Shown here: one piece after another, positions 1-64,000 of the stretch | How the letters are laid out: every line of letters begins with the position of its first letter | Position numbering within the stretch: the stretch's first letter is position 1 | Translations under genes and position numbers: made by a program | Notes under the pieces: model-generated | Told to the model about the DNA's origin: nothing | The model's database searches: none | The model's input: only the letters and a program-made list of their open reading frames with translations | Assembly (NCBI GenBank): GCA_965219685.1 | Contig: CBDCOH010000002.1 | Location: 1,472,001 to 1,536,000, forward strand | Origin: Candidatus Spongiisociaceae bacterium | GTDB taxonomy: Bacteria > Actinomycetota > Acidimicrobiia > Spongiisociales > Spongiisociaceae | Reading direction: 5' to 3' | Length of the DNA: 64,000 nucleotides

Positions 1-274
1 TCTGGTTGCCCACGGGGACCGAGATCGGAGCCCCGGTGTTCCGTACCTGCGCACCTCTGACCAGCCCGTCGGTAGAGGCCATCGCAACGGCCCGCACCCG
101 GCTCCGACCGAGGTGTTGAGCCACCTCCGCGACGATCGTCTTCTGTTCTCCTTCGACCTCAAGGTCGATCTCGAGCGCGTGAAGGATTTCAGGGAGGCCT
201 TCCCGGGGGAACTCCACGTCGACCACCGGACCGGCTACCTTGCTGATCCGTCCTACGCTGACCGTTTCTGCCAT
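1..274 (-). CDS. atpD: F1Fo ATP synthase beta subunit, 5' part (runs off the window)
   Basis: Manual translation from ATG at 274: [23 protein letters not shown]...EVAQHLG...[15 protein letters not shown]; directly downstream of atpG. Confidence 0.95.
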
Positions 275-287
275 ATGTACTCCAGTT

Positions 288-1175
288 TCAACCCGCGGCC
301 AGCGCTTGCGCGCCACCCACGATCTCGGCTATTTCAGTGGTGATCTCGGCCTGGCGCGCCTGGTTGGCGGTACGCGTCAGCACCTTGATCAACTCGTCTG
401 CATTCTCGGTCGCCGCTTTCATCGCCCGCTGCCGGCTGGCGTGTTCGGAAGCCGAGCTCTCCAGCAGTTGACCGTACAGAGCAGACTCCACATACCGGGG
501 CAGCAACCGTCCGAGGATCACCGCAGGGTCCGGCTCGTACTCGTAGGAGACCGCCCTTCCGCCCCCATCACTGCTCTCCGCAGCCGAAGGGGGGGTGACC
601 GGGAGCAACTCGATGCGGGTCGGAACGTAGGCGAGCGCCGACTGGTAGACCGTGTAGAAGACCTCCACCCCGTCCACAGATCCGGCCTCGTAGTCCTCCA
701 TCAGCGCCACACCGATACCACGGGCGTCCCCGTAGGTGGGCTGGTCCGTGACTCCGAAGAAGCTGTTGGCGATGTCGTAGCGCCGGAACGAGAAGTAGGT
801 CTGTGCCTTCTTGCCGACGGCATAGAGACGTACCGGAATGCCCTCTCCCCGGAGTTCGCTCATGCGAGCCTCTGCCATCCTCATCACCGAGGAGTTGTAG
901 GCCCCGGCCAGTCCCCTGTCGGACGTGACCACCAGAACACCCATCGTCCGCACGTCCCGACGCTCCAGGAGGGGATGGCCCACATCCCCGGACGCTCGTC
1001 CGACGTTGCGGATCACCTCGTTCATCTTCTCGGCGTAGGGTCGGGCAGCGCCCACCCGTTCACGGGCTTTGACGATGCGGGAGGCAGCGATCAACTCCAT
1101 GGCTCGGGTGATCTTCTTGGTGGATTCGACGCTGCGGATCCGCCGCCGGATGGCTCGGAGTTCGGCGCTGGCCAT
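288..1175 (-). CDS. atpG: ATP synthase gamma subunit
   Basis: [22 protein letters not shown] and [15 protein letters not shown] motifs. Confidence 0.98.
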
Positions 1176-1184
1176 TGCGGAGCG

Positions 1185-2717
1185 CTACTCCCCTTCCCCG
1201 AACGTCCCCGTGTAGGCGGCGATGGCAACGTCGAGGTCGTCACCTTCGGGGAGTGCGCCGGTCCGCCTGATGCCTTCGAGGACGTGCGAGTGTCTGACCC
1301 GGACGAAGTCCCGCAACTCGTGCTCGGCGCGGGCGATATCCGGCACGGGAATCGCGTCGAAGTGTCCCCGGGACACCGCGTAGATCACCAGTACCTGCTC
1401 CTCGACCGGGACCGGCTCGAACTGGGGCTGCTTGAGGATCTCCACCACTCGCCGGCCGCGCTCCAACTGTGCGAGCGAAACCGCGTCCAACTCCGAGCCG
1501 AACTCGGCGAAGGCCTCCAACTCGCGATACTGTGCGAGGTTCAGCCGCAGCGTTCCCGCCACCTTCTTCATCGCCTTGGTCTGAGCGTTGCCGCCGACCC
1601 GCGAGACCGAGATTCCGGCATTGATGGCCGGCCGGATGCCCGCGAAGAACAGGTCTGTCTCCAGGAAGATCTGACCGTCGGTGATCGAGATGACATTCGT
1701 CGGAATGTACGCCGAGACGTCGTTGGCCTTGGTCTCCACCAGGGGCAGGCCGGTGAGTGAACCCCCTCCCAACTCGTCCGAGAGCTTGGCGCAGCGTTCC
1801 AGCAGGCGGCTGTGCAGGTAGAAGACGTCACCGGGGAAGGCTTCACGACCAGGGGGCCGACGCAGGAGCAGCGAGATCTCGCGGTAGGCCACCGCCTGCT
1901 TGGTTAGGTCGTCGAAGATGACCAGCGCGTGCTGGCCGTTGTACATCCAGTGCTGTCCTATCGCGGAGCCGGCATAGGGGGCGTACATCTGCAGCGCTGG
2001 AGGTGACGACGCCGCAGCGGTCACCACGACGGTGTACTCCATAGCGCCTGCCTCCTCAAGGGCGGCCACCACTTCGGCCACTGTGGAGGCCCGCTGGCCC
2101 ACCGCCACGTAGATGCACTTCACCTCGTCCGGAGTTCCCTGGAACTGCTTCTGGTTGATGATCGTGTCGACGACGATCGCGGTCTTGCCGGTCTGGCGAT
2201 CACCGATGATCAGCTGGCGCTGGCCCTTGCCGATCGGGGTCATCGAATCGATGGCCTTGATCCCGGTCTGCAGCGGTTCGTGCACGGGCTTGCGCTGCAC
2301 GACCGACGGCGCCTGCACCTCTAGCAACCGCCTCGGGTTCTGGGGAACATCGCCCTTGCCGTCGAGCGGGTTGCCGACCGGGTCGATCACCCTGCCGAGC
2401 AGGGCATCCCCGACCGGCACGGAGAGCACCCGCCCGGTCTGGTGGACCGGATCCCCCTCCTCGATGTAGGCCGCCTCGCCCATGAGCACCACTCCTAGGT
2501 CGTGCTCGTCGAGGTTCAGGGTCACCCCCAGCAGGCCACCCGGGAACTCCAGTAACTCCGAGGCAGCCGCATTGGGCAATCCCGAAACTCTCGCAACACC
2601 GTCGGCGATCGACGTGACGTAACCTACCGTCTCCTGCTCGAGGCTGGGCGACCAGTCCGCCACATGCTTGCTGAGCGCCGCGGTGATGTCTTCGGGACTA
2701 ATCGTCAACTGCGCCAT
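1185..2717 (-). CDS. atpA: ATP synthase alpha subunit
   Basis: GDRQTGKT P-loop, [23 protein letters not shown]. Confidence 0.99.
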
Positions 2718-2750
2718 CGGTACTCACTCCTACTTCTCTCGTTCCATTCG

Positions 2751-3284
2751 TTAAGCGGTCACCGCTTCGCGTAGCTGTTCCAGGCGCTTCCGCACGGAAC
2801 CGTCGATCACGGTGTCACCCACCCTCGCGACCAAGCCACCCAGGATCGACTCGTCCACCACGACCCTCACCTCTACCTGGTTGCCGACTCGCTCCGCCAG
2901 GGCGTCGGCCAGACGCTCGACCGTTGCGTCGTCCAGCAAGATGGCGCTCCGTACCTCGGCGACCGCCCGGTTACGGGCCTCCGCCGAGCGCAGGGTGAAC
3001 TCGTCGGCGATCGAGCCGAGGTCGCCGCCTTTGCCCAGACCGACGGCGAAGCTCACGAAAGAAGTCGTCAGGCGATGGGCGCGCCCTCCCAGCAGGTCGT
3101 CTATCACCCCCTGCTTCCGCTCCATCGGCAGACGGTTGTCCCCGAGCGCCTCCTTAAGGTCGTCAGACCCTTCCAGGGCTCTGGCCAGCCGGAACAACTC
3201 GCCCTCGACGCGTTCCATCACGCCCTCGCCGCGGGCCATCTCGAATATGGCGGCGGCGTATCCGCGGATCGTCGCGTCGGCCAT
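2751..3284 (-). CDS. atpH: ATP synthase delta subunit
   Basis: YAAAIF N-terminus, ILGGLVARVGDTVIDGSV C-terminus; operon position. Confidence 0.95.
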   Translation of the reverse strand: MADATIRGYAAAIFEMARGEGVMERVEGELFRLARALEGSDDLKEALGDNRLPMERKQGVIDDLLGGRAHRLTTSFVSFAVGLGKGGDLGSIADEFTLRSAEARNRAVAEVRSAILLDDATVERLADALAERVGNQVEVRVVVDESILGGLVARVGDTVIDGSVRKRLEQLREAVTA

Positions 3285-3862
3285 CTACTCGCCCGACTCC
3301 AACTCTGCCAGATAGTTGTCGACCAGGCCGAGTTGTGTTTCCCTGTCCAGACTCCGGCCGACCACCTTCTCGGCCAGATCGATCGAGAGGTTGGCAACCT
3401 GGAGGCGGGCGGCATCGAGGGCTCGGTCCGACTCCGCAGCAGCCTCCTCCCGGGCCCTGCTGACGATTTCCTCCGCCTCCTGCTGAGCCCTGCTGACCGT
3501 CTCCGACCGTACAGCTTCGGCAGCCTGGCGGGCCTCGTCGACTATCCGGGCGGCCTCTCCCTTTGCTCCGGCCAACTGCTCCCGGTACCGGGATGCAAGC
3601 TCTTCGGCCTCCTGCCGGGTGTTCTCGGCCGATTCCAACCTCGAGCGCTCGGCCTCCTGGCGACGTGCCAGAGTGGCGCTGAGCACGGGCACCACCCATT
3701 TCCATATGAAGAAGAAAATGATGGCGAAGGCGATTATTCCCGCTATCAACTCCGAGGTCTCGGGGAGCAGCAGGCCGAGACCGCCACTATCCTCCGCGCC
3801 CTCCTCGGCGGCCAGCAGAAGAGGGGGCGCCGCCATCATGATCCGTGTATCAGGAGCCTTCA

Positions 3863-3863
<1 letters not shown>
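3285..3863 (-). CDS. atpF: ATP synthase F0 subunit b
   Basis: One TM helix followed by a charged coiled coil; operon position. True start may be 3839. Confidence 0.93.
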
Positions 3864-5014
<1,151 letters not shown>

Positions 5015-5022
<8 letters not shown>

Positions 5023-5479
5023 GCGAGCGAACTCTCCTTCCCTTGTTCCTTCCCAGGGCTACAGCCTCCCAGACCAACAGACCGACGTATGTGGCGATCA
5101 CGGCCAGCCCGAGCGCCGTCCGATCGACCTCGAACAGGGAGATAACCGCCCACATCGTCGCCGCGATCAGACCGAGGCGCAAGATGAACCCTAGAAGCGC
5201 ACCGGCATGATAGGCCCCGAGCGACACCCTCGCCAACCACGACAGCATGGATCCGGTCAGCAGGTAGTAGCCGGTCACTATGGCCACTCCGATCGCGGCC
5301 GCTACCAGGCCGTCGCGTCCCCGAACCAGTCCGAATGCCAACAGCATGACCGGGCCAACCACCACCGCCCGGCTGACGATCGAGCGGGCCATCTGCAGTT
5401 CCACCGGTGGACGCTCGGCGATGTAGCGTTCCACCTCGGACCGTTCCAATCCCTGACGGGTTCCTGCCTCAGCGGACAC
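5015..5479 (-). CDS. atpI: ATP synthase subunit I-like membrane protein
   Basis: Four TM helices, upstream of and overlapping atpB. Confidence 0.75.
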
Positions 5480-5762
5480 GGACCGCTTGCTTTCCGGTTG
5501 GCTTTCTTACCAGTTCCCACATCCGGTAGAAACCGTTGGCCGAACCTAGGGCGATACCCACGACCAGCAGCCACGGTTCTGTCGACAACCAGCGGTCGGC
5601 GAGCCATCCGAGGAGGGTTCCGGCCATGATCGACCCGAAAAAGGAACCGCCCGCGACCCAGCTGTCCGCGACAGCCGAGGTGACCCCGCGATGGGCAGTG
5701 CGGACGGCACCATCCGGTGCCATGTCCAGGTCGGACTCGGGCGCGCCAAAAGCCTCGGTCAT
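5469..5762 (-). CDS. AtpZ/AtpI-family small membrane protein
   Basis: GTLLGWLADRWLSTEPWLLVVG motif typical of the first gene of atp operons. Confidence 0.8.
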   Translation of the reverse strand: MTEAFGAPESDLDMAPDGAVRTAHRGVTSAVADSWVAGGSFFGSIMAGTLLGWLADRWLSTEPWLLVVGIALGSANGFYRMWELVRKPTGKQAVRVR

Positions 5763-5781
5763 CGACGGTGACCCTACAAGA

Positions 5782-5799
5782 TTGTGATTAGTTTCACAA
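5782..5799. promoter_or_regulatory. Rex-type (or CRP-type) operator TTGTGATTAGTTTCACAA upstream of the atp operon
   Basis: One mismatch to TTGTGAA-N4-TTCACAA; next to a TAGGGT -10 box 8 nt before the ATG at 5762. Confidence 0.75.
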
Positions 5800-5837
5800 G
5801 CTTCTGAGACCTCGTCACCTTACGGTCCGGGAAACCA

Positions 5838-7109
5838 TCAGACGTGCCCGGGGAAACTCGGCGGGTAGGGCTGGTAGTCCTGTGCCAGCGCAGCTACGTC
5901 GTGGCGCACCGCCTCCACTTTCGCGGAGTCTCCACGGTCTCGCAGTGCCCGGGTTATCAGGTCGGCCACCTGGACGGACTCGGCCTCCTTCATCCCGCAG
6001 GTCGTGATGCCGGGCGTCCCGATGCGGAGCCCGCTGGTGATGAAGGGTGGACGTGGGTCGTACGGGATCCCGTTGCGGTTGAGGGTTATCCCGATCGAGT
6101 CGAGAAGCGTCGATGCCTCCCTGCCGGTCAGGTCCTCGTCGATGGACCGCATGTCGAGCAGCAGCAGATGGTTGTCCGTACCGCCCGACACCACCCGGAC
6201 GCCACGTTCCATGAACGCGTGCGCCATGGCGGAGGCGTTCGCAACGATCTGCGCCGCGTAGGCCTGGAATTCGACGGTCGAGGCCTCCTGGAAGCACACC
6301 GCCTTACCGGCGATCTGGCTGATGATCGGACCGCCCTGCATGTCGGGGAACACGGACTTGTTGAGCCCCGGTCCGTACTCCTCTCGGGCCATGATCATCC
6401 CACCCCGCGGACCTCGGAGGGCCTTGTGGGTCGTGGCCGTGACGATATCCGCAAAGGGGGTCGGGTTCGGCATCGCCCGGCCGGCGACCAGCCCGATGAA
6501 GTGGGCTGCGTCCACCATCAGCAGGGCGCCGATCTCGTCGGCGATGGAGCGGAACGCCTCGTAGTCGAGATGGCGCGAGTACGCCGAATAGCCGGCGAGC
6601 ACGATCTTGGGGCGATGCTCGAGTGCCTTGGCTCGCACCTCATCCATGTCGATGACCTCGGTCCGCCGGTCCACGCCATAGGCGATGAACCGGTAGAGGC
6701 GCCCCGAGAAGTTGACCGGTGAACCGTGGGTGAGGTGACCTCCCTCGGCCAGGCTGAGCCCCAGCACCGTGTCGCCCGGTTCGAGATGGGCGAAGTAGAC
6801 CCCCATGTTGGCCTGGGCGCCCGAGTGGGGCTGCACGTTGACGTACTCGGCGTCGAAGAGGGACTTGGCGCGATCGATCGCCAGGCCTTCGAGCAGGTCC
6901 ACCATCTGGCATCCCTCGTAGTAGCGCCGCCCGGGATATCCCTCCGCGTACTTGTTGGTGTAGATGGATCCGCACGCCTGCATCACGGCCGGGGAGGCGA
7001 AGTTCTCCGAGGCGATCAGGTGGATGTGGGTGTTCTGGCGGCCCACGTCCGCCTTGATCAGATCGGCCACCGCCGGGTCGACCTGTTCGATCGGTCTCAT
7101 ATCGGTCAT
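5838..7109 (-). CDS. glyA: Serine hydroxymethyltransferase
   Basis: LIASENF, NKYAEGYPGRRYY, GGHLTHG, TTHKALRGPRGG. Confidence 0.98.
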   Translation of the reverse strand: MTDMRPIEQVDPAVADLIKADVGRQNTHIHLIASENFASPAVMQACGSIYTNKYAEGYPGRRYYEGCQMVDLLEGLAIDRAKSLFDAEYVNVQPHSGAQANMGVYFAHLEPGDTVLGLSLAEGGHLTHGSPVNFSGRLYRFIAYGVDRRTEVIDMDEVRAKALEHRPKIVLAGYSAYSRHLDYEAFRSIADEIGALLMVDAAHFIGLVAGRAMPNPTPFADIVTATTHKALRGPRGGMIMAREEYGPGLNKSVFPDMQGGPIISQIAGKAVCFQEASTVEFQAYAAQIVANASAMAHAFMERGVRVVSGGTDNHLLLLDMRSIDEDLTGREASTLLDSIGITLNRNGIPYDPRPPFITSGLRIGTPGITTCGMKEAESVQVADLITRALRDRGDSAKVEAVRHDVAALAQDYQPYPPSFPGHV

Positions 7110-7150
7110 GGCTGTGACCTCCGTTGTCGTAGTGGCCGGAGGGTAGCGTT

Positions 7151-7242
7151 TGGTGGCTGGTGAGTGGTGAGTAGTGAGTAGTGAATGGTGAACAGTGTCA
7201 GTATAATCTAATATAACCTAGCAACTAGTAACTAACAACTAG
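7151..7242. repeat. Head-to-head heptamer repeat array: TRGTGAR arm, AT-rich core, CTARYAA arm
   Basis: TGGTGGC TGGTGAG TGGTGAG TAGTGAG TAGTGAA TGGTGAA ... CTAGCAA CTAGTAA CTAACAA. Confidence 0.85.
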
Positions 7243-7799
7243 CATCTAACAGGGCCTTGCCGGAGGACGGCGGGGGGATCGAGGGTTAGGTCGACCACGG
7301 TGGAGGCTTGGCCGCCGTGACAGCGGCCTTCCACGTAGACGGCCACGCCGTCACCCAGCGCTTCCCGCGCGCCGGCGGAGTCGATTGCGGGAGGAGATCC
7401 GCTCCGGTTGGCGCTCGTGACCGCCAGGGGACCCGACCGCGTGAGGAGGTCCCGGAGCTTCGGGTGGTCGGGCATGCGTACCGCCAGGGTTCCACGCCGG
7501 TGGTCCCCCACTCCCTCGGCCAACTCCACTTTGCTCCGCAGGATGGCGGTGAAGGCTCCGGGCCAGAACTTGCCTACCAGTTTCCGAGTTTGCCCGGTGA
7601 GACGAACCAGATCCTCCGCTTGGTCGAGTGAAGCCACCAGCACGGCCAGCGGCAGGTGCTCACCGCGTCCCTTGAGTTCGAACAGTGCACGGACGGCGAC
7701 CGGCTCGGCCGGATCCACCGCCACTCCGTAGACCGTGTCGGTCGGGATGCCCACGATCAGGCCGGATCGGAGGGCGCGCAGCGCTACCTCGACGCTCAT
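7239..7799 (-). CDS. tsaC: L-threonylcarbamoyladenylate synthase (Sua5/YwlC/TsaC)
   Basis: PTDTVYG, KGR, TSANRSG, STVVD; ATGA overlap with the prmC stop. Confidence 0.93.
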   Translation of the reverse strand: MSVEVALRALRSGLIVGIPTDTVYGVAVDPAEPVAVRALFELKGRGEHLPLAVLVASLDQAEDLVRLTGQTRKLVGKFWPGAFTAILRSKVELAEGVGDHRRGTLAVRMPDHPKLRDLLTRSGPLAVTSANRSGSPPAIDSAGAREALGDGVAVYVEGRCHGGQASTVVDLTLDPPAVLRQGPVRC

Positions 7800-8605
7800 C
7801 GTTCCATCCACGCGAGCAGGAAGCGGTCCCGTCCAGTCCAGTCACGCTCGACGGTCGCCTCCCATCCGCCGCCGTGGAAGAGCCTTGTGACGTCGCGGCC
7901 TTGGAGTTCTCCGATCTCGGCAACCAACACGCCGGTCGGTGTCAACCACGAGAACCCTCCGCTTGCCAGGTGCCGGTACATTTCCAAGCCGTCGCCCATA
8001 ACCAGTGCCGACCTGGGTTCGTGATCCCGTACATCCGTCGGGAGGTCCGGCCAGTCCGCTTCGGCCACATAGGGAGGATTGGTCACGATCACCGACACGG
8101 AGCCCTGCATCGATGGATCCAAGGCGGCAAGGCCATCACCGTTGCGGAAGTCCACCTCCAGGGTCAAGCGTCCTGCGTTGCTCCGGGCCAGGTCGAGGGC
8201 GTCGGAGGAGATATCGGTGGCGACCATGTGGATGTCCGGGCGTTCGTGCTTGATGGCCAGGGCCAGACAACCGGAGCCCGTCCCGATGTCGACCACGCGG
8301 CATGGTTGGCCCGGAAGCAGCGCCATCACCCTCTCCCACAACTGTTCCGTCTCGGGACGTGGGATCAACACGCGGCGGTCCACCTCCAGTTCGATAGGAC
8401 CGAACTGGACCGTCCCCTCCAGGTACTGGAGCGGCTCGCCGGCCTTCCGGCGTGCGACCAGCCGACCAAACCGGAACGCTCCGGCCTTATCCACCGGCAT
8501 CCCTCCCACCACGGTCGACCGGGGGGCTCCGGTCACCAGACGCAGAAGTCGCTCCGCCTCATGACGAGCCAACCCTGACCCGGAAACCAGTTCCCGTGAA
8601 CTCAT
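7796..8605 (-). CDS. prmC: Release factor glutamine methyltransferase
   Basis: GEPLQY, VLIPRPETE, DIGTGSG, NPPY. Confidence 0.96.
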   Translation of the reverse strand: MSSRELVSGSGLARHEAERLLRLVTGAPRSTVVGGMPVDKAGAFRFGRLVARRKAGEPLQYLEGTVQFGPIELEVDRRVLIPRPETEQLWERVMALLPGQPCRVVDIGTGSGCLALAIKHERPDIHMVATDISSDALDLARSNAGRLTLEVDFRNGDGLAALDPSMQGSVSVIVTNPPYVAEADWPDLPTDVRDHEPRSALVMGDGLEMYRHLASGGFSWLTPTGVLVAEIGELQGRDVTRLFHGGGWEATVERDWTGRDRFLLAWMER

Positions 8606-8619
8606 GTAGCAGCCCGGGC

Positions 8620-8880
8620 TCAGAAGTCGTAGATGCCGAATCGCTGACCGAGGGCGGGGAGGTCGATAATCGTGGAGGCGGGAAGGCCCAGTCCTCGGAG
8701 TTCCGCGGCCAGCACGGCCATCACCGGCGGCAGATCCGCCCGCTCCTGGATCTCCACGTCTACGGCTGAGGCGGACGCGCCGATCACCGAGCCGGCGCGG
8801 CCCACGCAGGCCTGTACGACTTCCTCGACCGCAGCGGGGGGAAATCCGGCGTCGGGCGAGAACCGGACGAAGAAGATCAC
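8620..8880 (-). CDS. Small hypothetical protein
   Basis: 86-aa ORF with a GTGA overlap on the prfA stop, filling the prfA-prmC gap. Confidence 0.65.
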
Positions 8881-9956
8881 ATTCCCTCCCCTAGGCGCCG
8901 GGCTGTCTCCTCAGCCTCCAGCGCTTCCACGAACTGGTCGAGTGCTCCCTCGAGGATCTGGGGCAGCCGCTTGACGGTGAGACCGATCCGGTGGTCGGTG
9001 ACCCGGTTCTCCCGGTAGTTGTAGGTGCGGATCTTCTCGGAACGGTCGCCGCTCCCTATCTGCGATCTGCGGCCGGCCGCCCGCTCGGCGTTGCGAGCCT
9101 CCAACTCCTCCTGGTAGAGCCGCGCCCGCAACACACGGAAGGCCTTCTCTTTGTTCTGGAGTTGCGACTTCTCGTCCTGGCAGGTGACCACCACCCCGCT
9201 CGGGAGATGGGTGACGCGTACCGCCGAGTCGGTGGTGTTGACCGACTGGCCCCCCGGACCCGATGAGCGGAACGTGTCCACCTTCACGTCGGAAGGGTCG
9301 ATCTCCACCTCGACGTCCTCCGCCTCGGGCATGACCGCAACCGTCGCGGTCGACGTGTGCACCCGACCTTGCGACTCGGTCTTCGGCACCCGCTGCACCC
9401 TGTGCACACCGGCCTCGTACTTGATCTTCCCGTATGCGCCCTTACCCTTGACAGCGAAGGTGACCGTGCTGTATCCGCCCGCCTCGGCCCCGGAACTGCT
9501 GAGAGGCTCCGCGGTGAAACCGAGAAGTTCGGCATATCGCTGGTACATCCTGAGGAGGTCACCGGCCCAGAGGGCTGCCTCGGCACCACCCGCCGCCGCC
9601 CGGATCTCGACGATCACGTCCTTCGAGTCGTCCGGATCCCGAGGCGCCAGAGCGGAACGGAGTTCTTCCACGAGACGGTCCGCCTCAGCCTGCCTTCCCC
9701 TGGCGAGTTCGAGGAACTCGGAGGCATAGTCGGGATCCTCCTCGGCGTCGGCCAACTCGATCGCGTCGCTGGCTTCCCGCTCGGCCTCCTGCATGGCCTT
9801 GTACGAGACCACCACGGGACGGAGTTCGGAGTAACGACGGCCTACCTCCGCGTAGCGAGCCGGGTCAGCGAGCACTTCCGGATCTGCAAGGAGCCCCTCG
9901 GTCTCGTCGTAGGCGACCTGGATCTCCTCCAACCGGTTGACCAGTCCATCCGTCAT
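8877..9956 (-). CDS. prfA: Peptide chain release factor 1
   Basis: GGQ motif, [27 protein letters not shown]; start MTDGLV at 9956. Confidence 0.97.
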
Positions 9957-9964
9957 GGCGCCGG

Positions 9965-10897
9965 TCACCGCCCGTAGGCCGCCAGCGCCTCGGGGACGAT
10001 CGGACCCCTGGCCCGTACCTCGCCCACCTCCTCGTCCGTCAGGGCATGCAGGAGGGCGACCACAGCCACCTCGATCATCGACTCCTCCGGTGCCCTGGTG
10101 GTGAGGCGCTGCAACCACAGCCCGGGAGCGGTGAGTACGCGGCCCACCAGACGGTCGACCTGCGATCCCCCCAACTTGAGTATCTCGTAGGAGAGACCGG
10201 CCACAAGCGGGATAAGGACCACCCGGCTGGCTATGAGCCAATACCACGGCAGGCTCCCCACCAGGCTGAACACGACGATGGCAACCAGCATCACGATGAG
10301 CAGGAAGCTGGTTCCGCACCGCGGGTGTTCAGGCCGATAGTTCCCTATGTGGTCGAGGTCGAGCGGATCTCCCGCCTCGTAGGCGTGGATGGTCATGTGC
10401 TCGGCCCCGTGGTAGGCGAAGACCCTCCCGATCTCCTCCCACCGTCCGATCAGCCAGATGTACCCGACCAGCATCGCGATGCGGACCACCGCCTCCACCA
10501 GATGGAACCATGCGGACGACGCGTCCAGGCCACCCCAACGCGCCGCCAGCAGCGGAACCACTATGAACACCGCGACGAAGAACACGCCCGCCAGAGTCAT
10601 CGAGGTGGCCATCTGCCCGGTACTCACCGGTTCCTCGTCCTCCCCCGCCGACCGCTGCCCTGACCAGGCAAGGGCCCTGAAGCCCAGCGTAAGGCTCTCC
10701 CCCAGCACAAGCACCCCCCTCACGAGCGGGATTCTGGCCCATTTCGAACGGGAACTGAGCCGGGGAAGCTGGTGGGAGACCGCCTCGATGTCACCCCCGG
10801 GATTTCGCACGGCCACCGCCCAGCCCGACGGCGCGCGCATCATCACTCCTTCTATGACTGCCTGGCCCCCGACCGTGGCCCCTGGCGAACGCGACAA
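9965..10897 (-). CDS. DUF1385 family membrane protein (putative metal-dependent)
   Basis: [26 protein letters not shown]. Confidence 0.9.
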
Positions 10898-10915
10898 CGG
10901 AGGGCCGCCGCGACC

Positions 10916-11194
10916 TCAGGACGGGTCGCCCGCGCCCCCTCGCTCGCGGGCAAGCTTGCCGTAACGCCGCTCGAACCGCTCGACCCTCCCGGCCGTGTCC
11001 ACCAGCTTCTGCTTGCCGGTGAAGAACGGGTGGCTGGCGCTGGATATCTCCACCCTGGCGAGCGGGTACGTCTCTCCGTCCTCCCACACGATGGTCTCGT
11101 TGGTGCGGATCGTCGAACGGGTGAGGAATGCGAAGCTGGCGGACGCGTCCTGGAACACGACAGGTCGGTATTCGGGATGTATGTCTCGCTTCAC
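10916..11194 (-). CDS. rpmE: 50S ribosomal protein L31, type B (no Zn-binding Cys)
   Basis: [15 protein letters not shown]...[24 protein letters not shown]. Confidence 0.95.
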
Positions 11195-11302
11195 GGATGC
11201 TCCTGTTCCGACAGGCCGACACGTGCAATTATGCCACGTCCGAGCGGTCGGCGGTCATTGGTCACGGCGAGCGGCAATCCTAACGTTCTAATGCAGTGCG
11301 AG

Positions 11303-11336
11303 TAACTATCAACTGTCAACCAGCGACTGTCGACTA
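11303..11336. repeat. Degenerate heptamer array, C/A-rich arm abutting the rho stop
   Basis: CTATCAA CTGTCAA CCAGCGA CTGTCGA CTAG. Confidence 0.6.
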
Positions 11337-12878
11337 GTTGCGCGACTTGGCCACTTCGGCGAGGAACTCGGCATTCGACTTCGAGGTTCGAAGCTTGTCT
11401 ATGAGCAACTCGAGAGCGGACCCGGGCTCCAACGCCAGCAGAACCCTGCGCAGCTTCCAGACCTGGGTCAGCTCGTCAGGGTCGAACAGCAACTCCTCCC
11501 GGCGGGTACCCGATGAAGCGATGTCGATCGCCGGATAGACGCGCTTGTCGGCGAGACGCCGGTCGAGGCGCAACTCCATGTTGCCCGTGCCCTTGAACTC
11601 CTCGAATATCACCTCGTCCATCTTGGAGCCCGTCTCGACCAGAGCGGTCCCGATAATGGTCAGGCTGCCCCCTTCCTCGATGTTGCGCGCCGCTCCGAAG
11701 AATCGCTTCGGGGGATACAGGGCGGTCGAGTCCACACCTCCCGACAGGATCCGGCCGGACGCCGGAGTGGCGAGGTTGTGAGCCCGGGCGAGCCGTGTGA
11801 TGGAGTCGAGCAGGATGACCACGTCGGTACCCATCTCCACCAGCCGCTTCGCCCGCTCGATGGCCAGTTCGGAGACCTGGGTGTGCTCGTCCGCCGGTCG
11901 GTCGAAGGTGGAGTAGATCACCTCGCCCTTGACGGAGCGCTGCATGTCCGTGACCTCCTCCGGACGCTCGTCGACGAGCACCACCATGAGATGGCACTCA
12001 GGGTTGTTGACGGTGATCGCCTGGGCTATCTCCTTGAGCACTGTCGTCTTGCCGGCCTTGGGCGGTGAGACGACCAAGCCACGCTGGCCCTTCCCGATGG
12101 GAGCGATGAGGTCGATGATCCGCGTCAGTGTGTTGCGGGGCTTCCTCGGGACCTCCAGGCGGAGCCGGACATCGGGGAACAGCGGGGTGAGATCCGCGAA
12201 CTTGGGACGCTTGCGGGCCTCCTCGGGCGACATTCCGTTGTTCTTCTGGATCCGGGTGAGCGCGGGGAACTTCTCCTGGCTCCTAGGCGGGCGGATCGGA
12301 CCACTGAGGATGTCCCCCTTCCTCAGCGCGAACTTCCGGATCTGGCCCGATGACACGTAGACGTCCTTCTCCCCGGGGAGGTAACCGCCGCACCTCAGGA
12401 AGCCGTAACCCTCAGGAAGGATGTCGAGGGTTCCCTCACGAACCTCCGCCGGCCCGTCGTGAGGACCGGACTCCGCCGGGCGCCGCCGGCGCTTGCGCTT
12501 ACCGCCAACCGCATCGGGGCGCTGGCGAGGCGGTCCTCTCCGATCTCCGCCACGATGCTGAGGAGAGCGAGCGGCCTTGTCGCGGGTTGCGGTCCGGGCC
12601 GGTTGGGAGCCCGAGCCCGATGCCCGTTCTCCGTTGGCGCTGGCCGGCTTGGCGGGAGCGCCCTCCGCCGGAGGTGCAGTCTTCGACGCGCCGTCCTTCG
12701 CCACCACTTCCGGGAGATCAAGCGTCGCCACGCCGTCCGAGCCGTCGTAAGCGCCGGAGCCCATGATCGCATCGATCAACTTCGCCTTCTGGATTCCGTC
12801 GGTCTCGAGACCGACAGCCTGAGCAATGCTGCGCAAGTCTTTGATGCTCTTGGCCTGTAGCTCTGATCGGGTCGCCAT
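11334..12878 (-). CDS. rho: Transcription termination factor Rho
   Basis: [43 protein letters not shown]; N-terminal low-complexity insertion. Confidence 0.99.
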
Positions 12879-13160
12879 CCGATTCCTCCATACAGCTATC
12901 TGGGATGCGGGAAAGCCGCGTTACAACGATCAACCCAACCTCGATCGCCTCGGGACCACGGCACCGGAGATCACCGGTCCAAACCCGACGAGTTCCTTGA
13001 TCGGGATTCCAGGAAGACCCTCCGGGCCTCGGCAGATCCGTTTCAGAGCTACCGAGGCTCGTACGAGACACCTAGGTCCGTACGAGACACCGACTCCGGA
13101 ACAAGAGACGTTCGCACGACTAGTGGGAGTGCTTACCCGGCGGCTCTGCGGGTATGGCGC

Positions 13161-13188
13161 ATCTTACCCGTAGGTATCCCAAACGCAA
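13161..13188 (-). promoter_or_regulatory. Putative sigma70-type promoter of rho (TTGCGT-16-TAAGAT)
   Basis: Near-consensus boxes; would give a leader of about 275 nt. Confidence 0.5.
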
Positions 13189-13193
13189 ACCGG

Positions 13194-13270
13194 TTCTCAG
13201 TTGCCGGTTGCCAGGCAACGGACCCCACTCACCACTCACCACTCACCACTCACCACTCACCACTCACCAG
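13194..13270. repeat. Heptamer array: short G/T-rich arm plus (CACTCAC)x6
   Basis: TTCTCAG TTGCCGG TTGCCAG, then six perfect CACTCAC at 13226-13267 abutting the thrC stop. Confidence 0.9.
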
Positions 13271-14644
13271 CTAAGCGAATCGGCTGACCTGGCGGACAAG
13301 GCGACGGAGCTCGTCCAGGTCGTTGTCCATCCTCCGCACTCTCTCGGTACGGCGCCCGAGATCGGCAAGCCTCCGGGGAGCCGGCGGCGGCCTTCCGATG
13401 GCGGATCCGACCGCCCGGGGGAATTTGGCCGGATGGGCGGTGGCGAGGCAAACGACCGGGCCCTCCACGCGGGAGTCTCGGGCGGCCGCTATCCCGACCG
13501 CGGTGTGGGGATCGACGATCTGTCCGGTGGTCCGGTAGACATCGGCCATCACCGAGCTGGTCTCGCGGTCGTCGTACCATCTGGAAACGAAGAGGCCCGA
13601 CTCCGAACCACCCGGTATGCCCAGCGAGCGTTCTCGGCGGAGCCGGACCATCGCCTCCCGGAGCCGATCGCCATCACCCCCGTACATGTCGAACATCAAA
13701 CGCTCCAGATTGGAAGGAACCTGGATGTCCATGGAAGGGCTGATTGTCGGAACGACTTCACCCAGTTCCAGCCTCCCGCTTCGAAAGAAACCGTCCAGCA
13801 CGTTGTTGGCGTTGCTGCCCACGATCATCTTCTCGACAGCCAGGCCCATCCTCGTGGCTGCGTAACCGGAGTAGACGTTTCCGAAGTTCCCGCTGGGAAC
13901 CGCGAAGGAGACGCGCCCGCCCACGCGGAGAGAACCCCAGAAGTAGTAGGCGATCTGGGTGATGAGCCTGCCGAAGTTGATCGAGTTGGCAGTCGAGAGG
14001 GACATCTCCCGGCGTAGGTACGAGTCGGCGAAGAGGGCTTTGACCAGGTCCTGGCAGTCGTCGAAGGTGCCGTCGACTGCTATCGCATGGACGTTGGGCG
14101 ACTCGATGGTCGTCATCTGGCGGCGCTGCACGTCGGTCGTGCGGCCTTCGGGAAATAGGATCACGACATCGACCCAGTCGCGGTCGCGAAATGCCTCCAT
14201 GGCCGCCGAGCCCGTGTCGCCGGAGGTAGCACCCAGGATCATGGCGTTACCACCTCTCGCCTCGAGCGCGACATCGAACAGGCGCCCCAGCATCTGGAGC
14301 GCGAAGTCCTTGAATGCCAGGGTCGGTCCCCAGAACAACTCCATGAGGTACAGGTTCTCGTCAATTTGGACTACGGGTGCAACATCACCGTGATCGAAGC
14401 GGGAAAAGGCGTCCTCGGCCATGGTCCGGAGCCGGGATGCGGGCACCAGATCCGAAGTGAACGAGTCGAGGATCGCCGCTACCACCGCCGCGAAGCGGTT
14501 ACCGGCCTCGACGGCAAACCGATCGAACCGGGGCCATGACTCCGGGACGTACAGGCCCCCATCGGGCGCCAGTCCGGTGAGCAGGGCCGTGGTCACATCG
14601 ACCGGAGGCGCCTCGCCGCGCGTCGAGACGAGACGTATGCTCAT
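13271..14644 (-). CDS. thrC: Threonine synthase
   Basis: VSTRG, GLAPDGGLYVP, ELFWGPTLAFKD (PLP Lys), ATSGDTG, NSINFGR, ATAHPAKF. Confidence 0.96.
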   Translation of the reverse strand: MSIRLVSTRGEAPPVDVTTALLTGLAPDGGLYVPESWPRFDRFAVEAGNRFAAVVAAILDSFTSDLVPASRLRTMAEDAFSRFDHGDVAPVVQIDENLYLMELFWGPTLAFKDFALQMLGRLFDVALEARGGNAMILGATSGDTGSAAMEAFRDRDWVDVVILFPEGRTTDVQRRQMTTIESPNVHAIAVDGTFDDCQDLVKALFADSYLRREMSLSTANSINFGRLITQIAYYFWGSLRVGGRVSFAVPSGNFGNVYSGYAATRMGLAVEKMIVGSNANNVLDGFFRSGRLELGEVVPTISPSMDIQVPSNLERLMFDMYGGDGDRLREAMVRLRRERSLGIPGGSESGLFVSRWYDDRETSSVMADVYRTTGQIVDPHTAVGIAAARDSRVEGPVVCLATAHPAKFPRAVGSAIGRPPPAPRRLADLGRRTERVRRMDNDLDELRRLVRQVSRFA

Positions 14645-15933
14645 TACGGCTCGTCGCCGTGGACCCGTAGAACGGTGGCCACCTCGGAGACGACATCCAG
14701 AGCGGCCAGATCCGAGACCGCGGCCTGCAGGTGACGCTCCGGCGACTCGTGCGTCACGAGCAATAACGTCGCCTCCGCCCCCCGGCCTTCCTGCCAAACC
14801 GACTTTATCGAGACGTCATGGCTGCCGAACACGGCCGCGATCCGGGCCAGGACACCCGGACGGTCGACCACCGTGAAGCGCAGGAACCACTTCGTGGTCA
14901 CATCCGCCATGTCCCGGACGCGGCCCTGCGCGAACCGGATGCGCGATCTCACCTCGTTCCTGGCAAGCAACTCTCGGGCGCAGGCGATCACATCGCCCAG
15001 GATCGCGGTGGCGGTCGGCTCCCCCCCGGCTCCCGGTCCCGTGAAGAGCAATTCCCCGATGGAAGGTCCCGCGACGAACACCGCGTTAGTCGCCCCCCGG
15101 ACCGATGCCAGCGGATGGTCGACAGGTACCAGCGTGGGATGTACGCGAACGGCGACACCGTCCTCCGAATCCTCGGCGATGGCCAGCAGTTTCGGTGTGT
15201 AACCCAGAGTCCTGGCATAGTCGAAGTCGAGGAGTTGAAGTCCGTCGATCCCCTCTCGGGGAACCTGGTTCCCGTCCACCCAGGAGCCGAAGGCCAGGCT
15301 GGCCAGGATGGCTGCCTTTGATGCAGCGTCTGCACCCGTGACGTCGGCGGCCGGATCGGCCTCGGCGTACCCAAGGCGTTGTGCCTCCGCCAGTACCTCG
15401 TCGTACGGGGCCCTGTCCTCGATCATCCTCGTGAGTATGAAGTTGGTGGTTCCGTTCACGATCCCCATGACCGACGTGATCCGCTCGCCGGCCAGCGACT
15501 CGGACAGAGGACGGATGATGGGTATCCCGCCTCCCACCGCTGCCTCGAACAACAGCGACACACCCGAGTCCTCGGCGGCCGCCAGCAACGCGCTCCCCCG
15601 GGCGGCCATCAGTTCCTTGTTGGCGGTGACCACGGCCTTGCCCGATCGCAGAGCCCTCAGGGCCAGCTCGCCGGCTGGTTCCAGCCCTCCCATGACCTCG
15701 ATCACGATCCGCACATCGGGGTTGTCAACCACCGTGCCGGGGTCGTCGGTCAGCAGTCCGGCGGGAATCTCGACGCCTCGTTGCTTGGTCACGTCGCGCA
15801 CCGCGATGCCCCTGACCGCCAGCTGCAGGCCGGTCTTGGCGGATATGGCGTCCGACTCGTAGATGAGACGGCGGATGAGGGCACTTCCTACAGTACCTGC
15901 TCCTAGGAACCCGACACCGATCTCCATACTCAT
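14644..15933 (-). CDS. hom: Homoserine dehydrogenase with ACT domain
   Basis: GAGTVG, VTANK, FEAAVGGGIP, NGTTNFIL, GYAEADP; C-terminal DRPGVL. Confidence 0.97.
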   Translation of the reverse strand: MSMEIGVGFLGAGTVGSALIRRLIYESDAISAKTGLQLAVRGIAVRDVTKQRGVEIPAGLLTDDPGTVVDNPDVRIVIEVMGGLEPAGELALRALRSGKAVVTANKELMAARGSALLAAAEDSGVSLLFEAAVGGGIPIIRPLSESLAGERITSVMGIVNGTTNFILTRMIEDRAPYDEVLAEAQRLGYAEADPAADVTGADAASKAAILASLAFGSWVDGNQVPREGIDGLQLLDFDYARTLGYTPKLLAIAEDSEDGVAVRVHPTLVPVDHPLASVRGATNAVFVAGPSIGELLFTGPGAGGEPTATAILGDVIACARELLARNEVRSRIRFAQGRVRDMADVTTKWFLRFTVVDRPGVLARIAAVFGSHDVSIKSVWQEGRGAEATLLLVTHESPERHLQAAVSDLAALDVVSEVATVLRVHGDEP

Positions 15934-17267
15934 CCTCCGCTCCTGGATACGTTACAGGACCATTGCTCGGCATCTCCCAGCGTTCTCTGACCGCTCAGCA
16001 AGTCCTCGATCGTCTCTCGACGGACGACCTCGCTGACCTGCCCATCCCTTACGAAGAGAACCGGAGGCCGGGGGAGCACGTTATAGCGGGACGACATGGA
16101 GAAGGTGTAAGCCCCCGCCGTGGGCATCGCCACCAGATCACCCTCTCGGATGGACTCCGGCAACAGAACCGAATCGAGAAGGACATCGGTCTCGCACATA
16201 CGCCCGAAGATCCGGAACGGGCGGTCGTGGGCCAGATCCAGGCGGTCTACGGCCAGCAACTCGTATCGGGAGTCGTACAGCGCCGGACGTGGATTGTCGG
16301 TCAGGCCCCCGTCCAGGGCCAGCATCTCCCCGCCCACCGGAAGGGGCTTGCGGACGCCGATGGTGTAGAGGAGCAGCGCGGCGTTTGCAACCAACGCTCG
16401 GCCGGGCTCCACCATCACTCGTACATCCCCTATCCGCCGCGCCGGACCGTCCTGCAATGCCGACCTGATCGCATCCGCCACCGCCATCGGGGTCGGCGCG
16501 GGGTCGGTCCTAAGGTAGGGCGACGCAAGTCCCCCTCCGACGTCGAGCAGGATCGGACTGGTCTCGAACGCCGACCGCTTGCGCATCACCAACTCCGCCA
16601 GGCGTTGGACGATTGCGCTGAACAGGCCCGGATCGGTGATGTGGCTCCCGGCGTGGAGATGCACTCCCCTCAGCCGGAGCGCGGCACCCGCTGCGATCCG
16701 ATCGATGGCGGTCTCCGCCGCGCCAGGGGTCAGCCCGAACTTCGCGTTGCTACCGGTGGTGAGGACCTTGCTGTTGGTAGCCAGGTTCATGTGCTCGTTG
16801 AGCCTGACCATCACATCGATCACCTTGCCAGCCCGACTGGCCGCCGTCTCCAGGTTCTCGATCTCGGGCAGGCTGTCGACCACGGTGACGGCCACATCGC
16901 CGTTGACCGCGAGGGCCACCTCCGCCGCCGACTTGAGGTTGCCGTGGAGGAGAGTACGGGACGCCGGGATCCCGCCGCGCTTGGCGATGGCCGCCTCCCC
17001 GGCGGAGACGACATCTACCCACCATTCAGTGCGAGCAAGCAACTCCGCCAGCGCCGTACAGAGGAAGGCCTTGGTTGCGTATACCGGCGTGCCGGTGGCG
17101 CCCATCGCCGCGCTGAATTCATCGAGACGATGCTCCAGGTGTGCCTGGTCGAACACGTAGGCAGGCGTTCCGTAATCCTCCGCGATCGCCGACAGCGGTA
17201 CTCCGCCCACCGACGCACGCCCGTCACGTTCCGACCAAGTCTTTGGTAGCACATCGCGAAGCGACAT
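15930..17267 (-). CDS. lysA: Diaminopimelate decarboxylase
   Basis: YGTPAYV, YATKA (PLP Lys), KFG, DVGGG, EPGR, DNPRPALY, CE; upstream of hom. Confidence 0.88.
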   Translation of the reverse strand: MSLRDVLPKTWSERDGRASVGGVPLSAIAEDYGTPAYVFDQAHLEHRLDEFSAAMGATGTPVYATKAFLCTALAELLARTEWWVDVVSAGEAAIAKRGGIPASRTLLHGNLKSAAEVALAVNGDVAVTVVDSLPEIENLETAASRAGKVIDVMVRLNEHMNLATNSKVLTTGSNAKFGLTPGAAETAIDRIAAGAALRLRGVHLHAGSHITDPGLFSAIVQRLAELVMRKRSAFETSPILLDVGGGLASPYLRTDPAPTPMAVADAIRSALQDGPARRIGDVRVMVEPGRALVANAALLLYTIGVRKPLPVGGEMLALDGGLTDNPRPALYDSRYELLAVDRLDLAHDRPFRIFGRMCETDVLLDSVLLPESIREGDLVAMPTAGAYTFSMSSRYNVLPRPPVLFVRDGQVSEVVRRETIEDLLSGQRTLGDAEQWSCNVSRSGG

Positions 17268-17415
17268 CGAGAAACCTCGTGGGGATTGGGAAGCTCAAGG
17301 CTAAGTGATCCGGCTCCAAAAGAAAACACGCCGATCACACGCGGGCCCATGTGCCACCCTCGCGGTGACCCATCGACCACGGCTTCGGTTGGACCACGTC
17401 GAGATCCGGTCGGCG

Positions 17416-17487
<72 letters not shown>

Positions 17488-17826
17488 CTTCGATCAATCC
17501 TACCAGCGCCAGGAGACTCGAGTCCGAAGGACCGTGGCGATCGGCCCCGGGTGTCCCTACAAAGAGGTGGCCGGGGCGCGGTCCTAGGGGGAGAGAACGC
17601 GGCGCCCCGGCCGGCTGGCAGGTGGGTGTCCTGCCGTTGGTGGGTCAACACATCATACAGCATCCAAGGTCAGGTTGTCCAGCACAAAAAACGCGAGTAG
17701 TTCGAGGTCCCCATGAGGGGTAGCCAGCAGTGCCTGATCGAACCAGGTCCTGCTCCTCTCACGGGTCGCGAGAGCGGTGGTTACGGATCCCCTCCGGCAT
17801 GCCCGGGACCCCTTACGAGCTTTCCC

Positions 17827-17855
17827 TTGAGTATGCGGGGACGGTCATTTACAAT
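17827..17855 (+). promoter_or_regulatory. sigma70-type promoter (TTGAGT-17-TACAAT) for a leaderless ku transcript
   Basis: -10 box ends 7 nt before the ATG at 17863; no RBS. Confidence 0.7.
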
Positions 17856-17862
17856 CCGGTGG

Positions 17863-18657
17863 ATGCGACCTATTTGGAGCGGCGCCCTATCGTTCGGGCT
17901 GGTGACAATCCCGGTCCGCCTGTACAGGGCCACCGCGAGCCGCCGACCCCGATTCCGCCAGTTGCGCCGAGCCGATCACAGCCCGATTCGCTACCGCAAA
18001 GTGGCCCAAGCCGACGGTGTGGAGGTTCCGTCCGAGGACATCGTGCGAGGTTACGAAGTCGACAAGGGTAGCTACGTGGTCTTCACGGACGAGGAGATCG
18101 AGGCTGCCGGTCACCAAGGCGGACCGCGGATCGTGGATGTCATCGAGTTTGTGGACGCAACCGAAATCGACCCCATTTACTACCGGGCTTCCTATTTCCT
18201 GGAGCCTGACCCCACCGGGCAGAAGGCGTATTCGATCCTCAGGCAGGCGCTCGCCGATAAGAACCGTATCGGCCTCGCCAAGGTGGCCATCAGGGCGCGA
18301 ATGCACCTGGCCGCTGTCCGCCCCCGGGACGATGTTCTGGTTCTCGAGACCATGTACTGGCCCGACGAGGTGCGGGCCGCGGGCTTCGAGACCCTCAACG
18401 GCGAAGTCGAGGTGCGCGAGAACGAGGTGGCGATGGCCGAGATGCTCATAGATAACCTCACCGGCCAGTTCGATCCGGCTGCCTGGAAGGACGCAACCCG
18501 GGAGCGAATCGAGGAATTGGCGAGGAAGAAGATCGAGGGCGAGGAGATAGTGGTGCCCGACACCCCGGAGCCGACCCGCGTGGTCGACCTTCTCGAAGCC
18601 TTGAAGGCGTCGGTCGAGGCAACCCGCGCCCAGACTGCCCATCGCAAGGCGGGGTAG
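17863..18657 (+). CDS. ku: Non-homologous end-joining protein Ku
   Basis: MRPIWSGALSFGLVTIPVRLY, IVRGYE, IDPIYY, TMYWPDEVR, VVDLLEALKASV. Confidence 0.96.
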   Translation: MRPIWSGALSFGLVTIPVRLYRATASRRPRFRQLRRADHSPIRYRKVAQADGVEVPSEDIVRGYEVDKGSYVVFTDEEIEAAGHQGGPRIVDVIEFVDATEIDPIYYRASYFLEPDPTGQKAYSILRQALADKNRIGLAKVAIRARMHLAAVRPRDDVLVLETMYWPDEVRAAGFETLNGEVEVRENEVAMAEMLIDNLTGQFDPAAWKDATRERIEELARKKIEGEEIVVPDTPEPTRVVDLLEALKASVEATRAQTAHRKAG

Positions 18658-18700
18658 TCGGTGGCTGGTGGTTGTCCGGACGCCCCAGTGACAGTATCTA

Positions 18701-18781
18701 CACTGACCACTGACCACTGACCACTGACCACTGACCACTGACCACTGACCACTGACCACTGACCACTGACCACTGACCACT
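18701..18781. repeat. Perfect tandem repeat (CACTGAC)x11.5, preceded by a degenerate G/T-rich arm after the ku stop
   Basis: Read directly from the sequence. Confidence 0.97.
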
Positions 18782-18796
18782 GGGAGCACAACCACC

Positions 18797-19018
18797 GTGA
18801 AAGCGCGAATCGGCATTGCAGACGCAGGACGCGAGATCGAGGTGGAAGTGGCTGGTCGGGATGAAGTTGTCGAAAGCCTCGAATCTGCTTATCGCGAGGG
18901 CGTCCCCATCCTCTGGTTCAAGAACGCGAAGGGGCGTGATATCGGCGTACCACTCGACCGGATCGCCTTCGTCGAGCTGGTGGATGACCGCGATCAGGCG
19001 GTCGGGTTCGGTCGCTGA
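18797..19018 (+). CDS. DUF3107-like small actinobacterial protein
   Basis: RIGI...REIEVE...VPLDRIAFVEL...VGFG pattern. Confidence 0.75.
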   Translation: MKARIGIADAGREIEVEVAGRDEVVESLESAYREGVPILWFKNAKGRDIGVPLDRIAFVELVDDRDQAVGFGR

Positions 19019-19147
19019 AAAAGACCCGGATAGCGGAGGGTGCTCCCCGAGCGGTAAGCCCGGCCCTTCGACCGCTATCTGGAGGAAGCGACTCCCCCGG
19101 GCACGGTGGCGAAAGGGTGGCCTGGCCCGGGACGACTCGTTCCGGGT

Positions 19148-19420
19148 TCAGCTGGCGGCGCGCCGCCGCTCCGCCAGCCAGCGCTTGCGTAGCCGGCGTC
19201 GCTCATCCTCTGCGTAACCTCCCCAGACCCCAGCTTCCTGGTTCGTCTGGAGCGCATACTGGAGGCAGTCTTCCGTCACCAGGCAGTCGGCACAGATACC
19301 CTTGGCCTCCTCGATCTGTTCGACAGCGAGCCCGGTAGTTCCGATGGGGAAGAAAAGGGTCGGTTCGGAGTCCCTACATGCAGCGATCTCCCGCCAATCG
19401 GTTCTGGTGATTGTCAACAC
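19148..19420 (-). CDS. whiB: WhiB-family Fe-S transcription factor (WhiB1/WblE-like)
   Basis: W..AAC...LFFPIGTTG, C-x2-C-x5-C, GVWGG..EDERR. Confidence 0.95.
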   Translation of the reverse strand: MLTITRTDWREIAACRDSEPTLFFPIGTTGLAVEQIEEAKGICADCLVTEDCLQYALQTNQEAGVWGGYAEDERRRLRKRWLAERRRAAS

Positions 19421-19531
19421 TTTGCGTACCTCTGTTCGCGGAGGGTTCGCCTCCGGCCTGTCTGCTTTTCCGATGCGGCTCGGTTCTCGTTCACCGCACG
19501 TAGTGCCGGCTGGACGGTCCCGTCCCGGTCT

Positions 19532-19549
19532 TTGTGAATAAATTCACAA
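19532..19549. promoter_or_regulatory. Rex-type/CRP-type operator TTGTGAATAAATTCACAA
   Basis: Perfect TTGTGAA-N4-TTCACAA upstream of whiB. Confidence 0.8.
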
Positions 19550-19614
19550 GGCCGGGCCAAAATAAATGCCGTCGCCGACCGCCGAGCACGTTAGCCGCAT
19601 TAACCCCTGACCGC

Positions 19615-19632
19615 AAGTGATTTCTTTCACAA
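19615..19632. promoter_or_regulatory. Second, degenerate Rex/CRP-type site AAGTGATTTCTTTCACAA
   Basis: GTGA-N6-TCAC core with an intact right half-site. Confidence 0.55.
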
Positions 19633-19693
19633 AGTAGCCGACTACAAAATGTACTACTTAAAGGTTATGACCAATGATGATATGTCAGCATTA

Positions 19694-19719
19694 GGATTCA
19701 ATTGATCTCAATTGAATCC
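19694..19719. promoter_or_regulatory. Perfect 12-bp inverted repeat GGATTCAATTGA-TC-TCAATTGAATCC
   Basis: Read directly; AT-rich palindrome between yjbQ and whiB. Confidence 0.6.
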
Positions 19720-19831
19720 ATCGTCATTCCATCCCGGTTCGTCGTAGGGACGCGTGTTTGCTCCCACGGATGCAAGCCGGGAGATGGCTGCCGGGACTGT
19801 CGGTGCCGGAGGCGTGATCACCCGGCTGGGA

Positions 19832-20236
19832 CTAATCAGCAAGGAACGTGACCCGCACGGTGCGCTCACGGTTCTCGCGGTTCGTGTCAACGAGGACGAC
19901 CGACTGCCAGGTCCCCAACGCCATGATCCCGCCAAGGACGGGAATGACGGCGCTGGGCGACACGAACGCAGGAATGACATGATCGGCGCCGTGACCTCGG
20001 CTGCCGTGGCGGTGAAGCCACCGTGAGTCGCGAGGGAACAGCTCGTCGACGTGTCGGAGCAGATCCTGGTCGGAACCGGCACCCGTCTCCACAAGCGCTA
20101 TCCCTGCGGTGCTGTGCGGAACGAATACCGATACGAGCCCGTCGCCCTTCGCACGCACGAAGGCCGCCACACGGTCGGTGATGTCAAACGCGGCGGCGGT
20201 TGCACCTGTTCGGACCCGGAACGTCTGGGTGTCCAC
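19832..20236 (-). CDS. YjbQ/UPF0047 family protein
   Basis: DIT, FVPHSTAG, H.HGS.GHGADH, LGTWQSV. Confidence 0.9.
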   Translation of the reverse strand: MDTQTFRVRTGATAAAFDITDRVAAFVRAKGDGLVSVFVPHSTAGIALVETGAGSDQDLLRHVDELFPRDSRWLHRHGSRGHGADHVIPAFVSPSAVIPVLGGIMALGTWQSVVLVDTNRENRERTVRVTFLAD

Positions 20237-20241
20237 AGCGG

Positions 20242-21213
20242 CTAGGTGTTGTCGCCCAGGAAGATGGCCGATACCGAGCTGTCCATGAAGATGGCCTGGA
20301 GCGCCTCGGCGAGAACGGGGGCAATCGACAGCCTCGTCAGCTTGTCGAAGTCCTTGGCATCCTGGCTTATGGGCAGGGTGTCGGTTACCACGACCTCATC
20401 GACCGGGGCATTCTTGAGCCTGTCGAGCGCCGGTTCGGAAAGGAGCGGATGCGTGACCGCCACGTACACGCTTCGAACGTCTTTCTGGCGCAAGAGCCGG
20501 GCCGCGTTGACGACCGTCCCCGCGGTGTCGATCATGTCGTCCACGATCACCGCGTTGCGACCGCGAACCGCACCCACGACAGTAAGCGCTCGCGACCGGT
20601 TGCGAACCTGGGTCGCTCTGCGCTTATGCACGAACGCTACGAACGCGCCCAGATATCGCGCGTACTTCTCGGCTCGCTTGACGCCGCCCGCATCGGGAGA
20701 GACGATCGTGGTGGGACCGTCGAGCCGGTCCTTCAGGTATTCAGTGACGATGGGAAGAGCAGTCAGGTGATCGAGCGGCTTGGGGAAAAAGCCCTGGATC
20801 TGGCCGGTGTGAAGGTCGATCGAAACGATCCGGTCAGCGCCTGCGGCCAGGAAGAGGTCACTTATCAATCGGGCCGAGATCGGCTCCCGAGGCAGTACCT
20901 TCTTGTCTGCCCTCGCGTATCCGAAGAAAGGGACCACAGCCGTGATGCGACGCGCCGACGCCCTCCGGAGCGCCTCGATCAGGATCAATTGCTCCATGAT
21001 GTGGAAGTTGATCTCGGGCGCGTGACTCTGCATCACGAAACAGTCGGTGCCGCGCACCGACTCCAGAGGCCGCGCGTACACTTCGGTATTGGCAAATCTC
21101 GATAGCTCGACTCGCCCTAGCCGCACCCCCAACTCTTCGGCTACGGCTCGGGCCAACTCCGGGTTAGCCGATCCCGAGAAGAGCATGAAGCGCTTGCGGT
21201 TTACGAGTTCCAT
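20242..21213 (-). CDS. prs: Ribose-phosphate pyrophosphokinase
   Basis: PFFGYARADKK, DLH..QIQGFF, VSPDAGG, VDDMIDTAGT. Confidence 0.97.
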   Translation of the reverse strand: MELVNRKRFMLFSGSANPELARAVAEELGVRLGRVELSRFANTEVYARPLESVRGTDCFVMQSHAPEINFHIMEQLILIEALRRASARRITAVVPFFGYARADKKVLPREPISARLISDLFLAAGADRIVSIDLHTGQIQGFFPKPLDHLTALPIVTEYLKDRLDGPTTIVSPDAGGVKRAEKYARYLGAFVAFVHKRRATQVRNRSRALTVVGAVRGRNAVIVDDMIDTAGTVVNAARLLRQKDVRSVYVAVTHPLLSEPALDRLKNAPVDEVVVTDTLPISQDAKDFDKLTRLSIAPVLAEALQAIFMDSSVSAIFLGDNT

Positions 21214-21215
21214 TC

Positions 21216-22595
21216 TCAGCCAGCCTCAAATCGCGCCCTGCGGCGCTTAGCGTAACCAGGGATCTCCCGCTGGGTGGCCCGTTCGATTCCCAGTGCGCCC
21301 TCCGACACGTTCCGGGTGATCACCGACCCGGCTCCTGTGAACGCATCGTCCCCCACCTCCACGGGAGCGACGAGAACCGTATTCGAACCTACCTGTGCCC
21401 GGTCGCCGATACGCGTCCGGTGCTTCTCGAAGCCGTTGTAGTTGGCGGTTATAGCGCCTGCACCGACATTGGCCTGATCGCCGACCTCGGCATCGCCCAC
21501 ATAGGCGAGATGGGGAACCTTGGCCCCTCTGCCCACCACGGCGTTCTTCACCTCGACGAAGCTCCCGGCCTTCGCGCCGTCACGGAACTCGGTGCCCGGA
21601 CGTATGGAGGCGTAGGGACCGACCTCGGCATCGGCCTCGATCATGGCGCCCCGGACGACCGAGTACCAGACTCTGGCCCCCGGTCCCAGCCAACTGTCCT
21701 CGATGTAGGCATCGGGGCCGATCTCGGCCCCGGCCCCCACCGATGTCGCCCCCTCGAGATGGACCCCCGGATAGAGACGGATGCCCGCTTCGAGTACGAC
21801 AGTCGCATCGACGTACACCCGGGTCGGGTCTTGCATCCACACCCCCTGACGCATCCACGCCTGGTTGATCCTGCTCCTCATGAGCGAGGCGACCTCCGCC
21901 AGTTGGTCCTGGGTGTTCACGCCCGCCAACTCCTCCGGATCGGTTCGGTGGGCGGAGATGCCGTGTCCTTCCGCATTGAGGATGGCCACGACATCGGGCA
22001 GGTAGTACTCCCCCTGCGCGTTGTTCCGCTCCACGTGGCCGGTCGCATCGAGGATGAACTCCCCGTCGAACATGTAGATCCCCCCGTTGATCTCCTTGAT
22101 CTCCCGTTCCCGGGTGGTCGTGTCCGCGTCCTCGACGATCCTCTCGACGCGGTCCCATCCATCCCTGACCACTCTCCCGTAACCCGTGGGGTCGGCCATG
22201 TTCGCGGTGATGCAGGTGACAGCCGATCCCGTGCGGCGGTGGAGGGTCGCAAGCCTTCCAAGGGTTTCGCCGGTTATAAGCGGGGTGTCAGCCGGAACCA
22301 CCAGGACATGATCGTCGGAACCCGGGGTGATGCGATCGAGAGCAACCTGAAGGGCGTGGGCGGTACCCAGTTGCCTCGACTGGACGACCGGCGTGACGTT
22401 CTCGGGCAGGACCGCCCTCACCTGATCCGCATCGGGCTTGACAACCACGACCGTCTGCTCCGGCTCGAGGAGGGCCACCGCATCGAGCACCCACCGGATC
22501 ATCGGCCTCCCGGCCACCGGGTGGATCACCTTGGGCAGGAGCGCCTTCATGCGCGTTCCGGACCCAGCCCCGAGCACGACCGCCTTCACACCCAT
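21216..22595 (-). CDS. glmU: Bifunctional UDP-GlcNAc pyrophosphorylase/acetyltransferase
   Basis: LGAGSGTRMK..LPKV, QLGTAHA, GYGR, NAQGEYYL, hexapeptide repeats; start MGVKAV after an AAGGAG RBS. Confidence 0.97.
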   Translation of the reverse strand: MGVKAVVLGAGSGTRMKALLPKVIHPVAGRPMIRWVLDAVALLEPEQTVVVVKPDADQVRAVLPENVTPVVQSRQLGTAHALQVALDRITPGSDDHVLVVPADTPLITGETLGRLATLHRRTGSAVTCITANMADPTGYGRVVRDGWDRVERIVEDADTTTREREIKEINGGIYMFDGEFILDATGHVERNNAQGEYYLPDVVAILNAEGHGISAHRTDPEELAGVNTQDQLAEVASLMRSRINQAWMRQGVWMQDPTRVYVDATVVLEAGIRLYPGVHLEGATSVGAGAEIGPDAYIEDSWLGPGARVWYSVVRGAMIEADAEVGPYASIRPGTEFRDGAKAGSFVEVKNAVVGRGAKVPHLAYVGDAEVGDQANVGAGAITANYNGFEKHRTRIGDRAQVGSNTVLVAPVEVGDDAFTGAGSVITRNVSEGALGIERATQREIPGYAKRRRARFEAG

Positions 22596-22614
22596 GGAAT
22601 CACTCCTTCGCTCG

Positions 22615-22686
22615 CTGGGGGGACAGGAGTCGAACCCGTACCGGCGGGACCAAAACCCGCTGTGCTGCCAATTACACCACCCCCCA
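22615..22686 (-). tRNA. tRNA-Gln (UUG)
   Basis: TGGGGGGTGGTGTAATTGGCAGCACAGCGGGTT-TTG-GTCCCGCCGGTACGGGTTCGACTCCTGTCCCCCCAG; usual position upstream of glmU. Confidence 0.95.
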
Positions 22687-22687
22687 C

Positions 22688-22829
22688 TGGTCGGTGGCCG
22701 GTGACCGGTAGCCAGTGGCCAGGCTTCCGTCGCTGCCCATTGACCACCTCTGGCCGGACCCAAGGATACCCGCTGTGAGGTGGTCCGGTGTCAAGGGACC
22801 GCGGACCCTCCAACCACTGACCATTGTTC
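22688..22829. repeat. Degenerate heptamer arms (TGGTCGG/TGGCCGG/TGACCGG ... CACTGAC/CATTGTT)
   Basis: Five G-rich units right after the tRNA; short C/A-rich arm abutting the ispE stop. Confidence 0.55.
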
Positions 22830-23688
22830 ACAGATCGGTGATCTTTACGCCGTGGCCGAGCGGCGGCGCCGAGAATGCCGACCGAGCCTCGCCGGGAACG
22901 AGCGCCAAAGCCTCCTCGGCTTCCGCTCCGTCGACAAAGAACCCGAAGAGAGCCGGACCGCTCCCCGACAGGAGAACCGACCGGCCCCAACGAAGCGCCA
23001 ACTCGGCCCGCCAGTCGTCGAGTAGGGGCTCGATGGTCCTGGCCGCTGGGTACAGGTCGTTGGCCAGGGATCCGTGGATCCGGATAGCGGGTGGCAGATC
23101 GGAACCCGAGACCCCCGGTCCCTTCGGTCCTCCCAACCGATCCCAGGTCCGGTACACCGCCGGGGTTTGGAGCCGGAAGGGCGGAACAGCCACCACCGTC
23201 ACAAACCCATTCTCTCCGTCGATGGCCGGACCGATCCGCTCACCGTACCCACTGATCCAGCGCTGACCCCCGTAGAGGCAGAACGTGACATCCGCACCGA
23301 CCGCCGCGGCTGCCTCGTCCACCCGGCCACGTCCTGCTCCGATCAAGTCGGTGTAAAGGGCCAGGGCTGCGGCGGCATCGGCACTGCCTCCTGCCAGGCC
23401 GGCCGCCACCGGGATACGCTTCCAGAGCTTCATCTCGACCCGCCGGCGGTCGCCGGATAGGTCGCGCAGGGCCTTAACGGCCTTCCATGCGAGGTTGGCT
23501 TCACCGGTCGGAAGGTCGGCGCCGTGAACGGACAGCCGGTCGGCGCCGGACTCCTCCATGGTCAGGATGTCATGCCACCCTATCGACTGTGTCAGGCCGC
23601 GCACCGGATGTAGACCGGAACTGTCTGCGGGGCGAACCTCAAGCGACAGGTTGAGTTTCGCCGGCGCGACGGCCCTGGAGCTAGCCAT
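22828..23688 (-). CDS. ispE: 4-diphosphocytidyl-2-C-methyl-D-erythritol kinase
   Basis: APAKLNL, KRIPVAAGLAGGSADAAA, GADV, SGSGP. Confidence 0.95.
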   Translation of the reverse strand: MASSRAVAPAKLNLSLEVRPADSSGLHPVRGLTQSIGWHDILTMEESGADRLSVHGADLPTGEANLAWKAVKALRDLSGDRRRVEMKLWKRIPVAAGLAGGSADAAAALALYTDLIGAGRGRVDEAAAAVGADVTFCLYGGQRWISGYGERIGPAIDGENGFVTVVAVPPFRLQTPAVYRTWDRLGGPKGPGVSGSDLPPAIRIHGSLANDLYPAARTIEPLLDDWRAELALRWGRSVLLSGSGPALFGFFVDGAEAEEALALVPGEARSAFSAPPLGHGVKITDL

Positions 23689-24509
23689 CAGACCCCGCAG
23701 CCGACAGCTGTCGCAAGTGCAAGGTACCCCTCGGCGTCGAGGTCCTCAGCCCGGAGGGTCGGATCGATCCCGGCCCCCGCCAGCGTGTCGGGGATCGAAC
23801 CCGCTATCACCGGCCTCAGCGACGATCGAAGCATCTTGCGGCGTTGAGCGAACCCGGCCGCAGCCAGGCGCACGGCGAGATCCCGTCTCGAGCCGGGAGC
23901 GGCGCTGCGGTCCACGACCACCACGGCCGACTCGACATTGGGATTCGGCAGGAATACCTGGGGACCCACCCGGAACGCCAGGCGCGCAGCACCGTAAAGT
24001 GCCACTACCACACTCGGCAATCCGTATCGCTTGGATCCCCGCCCAGCCGTCAACCGCTCCGCTACCTCGCGCTGGACCATGACCACGCATCGCTCCAATC
24101 CCGGCGCCCGGCGCAGGAGATCGAGCAGGATCGAGGTTCCCACCTGGTATGGAAGGTTCGAGACCATGACCCACCTCTGTCCCGGTCCGAACTCGGAGTA
24201 GTCGAGCGCTGCGGCGTCCCGGAAACGGATGTCCACTTCAAGACCATCCAGCGCCTCCGAGATCAACGGACTCAGGCGCCGGTCGATCTCGAACCCGGTA
24301 ACTGCAAACCCGGCCTCGGCCAGGGCCCTGGTAAGCGTTCCCGTCCCGACACCGATCTCGAGCGCACGGGTACCGGTCGGGTCGCCGGCCAGAGCAACGA
24401 TCTTCGCGATGATGTTGGGATCGGCCAGGAAATGCTGCCCGAGCCGTTTGCGTGGCGTCAACCCATGTCGCGCCAGCAAGCCTCTGATCTCGGACCGGGT
24501 CTGGGTCAC
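23688..24509 (-). CDS. rsmA: 16S rRNA m6,2A dimethyltransferase
   Basis: KRLGQHFL, EIGVGTG, NLPY, MVQREVAER, QRRKMLR. Confidence 0.96.
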   Translation of the reverse strand: MTQTRSEIRGLLARHGLTPRKRLGQHFLADPNIIAKIVALAGDPTGTRALEIGVGTGTLTRALAEAGFAVTGFEIDRRLSPLISEALDGLEVDIRFRDAAALDYSEFGPGQRWVMVSNLPYQVGTSILLDLLRRAPGLERCVVMVQREVAERLTAGRGSKRYGLPSVVVALYGAARLAFRVGPQVFLPNPNVESAVVVVDRSAAPGSRRDLAVRLAAAGFAQRRKMLRSSLRPVIAGSIPDTLAGAGIDPTLRAEDLDAEGYLALATAVGCGV

Positions 24510-25255
24510 AGACCGAACACCGTCGCAGCACGGTCGCTGGTGAGCCGGGCGACCTCGCTTCTGTCGACGCCCCAGACTCGTGCCAGGGCCTCCCCCACCA
24601 GCGCGACGTACGCCGGCTCGTTCAGCTCCCCCCGATGGGGCACGGGCGCCAGGTATGGAGTGTCGGTCTCGACCAGCACCCGGTCCGGGGGAATCACCGC
24701 CGCCCCGCGGCGAACCGTGTCGCCCGTCTCGAAAGTCACGGGACCCGCGAAGGAGAACGTGACCCCGAGTTCGCTGAACCTCCTGGACCACCTGGGTCCC
24801 CCGGTCCAGCAGTGCATCACGACCCACGCCCCCGCGCCCCCCCGTTCGAGGAGCTCATGGATCTGGCGGAAGGCGTCCCGGCAGTGGACGACGAGCGGCT
24901 TCCCCAACTCCATGGCGATCCGGTGGTGCGCCGCGAAACTCTCCAACTGTGCTGCGCGAGGCGCCAGATTCCGGTAGAAGTCCAGACCGGTCTCTCCGAC
25001 CGCCACGGCCTCGTGCATCAGCACCAGCAGGTCCTCCCTCTCCACACTCCACTTGGCCGCATCGTGAGGGTGGAGACCGGCAGTGAACGCCACCCGGCCC
25101 GCATGCCGGCGCGAGAGCGCGCGAGCGGCGCGGCTGGAAGCGAGGTCGACACCCGGGACGATCACATCCCGCACGTCTGTTGCTCGCTCCAGCAGGAGCT
25201 CAGGGTCCCGTCCGTCGAGTTGGAGGTGGCAGTGTGTATCTACCCATCGACCCAT
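24506..25255 (-). CDS. tatD: TatD family DNase
   Basis: DTHCH, GLHPH, VGETGLD, HCR, HCW, ETDTPYLAP. Confidence 0.95.
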   Translation of the reverse strand: MGRWVDTHCHLQLDGRDPELLLERATDVRDVIVPGVDLASSRAARALSRRHAGRVAFTAGLHPHDAAKWSVEREDLLVLMHEAVAVGETGLDFYRNLAPRAAQLESFAAHHRIAMELGKPLVVHCRDAFRQIHELLERGGAGAWVVMHCWTGGPRWSRRFSELGVTFSFAGPVTFETGDTVRRGAAVIPPDRVLVETDTPYLAPVPHRGELNEPAYVALVGEALARVWGVDRSEVARLTSDRAATVFGL

Positions 25256-25280
25256 GGGGAGAGCGTAGCTACCGCGGGCC

Positions 25281-25329
25281 TAGTGAATGGTGAATGGTGA
25301 GTGGTGAATGGTGAATGGTGGCTGGTGAT
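25281..25329. repeat. Heptamer array (TGGTGAA/TGGTGAG), about 7 units
   Basis: Read directly; just upstream of the tatD -10 box TACGCT. Confidence 0.9.
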
Positions 25330-25399
25330 GAACGACTCATTGGTGGAGGTCACTTTGATCCCGGCAACGGACAACGGAAACCGACCACCGGCTGGGTGC

Positions 25400-26230
25400 T
25401 CAGGAGCGGCGCTCCTTCAGTACGGCCTCGTACAGGGCCCTGCGGCCGAGGCCGAGCGCGTCGGCCACAGTTCGGACCGCTTGGGACATGGGCTCTCCTT
25501 CTCCCTTGCGCGCCGCTACCTCGGCCACCGCGTGTCCCATCGGGGTGGTGGAACCCGGCCACCCGGCGATGACCAATGTGAACTCCCCCCTCGGAGGCCG
25601 GCGCCGCCACTCTGCCTCGGCCTCTTCGAGGGTTCCCGACCACACCTCCTCGTGTGCCTTGGTCAGCTCGCGGACGACGGTCACGCGGCGGCCACCCCCT
25701 AACGCCGTTACCAGCGACGAGAGGTCGGCCCTGACCCGGGCGGTCGGAGAGAACAGCACGATCGTCCGGCTCTCCGCGGCCAACTCCTCGAGGCGCCGCG
25801 ATCTCTCCCCACCCTTCCGGGGCAGGAACCCCTCGAAGGCGAAACGTTCCGACGGGAGACCAGATACGGCCAGCGCCGCGACCACCGCACTGGGTCCCGG
25901 AACGACCGAGACTGCCGCGCCCACCCGCCGAGCCTCCCGCACCGCGGAGAAGCCGGGATCGCAAACGGTCGGCATCCCGGCATCGGCCAGCAGCGCGACC
26001 GTCGCGCCTTGCTCCAGCCAGAGGGCCAACCGCGCCCGGCGGCCGGCCTCGTTGCCTGCGAAGTAGGACCGGGGCACGGTGGCCACACCCAGATGGTTCA
26101 GCAGGACCCGGGCCCGTCTGGTGTCCTCGGCGAATACCACGTCGGCCTGGCCCAGGACCTCCCCCAGCCGTGGGGACGCATCTCCGAGATGACCGATCGG
26201 GGTGCCGCACAGGACCAACCGGCCGGTCAT
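25400..26230 (-). CDS. rsmI: 16S rRNA C1402 2'-O-methyltransferase
   Basis: GTPIG.L.D, AEDTR, DAGMP...DPG, PGPSA, FEGFLP, RELTK.HEE. Confidence 0.95.
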   Translation of the reverse strand: MTGRLVLCGTPIGHLGDASPRLGEVLGQADVVFAEDTRRARVLLNHLGVATVPRSYFAGNEAGRRARLALWLEQGATVALLADAGMPTVCDPGFSAVREARRVGAAVSVVPGPSAVVAALAVSGLPSERFAFEGFLPRKGGERSRRLEELAAESRTIVLFSPTARVRADLSSLVTALGGGRRVTVVRELTKAHEEVWSGTLEEAEAEWRRRPPRGEFTLVIAGWPGSTTPMGHAVAEVAARKGEGEPMSQAVRTVADALGLGRRALYEAVLKERRS

Positions 26231-27681
26231 GAGTCGGCCAGTCCGAGCTGGGAGCTGACCGATCGCCCCGCCACTGGATCCGATGCCAGCACGAGGGTGA
26301 TCTCCCCCAGATCCCACAGGAGGATCGCGTAGTCGGCGCCTTCCACCCACTCGGTCACCGTATCCACGACGCGGGAGGGACCGACGTCCATGCCGGACGT
26401 TATGAGTTCCCGGATCGCGGTGATCATCTCGGCCTCGTCGGCAAACGAGTCAGCCGAGTAGCGCACCGCGAACACGACGTCCTCGGAGACCGGATGCCAG
26501 AGCATAACGTAGTGGTCCCCACCCCAACCCTCGGCTGCTCGGGCGGCGTTGACCGGGCCGCTGTGGTGCTCCAACAATGTGCGCCAGCGTCGCTCTCCCC
26601 AGGTGCCCTCCTCCACGACCACATAGCCTTCGGCCGAGAGGCGCAGCGGGTCGACGGAGACGGGCGAGTCTTGGTTGCGGTACCTGGCGAGATGCATGAC
26701 CTGCTCGGTCGACTCGGGTGGGTGATCCATTGCCTGGTCGAGAGCAGCCATGCCCCCCAGCCCGTACAACTCGGTTGCGAGCGAGGACCCGGCGCGATAC
26801 GGGAACCGGGCGAGTTCGAGGAGCATCGTAGGAACTCCGTCACGTGACAGTCGGCCACGTTCAGCGGCCTGCCTCGCGACCTCCGCTCTCCGCTCGGGTG
26901 GGAGGGCGTCGAGGTACAGCGACTGTACCAAGAGGGCCTCGCCTTCGAGCAGGGCGACACGGGCCGCAGTCCGATCCGGATCCGTCCCCACTCCCCGAAC
27001 GCTTCCCACCAGGAGCGGTTCGTGCTGGTGGGCCAGGGCATGCACGAGTTCGCCCACCAGCACCCACTGCTGGTACTCGTCCAGTGGATCTCCTCCGCCC
27101 GGAACAACGACGGTCGCGCGCGCGAAGTCGTAGAAAGGTGCGGACACCGGCGGATCGAGGGCAGACGCGGCCTGCTGAAAGACACCCGAGTCGTCGGGGG
27201 CCAGCCCCACCAGCTCCAGCAAGGCAAGGTGACGCCGGAGCTCATCGCGACGGGGAGCGCCCGGACTGGATGGGTACCGCTCGGACAGCTCGTCCGCCGT
27301 CATCGGTTCGAATGTCGGCCGGCGATGGAAGGCGCGGCCCCGAAGGTTCTCCGTGATCGACATCAACTCCGCGACCTGGGTTGCCTGCGCTTGGGGTAGC
27401 GACCAGGGAAGCATCGTCGTGGTGGTGGAGGTGGTCGTGGCGATGGAGGAGGCGGTGGTGGACACCTGGGCGTTGCTCTTGGCCTGGCTGGTGGCGCTGC
27501 CGGAAGACGGGCTGGTGGCATCCGGCGACGCCGTGCCGGTTACGTCGGCGGACGACGTACCAGCGTCGGCCCCAGGGGATTCCACCTCGGTGGAGACCGA
27601 GCGACAACCGGTTGCGATGGTGGTTAACACCACTGAAAGAACCATCACTGCGAGCCGGCCGCGGGCGGAGAGAATGGTCAT
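26227..27681 (-). CDS. Putative lipoprotein with a Ser/Thr-rich linker and a zincin-like surface domain
   Basis: Lipobox-like IATGC, S/T-rich tract, then ELVHAL..QH, ALLEGEA, FPY..G, PP.STEQV.H, AAEGWGGD. Confidence 0.75.
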   Translation of the reverse strand: MTILSARGRLAVMVLSVVLTTIATGCRSVSTEVESPGADAGTSSADVTGTASPDATSPSSGSATSQAKSNAQVSTTASSIATTTSTTTTMLPWSLPQAQATQVAELMSITENLRGRAFHRRPTFEPMTADELSERYPSSPGAPRRDELRRHLALLELVGLAPDDSGVFQQAASALDPPVSAPFYDFARATVVVPGGGDPLDEYQQWVLVGELVHALAHQHEPLLVGSVRGVGTDPDRTAARVALLEGEALLVQSLYLDALPPERRAEVARQAAERGRLSRDGVPTMLLELARFPYRAGSSLATELYGLGGMAALDQAMDHPPESTEQVMHLARYRNQDSPVSVDPLRLSAEGYVVVEEGTWGERRWRTLLEHHSGPVNAARAAEGWGGDHYVMLWHPVSEDVVFAVRYSADSFADEAEMITAIRELITSGMDVGPSRVVDTVTEWVEGADYAILLWDLGEITLVLASDPVAGRSVSSQLGLADS

Positions 27682-27748
27682 GGAACCGTCGAGCCTAACC
27701 CCGATACAACCCGGCGTAGGATAACCGTATGCCGGATTGTGGAACCCG

Positions 27749-29122
27749 ATGCGGGTCGCCCTGATCTCCACGTACGAACTCGGTCGCCAGCCGATCCACC
27801 TAGCCTCCCCCGCCGCCCTACTCAGGGACCACGGCCATGATGTGAGGACGCTCGACCTGGCGGTCGAACCCTGGGACGACGGATTGGTCGCCTGGGCCGA
27901 GGCGATCGCGTTCAGCACGCCCATGCATACAGCTCTCCGGCTTGCGACTGCCGCCGCCAGCCGGGTCAAGGCGGGCCGGATAGGCCTCCCTCTCGCGGCC
28001 TATGGCCTGTACGCCTCCGTGGCGGGTACGGAAGGGCCGTTCGACCGCGCAATCGCCGGTGAGTACGAGCACCAACTACTCGAATGGGTCGGATCGCTCG
28101 AGCACGGGATCCCTGCGACGGGAACCACCACCTACCGGGGTCGCTCGGCGTTCCGGGTACCGGATCGGTCCGGGCTGCCCGCCCTTGATACGTACGCTCG
28201 GCTGCAATGCGGCCAGGACTCCGTATTGGTCGGATCGGTCGAGGCGAGCCACGGCTGCAGGCACGAGTGCCGTCACTGCCCCCTACCGACTGTCTACGGG
28301 GGACGATTCCGGGCGGTTCCCACCGACACCGTGCTCTCCGACATAGAGCGCCTGGTGGAGGCAGGAGCAGGCCATATCACCTTCGGCGACGCGGACTTCT
28401 TCAACGGACCCAGGCACTCGCTCCGAATCGCTACCGAGATGCACCGCCGCTGGCCGCATCTGACCTACGACGCAACCATCAAGGTGGAGCACCTGCGACA
28501 GTACGAGCGCGACCTGGTGACCCTCGTGGAAACCGGGTGCCTGTTCGTTGTCTCCGCCTTCGAGGTGCTGAACGATCGCATCCTCTCGATCCTCGACAAG
28601 GGCCACACCGCCGCCGATGCCTCCCTGGTCGTACATACGAGCCGCCGGGTCGGATTCGAGGTGCGACCCACCTGGCTCCCCTTCACGCCGTGGACATCGA
28701 TCGACGATGTTGCGGACATCTTCTCCTTCGTGGTCTCCCATGACCTGGTCGACCTGACCGACCCGGTCCAGTTGAGCATCCGCCTGCTCGTGCCGCGCGG
28801 CTCCCTTCTGGCGGAGCATCCGGCCTTCCTCCCTTACCGCGGCGACTATGACAACGCTCGGGCCACCTACCGGTGGCAATCCCCCGATCGGCGCGTCGAC
28901 AGCCTGGCCGATGAACTCGCAGAGCTGGCCGAGGAAGGAACCCACGTGCCACCGCGCACCACCTTCGCGCGGATGTGGCGCAGTACGTTGATTGCAACCG
29001 GCCTCGACCCCGGGCCTGCCGACTCGATTCCCCAGGGAGCGACCGTCGGCAGGCCGCGCCTCACCGAACCCTGGTTCTGCTGAGCGGAACCAACCGCGGA
29101 CCAGTTCGGTCCGCTCCGCTAG
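27749..29122 (+). CDS. CUAEP/CCAEP-tail radical SAM protein, probable selenoprotein (in-frame UGA at 29081)
   Basis: STYELGRQP N-terminus, CRHECRHC motif, HITFGDADFFN; C-terminus EPWFC-TGA-AEPTADQFGPLR-TAG. Confidence 0.88.
29084..29119 (+). promoter_or_regulatory. Putative bacterial SECIS element
   Basis: Upper stem GCGGACC/GGTCCGC with loop AGTTC about 20 nt after the UGA; lower stem GCGGA/TCCGC. Confidence 0.7.
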
Positions 29123-29236
29123 TGAATGGTGAATGGTGAATGGTGAAGTTCTAACCAATCACCACTCACCAATCACCACTCACCACTCACCACTCACCAC
29201 TCACCACTCACCACTCACCACTCACCACTCACCACT
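29120..29236. repeat. Head-to-head heptamer array: (TRGTGAA)x4, core, (CAMTCAC)x~11
   Basis: Read directly; fills the gap between two convergent stop codons. Confidence 0.95.
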
Positions 29237-29238
29237 TT

Positions 29239-30684
29239 CTACCAGGCCACGTACTTCAGTTCGAGGTACTCCTCCATGCCGTGGTGGCTGCCCTCGCGCC
29301 CGATTCCGGACTGCTTCACCCCCCCGAACGGGGCAGCCGGGTCGGAGATGAGACCTCTGTTGAGGGCGACCATGCCGGACTCGATCGCCTCGGCCATCCG
29401 GAAGCCGCGGTTTATGTCAGAGGTGTAGACATAGGAGATCAGGCCATGCACCGTGTCGTTGGCCGCGTCGACCACCTCCTCCTCGGTATCGAAGGACACG
29501 ACCGGTGCCACAGGCCCGAAGATCTCATGGTCGAGGATCGTCGAGTCGGGGGACACCTCGGACAGAACGGTGGGCTCGTAGAAGTACCCGGGGCGATCCG
29601 GTGCTCGGCCCCCGGTCCTCACCGTGGCGTCACCGTCCACGGCTCCGGTTACCAGCGAGTCGATCTTCTCAATCGCCTGGGCATTGATCATCGGCCCCAC
29701 CTGGTTGGAGCGATCGATCCCCGGACCCATCCGCAGGACGGACATCGCTTCGGTCAGGCGTGAGGTGAATGCCTCGGATATGCCGCCCTGCACGTAGAAG
29801 CGATTGGCGGCCACGCAGGTCTCGCCCGCGTTGCGCATCTTGGCGAGCATTGCTCCTTCGATGGCGGCGTCGAGGTCGGCGTCGTCGAACACGACGAACG
29901 GTGCGTTGCCGCCCAACTCCATGCTGGTACGCATTATGCGGCTTCCGGCCTTGGCCATGAGCAGCTGCCCCACCTCGGTCGAACCGGTGAACGACAGCTT
30001 CCTGACCCTCGGGTCCTCCAGGATCGTGTCCACAACCCCCGACGAGCCGCGAGCGGTCACCACGTTCACGACTCCGGGAGGTAGACCGGAGTCGGCAAGG
30101 ATGTCCGCCACTGCCAGGGCGGACAGCGGGGTGTCCGAAGCGGGCTTGAGGATGGTCGTGCAGCCCGCCGCCAGGGCCGGACCGAGTTTGCGGGTCGCCA
30201 TCGCCGACGGGAAATTCCAAGGGGTCACCATGAGGGAAATCCCCACCGGTTCGGGCGCCACGATGATGCGCTTGTCGCCGGCCGGAGCAGTCCGGAACTC
30301 GCCGATGATGCGTACTGCCTCCTCGGAGAACCAGCGGAAGAACTCGGCCGCGTACCTGACCTCTCCCAAGGCATCGGCATAGGTCTTGCCGTTTTCCAGG
30401 ACTATCAACTCGGCCAGTTGTTCCTCCCGGGTCAGCATCTTCTCGTAGGATCGTCGAAGGATCTCGCTGCGCAAGCGGGGAGCCGTTGCCGCCCAAGCGG
30501 GGGCCGCTTCCGCGGCGGCGTCGACCGCAGACCTCGCCTGGTCGTGCCCCGCCGTCGAGACAGCGGCCAGCACCTGTTCGGTGGCCGGATCTATCACATC
30601 GAGTTCGCTGATCCCCTCCGCCCACTCGCCACCGATGTGAAGTCCGGTCTTGGGGCCTCGCAACAGTTCGTCAACTACCGTCAT
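29239..30684 (-). CDS. gabD: NAD(P)-dependent succinate-semialdehyde dehydrogenase
   Basis: TPWNFP, SFTGST, MELGGNAPF, RNAGETC, EIFGP, PFGGVKQSGIGREG. Confidence 0.9.
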   Translation of the reverse strand: MTVVDELLRGPKTGLHIGGEWAEGISELDVIDPATEQVLAAVSTAGHDQARSAVDAAAEAAPAWAATAPRLRSEILRRSYEKMLTREEQLAELIVLENGKTYADALGEVRYAAEFFRWFSEEAVRIIGEFRTAPAGDKRIIVAPEPVGISLMVTPWNFPSAMATRKLGPALAAGCTTILKPASDTPLSALAVADILADSGLPPGVVNVVTARGSSGVVDTILEDPRVRKLSFTGSTEVGQLLMAKAGSRIMRTSMELGGNAPFVVFDDADLDAAIEGAMLAKMRNAGETCVAANRFYVQGGISEAFTSRLTEAMSVLRMGPGIDRSNQVGPMINAQAIEKIDSLVTGAVDGDATVRTGGRAPDRPGYFYEPTVLSEVSPDSTILDHEIFGPVAPVVSFDTEEEVVDAANDTVHGLISYVYTSDINRGFRMAEAIESGMVALNRGLISDPAAPFGGVKQSGIGREGSHHGMEEYLELKYVAW

Positions 30685-30711
30685 TCATTCCTCCTGTATG
30701 GCCGCCGGCGC

Positions 30712-32427
30712 TCAGATACCCAACGATCCGATCAAGTCGTCGGCGACTTGTCCAGCCTTCTCGACGAGAGGTTCCTCGAGTGCGAACGGGTCGCCCGATC
30801 CGGGAACCGGCATGTGTGCATCCACGTAGATCTTAAGCTTCGGCTCGGTCCCGCTCGGCCGCACGAGTACGCGAGTGCCGTCATCGAGGTCCAGGGATAT
30901 CAGAGAGGCCGCCCCCAACCATCTCGGACGTGACCGGGCGCCCACCCGGTAGTCGGTGGTACGGGCTACCCGGATCCCGGCCAGCCGCCCGGGTGGGGAG
31001 GTCCCCAGGTTCGCCATCGCCGTCCCGATGGCGGCCAAGCCCGCGGACCCTGGCCTCCGGACACTCCTCTGAACCGAGACCCAGAGCCCGTAGCGCCTGT
31101 AGAGGGCGGCCAGCCGCTCGCGCAGGGTCCGTCCACCCCCGCGACACAGGGCTGCGAGATCGGCCATCGCCAGAGCGGCCGACACACCGTCCTTGTCGCG
31201 TACAGCCGGACCGATCGAGTAGCCGAGCGCCTCCTCGAATCCGAACACGAACTCCGCCGCGCCGGCGGCCTCGATTTCGAGGGCGGCGTTGGCGATCCAC
31301 TTGAACCCGGTGAGGGTGGTCTCGAAGCGCGCTCCGTGGTGGGCGGCGATGACCCCGGCCATCGGTGAGCTGACGATCGAGTTGATGAGGAGCGGTGTGA
31401 CCCCATCGCAGCGGCGCGAGAGCAGGTAGTCGCCCAGGAGCACGCCCACCTGATTCCCGGTGAGCGAGAACCAACCTTCCGGGCCGGGTACCGCCACTGC
31501 AAGGCGATCAGCATCGGGATCGTTGGCGAGCACGAGGTCGGCATCTACCCGTTCCGCCAGGCTCAACGCGAGGTCGAGAGCGCCCGGCTCCTCAGGGTTG
31601 GGAAAGTCCACGGTTGGGAAAGCACCGTCCGGTTCCATCTGCTCCCGCACCGGATGGACATCGTGGTAACCGGCTTCCTCCAGTACTTCGCGGACGAAGC
31701 GCCAACCGACGCCGTGCATCGGGGTATACACGATCCGGAGGCTCGGATCACCGGCGCTCCCGGACCGGCCACTCGCGAGCGTCCTCCGGTAACGCTGCCA
31801 CAACTGCTTCCCGGTCGGGACCGCGCCCGGGTGGACACCATCCAATGCCTCCCCTAACCGCGGCACATCTCTCGCCCCACCTACCCGGTCGATGGCAGCG
31901 GAAATGGCCGAGTCGACCGGAGGGACGATCTGAGCGCCGTTGGCGTCGTAGACCTTGTAGCCGTTGTCCCGGGGGGGATTGTGGCTGGCAGTGATCATCA
32001 CGCCTGCGGATGCACCCAGTTCCCCGACCGCGTACGCGACGAGGGGGGTCGGAACGGGTCCGGGCCAGAATCGGACTGCGATGCCCGCCGCGACGAGCAC
32101 ACCGACCGTATCGGCCATGAATCGAAGGCTGGAGGTCCGGGCGTCCCGTCCCACCACGACAGGGCCTGGCAGGGAACCGGAGTGGCGCTCCAGCAGGAAG
32201 TCCGCCAGCCCACGGGTGGTCCTTATCACCGAGGCGCGGTTCATACGGTTGGACCCCGCCTCCACCATGCCGCGAATCCCGGCCGTGCCGAATGTCAGTG
32301 TCCCGTCCATGCGCTCCGCCAACTCGGCCGACTCACCTGACTCGAGAAGCGACTCGAGTTCCTCCCGGGTGGAAGGGTCGGGGTCGGCAGCGATCCAAGC
32401 ACGGGTCCGTTGCAAGAGGTCGTTCAT
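30712..32427 (-). CDS. Phospho-sugar mutase (phosphomannomutase/phosphoglucomutase)
   Basis: FGTAGIRG, TASHNP, DPDADR, FEEALG, RPSGTEPKLK. Confidence 0.95.
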   Translation of the reverse strand: MNDLLQRTRAWIAADPDPSTREELESLLESGESAELAERMDGTLTFGTAGIRGMVEAGSNRMNRASVIRTTRGLADFLLERHSGSLPGPVVVGRDARTSSLRFMADTVGVLVAAGIAVRFWPGPVPTPLVAYAVGELGASAGVMITASHNPPRDNGYKVYDANGAQIVPPVDSAISAAIDRVGGARDVPRLGEALDGVHPGAVPTGKQLWQRYRRTLASGRSGSAGDPSLRIVYTPMHGVGWRFVREVLEEAGYHDVHPVREQMEPDGAFPTVDFPNPEEPGALDLALSLAERVDADLVLANDPDADRLAVAVPGPEGWFSLTGNQVGVLLGDYLLSRRCDGVTPLLINSIVSSPMAGVIAAHHGARFETTLTGFKWIANAALEIEAAGAAEFVFGFEEALGYSIGPAVRDKDGVSAALAMADLAALCRGGGRTLRERLAALYRRYGLWVSVQRSVRRPGSAGLAAIGTAMANLGTSPPGRLAGIRVARTTDYRVGARSRPRWLGAASLISLDLDDGTRVLVRPSGTEPKLKIYVDAHMPVPGSGDPFALEEPLVEKAGQVADDLIGSLGI

Positions 32428-32429
32428 GG

Positions 32430-32548
32430 TTGATTGGTGAATGGTGAATGGTGAGTAGTGAATGGTAGCCGTCCACTGTCAGGCGCCGGGTTGTCAGGTG
32501 CCGGGTTCCAACCCCAGTCACCACTCACCAGTCACCACTCACCACCCC
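32430..32548. repeat. Head-to-head heptamer array (TGGTGAA arm, CASTCAC arm)
   Basis: TGGTGAA TGGTGAA TGGTGAG TAGTGAA ... CAGTCAC CACTCAC CAGTCAC CACTCAC. Confidence 0.85.
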
Positions 32549-33754
32549 CTAGTCGGGTCGGCTCCGGATTGCGTAGACCTTGTAGTCGTGACGGTATGTG
32601 CGATGCGAATCGTCTATCTCCGTCCAACCCGCCACGCCTCGCTGGCGGCACTCGGCCGTCCAGGTCACCTGTAGCGTGATCGGGTAACCCGCCCGGTACC
32701 CGCTCCGGAGCGAGGACCTGCGGTAGACAGCCTCCTCGCCGTCGACGCTCACCGCCGCCGTTCCTCTCAGCAACCGGACGTCCCTGTACCGGGGTGCGTA
32801 CCTGTGGAAGGCACGGCGTCCCAGTTCGACTCCGTCGAGCGTGGCCAGGTCCGTGAAGTACCAGGAGACGCGGCTGACCCACATCCTCACGTACACCCGC
32901 TCGGATCCGACCCTGACCGTGAAGGAAGCCCTCGAGTCCGCCGTGTAGGAGGTCTCCATGGGGACACCTACGTAACCGTGCGCTGCCGGCCGCAGCCCCA
33001 GTCCCGGTGACGACTGATCCTCCAGCGCCTCGTCCAGGGCCTCGTAAGTCTCGGGCTCGTAGCACGCCCAGGGGTCGCCGGACTCGGTGGTCGGAGGAGC
33101 GGCGGTGGTCGGCGGCCTGGTGACGACCGGGGGACTCGTAGTCGAGGACGACTCCTCGGTGGTAGTCGGGTCGGTGGTCGATTTGGGGCAGTCGGGAGGG
33201 TGGGCGTCGTCGTCGCCGGAACAGTGGTCGTGAGGAGTGGTGACCCAGGTGCCGCAGTTGTTCGGGCTCGTGTCTGCCGGAAGATCGGGATCGCCTTCGC
33301 AGACCGGGTAGGTGGGACCCGTCCGGTCCTCGTGCTTACCCAGATACGTGAACTTTATGTCCAGGTCGTCGCCATGCGGATCGTGCCCACCTGCCTGGCC
33401 GATACCACAACTGTTGATCCTGCTCGGGTCGGGAGGCCGGATCTCCGAACCGCACGGCTTCCATTCCGGTCCGTCCTGCGACCAGCGAAGGCACCCCACC
33501 TGCTGTAGGTCGGGGATGTAACCCTTCTGCACGCATACCCATCGCATCCAGTAGTTCCAGTGGCGCTCCCAGTCCCATGTGGTGGCGGTGCGTCCCGGGT
33601 TCCAGGACGACGAGGGCGGGTCCGCACCACCCGGCTCCGACGCCCAGAGAGCCGCTAGGACCAGTAAACATCCAACCGCCAGCCATCCGACGGTCCCCGC
33701 GATCCGTTGCGGGCATGGCCGTACTGAATCACTGCCCGCGCCCGGCATCGTCAT
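32549..33754 (-). CDS. Secreted Cys/Trp-rich protein with a Thr linker and a C-terminal PKD-like beta domain
   Basis: Signal-like hydrophobic stretch; C-terminal P...GYVGVP, SWYF.D, YPITLQVTW resembles actinobacterial PKD-like secreted proteins. Confidence 0.65.
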   Translation of the reverse strand: MTMPGAGSDSVRPCPQRIAGTVGWLAVGCLLVLAALWASEPGGADPPSSSWNPGRTATTWDWERHWNYWMRWVCVQKGYIPDLQQVGCLRWSQDGPEWKPCGSEIRPPDPSRINSCGIGQAGGHDPHGDDLDIKFTYLGKHEDRTGPTYPVCEGDPDLPADTSPNNCGTWVTTPHDHCSGDDDAHPPDCPKSTTDPTTTEESSSTTSPPVVTRPPTTAAPPTTESGDPWACYEPETYEALDEALEDQSSPGLGLRPAAHGYVGVPMETSYTADSRASFTVRVGSERVYVRMWVSRVSWYFTDLATLDGVELGRRAFHRYAPRYRDVRLLRGTAAVSVDGEEAVYRRSSLRSGYRAGYPITLQVTWTAECRQRGVAGWTEIDDSHRTYRHDYKVYAIRSRPD

Positions 33755-34902
33755 GGGCGGGGGTCCGGTATGGCGTCGGGATACTCGTCCTCGTTGATCT
33801 CGGGGTTCGGGTCAGGGGGGCACCGGAAGTCGAACTCGAAGACCTCCAGGTAACCGTTCGCGATCCGGCAGTAGCCCTCCCGGTAGGAGAGCTTCCAGTC
33901 ACCATCGATCTGGACGAGGGTGACGGTTGTCCATGGAGCGAGCCGCAGATCCGGATGCCGGAATCTGAACTGGGCCGCGATCACCGCCCGGTCGAAGTGC
34001 GGACCGCCATGCCAACGGATGTCGTTGAATTGGATCTCCCACTCTGCTCGAATCTCGGGGTGAAACACACCGCCGCCGATCTGCAGTCCTATCTCCCGAA
34101 GGGCTGCGAATACCTCATCGAGCAGGTGGCTGTTGCGGATGGCGGAACGGCGCTGCTCGTCGGTGCCGAGCCAGGCCCACCGCATGACCCGCTTCACCTC
34201 CGCCAGGGTGCAGGGATCCTCTACGGGATGACCGTCCCATTTCCAGACCTCCTCCACCGACGCGCAGCGCTGCAGTGATTCCGCCCGAGTCGTAGGTGGG
34301 GACGTCGTCGTCGTGACGGTGGACGAGGACGACGTCGTCGCGGCGAGGGTGGTCGAGGACGATGTCGTTGGGGCGAGGGTGGTCGAGGACGAGGGTGCGG
34401 GCGCCCGGGTGGTCGACAACGACGTAGCCGGCCTGGTCGTGGTCGAGGACGAGGTTGTCTGCTCGGCGGCTGCCGTCGAAGAAGGGTCCGTTGACGACGG
34501 AGAGGGTGTAGAGGCTCCGGTCGTCGACGGCGACCCGGTGGTCTCCGGGAGGCCTTCGGTCAGCGGCGGTCCGGTCGTGGTCGGCTGCGACGTGGACACC
34601 GGCACACTCGGCTCGGACGCCCTGGTGGACGTGGAACCGCCCGCCGTGGCGGCGACCGCGGTGGAACCGGTCGCGACCGAGTCGGCAACGGAATCGCCGG
34701 CGGGAGGAGTAGTCGAAGTGGTGGACGGTGCAGGCTCCGCGGCGGCTGTCGGGGTCACGGCCGCTTCGGTGGTGACATTTGGAACCGGCGCGGCGGTCTC
34801 GGGGGACTCCTGCGTGTGCTCTGCCCGCAGGAGCAGGATCGCGGCCACCACGATGCCTGCCAAAGCAACTGCGATCAGGGCTTTCTCGACTGGACGGGCC
34901 AT
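33751..34902 (-). CDS. Membrane-anchored Ser/Thr/Pro-rich protein with a C-terminal globular domain
   Basis: N-terminal TM, about 180-aa S/T stalk, Cys/Trp-containing C-domain; ATGA overlap with the next gene. Confidence 0.75.
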   Translation of the reverse strand: MARPVEKALIAVALAGIVVAAILLLRAEHTQESPETAAPVPNVTTEAAVTPTAAAEPAPSTTSTTPPAGDSVADSVATGSTAVAATAGGSTSTRASEPSVPVSTSQPTTTGPPLTEGLPETTGSPSTTGASTPSPSSTDPSSTAAAEQTTSSSTTTRPATSLSTTRAPAPSSSTTLAPTTSSSTTLAATTSSSSTVTTTTSPPTTRAESLQRCASVEEVWKWDGHPVEDPCTLAEVKRVMRWAWLGTDEQRRSAIRNSHLLDEVFAALREIGLQIGGGVFHPEIRAEWEIQFNDIRWHGGPHFDRAVIAAQFRFRHPDLRLAPWTTVTLVQIDGDWKLSYREGYCRIANGYLEVFEFDFRCPPDPNPEINEDEYPDAIPDPRP

Positions 34903-35127
34903 CTTCCAACCTCTCGGGAACGGGTCGACGGAAGGCGTTCCCCGATCAGGTTATGGGTTCCCGCACACCTATCGAGTGTTAACTAACAATTACTTATCGC
35001 GATCTCACCCAAAGGACAACACAACGAATCGAATCGCAGGTGCGGGTCCATCGGCTCTCCGGCAACGGCAAGGCGAGAACAGAGAAGGAGGCTCAGGGTT
35101 CGCCGGTGGAAGACCGGCCGGTCCCCA

Positions 35128-36420
35128 CTACCAGAACCGCTCCGGCGACAGGGGTCCGGCGTCCAGGTCGGTAGGTAGTCCGCACAGCATCTGGGCGACC
35201 AGCCGGCCCGTGACAGGCCCGAGTGACAGACCGACCTTCCCATGACCGGTCGCGTAGGTGACGTTTTCCCAACGGCGCGCGGGGCCCACGATGGGGATCC
35301 CGTCAGGAGTCACCGGCCGGATGCCTGCCCAACGCTCCCGCACCGTCAGATCGGCGTCGAGGTTGACCCTGGCCCGGACGTTGGCCTCGACTTGTTCCAA
35401 ACGGCGGAGCGACGGCCTGGTGTCGAGGCGTCCCAACTCGAGCCACCCGCTCATTCTCATCCTGTCGCCCATAGGGTTGACCGCCACCCATCGGTCACCG
35501 ATCAGGAGGTTCAGACGAGGGCCGGTGCGAGGTCTGTCCACCGTCATGCTGTAACCCTTTCCGGGCTGCACGGGGATGGATTCTCCCAGGAGCGCTGAGA
35601 TCCCCTTCGTCCAGGCGCCGGCTGCGAGGACCACCTGGTCGGCCACCAGGGTGCCTCTCGAGGTTGTCAACTCGACGACCTTGCGTCCCGAGGTGCGGAA
35701 TTCCAAAAGTTCGGTGTGAGAAGCCAGACCCACGCCACGACCGGCGATGACCGCGGCCAGGCCCGCCAGGAACCCGGCGGGGTCGAGGCCGCCATCGTCC
35801 ACGCACAGGAAGCCCCCGATCACTTCATCGTTGAGCGACGGTTCGACTTCCCGGATCTTGGCGCGGTCATACATCTCGATCTGCACGCCGTAACGCTGCA
35901 TCTCCGCCGCCTCGTGCTTGGCAGCCTCGAACACCCGAGGGTCACCGTAGACATGGAGAAGCCCTTCGGGCCGGTAGCCGCACTCGATCCCCTCCTTCGT
36001 GATCAACTCCACCGCCAACTCCGCGCTCAGAAAACCGAGGGCAGCCAACGTGACCGCACCCCGGTGAGCAGCATCCCGGGTGCAGTTGAGCGCGAACCGC
36101 AGGATCCATCTCAGGTAATCGAGATCGAGACTCGGCCGGGCGGTCACCGGTCCAGTCCGGCGGAGGATCCCCTTTGTCACACCGGGCATGACTCCCGGCG
36201 CCGCCATCGGGATCACGTGGCTGGGAACGATGAAACCGGCATTGCCCACCGCGCTTCCACGCGCTACGGGACCCTTGTCGATAACAACCACCTCGCGGCC
36301 CATTTGCACAAGTTCGTAGGCGACGCACAGCCCGATGACGCCGCCCCCGATCACCGCAACGTCGGTCTCACCCGGGACGCAAGGCGTGGGGTCGGTGGGA
36401 GCAACTGATTCCCGAGGCAA
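35128..36420 (-). CDS. FAD-dependent D-amino acid dehydrogenase family protein
   Basis: GGGVIG, SAVGNAG, GKGYS, WAGIRPVTPDG.P, GHG..G. Confidence 0.9.
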   Translation of the reverse strand: MPRESVAPTDPTPCVPGETDVAVIGGGVIGLCVAYELVQMGREVVVIDKGPVARGSAVGNAGFIVPSHVIPMAAPGVMPGVTKGILRRTGPVTARPSLDLDYLRWILRFALNCTRDAAHRGAVTLAALGFLSAELAVELITKEGIECGYRPEGLLHVYGDPRVFEAAKHEAAEMQRYGVQIEMYDRAKIREVEPSLNDEVIGGFLCVDDGGLDPAGFLAGLAAVIAGRGVGLASHTELLEFRTSGRKVVELTTSRGTLVADQVVLAAGAWTKGISALLGESIPVQPGKGYSMTVDRPRTGPRLNLLIGDRWVAVNPMGDRMRMSGWLELGRLDTRPSLRRLEQVEANVRARVNLDADLTVRERWAGIRPVTPDGIPIVGPARRWENVTYATGHGKVGLSLGPVTGRLVAQMLCGLPTDLDAGPLSPERFW

Positions 36421-36493
36421 AATGGACCTTTCTCGAGTTCCGTCGTCGTGGTCATGGAGTGGCGAGTGCCATCACGATACCGGAGATCTAGCA

Positions 36494-36545
36494 GGTGGTT
36501 ACTAGTCGTTAGTTTTTAGTTGTTAGTTACTAGTTGTTAGTTACA
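36494..36545. repeat. AT-rich heptamer array (TTGTTAG/TTACTAG-type)
   Basis: TTACTAG TCGTTAG TTTTTAG TTGTTAG TTACTAG TTGTTAG. Confidence 0.85.
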
Positions 36546-36576
36546 ATGGACAATACGGATGTCTAACAAATGACGC

Positions 36577-37275
36577 CTAATGCCGTGCCCGGCGGTAGGC
36601 AACCAGATCCGAGCCGGCGAAGACCAGGATGAGCACTGCCCCCAGGATCAGACCCCTCTGCCAGAACCACACGGCCGCTGCCACTCCCACGATCAGACCG
36701 ATAATGCGGGCGTGCAGATCGCCGCTGGGACCAAGAATCCTGATGAGGACGACCCGCAGCATCTTCGATCCGTCAAGACCCCCTACAGGCAGCCAGTTGA
36801 CCAACCCCCACACGACGGATACCCAGATGAACGCCCCCACGACGAAGGTCAGGTACTCGCCGTGCAGGTCCGCAAGCCGGAGATGAACACGCCAGGGGGC
36901 GTCGATGATCACCCTCGCCGCCTCGCCCATCCCACCGGCCCGGACGAACAGGTAGAGCCCCAGGCCTGCGAAGAGACCGACCCCGGAACCGGCGGCGGCC
37001 ACGACGAAGTGCTTCCAGGGACGCAGCCGCCGGGCGCTCTCCCGCCAGACCGTTGCGCCTCCGAGCGCATAGATGGTGATGCCTTCTACGTGACCGCCGA
37101 ACCGGCGCACCGTGGCGGCATGGCCCAACTCGTGCAGTATGACCGAGATCAGGATTGCGAGCGCCCATAGCACGACCGCCACGCCGCTGAGCCCCGAATC
37201 GATGAACAGGACGAGGAGGAGCAGGAAGCTGAAGTGGATCCCGGTCGGGAATCCGAACAGCCTGAAACGAAGCAC
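36577..37275 (-). CDS. Site-2 protease (M50) family membrane metalloprotease
   Basis: HELGH, AAAG, NWLPVGGLDG motifs; multiple TM helices. Confidence 0.9.
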   Translation of the reverse strand: MLRFRLFGFPTGIHFSFLLLLVLFIDSGLSGVAVVLWALAILISVILHELGHAATVRRFGGHVEGITIYALGGATVWRESARRLRPWKHFVVAAAGSGVGLFAGLGLYLFVRAGGMGEAARVIIDAPWRVHLRLADLHGEYLTFVVGAFIWVSVVWGLVNWLPVGGLDGSKMLRVVLIRILGPSGDLHARIIGLIVGVAAAVWFWQRGLILGAVLILVFAGSDLVAYRRARH

Positions 37276-37285
37276 CGGACCAGGG

Positions 37286-37432
37286 TAGTGAGTGGTGAGT
37301 GGTGAATGGTGAATGGTGAATGGTGAGTTAGTGAATGGTGAATGGTGAATGGTGAGTTAGTGAATGGTGAATGGTGAGTAGTGAATGGTGAATGGTGAAT
37401 AGTGAATGGTGAATGGTGAATAGTGAATGGTG
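37286..37432. repeat. Long heptamer array (TGGTGAA/TAGTGAA/TGGTGAG), about 20 units
   Basis: Read directly; begins at the -10 box (TACCCT) of the M50 gene. Confidence 0.97.
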
Positions 37433-37455
37433 CCTAGGTGAGTTACACGTAACCC

Positions 37456-38478
37456 TTAGGACCTGACACCCAACTGTTCCAGGGCGTGATCGGCGAGGCG
37501 TTCCACCGAACGGGCTAGTTCACCCAGGTCGACCTCTGCGATGTTGGCCATCGCTCCGTGGAGGTAGCGGGCGTATACACCTTCGAGGATGGCCGCCAAG
37601 CGCCACGCCTGGAACGCCTCGTGGTAGCGAATGCGAGAAACGTCAGCCCCGGTGAGACGCATGTACATGGCCACCATCTCGTCGCGGCGCGGGAATCCCC
37701 CCGCCTGGATGGCAGAGGAGCGCCACAACGACGGTTCGTCGGGACCGATCCAATCGAGCGCCAGATAGCCGAGATCGGCGAGGGGATCGCCCAGGGTGCA
37801 GAGTTCCCAGTCCACGACCGCGCGCACTCTCCCGCCATCCACGATCAAGTTGCCGAGGCGGTAATCGCCGTGGACCACGGAGGCGCGTTCCTGGCGAGGC
37901 ACACGTTCCTCGAGAAGAGCCCGCACACTATCCATTGCAGGCAGGTCGCGTTGTTTCGAAGCTTCGAGCTGGCGGGCCCATCGATACAGCTGACGCTGGA
38001 GATATCCCTCTCGGCGGCCCAGATTCCCGAGTCCGATCTCGTCTGGATCCAGCAGGTGGAGGTTCGCCAACACCTTCACGGCCGACTTCGCGACAGACCG
38101 GCGCTCGTCCGGAGGGATGAGGCCCCCCGCGTCACGATCGTGCAGCACGACGCCGTCGACGAACCCCATCACGTAGAACGGCGCCTCGTTCACTCCCGGA
38201 TCGGAGCACAGCCCCAGCGCGGGAGGGACCGGCACCCGCGATCCCTGGAGGGCGGAGATCAGCCGGTACTCCCTGGCCATGTCATGGGCGCTCTCCAAGA
38301 TGTGCCCCATCGGCGGTCTCCTCAGGGCGAACTCCCGCCCATCGCTGCCGCGTACCCTGTAGGTGAGGTTGGAGTTGCCACCCGGGATAGGCCGGAAGAC
38401 GAAGGGCGGCTCAGCACCCTCCACATTGGCTGACATCCATGCGCTGACGGATCGTTCGTCGATACCTGCTACAGACAT
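37456..38478 (-). CDS. Phosphotransferase family protein (APH/ACAD10-N-like)
   Basis: GGNSNLTY, LRRPP, AHDMAREY, HGDYRLGN, DWEL.TLGDPLADL. Confidence 0.9.
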   Translation of the reverse strand: MSVAGIDERSVSAWMSANVEGAEPPFVFRPIPGGNSNLTYRVRGSDGREFALRRPPMGHILESAHDMAREYRLISALQGSRVPVPPALGLCSDPGVNEAPFYVMGFVDGVVLHDRDAGGLIPPDERRSVAKSAVKVLANLHLLDPDEIGLGNLGRREGYLQRQLYRWARQLEASKQRDLPAMDSVRALLEERVPRQERASVVHGDYRLGNLIVDGGRVRAVVDWELCTLGDPLADLGYLALDWIGPDEPSLWRSSAIQAGGFPRRDEMVAMYMRLTGADVSRIRYHEAFQAWRLAAILEGVYARYLHGAMANIAEVDLGELARSVERLADHALEQLGVRS

Positions 38479-38532
38479 GAGTCTCCGGCGTCGCACGCCG
38501 TGACAGAAGATGGAACATGACCCGATCTAATG

Positions 38533-38590
38533 TTAACCACTGATCACCAACTAACAACTATAGACTACCGACTAGGAACTAGTCATCTAG
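38533..38590. repeat. Degenerate heptamer array, C/A-rich arm abutting the next stop
   Basis: CACCAA CTAACAA CTATAGA CTACCGA CTAGGAA CTAGTCA. Confidence 0.65.
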
Positions 38591-39246
38591 GTAACGCTCC
38601 GGGTTGCGTGCGGCGGGGAGGCCACGACCGTTATCGGTCCACGGTCGAGTCTTCGTAGGAAGAACTGGACGAGGGGACCGATCAACACCGCGAACACAAC
38701 AGTACCGATCCCGACCGCACCGCCCATCAGCCATCCTGCCAGAAGGACCGTGCCCTCGATGATGGTCCGCGCCATGCGGATCGAGAGTCCTCGGGCGGCC
38801 AGGCCGGTCATCACACCGTCCCTGGGACCCGGCCCGAGGCGCGCCCCTATGTAGAGCCCCGAACCGAGACCGATAAGCCCTACCGACCCCAGCAGGTAGA
38901 CCCAGCCCATCAGGGTGGATCCGGTCTCGGCAACGAGCCGGAGGGTGATGTCGATGGTGAGCCCTACGAGAACGGCATTGAGTACGGTCCCCACGCCCAC
39001 ACGCTGCCTCAACGGGATCCACGCCAGGAGAACCAACCCGCTGACCAGGATTGTCACAGTGCCGATGGAGAACGGCACGTGGATGGAGACCCCCTGATGG
39101 AAGGCATCCCACGGCGACAACCCCAGGCCCGAACGGAGCTTCAGGGCTATCCCGGCCCCGAACAGGACGAGCCCGAGCAGCAGGCCGGGAACACGAGCCA
39201 GGACCGCACGACCATATGGAGAGGAGAGGCGGCCCGGAAGCGACAC
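38587..39246 (-). CDS. YczE/YitT-like integral membrane protein
   Basis: LGLSPWD.FHQG, GTVLN, LGPGPRDG.MTG, GIGTV. Confidence 0.85.
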   Translation of the reverse strand: MSLPGRLSSPYGRAVLARVPGLLLGLVLFGAGIALKLRSGLGLSPWDAFHQGVSIHVPFSIGTVTILVSGLVLLAWIPLRQRVGVGTVLNAVLVGLTIDITLRLVAETGSTLMGWVYLLGSVGLIGLGSGLYIGARLGPGPRDGVMTGLAARGLSIRMARTIIEGTVLLAGWLMGGAVGIGTVVFAVLIGPLVQFFLRRLDRGPITVVASPPHATRSVT

Positions 39247-39253
39247 GGGCCGC

Positions 39254-40269
<1,016 letters not shown>

Positions 40270-40273
<4 letters not shown>

Positions 40274-41280
40274 ACCAGCACCCCCTGCCGCCGGTAATGG
40301 CCCAGCAACTCGACGATGCGCGCTGCGTAGCCCCAACCGGTATCGAACCAGACGACCGCTTTGAGCAGGTTGCCGCCGATCATCATCGTCGCCCCGGTGT
40401 CGAAGATTCCGGAGTAGGTGGAACCGCGAACGTCGCTGGACACGATCGGATCGTCGGTGTATCCGAACACGTCCGGGTAGCCGGTCGTGCAGGCCTTGCG
40501 CACCACCTCGTTCACCTGCTCGACGGTGGCAGGGGTTCGCAATCGGGTCACTACGTCTACGGTCGATCCGTCGTCCACCGGAACGTTGAGGGCCTTGGAC
40601 GAGAGTCGGCCGGCCAGGTGCGGGAACACCCCCAGCAGGATCTCGGCCGAGCTGCTGCTCGCAGGGATGATGTTCTCCCCAGCCGCACGGCTGGTACGGA
40701 AGCCCCCCGCCGGAACGTCTCCGAGACGGGCCCGGTTCGTATAGGCGTGAACCGTGGTGAAGAACATCCGGTCGATCCCGAAGTAGCGATCGAGCGTCTC
40801 GACCAGCGGCGCCATGGCGTTGGAGGTATTCGACCCCATTGCCACCACCGGGGGGTCATACTCCAGGATCCCGTCGGTAACGCCGCTCAGAAGGAGCGGG
40901 AGGTCGCCCGGTTGCTCCGTCGTCGACACCAGGATGACCCTCCGGGCGCCCGCCTCCAGATGCCGGGAGCACCACTGCGAGCTCCGGTACTTGCCGGTGG
41001 CCTGGACCACGATCTCCACACCGAGTGCTCCCCAGTCCAAGTCACCGGGCTCGGTGGCCTGGATCAGCGGAATCCGGCGCTCGCCAACCACCAGCACGTC
41101 GCCATCGAGCGAGACCGGCTCCGGGAGAGGCCCGTAGATCGAGTCGTACTTGAGCAGGTACGCCAGGGCCTCACGGTCAGCGATGTCGACGATGGCCCGG
41201 ACGCTCGTCCCGCCGTCGGCGGCGAGTTGGCGGAAGATGTTGCGGCCGATCCGGCCGAAGCCCATCAGACCGATTGACAA
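40270..41280 (-). CDS. GAPDH-like protein lacking the catalytic cysteine
   Basis: GFGRIGR, YLLKYDS, TTVHAYT and ENIIP retained; active-site motif reads GSNTSNAMAP. Confidence 0.9.
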
Positions 41281-41516
41281 GGGTGTACCCCCGCTCTGAC
41301 CGGACCAATGAGTCTAGACAACGACCGGGTTCCAATCGCCGTAGCGATACCGGACGCCGGGCGTTAGCACGTCTCCAAGATGTAGCCGGAACGTAGCTAA
41401 CACTGGTACCCTCCGGATCGAGCGGCCGAGCGCCGGGAGCAATCCGATTGATTGTGGTTCCCTCCCGCCTGCGGTCATAATGGAGACCAACCAGGAGCCG
41501 AAGGAGTCAGGGGAAG

Positions 41517-41834
41517 ATGGCCGGCTACAAGATGATGGTTTGGATCGATCAAGACTTGTGCACCGGTGATGGCATCTGTGAGGAGATCGCGCCAGACGTG
41601 TTCGAAGGACGCGACGACGGACTGTGGGTGGTGAAAGAGGAGGCCAGACACTTCGGTTCCAGCATGGTCTTCGACGACGGCGCCGGGGACGGCCACGGGC
41701 CGGAGGGGTCCCGCGGGGTGGCCAGAGTGCCCGACAACCTCATGGAGGACGTCATCGAATCAGCGGAGGAGTGCCCGGGCGAGTGCATCATGATCGAGCC
41801 CTACAACCCTGCACTCGTCGCGGAGGGCCGCTGA
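41517..41834 (+). CDS. Ferredoxin (single cluster, CxxDxxC...CP)
   Basis: IDQDLCTGDGICEEIAPDVF...AEECPGECI. Confidence 0.9.
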   Translation: MAGYKMMVWIDQDLCTGDGICEEIAPDVFEGRDDGLWVVKEEARHFGSSMVFDDGAGDGHGPEGSRGVARVPDNLMEDVIESAEECPGECIMIEPYNPALVAEGR

Positions 41835-41866
41835 CCCTTCCCTGCGGCACGCCGTCGCAGTTCGAT

Positions 41867-43051
41867 TCAAACACCCCACACGGCGCGAGGTAGGCGCTTC
41901 TCCTTGTCCACGAAGGGCAGCGTGTCCACGGTCGCCTCGTGCGAGACTCCGTGGCGGTCATGCAGCAGCACGGTCTTGCCGAACCAGTCGTCGCCCGGTA
42001 GCGGCCTGTCGAAGCGGACATAGCCGACCCCCGCCTCCAGGGCCGGTGACCACGTTCCGATCGTCACGTGCCCGACCCGGCCGGTACCGGAACTCACCTC
42101 CACTCCGGCGTCCGGCGCGGCGGTTGGACAGAGTAGGCCGAACAGCAACTGGCGGCGATCGGCATCCTGCAGTGCGTCCCGGCCGATGAACCCTGCCTTG
42201 TCGAGCCGGACGAATTGCCCGAGACCAGCGCCGAACGGGGTCAGGTCGGGTTCGATATCGGTGCCGTTGTCGAGGATCCCGGCCTCTATCCGCCGGATTC
42301 CCATCGATGAAGACGAGCTGAACTCCATGCCGAAAGGCTCACCGCACTCCAAGAGATCGTCCCACAGGGCGTTGTGATCCGTCGGCTCCGGGCCGCTGTT
42401 GCAGTAGATCTCTATTCCCACCTCGCCCGTCCAACCCGTTCGAGAGACCCACAATCTCTGACCGCACACATCAAAGAACCCGGCGTGAAAGTACTTGAAT
42501 CCGACCGGTAACCCACCGCCGATGGCCGCGTCAAGTACATGCAGAGATTTCGGCCCTTGGATCTGCAAGACTCGTGAATAGGGGTCAGATACTTCCACAT
42601 CTAGCCCGATGGAGTGAGCCTTGAGCCAGCTCGTGAATTCGCCGTTTGCCTTGACATACCAGTAACGGTCGCTGCCAAGGCGCATCAGTACGCCATCCAT
42701 CAGGACGGTACCATCATCATTGCAGGCGATGCCGTAGCGAGCACGGCCTACCGGGAGAGTCTCTACTCTGCAGGTGAGAACCTTCTCGAGCAGAGTGGCG
42801 GCGTCTGGGCCCATGATCTCGAGTGGTTTCTCAGGAACGTCGTACATCAGAACACCACGGCGTAGTTTCCAGTAACCCGCGACAGGGTCCTCGTCCTTAG
42901 ACGTCTTGAGCGGATAGAGGCGCCCGCAGTAGAGCCCGAAAACGGTCCGGTCGGTTACGTAACGGTCGGCAAAGGGCGATTGTTCGATACGGTACGAACT
43001 CAATCGGACCGTATCGAACCGCTCGACGTAGAAGTGTCGGTCACCTGTCAC
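41867..43051 (-). CDS. Aminomethyltransferase family protein (GcvT/DmdA-like)
   Basis: LEIMGPDA, QIQGP, SRTGWTGE.G.EIY, RRIEAG; GGAGGAG RBS. Confidence 0.88.
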   Translation of the reverse strand: MTGDRHFYVERFDTVRLSSYRIEQSPFADRYVTDRTVFGLYCGRLYPLKTSKDEDPVAGYWKLRRGVLMYDVPEKPLEIMGPDAATLLEKVLTCRVETLPVGRARYGIACNDDGTVLMDGVLMRLGSDRYWYVKANGEFTSWLKAHSIGLDVEVSDPYSRVLQIQGPKSLHVLDAAIGGGLPVGFKYFHAGFFDVCGQRLWVSRTGWTGEVGIEIYCNSGPEPTDHNALWDDLLECGEPFGMEFSSSSSMGIRRIEAGILDNGTDIEPDLTPFGAGLGQFVRLDKAGFIGRDALQDADRRQLLFGLLCPTAAPDAGVEVSSGTGRVGHVTIGTWSPALEAGVGYVRFDRPLPGDDWFGKTVLLHDRHGVSHEATVDTLPFVDKEKRLPRAVWGV

Positions 43052-43167
43052 ATACTCCTCCTCGGTACAGGCCTGTGCCGGTTACGGGATCCATTGACCA
43101 CAAGGGGGGCCCGTCACACGGCAGGCTACCGCTCCTGCGACCGGACTTTGCACCGTAGCCGTGGGGC

Positions 43168-43989
43168 CTATTGATCGGTGTGCCACCACACTGTGCAGTG
43201 TCTCCCTACGCTGTCCCCGACGTACAGGCGACCGTCCCTTTCAGTGACCTTTGGCTCTAAGAGGGGCCGCAATTCGTGACGCCGGGCGATCGGCAAGGTC
43301 ACCCGTCGCCCGTAGAAGGCCAAGATCTCATCCCAGCCCTCGAACCAGAGGCTCGTGTGCCGTTCCCACCGCTCGACGTTGGGAAGGATACCAAGCTCCT
43401 CGTTGATCACCGCCACCAGATCGTCAGCCGACGGACCACCGGGACGGTCGACACCGTGAACAGCCCGGAAGAGAGGGGCGGTTACGACTCGCGGGTGCCG
43501 TTCCGTCATCTCGAGCACCACGCCACGACGGGCGGCTTCGTCGAGAGCCCTCACGAATGGGCCGATGACCGCCACGTCATAGACGACGTTGGCCGACATG
43601 GCGACGTCGGCCACGGGGACCTCCCCCGCCACCTCCGGCCATCGTCCCCGGACCAGCCGGGCGGAGACTCCGAGCCGGGCCGCCTCCTCTTCGAAACCGT
43701 CGGCCATACCGGTGTCCGGCTCCACCGCGGTGAGGTCGTTACCCCGTACCGCGAGGGGCAAGGAGGCCCGTCCCCTCCCTGCTCCGACATCGATCACCGA
43801 ACCATGCCGGCCGAGCAAGGTCCCCGCTATCTCGAGCGTGATCGGCGGCGCTCCGGAGCGAGCAGCCGCGGAGAGGCGCGCCCATACCCACGGCGCCCAC
43901 CCGTAGGGCGACTCCTCGGCGGCATCGAGTAGCCGCTGGGGGATCACCCAGGCCTCCAACTCGGCCCGCCAACGATCGACCGCCCTCAA
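43168..43989 (-). CDS. Class I SAM-dependent methyltransferase
   Basis: VIDVGAGRG, AVEP, NVVY; TTG start at 43989 after GGGAGG (start uncertain). Confidence 0.8.
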   Translation of the reverse strand: MRAVDRWRAELEAWVIPQRLLDAAEESPYGWAPWVWARLSAAARSGAPPITLEIAGTLLGRHGSVIDVGAGRGRASLPLAVRGNDLTAVEPDTGMADGFEEEAARLGVSARLVRGRWPEVAGEVPVADVAMSANVVYDVAVIGPFVRALDEAARRGVVLEMTERHPRVVTAPLFRAVHGVDRPGGPSADDLVAVINEELGILPNVERWERHTSLWFEGWDEILAFYGRRVTLPIARRHELRPLLEPKVTERDGRLYVGDSVGRHCTVWWHTDQ

Positions 43990-44407
43990 GTGACCGCCTC
44001 CCGACCGCGGGCGCCCCTCCGAACCACACCTGAAGCCGCTGGAGGCGCGAAGCCCTGTTCTCGCCCCGCGTCCGGGCCGCTCCCGGTACGGGTACCGAGC
44101 CACGTACCGAGACCCGAGACCACATTCATCATCGACGGACACTCTATCGGCCTCAGAACAACGATGACGGAGTGCGATGGGATTGTTTCCCGTCCGGATC
44201 CCGGGGAGTCCTCTTCGCAGTGGGCTCCTGCTCGGAGAGCGGCGTGTCCACACGGCGTCACAACGCCCGTAGACTGTGCGCAGATGTTCGAGTCCGGAAT
44301 CGATTGACGATGCGGCTTCCACGACCGGGTCTACGACTCTCCGAATCGTTGTGCACCGACTGCCGGGCTCATGGGCCCTGTCCGCCTCCGCGAGAGGTGA
44401 CGCGAGC

Positions 44408-44923
44408 ATGACTCCCAAGGTTTGGCTGATCGGGATGATGAGTTCCGGGAAGACCAAGGTCGGCCGGAGACTCTCCCGGCGCAGCGGCCACCCCCTCGTG
44501 GATGTGGACGACGAGATCGTGGAACGGGCCGGAATGACCATTCCCGACATATTCGCCAGCCAGGGTGAGCCCGCTTTCAGGATCATGGAAGCCGAGGAGG
44601 TGGCGCGGATCGCGGCCAGCCGCCAACGGTTGGTGGTTGCCACCGGCGGCGGTGCCATCCTCGACGGGACCAGTCGCCGCTTGATGAGGCAGACGGGTCT
44701 GGTGGTGTGGCTGCGGCCCTCCATCGCTTCTCTCATCGCCAAGGGCAAGACCCGGAACCGCCCCCTCCTGCAGGGACATGCCGACCTGGGAGCGCGGTAC
44801 ACCGAGATCTGGGAGGCCCGCAAGCATCTGTACGAGGAAACCGCCCACTTCAGCATCGCGATGGACGGAAAGAGCCGGAAAGCAGCGGCCGCCGAAGTAT
44901 GGAGACTCTGGCAGGAGTCCTGA
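44408..44923 (+). CDS. aroK: Shikimate kinase
   Basis: GMMSSGKT, D.D..I, GEPAFR, ATGGG, RPLL. Confidence 0.93.
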   Translation: MTPKVWLIGMMSSGKTKVGRRLSRRSGHPLVDVDDEIVERAGMTIPDIFASQGEPAFRIMEAEEVARIAASRQRLVVATGGGAILDGTSRRLMRQTGLVVWLRPSIASLIAKGKTRNRPLLQGHADLGARYTEIWEARKHLYEETAHFSIAMDGKSRKAAAAEVWRLWQES

Positions 44924-44949
44924 TCCGGGCGAGTCCGGCAACATTCGAT

Positions 44950-45060
44950 ACCGGGTCCGCCGGGAGCCACCGACCGGGCCAGAGGCACCTGTACCGCGAG
45001 GAGGTAAGGTTCCCCTACCGGCGGCCTCGACACCTGGTCAGGGCGCGGTGGGATGGTCCG
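44950..45060 (+). ncRNA. Candidate structured ncRNA (uncertain; possibly Ms1-like)
   Basis: Nested pairings GACCGGG/CCTGGTC and GAGGC/GCCTC, GGTAAGG/CCTACC, and a CC-GCGA-GG tetraloop; strand and ends uncertain. Confidence 0.3.
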
Positions 45061-45164
45061 TGCATGTTGATCAGCCCGTCCTTCCCGACCCGGTCCCCGA
45101 ACCGCCTGGTAGCAAGGGTGCCCCGGTGCGTGGGGCATGCGGCCGGAGGCACGGTGAGGGTCGG

Positions 45165-47786
<2,622 letters not shown>

Positions 47787-47793
47787 TCCGTCA

Positions 47794-47826
47794 CCGGTTG
47801 GCCGGTTGGCCGGTTGGCCGGTTGGA
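47794..47826. repeat. Octamer tandem repeat (CCGGTTGG)x4
   Basis: Read directly, just after the ppdK stop. Confidence 0.8.
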
Positions 47827-47859
47827 GAGTTTGAGCCCCGCGGGATCGATTCCGGAGCT

Positions 47860-48648
47860 TTATCGGAATGTGAACGTTCCCGACATCGCGGTTACATCAT
47901 CGAGGGAGGCCTCAACCCGCGCCTCCCTTCCCTCGGTCTCTGCCGCGATGTGCATCTCGACGCCCGGGTAGACGGGGCTGGAGAAGCGCACCTGAGCGGC
48001 GGACAGGTCAGCCGGGTGCACTCCCACGGCGGCCGCCACCGCACGGGCTGTCATTCCCATTGTGGCCAGCCCATGCAGGATCGGCCGGTCCAGTCCCATC
48101 CCGGCTGCCGCGACGGGATCGATATGAACGGGATGCTTGTCGCCGGTGAGCCGGTAGAGGGCCGCGGCGTCAGGTCCGATGTGGACCATGGCGGTCCAGT
48201 TCGGGACGAGCGGCGCGGGCTGCCGGGACGGTGCCGGCGGTTCTCCGCCCCAGCCTCCGATACCGGGTAGGAGGATCGTGTAGGCAGCCTGGAAACTCGG
48301 GCTCGCGACCACTATCTCGATGATCGTGAGCCTTCCCTTGTCGAAGACCGATCGGACGTAGCCGTGTGTCCGGATCGCACCAGGTCTCAACGGCTCATGC
48401 ACCGTCAGGCTCTGGCCGACATGAAGGGATCGGGTGCGGTCATAGGCGCCGAGTTCTCCGGCGGCTTCGACCGCCCACAGCCCCAGAGCGCAACCGTACG
48501 CAGGGAGAACCCGCAGATCCTGCTCGTAGACGAGGTCCAGTTGCGCAGCGGAGGCTCCGACCGCCAGCGCGTAGAGGATGGCGTCGTCGGCCGAGAAGTC
48601 GACGCGACGCGTGCCCAGGTCAAAGCCTTTCAGTTCGTTCAGGCGCAT
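47860..48648 (-). CDS. MaoC-family (double hot-dog) dehydratase
   Basis: ILYALAVG, YRLTGDKHPVH.DP, PILHGL. Confidence 0.9.
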   Translation of the reverse strand: MRLNELKGFDLGTRRVDFSADDAILYALAVGASAAQLDLVYEQDLRVLPAYGCALGLWAVEAAGELGAYDRTRSLHVGQSLTVHEPLRPGAIRTHGYVRSVFDKGRLTIIEIVVASPSFQAAYTILLPGIGGWGGEPPAPSRQPAPLVPNWTAMVHIGPDAAALYRLTGDKHPVHIDPVAAAGMGLDRPILHGLATMGMTARAVAAAVGVHPADLSAAQVRFSSPVYPGVEMHIAAETEGREARVEASLDDVTAMSGTFTFR

Positions 48649-49424
48649 CCGCTGCGATCCTTGCCGATCCCGGCCCGGTGGGCTTCAAGCGCTGCTCGAC
48701 GTGCCCGTGAGGCCACCAGAGCCTCACGTTCGGGCTGCCAGACTGCGGCATCGAACTCTTCACCGCTATCTAGCGACGCCAGCAGCGCCTTGGTCGCGGC
48801 GGTGGCGGCGGTGTCGAAAGCTCGGGCCCTCAGCAGGCTCTTGCCCGCCTCAACCGTGGTCCCCGGGCGCACGACCATCGCCGCGCCGGGCGGAAGCTGG
48901 CGGCCCGACAACTCCTGCTGGAGCACGATGAGGCGACGGAGGGTGGGCGAGCCGAGGCGAGCGTGCAGACGCGCCAACGATGACGGGTTGTAGAGGATCC
49001 CCAGGCCGGCCGCCGGCAAGGCGAGACGCGCCTCCTCCGAGATGACCACGGCATCGCAGGACCACGCCAAGTCGACAGCGGCGCCGTAGCAGGCGCCCTC
49101 AACCGCCGCGATCACCGGCACCGGGCTCAGGGTGAGGCGACGGCAGAGCGCCTCGAGCTCGTCATCGAATTCGAGATCCTCGATGGTGCCGTTCAATTCG
49201 GACAGATCCGCTCCGGCGCTGAAGCGCTCGGAGCCGCCGGTCAGCAACATGCCACTGGTGCGGGTGGTTGCCTCTCGGTCTGCCTCGGATTCGCGAGTCT
49301 CGACCGAGTCCAGGACCGACCCGATTTGGCGAATCGTCCGGCTGCCGAGGGCGTTGGCATACTCGGGCCGGTTGATCTCGACCTGCCGGATCGAGCCGTC
49401 GGTACTAGTCACGACGTCGCTCAC
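48639..49424 (-). CDS. Enoyl-CoA hydratase/isomerase family protein
   Basis: INRP..ANAL, FSAGADL, PVIAAVEG.CYG; GTGA overlap with the amidase stop. Confidence 0.85.
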   Translation of the reverse strand: MSDVVTSTDGSIRQVEINRPEYANALGSRTIRQIGSVLDSVETRESEADREATTRTSGMLLTGGSERFSAGADLSELNGTIEDLEFDDELEALCRRLTLSPVPVIAAVEGACYGAAVDLAWSCDAVVISEEARLALPAAGLGILYNPSSLARLHARLGSPTLRRLIVLQQELSGRQLPPGAAMVVRPGTTVEAGKSLLRARAFDTAATAATKALLASLDSGEEFDAAVWQPEREALVASRARRAALEAHRAGIGKDRSGCA

Positions 49425-50794
49425 TGAGATGCCAAGTTGTGCGACAGCCGAGCGAAGGGACGTACATCCAATGCTGCTTCGAGCTGCTCGGCGAGCGATA
49501 GCAACCCCGCGTCCTCCCCGTATCGTCCCACCAACTGGATCGCCACCGGGAGACCGTTGGCGAAGCCCGCGGGTAGCACTACGGCGGGATGCCCGGAGAC
49601 GTTGAAGGGCACCGCGAACGGGAAGGCCCCCCACAGCCGGTCGACCGGCTGTCCGGCGATGACCTTCGGGCGGCGTCCCAACTCGAATGCGGTGGTGGCC
49701 GTGGCAGGAGTGGCGACCACGTCGTAGTCGCGGAAGTAGCGGTCCACCCGCTTCCGGTACGGTGCCAGGGCGGAGCTTGCTGCCGCCAGTACACCTGGAT
49801 CGAGTTGCTCGGCCGCCAGCAGGGACCGCCTCTGGTACCAGGTCAGCTCGTGCGGACCGCGGAGCAGATGGCCGCGGCGTTGACCTTCCTCGGCGAGCAC
49901 GAGCGGACCGAATATCTCCTTCCAGCCTCCGATGTCGAGTTCCACAGGACTCACATAGTGGCCGCAGGCTGCCAATTGTTTGACCGCGGCCGCCAGCACA
50001 TTGCCGACTTCAGAGTCGATCGGGCGGCCCTCGGGCCTCCGGCACCAGCCGACGCGGAGCGGGCTCGGGTCGTCTCTGGTCGTCCCGGTGCCGTTGGCGG
50101 ACAGCACCGAGTGCAGGAGGCGGGAGTCGGCGGCGGTGCGAGCGAGGGGCCCGACGGAGATGAACGGGCTGAACGCGCGGTACCCTCCGCGGTCGTCGAT
50201 GGTCCCGTAGGTGGGCTTGAAGCCCACGAGCCCGCAGAACGAGGCCGGTATGCGGATCGAGCCACCACCGTCGGATCCGAGGCCGAGCGTGCAGGTTCCT
50301 GAAGCCACGGCGGCCGCCGCACCGCCGCTGGACCCGCCGGCGGTGCGGGACGGGTCGTATGGGTTGGCGGTGTCGGGACCCAGCAGGTTGTCGGTGGTTG
50401 CCGACTGGCAGAATTCCGAGACGTTGGTCTTGCCGACTATGACGGCTCCCGCCCGGCGCAGCCGGCGCACTGCGCCTGAGTCGTGCCGAGCCACGTCGTT
50501 GGCGTGGGCCAGCGAGCCGAGCGTGGTTATGTAGCCCTCGAGGTGGAAGGCGTCCTTGATCGAGACAGGAATACCGGCGAGGGGGCCGGCGCAGCCGTTC
50601 CGGTAGGCCGTCTCAGCCGCGGCGGCCTGGCGGCGGGCCAACTCGGGGGTGGCGAGGATGAATGCGTGCAGGGTCGGGTTCACCCGGACTATGCGCGCCT
50701 GAACCAGCTCGGTGACCTCGACCGGAGACAGCAAGCCGCTGCGGTAGGCCTCGACAAGCCGCTGCACCGGCCACCACAGGGGTCCCTCATCCAC
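49421..50794 (-). CDS. Amidase signature family enzyme
   Basis: SIKD, GKTN..EF, GGSSGG, GSDGGGSIRIPASFCG. Confidence 0.93.
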   Translation of the reverse strand: MDEGPLWWPVQRLVEAYRSGLLSPVEVTELVQARIVRVNPTLHAFILATPELARRQAAAAETAYRNGCAGPLAGIPVSIKDAFHLEGYITTLGSLAHANDVARHDSGAVRRLRRAGAVIVGKTNVSEFCQSATTDNLLGPDTANPYDPSRTAGGSSGGAAAAVASGTCTLGLGSDGGGSIRIPASFCGLVGFKPTYGTIDDRGGYRAFSPFISVGPLARTAADSRLLHSVLSANGTGTTRDDPSPLRVGWCRRPEGRPIDSEVGNVLAAAVKQLAACGHYVSPVELDIGGWKEIFGPLVLAEEGQRRGHLLRGPHELTWYQRRSLLAAEQLDPGVLAAASSALAPYRKRVDRYFRDYDVVATPATATTAFELGRRPKVIAGQPVDRLWGAFPFAVPFNVSGHPAVVLPAGFANGLPVAIQLVGRYGEDAGLLSLAEQLEAALDVRPFARLSHNLASQ

Positions 50795-51548
50795 GAGCCG
50801 ACACACCTCCGGAGACCGTGAACACCTCTCCGGTCACATAGCTCGCCTCGTCCGAGGCTAGGAACACGACCATGCTCGCGACATCCTCGGGCCGGCCGAT
50901 GCGGCCCAGGAACGCCTTGTCGAACAGGTAATTGCTGAAGAACTCCGGCGGGTAGATCCTCCGGAGGAAATCGTTGTAGATCAGGCCTGGGGCCACCGCG
51001 TTGACCCGCACCCCGTGGACTCCGTTCTCGGCCGCAGCCACCCGGGTTAGCGCAAGGACGCCGGCCTTGGCTGCGGAATAGGCGGCGCCGTGCTCTGCCG
51101 ACATCTCCCAGGCCGCTATCGAGGAGATGTTGATGATCGAGCCGCCGCCCCCGGCGATCATCACTTCGAGTGCGTAGCGCATACAGACGAACGTGCCGGT
51201 CAGGTCGACGTCGAGGCAGCGCTGCCAGGTATCGAGCGACATCTCGGCCACAGGCTCGATCTTCGACCAGCCTGCATTGTTCACCAGCACATCGAGCCCG
51301 CCCTTGACGGCCGCGACTTCTGCGATCACGCTGCGCACCTGATCGTGGTCGGTGACGTCGAGGATATAGCCGGCCACCTCGCGCCCCACCTCTTCGGCCA
51401 GTGCCCCGGCAAACTCGCGGCACCGTCGCTGGTGGGCGTCGGTGACGACCACGTCAAATCCGTCGTGGGCGAGCCGTCTCGCGACCGCCGCTCCGATACC
51501 GGCGCCGGCGGCCGCGGTCACCAGCGCCACGCGCGGGCTTCTTGCCAT
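50787..51548 (-). CDS. SDR family oxidoreductase
   Basis: TAAAGAGIG, NNAG, YSAAK, RVNAVAPG. Confidence 0.93.
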   Translation of the reverse strand: MARSPRVALVTAAAGAGIGAAVARRLAHDGFDVVVTDAHQRRCREFAGALAEEVGREVAGYILDVTDHDQVRSVIAEVAAVKGGLDVLVNNAGWSKIEPVAEMSLDTWQRCLDVDLTGTFVCMRYALEVMIAGGGGSIINISSIAAWEMSAEHGAAYSAAKAGVLALTRVAAAENGVHGVRVNAVAPGLIYNDFLRRIYPPEFFSNYLFDKAFLGRIGRPEDVASMVVFLASDEASYVTGEVFTVSGGVSARG

Positions 51549-52561
51549 TAGCTTCTTCTCCCTGTTGCGACTGCGGCAGTGACGGTGTCGGCCAGTCGCG
51601 CCAGGCGTTGCTCGCGCCCGCCCGACAGCAGCGCGAAGGTGATCCGGTCGATGTCGAGCTGCCAGAGCCTGCGGAGCCGGTCTACGCACGTGTCGAGGTC
51701 GCCCACCAGCGCCACCGATCTTACGAATTCATCGGACACGGTCTGCTTGTGCCCGGCCCGTAGTGAGAGGTGGTCGACTAGGTCGTACGCCTCCGCGGCG
51801 CGTTCGAACTCGGGACGGAACCTTTCCCATGCCGGCGGCATCCGTTTCCACGGGTAGAAGGTGGCCGCCTGGCTCGTGGCCCATGCTCTCACGTCGTCGA
51901 TGGCGGCCGCCTCGTCATCGGCAACCGACATGGTTACGAAGAGGTCGACGGTCAGCCGCGTGCGGTCGCGCCCTGCGGTCTCCAACCCCTGATGGATGTA
52001 GTCGAGTTGCCACGAGCAGAATTCGGGGTCTGCGGCGCCCATGAGCACCACCCCGTCGCAGGTTTCTCCGGCGAGCCGCAACATGGCCGGTTGGGAGACC
52101 GCGAGATAGATGGGAATCTGACGCTTGGCGGTTGCCAAGCGAACCTGGTTGCCGTAGAGGTCGCACTGCCGGCCGCTGAAGAGTAGACGGAACGCATCGA
52201 TCCCGGCGCGCATTTCGCCGAGCTTGGACGGTGTACCGCCCGCGCCGAGCACGGCTGACCAGCCAGCGCCGAGTCCGAGCACCGCTCGGCCGTCGGACAG
52301 CTCGTCGACCGCGGCCGTGGCGTTGGCGGTCACGGTCGGGTGGCGGGTCACGAGATTGGTGACACCCGCCCCGATGAGCACCTTCTCGGTTGACAACGCG
52401 GCCAGGTTCATGGCTGCGTAGACGTCCTTCATTCCGAGCTGGAAGTCGATGTACCACAGCGCCTCGAATCCCTTGGCCTCTACGGCACGGGCCAGTTCGG
52501 ATGTCCGGCTCAGCGGCTCGCGGGGGCTGACCCCCAAAGAAATGCCGTAGCGGTGGCTCAT
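51548..52561 (-). CDS. LLM-class flavin/F420-dependent oxidoreductase
   Basis: GVTN.VTRHP.VTA, SDGRAVLGLGAG, AGE..DGV. Confidence 0.9.
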   Translation of the reverse strand: MSHRYGISLGVSPREPLSRTSELARAVEAKGFEALWYIDFQLGMKDVYAAMNLAALSTEKVLIGAGVTNLVTRHPTVTANATAAVDELSDGRAVLGLGAGWSAVLGAGGTPSKLGEMRAGIDAFRLLFSGRQCDLYGNQVRLATAKRQIPIYLAVSQPAMLRLAGETCDGVVLMGAADPEFCSWQLDYIHQGLETAGRDRTRLTVDLFVTMSVADDEAAAIDDVRAWATSQAATFYPWKRMPPAWERFRPEFERAAEAYDLVDHLSLRAGHKQTVSDEFVRSVALVGDLDTCVDRLRRLWQLDIDRITFALLSGGREQRLARLADTVTAAVATGRRS

Positions 52562-54972
52562 GCAGCACACCTGTCGTGCAAAAGCTGCGCGAGCAGGCTC
52601 CCGTACGCGTCGGGTTGGTCGACGGAGAGGAGATGACCGGCCCCGGCCACCTCGTGGTACCGGCAGTCGTCGATGTGGTCGACGATGATCCGGGACGCCC
52701 GGCGCGGGCAGAAGACATCGCTGGATGCTCCGATGACATCCACGGGGACCTCGATCTGCGCCAGCAGCGGGTTCAGTGGCTCCGAGCGGATCCCTATCAT
52801 CGCCCGGGCGGCGTTGATGTAGCCCAGGCCGTCACCGACGGCTTCCATCCGCTTGGACGTTAGTAGGTCGATGTCGGCCGCGGTGACAACCTGTTTGGCC
52901 GTGTCATCGCGGAGCCCGGCCGCGAAGCCGTCCCGGTCGTGGGCTTCGAGTTGGGCGATACGGCGGGCGAAGAACTCGGCCGCAGCAGAACCGACCACCG
53001 ATGACGTGGCCGCCACAACCAGGTGGCGGATCGGGGTTCCCGGAGTGGATGCAGCCCTGAGCCCGATCGCGCCGCCCAGTGAGTAGCCGACGACGGCGGC
53101 AGGACCGGTCACTACACGCAGGAACGCGGCCAGGTCATCGCTCAGCTGCGAGAGGGTGCCGGCCGCCTCGCCGGGAGTTGTACGGCCGTGTCCCCGAAGA
53201 TCCGGCGCGTAGACAGCGAACTCGTCGAGATGGGTCGCAATGGCGTCCCAGGATCGGAGGTCCTCGGCCAGCCCATGTAGCAGCACTACCGGAGGTCCCG
53301 AGCCCCGGCGCAGAAAGGTGACCGATATGTCGTCCAGGTCTACGGTCCGCATCTCGCCGTGCCCCGACCCCGAGCCCACTCCGTTGGGATCCCCGGCGGC
53401 GGTCACGACGGAGGCGTTGACGAGTTCATCACGCAGCTGGTGTTTGCGTATCTTCCCGGAGGCCGTTCGTGGGAAGTGGTCGACCTGCACCAGCCGCTCG
53501 GGCCAATAGCGCCGCGGTAACCCCTGCTCAGCGCAAGCCGCGATGGCATCGTCCAAGGCGAGGGGAACGCCGGCCTGCACCACCGCGCAGATGCGCTCCC
53601 CGAGACGTTCGTCGGGCCACCCGATGACGGCCACACCGACCACGTCGGGGTGGCCGGCGATAGCGTTCTCGGTCTCGACGGGCGAGATGTTCACCGCCCC
53701 GCGGATGATCAGGTCCTTGACCCGTCCCGTGATCGACACGTATCCGTCGGGATCGATGCAGGCGAGATCTCCGGTACGGAAGAACCCGTCGCCGACGATG
53801 TGCTCTGCGTACAGTTGGGGTTGGCCGTAGTAGCCGTTGAACACCCCGGGCCCTCGCATGACGAGCTCGCCGGTCCCCGAAGCATGCAACCGCATGTCCG
53901 CGTCGAGGGTTCGCAGTTCCAGCCCGGGAAGTCCCACCCCCACGGTGTTCTCGACCTGGCTGGCGGTCGAGGAGGGCACGCAGGTGGTGAGTCCGCCTTC
54001 GGTCATGCCCCACAGGGGCGTCACGAACGTGTTCGGAAACTCGGTTCGACAGCGCCGGACAAGGGCAGGCGGCACCTGGGCTCCACCGCACAGGAAGCTC
54101 CGCAGCGAGGCCAGCTTCGGCTCGCCGCCGCGCCACGGGGCATTGGCCAGATCCATCAGGAACGGGGTCGCAGCCGCAGTGAAATCGGCGCGGTGGCGAG
54201 CCACCAGTTCCAGCGCGGCGACCGGGTCCCACTTCCGTTGGAGGACGAGCAGTGCGCCCAGGAACAACGACAGGCGGGCGCCATGAATAGCGCCGACGCT
54301 GTGACCCAGCGGTGAAGGCATGAAGACGGGCGTGCCATGGTCGAGCCTGAAACGATCGGCGAACTGCATGTTGAGCGATGCCAATGTGTCCTCGTTGTGG
54401 CTGACCGCCTTCGGGAGTCCGGTCGTGCCCGACGTGAACATCAGGTGTGCGGTGGCGGCGGGCACGTCGACGGCCTCGGTCTGGGGCACCGCCGGACCGT
54501 GCGTCGCCAGCCGGGCTCCATCCACCGCAGCCACAGCGACCTCGGTGGAGGCATCGGCGGCGGCTCGCCGGACCGCGTCAGGGCCCGACGCTCGACGGCT
54601 CCAGCCGGCGCAGACGACTAGGACCGGCCGGACCAGATCGAAGATGTAGCGCAAATGCGCCTCAGGCGTTGTGACCGGAAGCGTGGCCGGAACGTGGCCC
54701 GCTCTCAACACGGCCAGGAACACGACGACCCACTCCAAACAGTTCGGGAGAAGGACCACCACCACCCGCCGGCCCCCGCCGACGGCCCCACGGATCTCCT
54801 CAGCGACCTCACCGGACGCATCCCAGAGCTCGGACCGCGACAGCGTGTCGCCGGCGCTCACGACGGCAGGCTCGCCGGGCGCCTCGGCGACGTGCGTCTC
54901 GAATCGGTCGACCAGCCGGCGGCCTGTCCACCATCCGGCGAGCCGGTACCGCTCTGCGACGTCATCGATCAC
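52558..54972 (-). CDS. Acyl-CoA ligase (AMP-binding) fused to a C-terminal alpha/beta hydrolase
   Basis: FTSGTTGLPK, WGMTEG, RTGD, GRVKD, SGKIRK; then LLHGL, DLRGHG, GYSLGG, GH; GTG start after GGAGGAG. Confidence 0.9.
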   Translation of the reverse strand: MIDDVAERYRLAGWWTGRRLVDRFETHVAEAPGEPAVVSAGDTLSRSELWDASGEVAEEIRGAVGGGRRVVVVLLPNCLEWVVVFLAVLRAGHVPATLPVTTPEAHLRYIFDLVRPVLVVCAGWSRRASGPDAVRRAAADASTEVAVAAVDGARLATHGPAVPQTEAVDVPAATAHLMFTSGTTGLPKAVSHNEDTLASLNMQFADRFRLDHGTPVFMPSPLGHSVGAIHGARLSLFLGALLVLQRKWDPVAALELVARHRADFTAAATPFLMDLANAPWRGGEPKLASLRSFLCGGAQVPPALVRRCRTEFPNTFVTPLWGMTEGGLTTCVPSSTASQVENTVGVGLPGLELRTLDADMRLHASGTGELVMRGPGVFNGYYGQPQLYAEHIVGDGFFRTGDLACIDPDGYVSITGRVKDLIIRGAVNISPVETENAIAGHPDVVGVAVIGWPDERLGERICAVVQAGVPLALDDAIAACAEQGLPRRYWPERLVQVDHFPRTASGKIRKHQLRDELVNASVVTAAGDPNGVGSGSGHGEMRTVDLDDISVTFLRRGSGPPVVLLHGLAEDLRSWDAIATHLDEFAVYAPDLRGHGRTTPGEAAGTLSQLSDDLAAFLRVVTGPAAVVGYSLGGAIGLRAASTPGTPIRHLVVAATSSVVGSAAAEFFARRIAQLEAHDRDGFAAGLRDDTAKQVVTAADIDLLTSKRMEAVGDGLGYINAARAMIGIRSEPLNPLLAQIEVPVDVIGASSDVFCPRRASRIIVDHIDDCRYHEVAGAGHLLSVDQPDAYGSLLAQLLHDRCAA

Positions 54973-55036
54973 TGCGCTCCTCCAAACCCGGTCGGGCGCC
55001 TTGCCGCAGTATCGCAGGAACGAGCTCCTATCAAAT

Positions 55037-55054
55037 AAGTCGATGTCGGTTTTT
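55037..55054. promoter_or_regulatory. Putative TetR operator AAGTCGATGTCGGTTTTT
   Basis: Imperfect palindrome in the divergent ligase/TetR spacer; a similar site lies at 60853. Confidence 0.5.
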
Positions 55055-55193
55055 TTGTTGGGTAGACCGACGAAAAGGTAAGATCGTTCGCCCCGGGCTT
55101 GCAGGCTCGAGACGACCCGCACAGGGACCAGCAGCACAGGGCCCAGTCACGTGCCTCACAAGCGATAGACGCCCTCGACGGATGGGAGCGCCC

Positions 55194-55811
55194 ATGGCCA
55201 CCGAGCCGACCACCCCTAAAGGCCAACGGACGCGACGGGCGATCCTCGAAGCAGCGTCGAAGGTCTTCACCAGGGACGGCTACGTCGATGCCCGTATGAG
55301 CGATGTCGCAGTACAGGCCGGACTCTCCCTCGGAGGCCTGTACAGGTATTTCGATAACAAGGAAGACCTCTTCCGGAGTGTCATCCGGAACCTCCACGAG
55401 GAACTCTTCCTTAGGAGCCGGTCGTCGACACCCATCGCCGATGACCCTAAGGCCGCCCTGTTCGAAGCCAACCTCGGATACCTCCAGCACTACAGTGACA
55501 ACCGCGGCGTGCTGCGGGCATTCATCGAGGCGACAACGGTAGAGGACCGATTCACCACAATCTGGTGGACCATGCGCGAACGCCACGTCGCACGGTTCGT
55601 CCATGCAGTGGAGAACGACGAACGCGTTCAACTCGACGGACTCGATGCAGCCTCCGTGGCCCGAGCCATGGCTTCCCTGGTCGAGCAGACCGCGTACACA
55701 ACCTTCGCCCACGCCGCCCTCAACACGGCGCCCGTGGACGTGGAGACGGTAGCCCGCATCGTGACAAGAGCCTGGTACCGCAGCTTTTACGGGAGTCCCT
55801 CCACAGACTGA
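55194..55811 (+). CDS. TetR/AcrR family regulator
   Basis: TRRAILEAA..VF...GY....MSDVA..AGLS.GGLYRYF.NKE. Confidence 0.95.
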   Translation: MATEPTTPKGQRTRRAILEAASKVFTRDGYVDARMSDVAVQAGLSLGGLYRYFDNKEDLFRSVIRNLHEELFLRSRSSTPIADDPKAALFEANLGYLQHYSDNRGVLRAFIEATTVEDRFTTIWWTMRERHVARFVHAVENDERVQLDGLDAASVARAMASLVEQTAYTTFAHAALNTAPVDVETVARIVTRAWYRSFYGSPSTD

Positions 55812-55874
55812 CACCATCCGACCCGCCGCGAGGTCGAGGATGATCCCCTGCCCGCGCGGTGCCCGGCGTGCGCC

Positions 55875-56588
55875 TCATATCTCCGAGCCCAGATAAGCGG
55901 CAGCCAGCCTCTCGTCGGTCAGGAGGGCCTGGTTCGAGGTCTCCAGGACCACTTCCCCCGACTCGAGCACGCAGGCCCGATCACAGATCTCGAGCGCCTC
56001 GTGGGCGCGTTGCTCCACGATGATCGTTGCGGTCGTCTCGCTCTCAAGGAGCCGCGCGATGCCCTCGAACACGCTGTCCGCGGCGCGGGGAGCCAGTCCC
56101 ATCGAGGGTTCGTCGAGCATGAGCAACCGTGGGCAGGCCATGACGCCTCGAGCAACCGCCAGCATCTGCTGCTGGCCTCCCGACAAGGCGCCTCCGTCCC
56201 GGTTGAGCATGTCGGCCAGCGCAGGGAAGATCTCAAGCACCAGATCGAGGCGCTCGTCGTGCCGGTGCTGGGCGCCGGCGCGGTGACTGCCGAGGCGAAG
56301 ATTGTCGGTCACCGTCATCGATGCAAAGATCATCCGCCCCTGGGGCACGTGCACGATTCCGGCCTCGACGCGTTTGTGCGGCGGCTGTGAGTGAAGATCC
56401 TGCCCTTCGAAGCGGATCGCACCCCTGTCTACCTCCACGGTCCCGCTGATCGTCTTCAGCAGGGTGGTCTTGCCCGCACCATTGGGTCCCAGGATGGCCA
56501 CACGCTCCCCCGCTCCGACCTGGAGGTCGATGGAGCGCAATGCCGGGACTCCGTCGTAGCTGGCGCGGAGGTCACTGATCTCTAGCAT
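55875..56588 (-). CDS. Branched-chain-type ABC transporter ATPase (LivF-like)
   Basis: GPNGAGKT, LSGGQQQM, LDEPSMGL. Confidence 0.93.
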   Translation of the reverse strand: MLEISDLRASYDGVPALRSIDLQVGAGERVAILGPNGAGKTTLLKTISGTVEVDRGAIRFEGQDLHSQPPHKRVEAGIVHVPQGRMIFASMTVTDNLRLGSHRAGAQHRHDERLDLVLEIFPALADMLNRDGGALSGGQQQMLAVARGVMACPRLLMLDEPSMGLAPRAADSVFEGIARLLESETTATIIVEQRAHEALEICDRACVLESGEVVLETSNQALLTDERLAAAYLGSEI

Positions 56589-58374
56589 GTTCCATCCATC
56601 TCGATCCGAGGTAGGCCTCGATCACGCGCGGGTCCGACACGACATCCGCCGGCGGGCCTTGGACGATGACGCGGCCCTCATCGAGTGCGACCACCGATTC
56701 GACGTACTGAATCAGCGACCGGACCGAGTGCTCGATCACCACGATCGCCGTGTGCGGCGTGACCAGTTCGTCGACAGTCCTGAAGAAGCGGGCTCGTTCG
56801 GCCTCGTTCAAGCCGGCGAGCGGCTCGTCGAGCAGCAGCAACTCCGGCTCGCTCACCATGGCCCTCGCCAACTCGAGGTTCTTGATCTCGGCCGTGGTGA
56901 GGGCGCTCAACTCGCCGAGCGCGCTATCGCCGAGGCCGACCCGCTCGAGCATCGCCATCGACGCCGCTACCGGATGCGGTATCGAGGCGCCGATCGCAGC
57001 CACCACGACATTGTCGAGCGGAGACATGAGATGGAAGCCCTGGGGAACCTGGAATGTTCGTGACATGCCGAGTTCGTAGCGCCGCGGCGCGCGCATCCGA
57101 TCCACCTTCATCCCCTTGAACAGTATCCGTCCGGCATCGGCGCGTAGGTGGGCGGTGATGATGTTGAACAGCGTCGTCTTGCCCGCACCATTGGGGCCGA
57201 TGATGCCGACACGACGGCCCGCATCGATCCTGAAGACCACGTCGGACAGTACGCGATTGGCGCCGAAGCTCTTGGCTATACCCTCCACTTCGAGCACAGG
57301 GGCATCGCTCGACCGCGCCAGCTTCGACCGGAGTGGTCTTCGCGGCATGCTCAAGAACGGCGACGGCCGCTGCGGAGGCGCAGCGAGACGCCCGAGAAGG
57401 CGCCGGCCTCCCGGCTCAGGTGATCGACGGGGCCGGGTCGCTAACCGGCGGAAGCCGCTCTCGATCGCGGGAAGGATTCCGCGCGGTATCAGCAGGGCGA
57501 CGAGTACGAGCGCTGCCGCGTAGACGAGCTCCTGCGCGCCGGGCACAGACTCGCCGATCGAATCGTCCAGGAACATCGCCAGCGGGATGAGGAAGGCCGC
57601 GCCGACGACCGGCCCCCAGGTCTGTCCCACCCCGCCCACGAACGCCACCGAAAGCATGACGATCACCACGGTGATGCCGAAGACCTCCTCGGCGACGGTC
57701 ACCCGCAGGACGGCCTTCACCCAGAGCACGGCCATGGCCGCCGACAGCGCCGCCGAGATCATGAACGCCGCCGACTTCCATGCGACGGTGCGGATGCCCA
57801 CCGCCCGGGCCAGGACCTCGTTGTCCCGAATGGCACGCAGGGCGTATCCGAACGAAGTCACATCGATCAGCTCGCTGATCATCAATGCAACGACCAGCAT
57901 CCCCAGGCCGACCCACACATAGGTGTGGGGATCGGAGAATTCCATGAACCTCCACTCGCTCTCGGGGCGGAACGGAACCGTGAGTTCGGGATCCCCGTAA
58001 TGGGACACCAACAGTTCCATGATGAGCGGGAAGGAGATGGTGGCAAGCGTGAAGTAGAACCCCCTGAGCCGGAAAGTGGGCAGGCCGATGGCAAGCGCCA
58101 CCACCGCGGCGACTCCCATGCCGAGGACCATGCCGATCCACGGCGAGGTGCCGCCGCCTCGCAGCAGGATCGTGAAAGCGTACGCGCCGATGCCGACGAA
58201 CGCGCTGTGGCCGAGCGAGATCTGCCCGGCCTTGGCCATCAGATTCCAGGCCACGCCGGCGAGCGCCCAGACGACCGTCAAGGTGAGCACCCTCACGTAG
58301 AACCGCTGCTCGAGCCAGCCGTTGAGGGCAGCGACGACGACGACCAACACTATGAATGGAACTAGGCGCCGCAT
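56572..58374 (-). CDS. ABC permease (LivM-like) fused to an ATPase (LivG-like)
   Basis: GQISLGH, RLRGFYF, AIRDNE; then GPNGAGKT, RTFQ, LDEP.AG. Confidence 0.92.
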   Translation of the reverse strand: MRRLVPFIVLVVVVAALNGWLEQRFYVRVLTLTVVWALAGVAWNLMAKAGQISLGHSAFVGIGAYAFTILLRGGGTSPWIGMVLGMGVAAVVALAIGLPTFRLRGFYFTLATISFPLIMELLVSHYGDPELTVPFRPESEWRFMEFSDPHTYVWVGLGMLVVALMISELIDVTSFGYALRAIRDNEVLARAVGIRTVAWKSAAFMISAALSAAMAVLWVKAVLRVTVAEEVFGITVVIVMLSVAFVGGVGQTWGPVVGAAFLIPLAMFLDDSIGESVPGAQELVYAAALVLVALLIPRGILPAIESGFRRLATRPRRSPEPGGRRLLGRLAAPPQRPSPFLSMPRRPLRSKLARSSDAPVLEVEGIAKSFGANRVLSDVVFRIDAGRRVGIIGPNGAGKTTLFNIITAHLRADAGRILFKGMKVDRMRAPRRYELGMSRTFQVPQGFHLMSPLDNVVVAAIGASIPHPVAASMAMLERVGLGDSALGELSALTTAEIKNLELARAMVSEPELLLLDEPLAGLNEAERARFFRTVDELVTPHTAIVVIEHSVRSLIQYVESVVALDEGRVIVQGPPADVVSDPRVIEAYLGSRWMEHARDQ

Positions 58375-59255
58375 CAGATGGCGCGCTGCGCCTTACCGAA
58401 CAGGCCGTTGGGGCGCACGTAGAGGATGAGCAGGAACAGAGCGAACACCCAGACGTTCTTCACGGCAGCCGAAGTCCACACCTGCGACACGGACTGGATG
58501 ATCCCGATAAGCACGCCCCCCAGGAAAGCACCGCGGACACTGCCGAGGCCGCCGAGCACCACCGCGGCGAACATGACGACCACGAACCGGAGCCCCACGA
58601 ACGGCGTGATGCTCTGGAACGTCACGAGCGCCGAACCGCCCACCGCGGTGAGCGCCACGCCAACCCCGAACGCGATACGGTTCGTGCGATCGATGTCGAC
58701 GCCCATGTATGTCGCTGCCTCCCAATTCTCCGACGCGGCGCGAATGGCCCGCCCGGTGGCGGACCGGTTGAGGAACAGGAAGACGAGCGCCGCGACCAGC
58801 ACCGAGAGGAGAAAGGCGTAGAGACGTACTCGGCTGACGAATATGTCGCCGATGAAGCCGCCCGTATTGGCGTAGGAAGGCGCGACCACCCGCGGCTCCG
58901 ACGAGTACCTGATCAGGATGAGATTCTGGAAGATCAGGCCCAGTCCGATGGTGAGAATCACTTGAGCATCGTGATTCTCGCGCCGGCCGATCACGAAGCG
59001 GATGAAGAGCCAGTGGACTGCCATCCCCAGCAGCAGGAACACGAAGAAGACGGCGGGCACTGCCAGGAACGGGTCCAAGCCGACACCGCCCGCGAACAGC
59101 GCCCATGAGAGGTACATGGCGAGCATCATGAAGTCGGCCTGGGCGAAGTTCACCACCCGCATCACGCCGAAGATCAGCCCGAGACCTGACGCCAGCAGGG
59201 CGTAGACGCCCCCGATCAGGATCCCGGGAACGAGGAACTGCAGGAACTCGACCAT
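58374..59255 (-). CDS. ABC permease (LivH-like)
   Basis: YALLASGL.LIFGV..VVNFAQ, GRAIRA, VVLGGLGS. Confidence 0.93.
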   Translation of the reverse strand: MVEFLQFLVPGILIGGVYALLASGLGLIFGVMRVVNFAQADFMMLAMYLSWALFAGGVGLDPFLAVPAVFFVFLLLGMAVHWLFIRFVIGRRENHDAQVILTIGLGLIFQNLILIRYSSEPRVVAPSYANTGGFIGDIFVSRVRLYAFLLSVLVAALVFLFLNRSATGRAIRAASENWEAATYMGVDIDRTNRIAFGVGVALTAVGGSALVTFQSITPFVGLRFVVVMFAAVVLGGLGSVRGAFLGGVLIGIIQSVSQVWTSAAVKNVWVFALFLLILYVRPNGLFGKAQRAI

Positions 59256-59362
59256 CGCCTCAGCAGGCACCCGGCGCGGGTCGCGCGCGGCGCCGGCGCC
59301 TCACGTCGGGGTGCGGGGACGGAGGGAGCGCGCCATCGAGCCGATAAGGACAGTCCCCTCCG

Positions 59363-60766
59363 TTACCTCCAAACCGGTTGGCAAACCGCGAACTCGACCG
59401 GATAGACGGTGCACGGGATCATCCTCCCGTCGACCTCCTGCCACTGTGCCAGCACGCCGAAGTGCTGGTCAATGCGACCGGTTTCGCTGAAGCTGATCTC
59501 CGACGTCGGCATGAGGTCGACAGCGACGCCCTCGGTCAGCCTGATGGAGTTGAACCCCTCGGTAACCGCGGCCGGGGATGGATCGCCGGCCTGCTCGAGC
59601 ACAGCCGCAATGAGATGAATCACGAAATAGCCGCCGATGTGGTCCTGGCGGGCGTAGGGCTGGTCGATGGCGGCTGCCAGCTCGGGGAACGCGTCATTAC
59701 CGGCTAGCGGATTGGCATACACGAACGTCGACAGCCCGGCCACCTCCGGACCGAGGTCCGCCCATGCGGGCAGTAGTCCCTGTCCGCCGTTCTGGACGAC
59801 CGGTGCGGTGACCCCACGGGCGATCAGCTCGTTCTGGAGTCCGCTCACGTCGCTGAAGGCGAATGCGATGTTGAAGATGACGTCGACATCGGCGTTGGCG
59901 ATCTTGGTCGCCACGCCCGATGGGTCGTCGAGTCCACCCGGCGCCCAGGTGTCAGTAACTGCGACCTCGATCCCTCGCTCGCTGAACTCGGCCAGCAGGG
60001 CTTCCTGCAGCGGCACGGCTGCGGCCGATGTGGAACCCACCACCGCCACCTTCTCCATCGTGATCCCCGCCTGGTCCAGGCCAGGCTGGATGGCCTCGAG
60101 AATGAGGCCCTTGATGGCCGACGCCGGGGGCGAGTAGCCGAACACGTGGCTGAAGCCCTCACGGTCAGTGACGGAGTCGGCGAAGCTCTCTGTGATGAAC
60201 GGAATCCTCGCTCGCTCGCTCACCTCCGTCGCGGCCAGGCTGAACGACGACAGCCAGGATCCGGCGATAGCCGACACGTCGGGCTCGTCGTCGAGGAGTC
60301 GTTCAACAGCGGTGGCCGCCTCCTCGGCAGAGCCGCCCGCGTCGTAGATCGCCAGCCGCAAGGAGGCCCCGCATAACGACTCGATGCCGCCCGCCGCGTT
60401 GATGTCCGCCACCGCCTTGGTCGCCCCGGCGATCTCGGCGTCTCCGACAAAGCTGAACGTTCCTGACATGGGCCACACTGTGCCGATGACCACCTCATCG
60501 ACGCAATTGCGATCGTCGACGGGAGCCTCCTCGACCTGCGCCACGGCCTCGGTCGTGGCCGCCGCCGTCGCCGCGGTGGTGGCCACCGTGGTAGCCGCCG
60601 CCGTCGCAGCGGTCGTCGCAGCGGTCGTGGCCGCGGTCTCCGGAGCAGAATCACCTGACGAGCCATCGCCGCATGCGGCCGCTACGAGGCTCACTATCGC
60701 AACTAGCGCGGGCAACAAGCGCAAACGGCGAACCGTCGCTCCCTTATCGGGTCGGATCATGTACAT
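59363..60766 (-). CDS. ABC substrate-binding lipoprotein (LivJ/K-like fold)
   Basis: Lipobox AAAC, Ala/Thr linker, PMSG, INAAGG; AAGGAG RBS. Confidence 0.9.
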   Translation of the reverse strand: MYMIRPDKGATVRRLRLLPALVAIVSLVAAACGDGSSGDSAPETAATTAATTAATAAATTVATTAATAAATTEAVAQVEEAPVDDRNCVDEVVIGTVWPMSGTFSFVGDAEIAGATKAVADINAAGGIESLCGASLRLAIYDAGGSAEEAATAVERLLDDEPDVSAIAGSWLSSFSLAATEVSERARIPFITESFADSVTDREGFSHVFGYSPPASAIKGLILEAIQPGLDQAGITMEKVAVVGSTSAAAVPLQEALLAEFSERGIEVAVTDTWAPGGLDDPSGVATKIANADVDVIFNIAFAFSDVSGLQNELIARGVTAPVVQNGGQGLLPAWADLGPEVAGLSTFVYANPLAGNDAFPELAAAIDQPYARQDHIGGYFVIHLIAAVLEQAGDPSPAAVTEGFNSIRLTEGVAVDLMPTSEISFSETGRIDQHFGVLAQWQEVDGRMIPCTVYPVEFAVCQPVWR

Positions 60767-60823
60767 GGTCACTCCTTGGACTGCCAAGACCCGGCGGAGA
60801 CCTACGGCACCGACCGGAATCCG

Positions 60824-60871
60824 ACGATAGGCAGGCTCACCCCACCTGTCAAGAGAGTGATATCGCTTTTT
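60824..60871 (-). promoter_or_regulatory. Promoter TTGACA-17-TATCGT with an adjacent putative TetR operator (60853-60871)
   Basis: Consensus -35, 17-nt spacer, TANNNT -10; AAAAAGCGATATCACTCTC directly upstream of the -35. Confidence 0.6.
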
Positions 60872-60960
60872 TGAATCTCAGTTGAGTGCGGCCACAGCAC
60901 ATGTCGCAACCTGGCGACGAAGCTCGGTGGGGGTTCGGGATCTGTCGGGTAGTCGGGCGA

Positions 60961-62049
60961 TCAGGCCGCAGCGAGCGCGGCGTCGATCCACGGATCGATC
61001 GTGTCGCGGTTGGCTGCGATCCAATCGGCGGCCGCGGCTGCGATCTCGGCGTCGGAGTTGGCGCCGGCGTCGATGGCGACCGCTTGGACGGCCACTGCGA
61101 GCGGATCCAATTCGAAGTTCTCGAGCAATGATGCCGCGGCCGGGTTAGCGGCCAGGAAGTCTTTGTTGGCGGTCACCACGATGTCGGACGGCGTGAACAT
61201 GGTCGTGCAGGGATCGTTCGTGCAGGCGTCCCCTACCGCAGAGATGCCGTCCTGGCCTTCGAGGGCCTGTTCGGGCTCGATGGCGAGCCACAGCACGTCC
61301 CTACCCGGTACGAGCTTGCCGACGAACGCGGTGGGCGTCCACACATACTGAAGAACGGGACCACCCGCCGCGAAGCTCGCCTGTGACTCCGCGAACAGAG
61401 CCGAGTGGGTAGCCGACACTTGCGCGGCCCGGTCGCCCCACCCGTTCTTGGCGAGGGTGTCGTTTATGACCTTCTGGCAGCCCCAACCGTCGTCACAGCC
61501 GTTGATGTCAGCCTTGCCATCACCGTCGCTGTCGAAGTGGGCGACCGCCTCGGGGTTGTCGAGCAACTCTCCGAGCGTGGTGAAGCCGAACTGCTCGAAG
61601 CTGGGAATGTCCACGAGAAGGCCCTGAAGAGCTCCGGACGCCATCATCTTACCGATGTAGCGGGCCTTGTCGCCGAAGGTGCCGCCATCCGGGCTCTCTC
61701 CATCTAGGAGCGGAGTGTGGTTGAGCGGCCACGACGACGCCCAAAGGTCGTAGTCTCCCTGAGCCACGGCCGGGTAGAACGTCGCCGGCGCGATCTCCTC
61801 CGGGTCTGTGACCTCATAGCCGAGCTCTCGGAGCAGCTGCTGGACCACATAGTTCTGGAAGTTGGTCTCGATCCAGTTTCCGCGGGCCATGGTGACGGTG
61901 ACACCATCTCCTGGCAGGGCCGTCTCGGGTTCGGCTTCAGCGGTCGCAGGCGCAGGATCGGTCGTCGAGGTGTCGCCACCGCATGCGACGGTCATCAGCA
62001 CGAACGTGGTTAGCAGGGCGAGAAACGCTCGCCCTCGGCTGGTGGTCAT
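60961..62049 (-). CDS. proX: Glycine betaine/proline ABC substrate-binding lipoprotein
   Basis: Lipobox VAC, LQG.L.D, FDSDGDGKADI.GC..GWGC, Y.WTP, ANK.F...NPAAA. Confidence 0.88.
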   Translation of the reverse strand: MTTSRGRAFLALLTTFVLMTVACGGDTSTTDPAPATAEAEPETALPGDGVTVTMARGNWIETNFQNYVVQQLLRELGYEVTDPEEIAPATFYPAVAQGDYDLWASSWPLNHTPLLDGESPDGGTFGDKARYIGKMMASGALQGLLVDIPSFEQFGFTTLGELLDNPEAVAHFDSDGDGKADINGCDDGWGCQKVINDTLAKNGWGDRAAQVSATHSALFAESQASFAAGGPVLQYVWTPTAFVGKLVPGRDVLWLAIEPEQALEGQDGISAVGDACTNDPCTTMFTPSDIVVTANKDFLAANPAAASLLENFELDPLAVAVQAVAIDAGANSDAEIAAAAADWIAANRDTIDPWIDAALAAA

Positions 62050-62159
62050 GGGATCCCCCTCCCATTCTCCGGCTCCCGGAGCGTCCGAACAGCGGAGCCT
62101 CTTCGTGTCTTGCCTTGGGAACGATCTTACAAGGAATACAATAACGACATCTCTTCTTC

Positions 62160-64000
62160 TTAGGCTTTTCCTTGCCCCGGTCGGACCGGACTACCGGCCC
62201 GCCAGCCCCTGGCGGCCATGATCAAGCCGCCGACGACCACCAGGAAGGCGCTGGCACCGGGTGAGACAGCCGGGGTCGCCAACCGGACGAACGTCGCGAT
62301 CCAGGCCGCTCCGATCGCGGCGATTGCACATCCCAGCCCGAATGTCACGAGGGCGAGGTATCGCTGGACGGCATGCCGGGGCACCAGTCGGCCGAGTACA
62401 GCCGCCATGGATGCCAGCGTGAGAACGAGGATGATGTAACCGATCCCCGGTCCATCGGGATCCAGTCCTCGGACCGTGACGCGGCGGGTCTCGGCCAGTG
62501 CCTCGGCCAGCACCTCGGCGGCCAGTCCGCCCTGGTCGGCCCCCTCGGCGTCGGCTGCCAGTTCGGCGGCGATCTGGGCAGCGTCGCTGCGCTGGTCCAG
62601 GATCCAGGATCCTGACGCTCCGGCGAGTCCCAGGAACAGGGCCAGAACTACCATGCTCGCCAGTTCGCGTGGCCCCACGCGCGCCGGCTCATCGTCGTGG
62701 CCCCCTCGGAGCGCGGCCCAGCAACCACCCGCGAGAACGATCAGCGAGCTGAGCAGCGCCAGCCACACACCGGTGCCGTGGCTGTAGTTATCTCCCCGGG
62801 GTGAGACGGTCAGGTATGCGACGGCAAGCGAAGCCAAGACCACACCGGCCGCCAGGTAGGCGCCTCCGGCCGCGACGAACCTGTCCCTGCTGCGCGGACG
62901 CCAGAGCGTCGACGCGCCGCCGAACGCGACCGTCAGGCCTACAAGGGCGAATACGATCCCGAACCACGATCCGCCGGTGGCGTCCACGCCGCTGTGGGCG
63001 CCGGGGAGGTCGGTATCGGCGAATCGGGCGTAACCCGACAGCAGCCCGGCATCGTTACCCCAGGTCAGCAAAGCCGAGAACGCGGCCAGCAGACCCCCGA
63101 TGAGGGCGGCCACCGCCCGGATCCGGTGCGAGTCCGCCAACTCCGGCTCGGCCGGAGCCACGGCCACGACCGGGGTCTCCGGCTCGGCTTGCATCCCCGG
63201 TACGGCGGGCACCGCGGGGTCAGCCCGCGTGGACCAAGCGCCGAGCATCCGCGCAAAGAGGCTCCGCCTGTCATCGCTGTCCTCGGGCTGCGAGATCCGG
63301 TCGAGGAGTACCCCGACGAAGTAGAGGGCCGCTCCTGCCGACGCGCCCAGGGGAATGTCGGCGGTGTTGAGCGCCGTGAGGATCGGTTTCCCGAGACCTC
63401 CACCCGCGATGATGGCCACGATCCCCACCATTGACAGCGACAGCAGCAGGGTCTGGTTGAGGCCGGCCATGATCGCGGGCCGGGCCAGTGGCATCTGGAC
63501 CTCGCGCAGGACCCGGGTCTCGGTCGCTCCGAACGCGCGGGCCGCCTCCACCACGTCGGCGGGAACCTGGCGGATCCCCAGGTTGGTGAGCCGAACGATC
63601 GGGGGAAGGGCAAAGACCAGTGTGGCCAGCACGCCAGGGGTTCGGCGGACGCCGAACAGAAAGATAATGGGCAGCAGGTAGACGAAGGGGTGGATTACCT
63701 GCATGCCGTCAAGTACGGGGCGCAGCCGGCTCCAGAAGGTGTCGATCCGAGCCGCCAGGATCCCCAGCGGGATGCCGATGACCGTGCAGATCATCACGGC
63801 CACGATGATCATCCCGATCGTCTCCATGGTGAGATCCCAGTACGCGTTGCCCAGCAGCCCGCATGCGAGCAGTCCGGCCGCGCTGCCCAGCCCCACCAGG
63901 AAGTTCCTGGTCAGTGCTCCCAGCAGGAAGAACAACAACAGCACGACCGGCCACGGGAGCCAGTCCTGCAGCAGGTTGTCGATAATGAGTTCCAGCAACT
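62160..64000 (-). CDS. proW: ProW-like ABC permease with a long extra C-terminal membrane domain (5' end outside the window)
   Basis: IGIPLGI, LDGMQ..HPFVYL, PPIVRLTNLGIRQV, EAA..FG, QMPLARP.IMAGLNQT. Confidence 0.85.
   Translation of the reverse strand, partial: LLELIIDNLLQDWLPWPVVLLLFFLLGALTRNFLVGLGSAAGLLACGLLGNAYWDLTMETIGMIIVAVMICTVIGIPLGILAARIDTFWSRLRPVLDGMQVIHPFVYLLPIIFLFGVRRTPGVLATLVFALPPIVRLTNLGIRQVPADVVEAARAFGATETRVLREVQMPLARPAIMAGLNQTLLLSLSMVGIVAIIAGGGLGKPILTALNTADIPLGASAGAALYFVGVLLDRISQPEDSDDRRSLFARMLGAWSTRADPAVPAVPGMQAEPETPVVAVAPAEPELADSHRIRAVAALIGGLLAAFSALLTWGNDAGLLSGYARFADTDLPGAHSGVDATGGSWFGIVFALVGLTVAFGGASTLWRPRSRDRFVAAGGAYLAAGVVLASLAVAYLTVSPRGDNYSHGTGVWLALLSSLIVLAGGCWAALRGGHDDEPARVGPRELASMVVLALFLGLAGASGSWILDQRSDAAQIAAELAADAEGADQGGLAAEVLAEALAETRRVTVRGLDPDGPGIGYIILVLTLASMAAVLGRLVPRHAVQRYLALVTFGLGCAIAAIGAAWIATFVRLATPAVSPGASAFLVVVGGLIMAARGWRAGSPVRPGQGKA

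Follow-up and report, generated by a model that had tools for sequence, protein, structure and literature searches.

Heptamer arrays are known from cyanobacteria as STRR repeats. G-rich intergenic heptamers have been described in Xanthomonas (GGGAATC) and in Nostoc PCC 7120 (Rehm et al. 2015, PMC4692102), and TAACTGA repeats in Beggiatoaceae, Cyanobacteria and Bacteroidetes (MacGregor 2015, PMC4679880). The abundance of 7-base repeats in some bacteria has been an open question since at least 2007 (PMC4679880, PMC4692102). The window analysed here, the whole stretch of 64,000 nucleotides from a Candidatus Spongiisociaceae bacterium, carries such repeats in many intergenic spacers, as G/T-rich arms and C/A-rich arms. 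Tandem Repeats Finder (TRF) detected period-7 arrays at 7158, 7218, 13225, 18701, 22688, 25283, 29122, 29154, 32426, 32514, 36503, and 37288. Degenerate arms at 11303, 13191, and 18655 score too low for TRF and were identified by eye only, and the array at 38533 was recovered through the unit model. Gene positions are the output of our own simple gene caller. The features are as follows.

7151..7192, + strand: TGGTGAR-type G/T arm; the cassette, gene-less and with both arms, lies between glyA and tsaC (TRF, unit model)
7193..7217, no strand: AT-rich core, 25 nt
7218..7251, - strand: C/A arm that overlaps the tsaC stop at 7239-7241; read on the minus strand, it is TAGTTRN-type (TRF)
11303..11336, - strand: degenerate C/A arm from the rho stop codon (by eye)
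13191..13215, + strand: degenerate G/T arm, CGGTTGC-type (by eye)
13225..13269, - strand: C/A arm of 6.4 perfect units, adjoining the thrC stop (TRF)
17863..18657, + strand: Ku gene, a bystander
18655..18675, + strand: degenerate G/T arm starting at the Ku gene stop codon (by eye)
18701..18782, - strand: C/A arm of 11.7 perfect units, TGGTCAG on the minus strand (TRF)
22688..22720, + strand: degenerate G/T arm adjoining the 5' end of tRNA-Gln (22615-22686) (TRF)
25281..25329, + strand: G/T arm, TGGTGAR (TRF, unit model)
29120..29147, + strand: G/T arm; the cassette has both arms and occupies the spacer separating the convergent radical-SAM and aldehyde-dehydrogenase genes (TRF, unit model)
29151..29236, - strand: C/A arm of the 29120 cassette; 2 nt separate its end from the stop at 29239 (TRF, unit model)
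32426..32469, + strand: G/T arm, TGGTGAR (TRF, unit model)
32477..32507, + strand: inner 15-nt tandem repeat of AGGTGYC-type units (TRF)
32514..32551, - strand: C/A arm reaching the stop codon at 32549 (TRF, unit model)
36494..36544, + strand: G/T arm, TAGTTRN-type (TRF, unit model)
37286..37434, + strand: the window's longest G/T arm, about 20 units with internal higher-order duplications (TRF, unit model)
38505..38590, - strand: truncated left end of a family A MITE (IS982-derived) with a degenerate TAGTYNN array; its CTAG end overlaps the stop at 38587

Six spacers had been said to hold both arms; this is clear at three of them (7151, 29120, and 32430), and elsewhere one arm is degenerate. 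The core at 7193..7217 matched nothing else in the genome and nothing in the portion of the sister genome that was retrieved, and the inner repeat at 32477..32507 has one look-alike elsewhere in the genome. Rfam reported only two tRNAs between 5000 and 28500 of the window and nothing at four cassette loci, and the window holds no PF05635/TIGR02436 gene.

The arrays are real and far from confined to the window. The genome contains 401 period-7 segments, compared with 4-7 each at periods 5, 8, 10, 11, and 13 (period 14, being a multiple of 7, gave 343), hundreds of its intergenic spacers carry oriented heptamer runs, and only 6 of 353 strong arrays lie within called genes. Several unit classes coexist. 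Three consecutive copies of TGGTGAR were matched 919 times in this genome, 6 times in G007, and not once in 59 other genomes. When arrays were mixed, the G variant lay outside the A variant in 67 of 98 and the order was opposite in 22; a test of whether outer units are older gave 22 versus 14, with 19 ties. The same design and polarity were seen in the independent assemblies G007, G002, and G022, and in viral contigs.

The window is a weak test of arm polarity because nearly all of its genes are on the minus strand, and the fixed polarity claimed from it was borne out genome-wide. G/T arms were closer to the left gene in 151 of 180 cases and C/A arms closer to the right gene in 147 of 167, and all 71 arm pairs no more than 260 nt apart had the G/T arm before the C/A arm, the reverse order being found in none. 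The polarity was present in all four gene arrangements, with the G/T arm nearer the left gene in 43/45 (++), 33/52 (--), 63/68 (+-), and 12/15 (-+), and no leading- or lagging-strand bias was detected (98/96 and 87/81). The polarity had been treated as new and unexplained, but it is already described for Xanthomonas and Nostoc in the published account (PMC4692102). The further claim that arms start at stop codons holds for many of them, since 210 of 362 strong arms begin between -25 and +8 of a stop in the G/T sense and 11 in the other sense; however, the radical-SAM gene already ends at 29083, so that one of the examples given, the TAG at 29120, is not its stop.

What is new here is that array sites are common to sister genomes while their contents have been swapped out. 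Among 555 spacers orthologous between this genome and a sister genome of 91% identity, arrays were present in 50 and 45, respectively, with 29 in both and 21 and 16 in one only; by simple arithmetic, about 4 shared spacers would be expected under independence. Median spacer identity was 0.85 without arms (n=243) and 0.52-0.62 with arms (n=62), and the dominant unit was identical in only 1 of 34 arms common to both genomes. In the window, site 7151 is occupied in the sister genome by a TGGTGGC array with another core, 11303 by a perfect array of another unit, and 25281 by a different unit together with a core and a C/A arm; the arm at 13191..13215 is replaced there and that at 13225..13269 differs in its unit, and the arm at 18655..18675 is similar. 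In G002 the long arm at 37286 is a degenerate one. A multi-copy core family was absent from the sister genome at 5/5 compared sites, which had other arm content instead. Some sites changed by expansion alone, as at 18701..18782, a local expansion judging from the sister genome, which retains core and flanks and has a short array. Because entire contents are replaced at shared sites, slippage alone is insufficient, as had been argued earlier.

Filled forms of the cassette were also found. An intact PF05635/TIGR02436 gene lies between inverted arms at C2:1041196-1041513 (gpmA-secG), and a broken second PF05635 copy at C2:3558603-3558894 belongs to a cassette with the two dominant unit variants at its ends. 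In other genomes, 56 of 80 loci with PF05635 homologues have period-7 arms on both sides, against a background of 3/73; in these 56, the arms are inverted in 55 and complementary within one base in 49, and the G/T-richer arm is upstream in 33, with the reverse in 5 and neither arm richer in 18. We know of no function for PF05635. The best structure match of the four-helix-bundle protein was XCC0516 (2GSC, E 5e-26), at the start of which a GGGAATC repeat is listed in the supplement of Rehm et al. (PMC4692102), and Nostoc accounted for 18 of the 45 plasmid records in which this protein has a homologue. The cargo of a toxin-antitoxin cassette at C2:4095380 also occupies that site in G001 and, in part, in G002, and in G007 the site consists of two arms around a 7-nt core. 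Another site, gene-less with arms here, holds a four-helix-bundle gene in G008. These filled cassettes and filled/gene-less pairs at orthologous sites support two guesses of the first-pass annotation, that the arrays could be scars of a small cassette and that its cargo could be a four-helix-bundle gene. At two toxin-antitoxin sites, relatives have the cargo with weak arms only, and the genes may therefore be residents around which arms have grown, not cargo that arms brought in. Nor is the PF05635 gene needed for the presence of arrays, since no match was found in array-bearing G013 and G022-G028, including the single-contig G022. This genome has only two PF05635 genes against about 400 arrays, and none of 59 viral loci with this genome's unit had a four-helix-bundle gene within 1.5 kb.

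The partner arms of gene-less sites avoid perfect complementarity. Only 1 of 71 gene-less pairs had an identical unit in both arms (7.5 in shuffled pairs) and 2 of 71 had stems of at least 14 bp (11.2 in shuffled pairs), and partner arms were anti-matched (rho -0.77, n=18). The cores between them are TpA-rich (8.8%, compared with 1.8% in the genome) and contain the junction-like word GTTAAC 6 times, against 0.7+-0.9. Look-alikes elsewhere in the genome were found for 13 of 36 cores and not for the other 23; therefore most donors are not visible.

Taken together, the comparisons establish the cassette design, the polarity, the filled and gene-less forms at orthologous sites, and the replacement of arm and core at conserved sites. 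The explanation we favour, which we consider moderately probable from these sequence comparisons, is that the arrays represent the paired arms of small-cassette copies that lack a gene, and that such copies are overwritten through recombination between arms together with slippage. The cassette consists of a G/T heptamer arm, cargo, and a C/A heptamer arm; its typical cargo is a four-helix-bundle gene, and toxin-antitoxin pairs also lie between arms. An arm-bearing spacer would be repeatedly overwritten by recombination starting within an arm, so that the inner arm and core are copied from another cassette, either elsewhere in the genome or on incoming DNA, and local slippage would extend the arms. 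Overwriting would keep the polarity because all donors share it; it would also make a single unit dominant in each genome and shed cargo. Partner arms may have inherited their mismatch from an asymmetric donor, or the mismatch may reflect the loss of perfect palindromes. The copying is probably carried out by host repair functions, and the four-helix-bundle pentamer is a possible repeat-binding factor; an enzyme responsible for overwriting was not found in the genome, and no individual recombination event could be seen among the genomes compared. A minority of new sites may have originated through the IS982-derived MITE. A more far-reaching version is an unlikely candidate: widespread cassette exchange, in which arms would serve as generic docking sites at hundreds of gene ends, the pentamer, an Avd relative, would recognise them, and a putative activity would swap cargo and short cores between sites, rewriting spacers in the time that two species need to diverge by 9%.

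Other explanations account for part of these data. The arms could be selected as RNA-level elements (terminators, RNase III sites, or pentamer-binding sites), their position mattering while the unit drifts by slippage and mutation. Their conserved positions agree with this, as do the matched arms of filled cassettes, the preference for 3' ends and convergent spacers (118/428, versus 58/744 in ++, 78/764 in --, and 26/451 in divergent spacers), and the report that RNase III cuts the Coxiella IVS at the first heptamer (PMC4990558). However, native partners fold less stably than shuffled ones both as RNA (-28.9 versus -31.3+-1.0 kcal/mol, n=65) and as DNA (-11.4 versus -13.8+-0.6, n=65), there is no sense-strand preference (15/30; 5/8 for the wobble-pairing strand), the same spacers lack arrays in G004-G006, and the cores are replaced too, and we regard selection of this kind as rather unlikely. 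The proposal of the first-pass annotation, programmed addition of G/T-rich heptamers to broken ends by an enzyme, with Ku/LigD joining two ends and sometimes capturing short DNA, fares worse and appears very improbable. It agrees with the geometry, in which the G/T strand runs 5' to 3' inward, with the genome-specific dominant unit and the polar order of unit variants, and with the many unique cores and their GTTAAC excess; moreover, telomerase-like bacterial reverse transcriptases (RTs) exist, such as DRT10, which synthesises tandem-repeat DNA as a protein-primed, antiviral product (PMC12632851). The genome search for an RT, with PF00078 and one motif scan that a very divergent enzyme could escape, found neither an intact nor a DRT10-like enzyme, the sole RT being a broken one of group II intron type. 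RTs do not track the arrays, occurring in 8 of 26 relatives and missing from the array-bearing single-contig G002 and G022, and Ku is universal in the sample (26/26 relatives, array-free genomes included). If a single enzyme extended both ends, their arms would be expected to match, whereas the partners are anti-matched; the TpA-rich cores are unlike captured host DNA and some are multi-copy, and the same arm design packages one gene family across phyla.

One element shows features of classical transposition. Family A, a MITE of about 260 bp with about 40 near-full copies, has terminal repeats and CTAG ends that match 1.04-kb IS982 elements in G002 and G001 (NF033520, E 4e-54). It was absent from the sister genome at 8/8 compared sites; CTAG occurs once where the site is empty and twice where it is filled, a pattern that is clean at one site. 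Its left end carries a heptamer array without counterpart in the parent IS, and the array at 38533, first listed as one more of the set, is such an end of this separate element. These observations would suit a model in which the arms travel with MITEs mobilised by a DDE transposase whose CTAG target often overlaps TAG stops. The family A terminal repeat, however, lies outside only 14 of 362 strong arms (about 4%), which rules the model out as a general explanation and leaves it valid for a minority of sites. Moreover, CTAG is not enriched at armed TAG stops (34/111 versus 321/930), and G010, G015, and G018 carry the terminal repeat without TRGT-type arrays. This genome gave no tblastn match to an IS982 transposase and no PF01797 hit for the Y1 (HUH) transposase of REP/RAYT systems; overall, we judge the MITE model improbable. 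It is barely credible that the arrays are an assembly artefact or simply the product of polymerase slippage at seeds resembling stop codons. Slippage clearly extends single arms (18701, and the higher-order duplications at 37286), but it cannot yield block replacement or the 71:0 order, and as a full explanation it is refuted by the replaced contents at shared sites and by that order. Selection on stop codons cannot account for the polarity at divergent spacers, the G/T strand of several common units contains no stop, and the agreement between independent assemblies argues against an artefact.

Overwriting of cassette arms thus remains the reading we prefer. Whatever the mechanism, it has to obey the rules seen here: fixed arm order, conserved sites with replaced contents, cargo loss, the dominance of a single unit in each genome, and partner arms that are anti-matched. 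If exchange is active, toxin-antitoxin and other small genes would enter and leave fixed places in core operons.

The closest described repeats are those of Rehm et al. (PMC4692102), which, like those reported here, are dispersed intergenic period-7 arrays at or over stop codons, lie nearer the 5' neighbour regardless of gene orientation, include 70 inverted pairs in one genome, and keep their positions between two species while varying in length and sequence. In contrast to those repeats, the common units here contain no more than GG, and a G-quadruplex reading is inapplicable because they have no GGG tract; several unit classes coexist, and at shared sites the unit and core are replaced rather than merely varied as in the published description. 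Sections 13-16 of that paper do not tie the repeats to a four-helix-bundle gene or to cargo loss. The TAACTGA repeats are likewise oriented intergenic heptamers at gene boundaries, of unexplained origin and suspected horizontal spread; unlike the arrays here, most are single arms that precede start codons and have been interpreted as regulators of translation, and "helix bundle" does not occur in the main text of that paper (PMC4679880). This genome, its close sister, and several congeners tie heptamer repeats to PF05635, and kept sites with overwritten contents provide a testable way into the problem of unexplained bacterial 7-base repeats. The single 23S gene of this genome (C2:375214-378313) contains no arrays, and none is listed between 372880 and 384205. 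The 23S rRNA intervening sequences of Coxiella and Leptospira resemble the filled cassettes in having an S23p/PF05635 gene between inverted ends, with heptamer repeats of variable number described upstream of the gene (PMC4990558), whereas the cassettes here lie in ordinary intergenic spacers and are mostly gene-less with unmatched arms.

The genome comprises 4.42 Mb in two contigs, and the window carries housekeeping genes (atp, glyA, rho, thrC, ku, glmU and gap); the sequencing runs that contain it are labelled as sponge, coral or marine metagenome, or bear a coded organism name. Gene positions were obtained with a simple purpose-made gene caller, which gave 3,638 genes in the genome. Twelve period-7 arrays were detected by TRF between 7158 and 37432; three more arms in the window are degenerate and were recognized by eye, and the array at 38533 was picked up by the unit model. 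Genome-wide, 401 period-7 segments were found compared with 4-7 at periods 5, 8, 10, 11 and 13, which confirmed the 7-bp periodicity described in the first-pass annotation. This comparison of periods served as the control for the arrays; a reversed-sequence control is invalid for unit-model counts, including those in relatives, because reversed units resemble units. Of the 2,454 units that the unit model identified in the genome, 1,394 are TGGTGAA or TGGTGAG, the two variants of the dominant unit TGGTGAR. Strong arrays lie within genes in 6 of 353 cases, and arms occupy 118/428 convergent, 58/744 and 78/764 co-oriented, and 26/451 divergent spacers. We conclude that the arrays are real, non-random and of an already published kind. 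A perfect 8-mer array of 4 units lies at 47794-47825, downstream of the pyruvate phosphate dikinase gene; it is G/T-rich and sits on the left side of its spacer, as the heptamer arms do. An ORF of about 86 codons at 8620-8880, directly 3' of the release-factor gene, is kept in congeners.

The array on the + strand had been said to be G/T-rich at the left of a spacer (G/T arm) and C/A-rich at the right (C/A arm) whatever the gene orientation. A genome-wide scan bore this out: G/T arms are closer to the left gene in 151/180 cases and C/A arms to the right gene in 147/167, and arm pairs no more than 260 nt apart have the order G/T-then-C/A in 71 cases and the reverse order in 0. The polarity is present in all four gene arrangements; its lowest value is that of G/T arms flanked by minus-strand genes (33/52). 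The proposal that arms start near stop codons also held, as 210 of 362 strong arms start between -25 and +8 relative to a stop that reads in the G/T sense, and 11 relative to one in the other sense; the TAG at 29120, however, had been mistaken for a gene stop, since the radical-SAM gene there ends at 29083. Genome-wide, the arms showed no replication-strand bias, and the wobble strand lay on the leading strand in 12/18 (not significant). Targeting of arms in general to CTAG was considered and rejected, CTAG not being enriched.

Two genes of the four-helix-bundle family (PF05635) are present in the genome, one intact and one broken. The intact gene (TIGR02436 E 8e-34) lies between gpmA and secG within inverted TAGTTGN arms, and the broken gene is inside a 1.3-kb cassette with arms of TGGTGAG at one end and of TGGTGAA at the other, both of them dominant variants. 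The family was found in 20/61 relatives, and by manual count arms flank both sides at 18 of their 30 PF05635 loci, with genome-specific units. Among the best 80 of 531 GTDB matches to the four-helix-bundle protein, 56 are flanked on both sides by period-7 arms, against 3/73 control windows that have one; periods 5, 6, 8 and 9 gave 0-1. The arms of 55 of these 56 two-armed loci are inverted, and those of 49 match within one base. These results lead us to conclude that heptamer arms package the four-helix-bundle gene. No homologues of the protein were found among phage genomes, and a metagenome scan gave 8 distant loci (61-75% identity), with arrays at one. Among solved structures, XCC0516 (2GSC, five chains) is the closest; the supplement of Rehm et al. 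2015 (PMC4692102) places repeat 15 over its start. Heptamer repeats 5' of a PF05635-family gene appear in the excerpted account of the Coxiella 23S intervening sequence (PMC4990558). We found no report in the searched open-access literature that links PF05635 to genome-wide heptamer arms.

Variation was seen among these loci. Two four-helix-bundle genes of relatives (L019 in G008 and L022 in G016) are flanked by 6-mer rather than 7-mer arms, and two loci (L004 and L010) have reverse polarity, with the C/A arm upstream. Two small ORFs of 62 and 100 aa without Pfam matches (L109:6870-7925; C2:3557870-3558925) lie 3' of the broken four-helix-bundle gene within the same arm pair; the 100-aa ORF also occurs elsewhere in the relative G002 (90% DNA identity) and in G001, and the two are possibly a toxin-antitoxin pair. 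In five congeners the gpmA-secG interval has been rearranged or is occupied by different genes, and no arms were detected there; it therefore offers no clean empty site. In two of the congeners, G005 (L093/L098) and G003 (L095/L099), it holds a block with DNA-cytosine-methyltransferase, GIY-YIG-like and Vsr-like genes (named by eye) where our genome has the cassette, which argues that the interval is an insertion hot spot.

Cassettes with and without genes were found at orthologous sites. The PemK/MazF toxin-antitoxin cassette at C2:4095380-4096127 corresponds in the sister genome (G007) to two arms around 7 nt, and G001, and partly G002, retained the cargo with weak arms. The approximately 1.3 kb at C2:906666 is matched in the sister by arms and an unrelated 39-nt core, the sister contig breaking within an arm. 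At one site that is gene-less in our genome, G008 carries a four-helix-bundle gene flanked by 6-mer arms, and at the site of the broken gene, G002 carries a homologue that is intact (71% DNA identity) and whose arm unit differs. Given that filled, gene-less and differently armed forms occupy orthologous sites, sequence comparison indicates that cassette sites lose cargo and have their arms rewritten. The gene-less arms facing a four-helix-bundle gene in G008, and the filled and gene-less toxin-antitoxin pair, support the earlier option that the arrays are scars of a small cassette with heptamer arms. IS3-like elements (by eye) lie within or between heptamer arms at C2:596832-598222 and C2:2939764-2947949; the latter also contains a gene for a 1,913-aa surface-protein-like product, and its sister counterpart is a 217-nt gene-less cassette. 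An RNase H-like gene (by eye) at C2:4278864-4279830, flanked by a G/T arm and a C/A arm that has an AT-rich tail, may be cargo.

The sister genome was compared over 896 kb of its 4.1 Mb (anchor identity 91%). Among 555 orthologous spacers, arrays were present in both genomes at 29, in one only at 21 and 16, and in neither at 489. Length limits left 305 of these spacers for the identity comparison; the 243 that lack arms have a median identity of 0.85, compared with 0.52, 0.62 and 0.55 in the three arm-bearing groups (n=17, 14 and 31), and convergent spacers gave 0.82 when arm-free versus 0.44. The dominant unit was identical at 1 of 34 common arms, and the order G/T-then-C/A was seen at 17/17 and 14/14 shared arms. 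Three-unit TGGTGAR matches numbered 919 in our genome, 6 in the sister and 0 in 59 other genomes. The stop was at the same codon at 35/50 gene ends with arms and at 200/228 without. Some sites, such as 18701, differ by expansion alone, and one array site is alike across three genomes of another genus. Of 23 one-sided sites lacking a trace of an arm, most of those with alignments listed kept decayed arms or other inserts, and no general target duplication was seen. We found no description in the searched open-access literature of replacement of array contents at fixed sites. Many sister contigs begin or end in heptamer arrays (C6, C10, C16, C21, C45 and C48 among them), and short-read assemblies therefore probably undercount arrays and cassettes.

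The alternative raised in the first-pass annotation, that repeats were added to DNA ends and joined by Ku, is helped by DRT10, which shows that repeat-synthesizing reverse transcriptases (RTs) exist in bacteria (PMC12632851). It gained no support from a survey of 26 genomes, our own selection from the 61 relatives in which kin are not independent. The sole RT here is of a broken group II intron type (by PF00078 and motif scan, which a divergent enzyme could escape). RTs are present in 8/26 genomes and do not track arrays, being absent from array-bearing G002, G013, G020, G022 and G058 and present in array-poor G005 and G010; Ku is present in 26/26. The reading of the arrays as gene-less cassette derivatives also has points against it. 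Arrays occur without a PF05635 match in G013 and G022-G028, and the same heptamer unit is found at 59 viral loci with no four-helix-bundle gene within 1.5 kb. Arm order within 260 nt at the viral loci was G/T-then-C/A in 35 versus 4 in reverse. After duplicates and likely shadow frames were dropped, 58 of 79 genes beside arms in viral contigs were scanned; 9 had a Pfam match, mostly structural, and no recurring enzyme was found among the 58. The 30,458-bp contig C1 of our genome has phage-like genes (terminase-like, portal-like and DNA methyltransferase-like, by eye) and no period-7 arrays; it is probably a circle of about 20 kb assembled one and a half times, because its ORFs recur about 20.1 kb apart.

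Partner arms in our genome match less than expected. Identical units are paired in 1/71 cassettes versus 7.5 in shuffles, the longest perfect stem has a mean length of 5.8 bp versus 8.5 in shuffles, and stems of at least 14 bp occur in 2/71 cassettes versus 11.2+-2.4 in shuffles and 12/38 filled loci elsewhere. In TGGTGAR/TGGTGAR pairs the A variant tends to face the G variant (rho -0.77, n=18, p 2e-4). As RNA and as DNA alike, native pairs form less stable folds than their shuffled counterparts, with no sense-strand preference, and the sister genome shows the same direction of mismatch (not significant; n=21, p 0.10). SbcCD has a known role in purging palindromes, and since SbcD is encoded here, such purging is a possible source of the mismatch. 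The same mismatch would also follow from an asymmetric donor (the cassette at C2:3557777 is one example), which is at least as likely as a cruciform purge because no dependence on core length was seen (6.2, 5.6 and 5.5 bp). Loss of SbcD or NucS was rejected as the cause of the arrays, both being present in 8/8 genomes of the genus. No description of anti-matched partner arms was found in the searched open-access literature.

The cores between arms have a median of 22 nt, a GC content of 0.55 versus 0.62, and are TpA-rich. Among the 36 cores of at least 22 nt, 13 have look-alikes elsewhere in the genome and 23 do not, which we read as apparent copying of cores within the genome. One core family, with up to 23 matches for one member, is missing from the sister at 5/5 compared sites, where the sister has other arms (three by detector, two by eye). 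In 98 arrays of mixed A and G variants, the G variant is outside in 67, inside in 22 and tied in 9. Cores were rejected as promoters: the TANNNT excess is significant against mononucleotide shuffles but weak against dinucleotide shuffles (93 versus 77+-8.7).

The 38533 array is part of an IS982-derived MITE (family A):

38505-38590, left end of a family A MITE, with CTAG ends; contains the 38533 array

Family A is about 260 bp long, has about 40 near-full copies (e.g., C2:4341225-4341490), and is absent from the sister genome at 8/8 compared sites. IS982 elements of 1.04 kb in G002 and G001 share its ends and represent the parent IS, and no matching IS982 transposase was found in our genome. 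The left end has gained a heptamer arm, and the family accounts for 14/362 strong arms; it may seed some new array sites. Three genera of the bacterial family have MITEs that share these ends but differ inside. In the array-poor congeners G005 and G006, the spacers orthologous to 35128, 36577 and 37456 hold other multi-copy MITE-like inserts, several with CTAG-type ends.

The polarity of the heptamer arms is already published and is not new. MacGregor 2015 (PMC4679880) describes oriented TAACTGA arrays, and an unknown transposition mechanism is suggested for heptamer-type satellites in part of another report (PMC6749651). A close likeness is to the Xanthomonas repeats of Rehm et al. 2015 (PMC4692102): that study reports 186 GGGAATC repeats, closer to the 5' neighbour "irrespective of the ORFs orientation" and located at stop codons, with 70 inverted pairs and with 83% of positions retained in a second species. 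In polarity, stop-codon siting, inverted pairs and retained positions, those repeats are as the arrays here.

Follow-up and report, generated by a model that had tools for sequence, protein, structure and literature searches.

The window analyzed here, a 64,000-nucleotide stretch of DNA from a Candidatus Spongiisociaceae bacterium, contains a radical SAM gene whose reading frame runs into an in-frame TGA and then continues. The locus thus raises the question of whether this TGA ends the protein or encodes selenocysteine (Sec), and of what a Cys-Sec pair near the end of a radical SAM enzyme might do. With TGA translated as U, the complete coding sequence occupies positions 27749 to 29122 of the forward strand and specifies 457 residues, with Sec at residue 445. 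The coordinates proposed in the initial annotation were reproduced throughout: the frame opens at the ATG at 27749, reaches ...EPWFC at the TGA (29081 to 29083), continues through an in-frame tail, and closes at the TAG at 29120 to 29122. The ATG fits the family N terminus MRV..STYELG. An alternative TTG start at 27737 also appears in the open reading frame listing. The codons TGC (29078 to 29080) and TGA together form the vicinal Cys444-Sec445 dyad (29078 to 29083), and the C terminus then reads ...RPRLTEPWF-C-U-AEPTADQFGPLR, in which the residues after U (codons at 29084 to 29119) become part of the protein only when Sec is inserted at the UGA.

The family to which the gene belongs could be established by a profile search in which the UGA was read through, with C standing for U. 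The protein matches the NCBIfam equivalog model NF040546, "CUAEP/CCAEP-tail radical SAM (seleno)protein" (cutoff, 500 bits), at 515.6 bits (E = 1.1e-154), with residues 3 to 454 aligned to profile positions 1 to 467 of 468. Membership in the CUAEP/CCAEP-tail radical SAM family, originally recognized from the letters alone, is therefore backed by a score above the curated cutoff. The window protein has the same CxxxCxxC motif and C-U-A-E-P tail as this family and the same alternation of UGA and Cys at one codon, with no difference at the protein level. The gene is correctly described as encoding a selenoprotein, but it is already known as such: the family and its Sec nature are curated in NCBIfam, and a homolog with 90% identity already bears the family name in NCBI records. 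The only relevant source that we found in the literature on CUAEP/CCAEP is the preprint by Haft (10.1101/2022.07.06.499078), the available portion of which names the family and calls it uncharacterized.

The family is large and widespread. A protein search returned at least 7906 matches at E <= 0.001 among 8000 scored candidates, and a scan of species-representative genomes identified 587 species genomes with a relative, with the family widespread in Actinomycetota and Chloroflexota. Of the 587 relatives, 80 loci were kept for locus comparisons. We also constructed a family tree of 73 members, two others being dropped as too short, in which L021 is the sister of the window protein (69% identity).

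Comparison of the related loci bears directly on the identity of residue 445. The second codon of the dyad is TGA at 29 of the 80 loci and TGC or TGT at 45; the tail motif is common to 74 loci and missing from 6, at least 4 of which are interrupted by a contig end. The next four residues read AEPT in 24 of the 30 TGA sequences and 34 of the 44 Cys sequences, the rest being close variants such as SEPT and AEPS, and the motif AEPT..Q is common to both forms. Among the best 120 protein homologs, 28 have CC at the dyad site. The expectation in the initial annotation that Cys versions would read CCAEP is thus borne out, and homologs that end at WFC without a conserved AEP, named there as evidence against recoding, are not what the loci reveal, as AEPT is kept in TGA and Cys forms alike. 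Most of the remaining homologs do end at ...WFC, the outcome anticipated if gene-calling programs treat the UGA as a stop, and no residue is present at position 445 in 90 of 121 aligned rows. Most database homologs are therefore as shortened as the window protein, and the most interesting residue is missing from the called protein because gene callers cut the gene at the UGA. Parsimony on the 73-row tree gives at least 10 switches between Sec and Cys, and the strongly supported branches force at least 3. The dyad lies within a conserved terminal motif, RPRLTEPWFC[U/C]AEPT, which closes a longer, variable linker of about 45 residues.

The RNA downstream of the UGA provides a second line of comparison. 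A predicted SECIS stem-loop at 29096 to 29114 starts 15 nt after the UGA and consists of a 7-bp stem (29096 to 29102 paired with 29108 to 29114) and the loop AGUUC (29103 to 29107). The hairpin reads GCGGACC-AGUUC-GGUCCGC above a lower stem of GCGGA/UCCGC, the 5' arm of which (29084 to 29088) pairs with 29115 to 29119. Folding of the 61 nt around the UGA yields -24.4 kcal/mol (z = -3.2), which was equaled by 2 of 200 shuffles. The 51 nt around the codon were then aligned, gap free, separately for the TGA and Cys forms. Among 29 distinct TGA sequences, 95.1% of the cells in the 7-bp stem are paired, compensatory changes on both sides occur at 6 of the 7 pairs, and the observed covariation was reached by 0 of 500 shuffles. 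The control, 42 distinct Cys sequences, has 37.4% of the same stem columns paired, which is indistinguishable from shuffles. All 7 pairs are intact in 25 of 30 TGA sequences, the closing pair is C-G in 29 of 30, and the apical loop is AGUUN in 27 and AGGUN in 3. The lower stem is specific to the window sequence and not conserved, with 53.1% of cells paired in Sec forms versus 58.1% in Cys forms, no different from the control. The SECIS hairpin of the initial annotation accordingly holds for its upper stem-loop, while its lower stem does not withstand comparison.

Bacterial SECIS elements of the fdhF type (the bSECIS model) are stem-loops that lie shortly after the UGA. The element in the window is likewise a stem-loop in the coding region, in which the apical G and U are conserved and the stem pairs covary, but it differs from the fdhF type in filling the last 12 codons of the gene. 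Because the element overlaps these last codons, the Sec-form residues Q-F/L-G-P/S-L are constrained by RNA as well as by protein. No SECIS family was matched in Rfam, and a permissive scan gave only sub-threshold microRNA-type matches on the heptamer hairpin. A scan of positions 27500 to 29350 for promoter and terminator consensus sequences returned 0 sites of either kind. Downstream of the gene, a repeat is present at 29170 to 29238.

The initial annotation also implied that this genome should encode Sec machinery, and all of it is present. The source genome (4.42 Mb in 2 contigs, 96.7% complete) contains a tRNA-Sec with a UCA anticodon (77 bits), and a genome profile search identified selA (435.7 bits) with an adjoining selB (322.7 bits), along with a selD (366.9 bits) that has its own in-frame UGA (...GAGUASK...). 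All four genes, selA, selB, selC, and selD, score above curated or gathering cutoffs. Among sampled relatives, selA was detected in all 5 genomes carrying the TGA form and in 3 of the 5 carrying the Cys form.

The UGA could in principle be a genuine stop, with ...WFC as the true C terminus and the similarity and hairpin beyond it left over as a relic or serving as a terminator. This reading has on its side that most homologs are called to end there, as the empty position 445 in most aligned rows attests, and that, in G+C-rich DNA, 12 open codons beyond a stop would not be surprising. It is nevertheless extremely unlikely, since conservation beyond the TGA resembles that of the Cys forms, the compensatory stem changes occur in TGA forms only, the Sec machinery is complete, and the curated NF040546 cutoff is reached with the tail read through. 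The initial reading of a Sec-recoded UGA is instead supported by the alternation of Cys and UGA, the covariation of the stem, and the Sec machinery. On the strength of these comparisons and of the machinery encoded in the genome, positions 27749 to 29122 very likely encode a 457-residue member of NF040546 in which the UGA at 29081 would be recoded by SelB and tRNA-Sec via the downstream stem-loop. Taken as a whole, our best explanation, which joins recoding to the mechanism inferred below, is one that we consider likely.

We evaluated what kind of enzyme carries this tail from its domains and predicted fold. The protein appears to comprise an N-terminal Rossmann-like domain, a radical SAM barrel with a single CxxxCxxC cluster, and the variable linker. 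The N-terminal domain spans about residues 1 to 120 (27749 to 28108, forward strand), contains the motifs STYELGxQP and SxPMHTA, and alternates between strands and helices in an AlphaFold model. The radical SAM [4Fe-4S] motif, C170-x3-C174-x2-C177 (CRHECRHC), is encoded at 28256 to 28279 of the same strand; each of its three cysteines is present in 121 of 121 aligned family members, and the Pfam Radical_SAM domain scores 35.2 bits against a cutoff of 29.5. Built on 38 family sequences, the model has a mean pLDDT of 93.2 and a pTM of 0.91, with tail blocks at 76 to 83. Its best Foldseek matches to solved structures are AprD4, TsrM, OxsB, MgmA, and MiaB (TM 0.54 to 0.65), and no ArsL structure is among the matches listed. 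The best of these, AprD4 (6fd2), TsrM (6wte), and OxsB (5ul3), with E values of 2.5e-17 to 1e-14 and TM scores of 0.57 to 0.65, share the Rossmann-plus-barrel architecture of class B-type radical SAM enzymes, but their identity to the window protein is 11 to 17%, and they do not have a Cys-Sec tail. For the N terminus described initially as B12-binding-like, the best structural match is AprD4, and the Pfam B12-binding domain itself (PF02310) remains below threshold at 21.7 bits against a cutoff of 32.1. AprD4 is not known to need cobalamin. The only other conserved cysteine, C264, was considered as a third ligand for the tail and ruled out, as 8 of 121 members have V or L in its place, which makes it dispensable.

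A more informative relationship emerged from the second-best family match, to ArsL (NF040542, RCCLKC-tail radical SAM; arsinothricin biosynthesis). The window protein scores 246.1 bits (E = 7e-73) over profile positions 2 to 415 of 423, which is below the family cutoff of 450 bits, and this cutoff is reached in 0 of 401 sampled genomes of the phylum. ArsL is homologous across the catalytic part and has the same domain architecture, with the tail falling outside the aligned region, and it is the nearest and only characterized relative. It likewise carries a C-terminal tail with vicinal chalcogen residues. The tails themselves differ: the RCCLKC (CCxxC) tail of ArsL provides three Cys ligands, whereas WFC-U-AEPT in the window protein follows a longer linker and provides two chalcogen ligands. 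Also unlike ArsL, the window family can be a selenoprotein, and its partner is an amino acid ligase. According to the accessible parts of two reports (10.1101/2024.02.01.577332; 10.64898/2026.04.29.721666), ArsL cleaves SAM at the S-C(gamma) bond, forms an Fe-C(gamma) organometallic species, and attaches a 3-amino-3-carboxypropyl (ACP) moiety to As(III) held by the three Cys residues of its CCxxC tail; without the tail, no C-As product is formed, although SAM cleavage persists. The first of these, in the same accessible text, also states that tail removal leaves iron and sulfur content unchanged (10.1101/2024.02.01.577332). No paper in the literature searched brings ArsL, radical SAM, and ATP-grasp together. 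No arsM, arsQ, or other ars or metalloid gene is present in the window or in the conserved neighborhoods.

In its immediate surroundings, the window gene stands alone. A lipoprotein gene lies 67 bp upstream in divergent orientation on the opposite strand, with its start at about 27681 and a sub-threshold match to the Hvo_1808 surface-protein family, followed by rsmI-, tatD-, ksgA-, ispE-, glmU-, and prs-like genes. Downstream is a convergent gene for a succinate-semialdehyde-type aldehyde dehydrogenase, and a phosphoglucomutase gene is also on that side. Across the 80 loci, recurrent neighbors include aceE (24 loci), ABC-2 transporter genes, an alpha/beta hydrolase gene, and a DUF169 gene (near the radical SAM gene in 13 of the 80), all of which look lineage-specific; DUF169 has no match in the source genome at its 96.7% completeness.

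Clustering of open reading frames from the 80 loci also revealed one recurrent neighbor of a different kind, an L-amino-acid-ligase-type ATP-grasp enzyme with the Pfam domains ATPgrasp_N, ATP-grasp_4, and LAL_C2. A tblastn search detected the ligase gene in 48 of the 80 loci. In 40 of these 48, it immediately precedes the radical SAM gene on that gene's strand, and the two are separated by an estimated -17 to +100 nt, in contrast to the solitary window gene. A ligase remnant upstream of the window gene was considered and ruled out: tblastn with three ligase proteins found none in the window, and the upstream gene is the opposite-strand lipoprotein gene. The source genome does have a ligase orthologue, at C2:2513393-2514589, about 1 Mb from the radical SAM gene and 45 to 48% identical to the copies linked to radical SAM genes. 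Some loci contain long open frames across both genes (e.g., 887 amino acids) that might be taken for fusions; we judged them to be chance open frames because, at L067, the long open frame containing the radical SAM gene is not the frame in which the ligase match falls.

We assessed the association beyond physical linkage in 151 genomes of the class, in which the radical SAM gene is present in 59 and the ligase gene in 68. Both are present in 58 genomes, the radical SAM gene alone in 1 (83% complete), the ligase gene alone in 10 (9 strong matches and 1 weak), and neither in 82, with the counts spanning related and thus non-independent genomes. Presence of the two genes coincides genome by genome in families f2, f10, f11, and f15 and agrees in 33 of 35 genomes of f12. 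In one genus with genomes of roughly 1 Mb, 15 have both genes, 1 has only the radical SAM gene, 1 has only the ligase gene, and 18 have neither, with a spacing of about 69 kb between the two. The co-occurrence of the radical SAM gene with the ligase is near-obligate, while the ligase is independent of the radical SAM gene, given the 10 genomes (9 strong) that keep it alone. A further gene accompanies the ligase. In the source genome, an NfuA-like gene (TIGR03341, 105 bits, below the cutoff) is divergent beside the ligase gene, and such a gene adjoins the ligase gene in 5 of 5 radical SAM-positive genomes examined, the source genome included, and in 3 of 5 ligase-only genomes, indicating that this pairing does not depend on the radical SAM gene. 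No replacement enzyme is evident beside the ligase gene in the five ligase-only genomes.

Because the family shares its catalytic part with ArsL, whose tail holds As(III), we tentatively favor a mechanism built around an acceptor carried by the tail, although we give it somewhat less than an even chance. The Cys-Sec dyad on its flexible tail would deliver a soft acceptor (an S, Se, or metalloid atom) to the active site, where the atom would accept SAM's ACP moiety, yielding a gamma-substituted 2-aminobutyrate. Interchange of Sec with Cys would be expected for such a nucleophilic or ligand role. The product or a precursor would probably be handled by the L-amino-acid-ligase-type ATP-grasp enzyme, whose gene shares an operon with the radical SAM gene in many lineages and has the NfuA-like Fe-S carrier encoded beside it. 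Several observations run against this proposal. The ACP-transfer chemistry is borrowed from ArsL, whose cutoff the window protein misses (246 versus 450 bits), the tail differs and offers two chalcogens against three Cys residues in ArsL, and C264 is dispensable. Moreover, the metalloid gene context is absent, the gene is kept in streamlined genomes, and the partner ligase is kept without the radical SAM gene in ten genomes.

The initial annotation had suggested, by inference, a redox or metal-binding role for the Cys-Sec tail, and the redox half of that idea is the main rival to the tail-carried acceptor. Mammalian thioredoxin reductase has a C-terminal Gly-Cys-Sec-Gly redox arm. By analogy, the dyad would cycle between a selenenylsulfide and a selenolate/thiolate pair without holding any acceptor atom, supplying a product radical or oxidized intermediate with a hydrogen atom or two electrons, and the catalysis could then rest on the canonical 5'-deoxyadenosyl radical. 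In its favor, the tail has only two chalcogen residues, with no obligatory third Cys; the dyad stands at the end of a variable linker, Sec/Cys interchange is typical of redox-active sites, and in one 1-Mb genome, the gene lies between genes for an F420-dependent LLM oxidoreductase and a flavin reductase. It is a serious but doubtful possibility, as no thioredoxin-type partner gene is conserved adjoining the radical SAM gene and as ArsL, the closest characterized homolog, uses its Cys tail to bind substrate rather than for redox chemistry in the portions of the ArsL reports available. That the protein is a true ArsL equivalent, in which the Cys-Sec pair would bind arsenite for formation of a C-As (or C-Sb) bond, serving detoxification or the synthesis of an arsinothricin-like compound, appears quite improbable. 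The catalytic part is homologous throughout, one streamlined genome has a class I methyltransferase gene two genes downstream, and CU motifs recur in heavy-metal-handling proteins, as noted in the available portion of the Haft preprint (10.1101/2022.07.06.499078). However, the score is below a cutoff that none of the sampled genomes of the phylum reaches, the tail is not RCCLKC, the neighborhoods are devoid of ars genes, and the methyltransferase gives weak, generic matches only. Also, of the 35 genomes (about 1 Mb each) of one genus, 16 retain the gene, which fits a core function better than antibiotic synthesis.

Ligation of an auxiliary Fe-S cluster by the tail residues, with the cluster being consumed or repaired, would explain the NfuA-like neighbor of the ligase, which is divergent beside it in every radical SAM-positive genome examined. 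This is very unlikely: only two conserved ligand candidates exist outside CxxxCxxC, the pairing of the NfuA-like and ligase genes persists in genomes that do not have the radical SAM gene, and the iron and sulfur content of ArsL, in the text available to us, did not change upon tail removal (10.1101/2024.02.01.577332). Returning to the tail-held acceptor, a broader and more speculative extension would combine the radical SAM enzyme, the L-amino-acid ligase, and the NfuA-like carrier in a dispersed but co-inherited pathway, in which S, Se, or a metalloid on the tail takes the ACP group and the resulting amino acid is ligated into a dipeptide-like metabolite. We regard this pathway as unlikely on balance, but, if true, its product might be, for example, an undescribed low-molecular-weight thiol or selenol, and cells of Acidimicrobiia, Thermoleophilia, and Chloroflexota would have it as a core compound rather than as an antibiotic. 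The kinship with ArsL, the free exchange of Sec and Cys, and the near-obligate co-occurrence with the ligase together make a concrete biochemical test possible. As a separate observation, even marine genomes of roughly 1 Mb keep the set of radical SAM, ligase, and NfuA-like genes.

The genome under study encodes an orthologue of the ATP-grasp enzyme of the L-amino-acid-ligase type (contig C2, region 2512690-2514590; locus L104, 7694-9590), which lies about 1 Mb from the radical SAM gene, in contrast to its operon linkage with that gene elsewhere. An NfuA-like gene adjoins this ligase gene in divergent orientation, and the ligase gene is followed by genes for a PD40 beta-propeller protein and a thiamin pyrophosphokinase. 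Across the class, a strong ligase match occurs in nine genomes that lack the radical SAM gene. Neighbors of the ligase gene were inspected in five of these genomes (loci L118 to L122, in G058, G078, G013, G138, and G142); the NfuA-like neighbor is kept in three, and no substitute enzyme for the radical SAM protein is evident at any of the five loci.

Genome G005, a streamlined genome of about 1 Mb, carries the Cys form of the radical SAM gene in a tight, single-strand run (locus L105, 4960-9077). Genes for an MTHFS-like protein and an F420-dependent LLM oxidoreductase precede it there, and genes for a flavin reductase and a class I methyltransferase come after it. At 24 of the 80 related loci (among L022 to L095), aceE, which encodes pyruvate dehydrogenase E1, is located within 8 kb of the radical SAM gene. 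This proximity, which could reflect either synteny or a functional link, is seen in Acidimicrobiia and Chloroflexota alike, and the Chloroflexota loci also carry the E2, E3, lipB, and lipA genes alongside aceE.

The genome's own selD (contig C2, 2564589-2565512, minus strand; locus L019) contains an in-frame TGA, reading ...SPGAGUASKL..., and from its sequence is predicted to be a selenoprotein gene as well.

Immediately 3' of the radical SAM gene's TAG, two heptamer arrays, (GTGAATG)x3.7 and (ACCACTC)x11.9, occupy positions 29122-29236 of the window. Folding predicts that they jointly form a long, imperfect hairpin with an energy of -32.1 kcal/mol (z = -6.0), which is placed between the radical SAM gene and the aldehyde dehydrogenase gene that converges on it. 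Copies of the ACCACTC array are scattered genome-wide at dozens of sites, with a count of 461 pattern matches that includes overlapping matches on both strands. A further heptamer-array site in the window lies at about 13230-13264.

Upstream of the radical SAM gene and divergent from it, a lipoprotein-like gene (26230-27681, minus strand) encodes a product of 484 residues that has a signal peptide and in which the motif ...ATGC resembles a lipobox. This product weakly matches the Hvo_1808 surface-protein family (73.6 bits against a cutoff of 200). The window also contains two tandem glyceraldehyde-3-phosphate dehydrogenase paralogues (39254-41280, minus strand).
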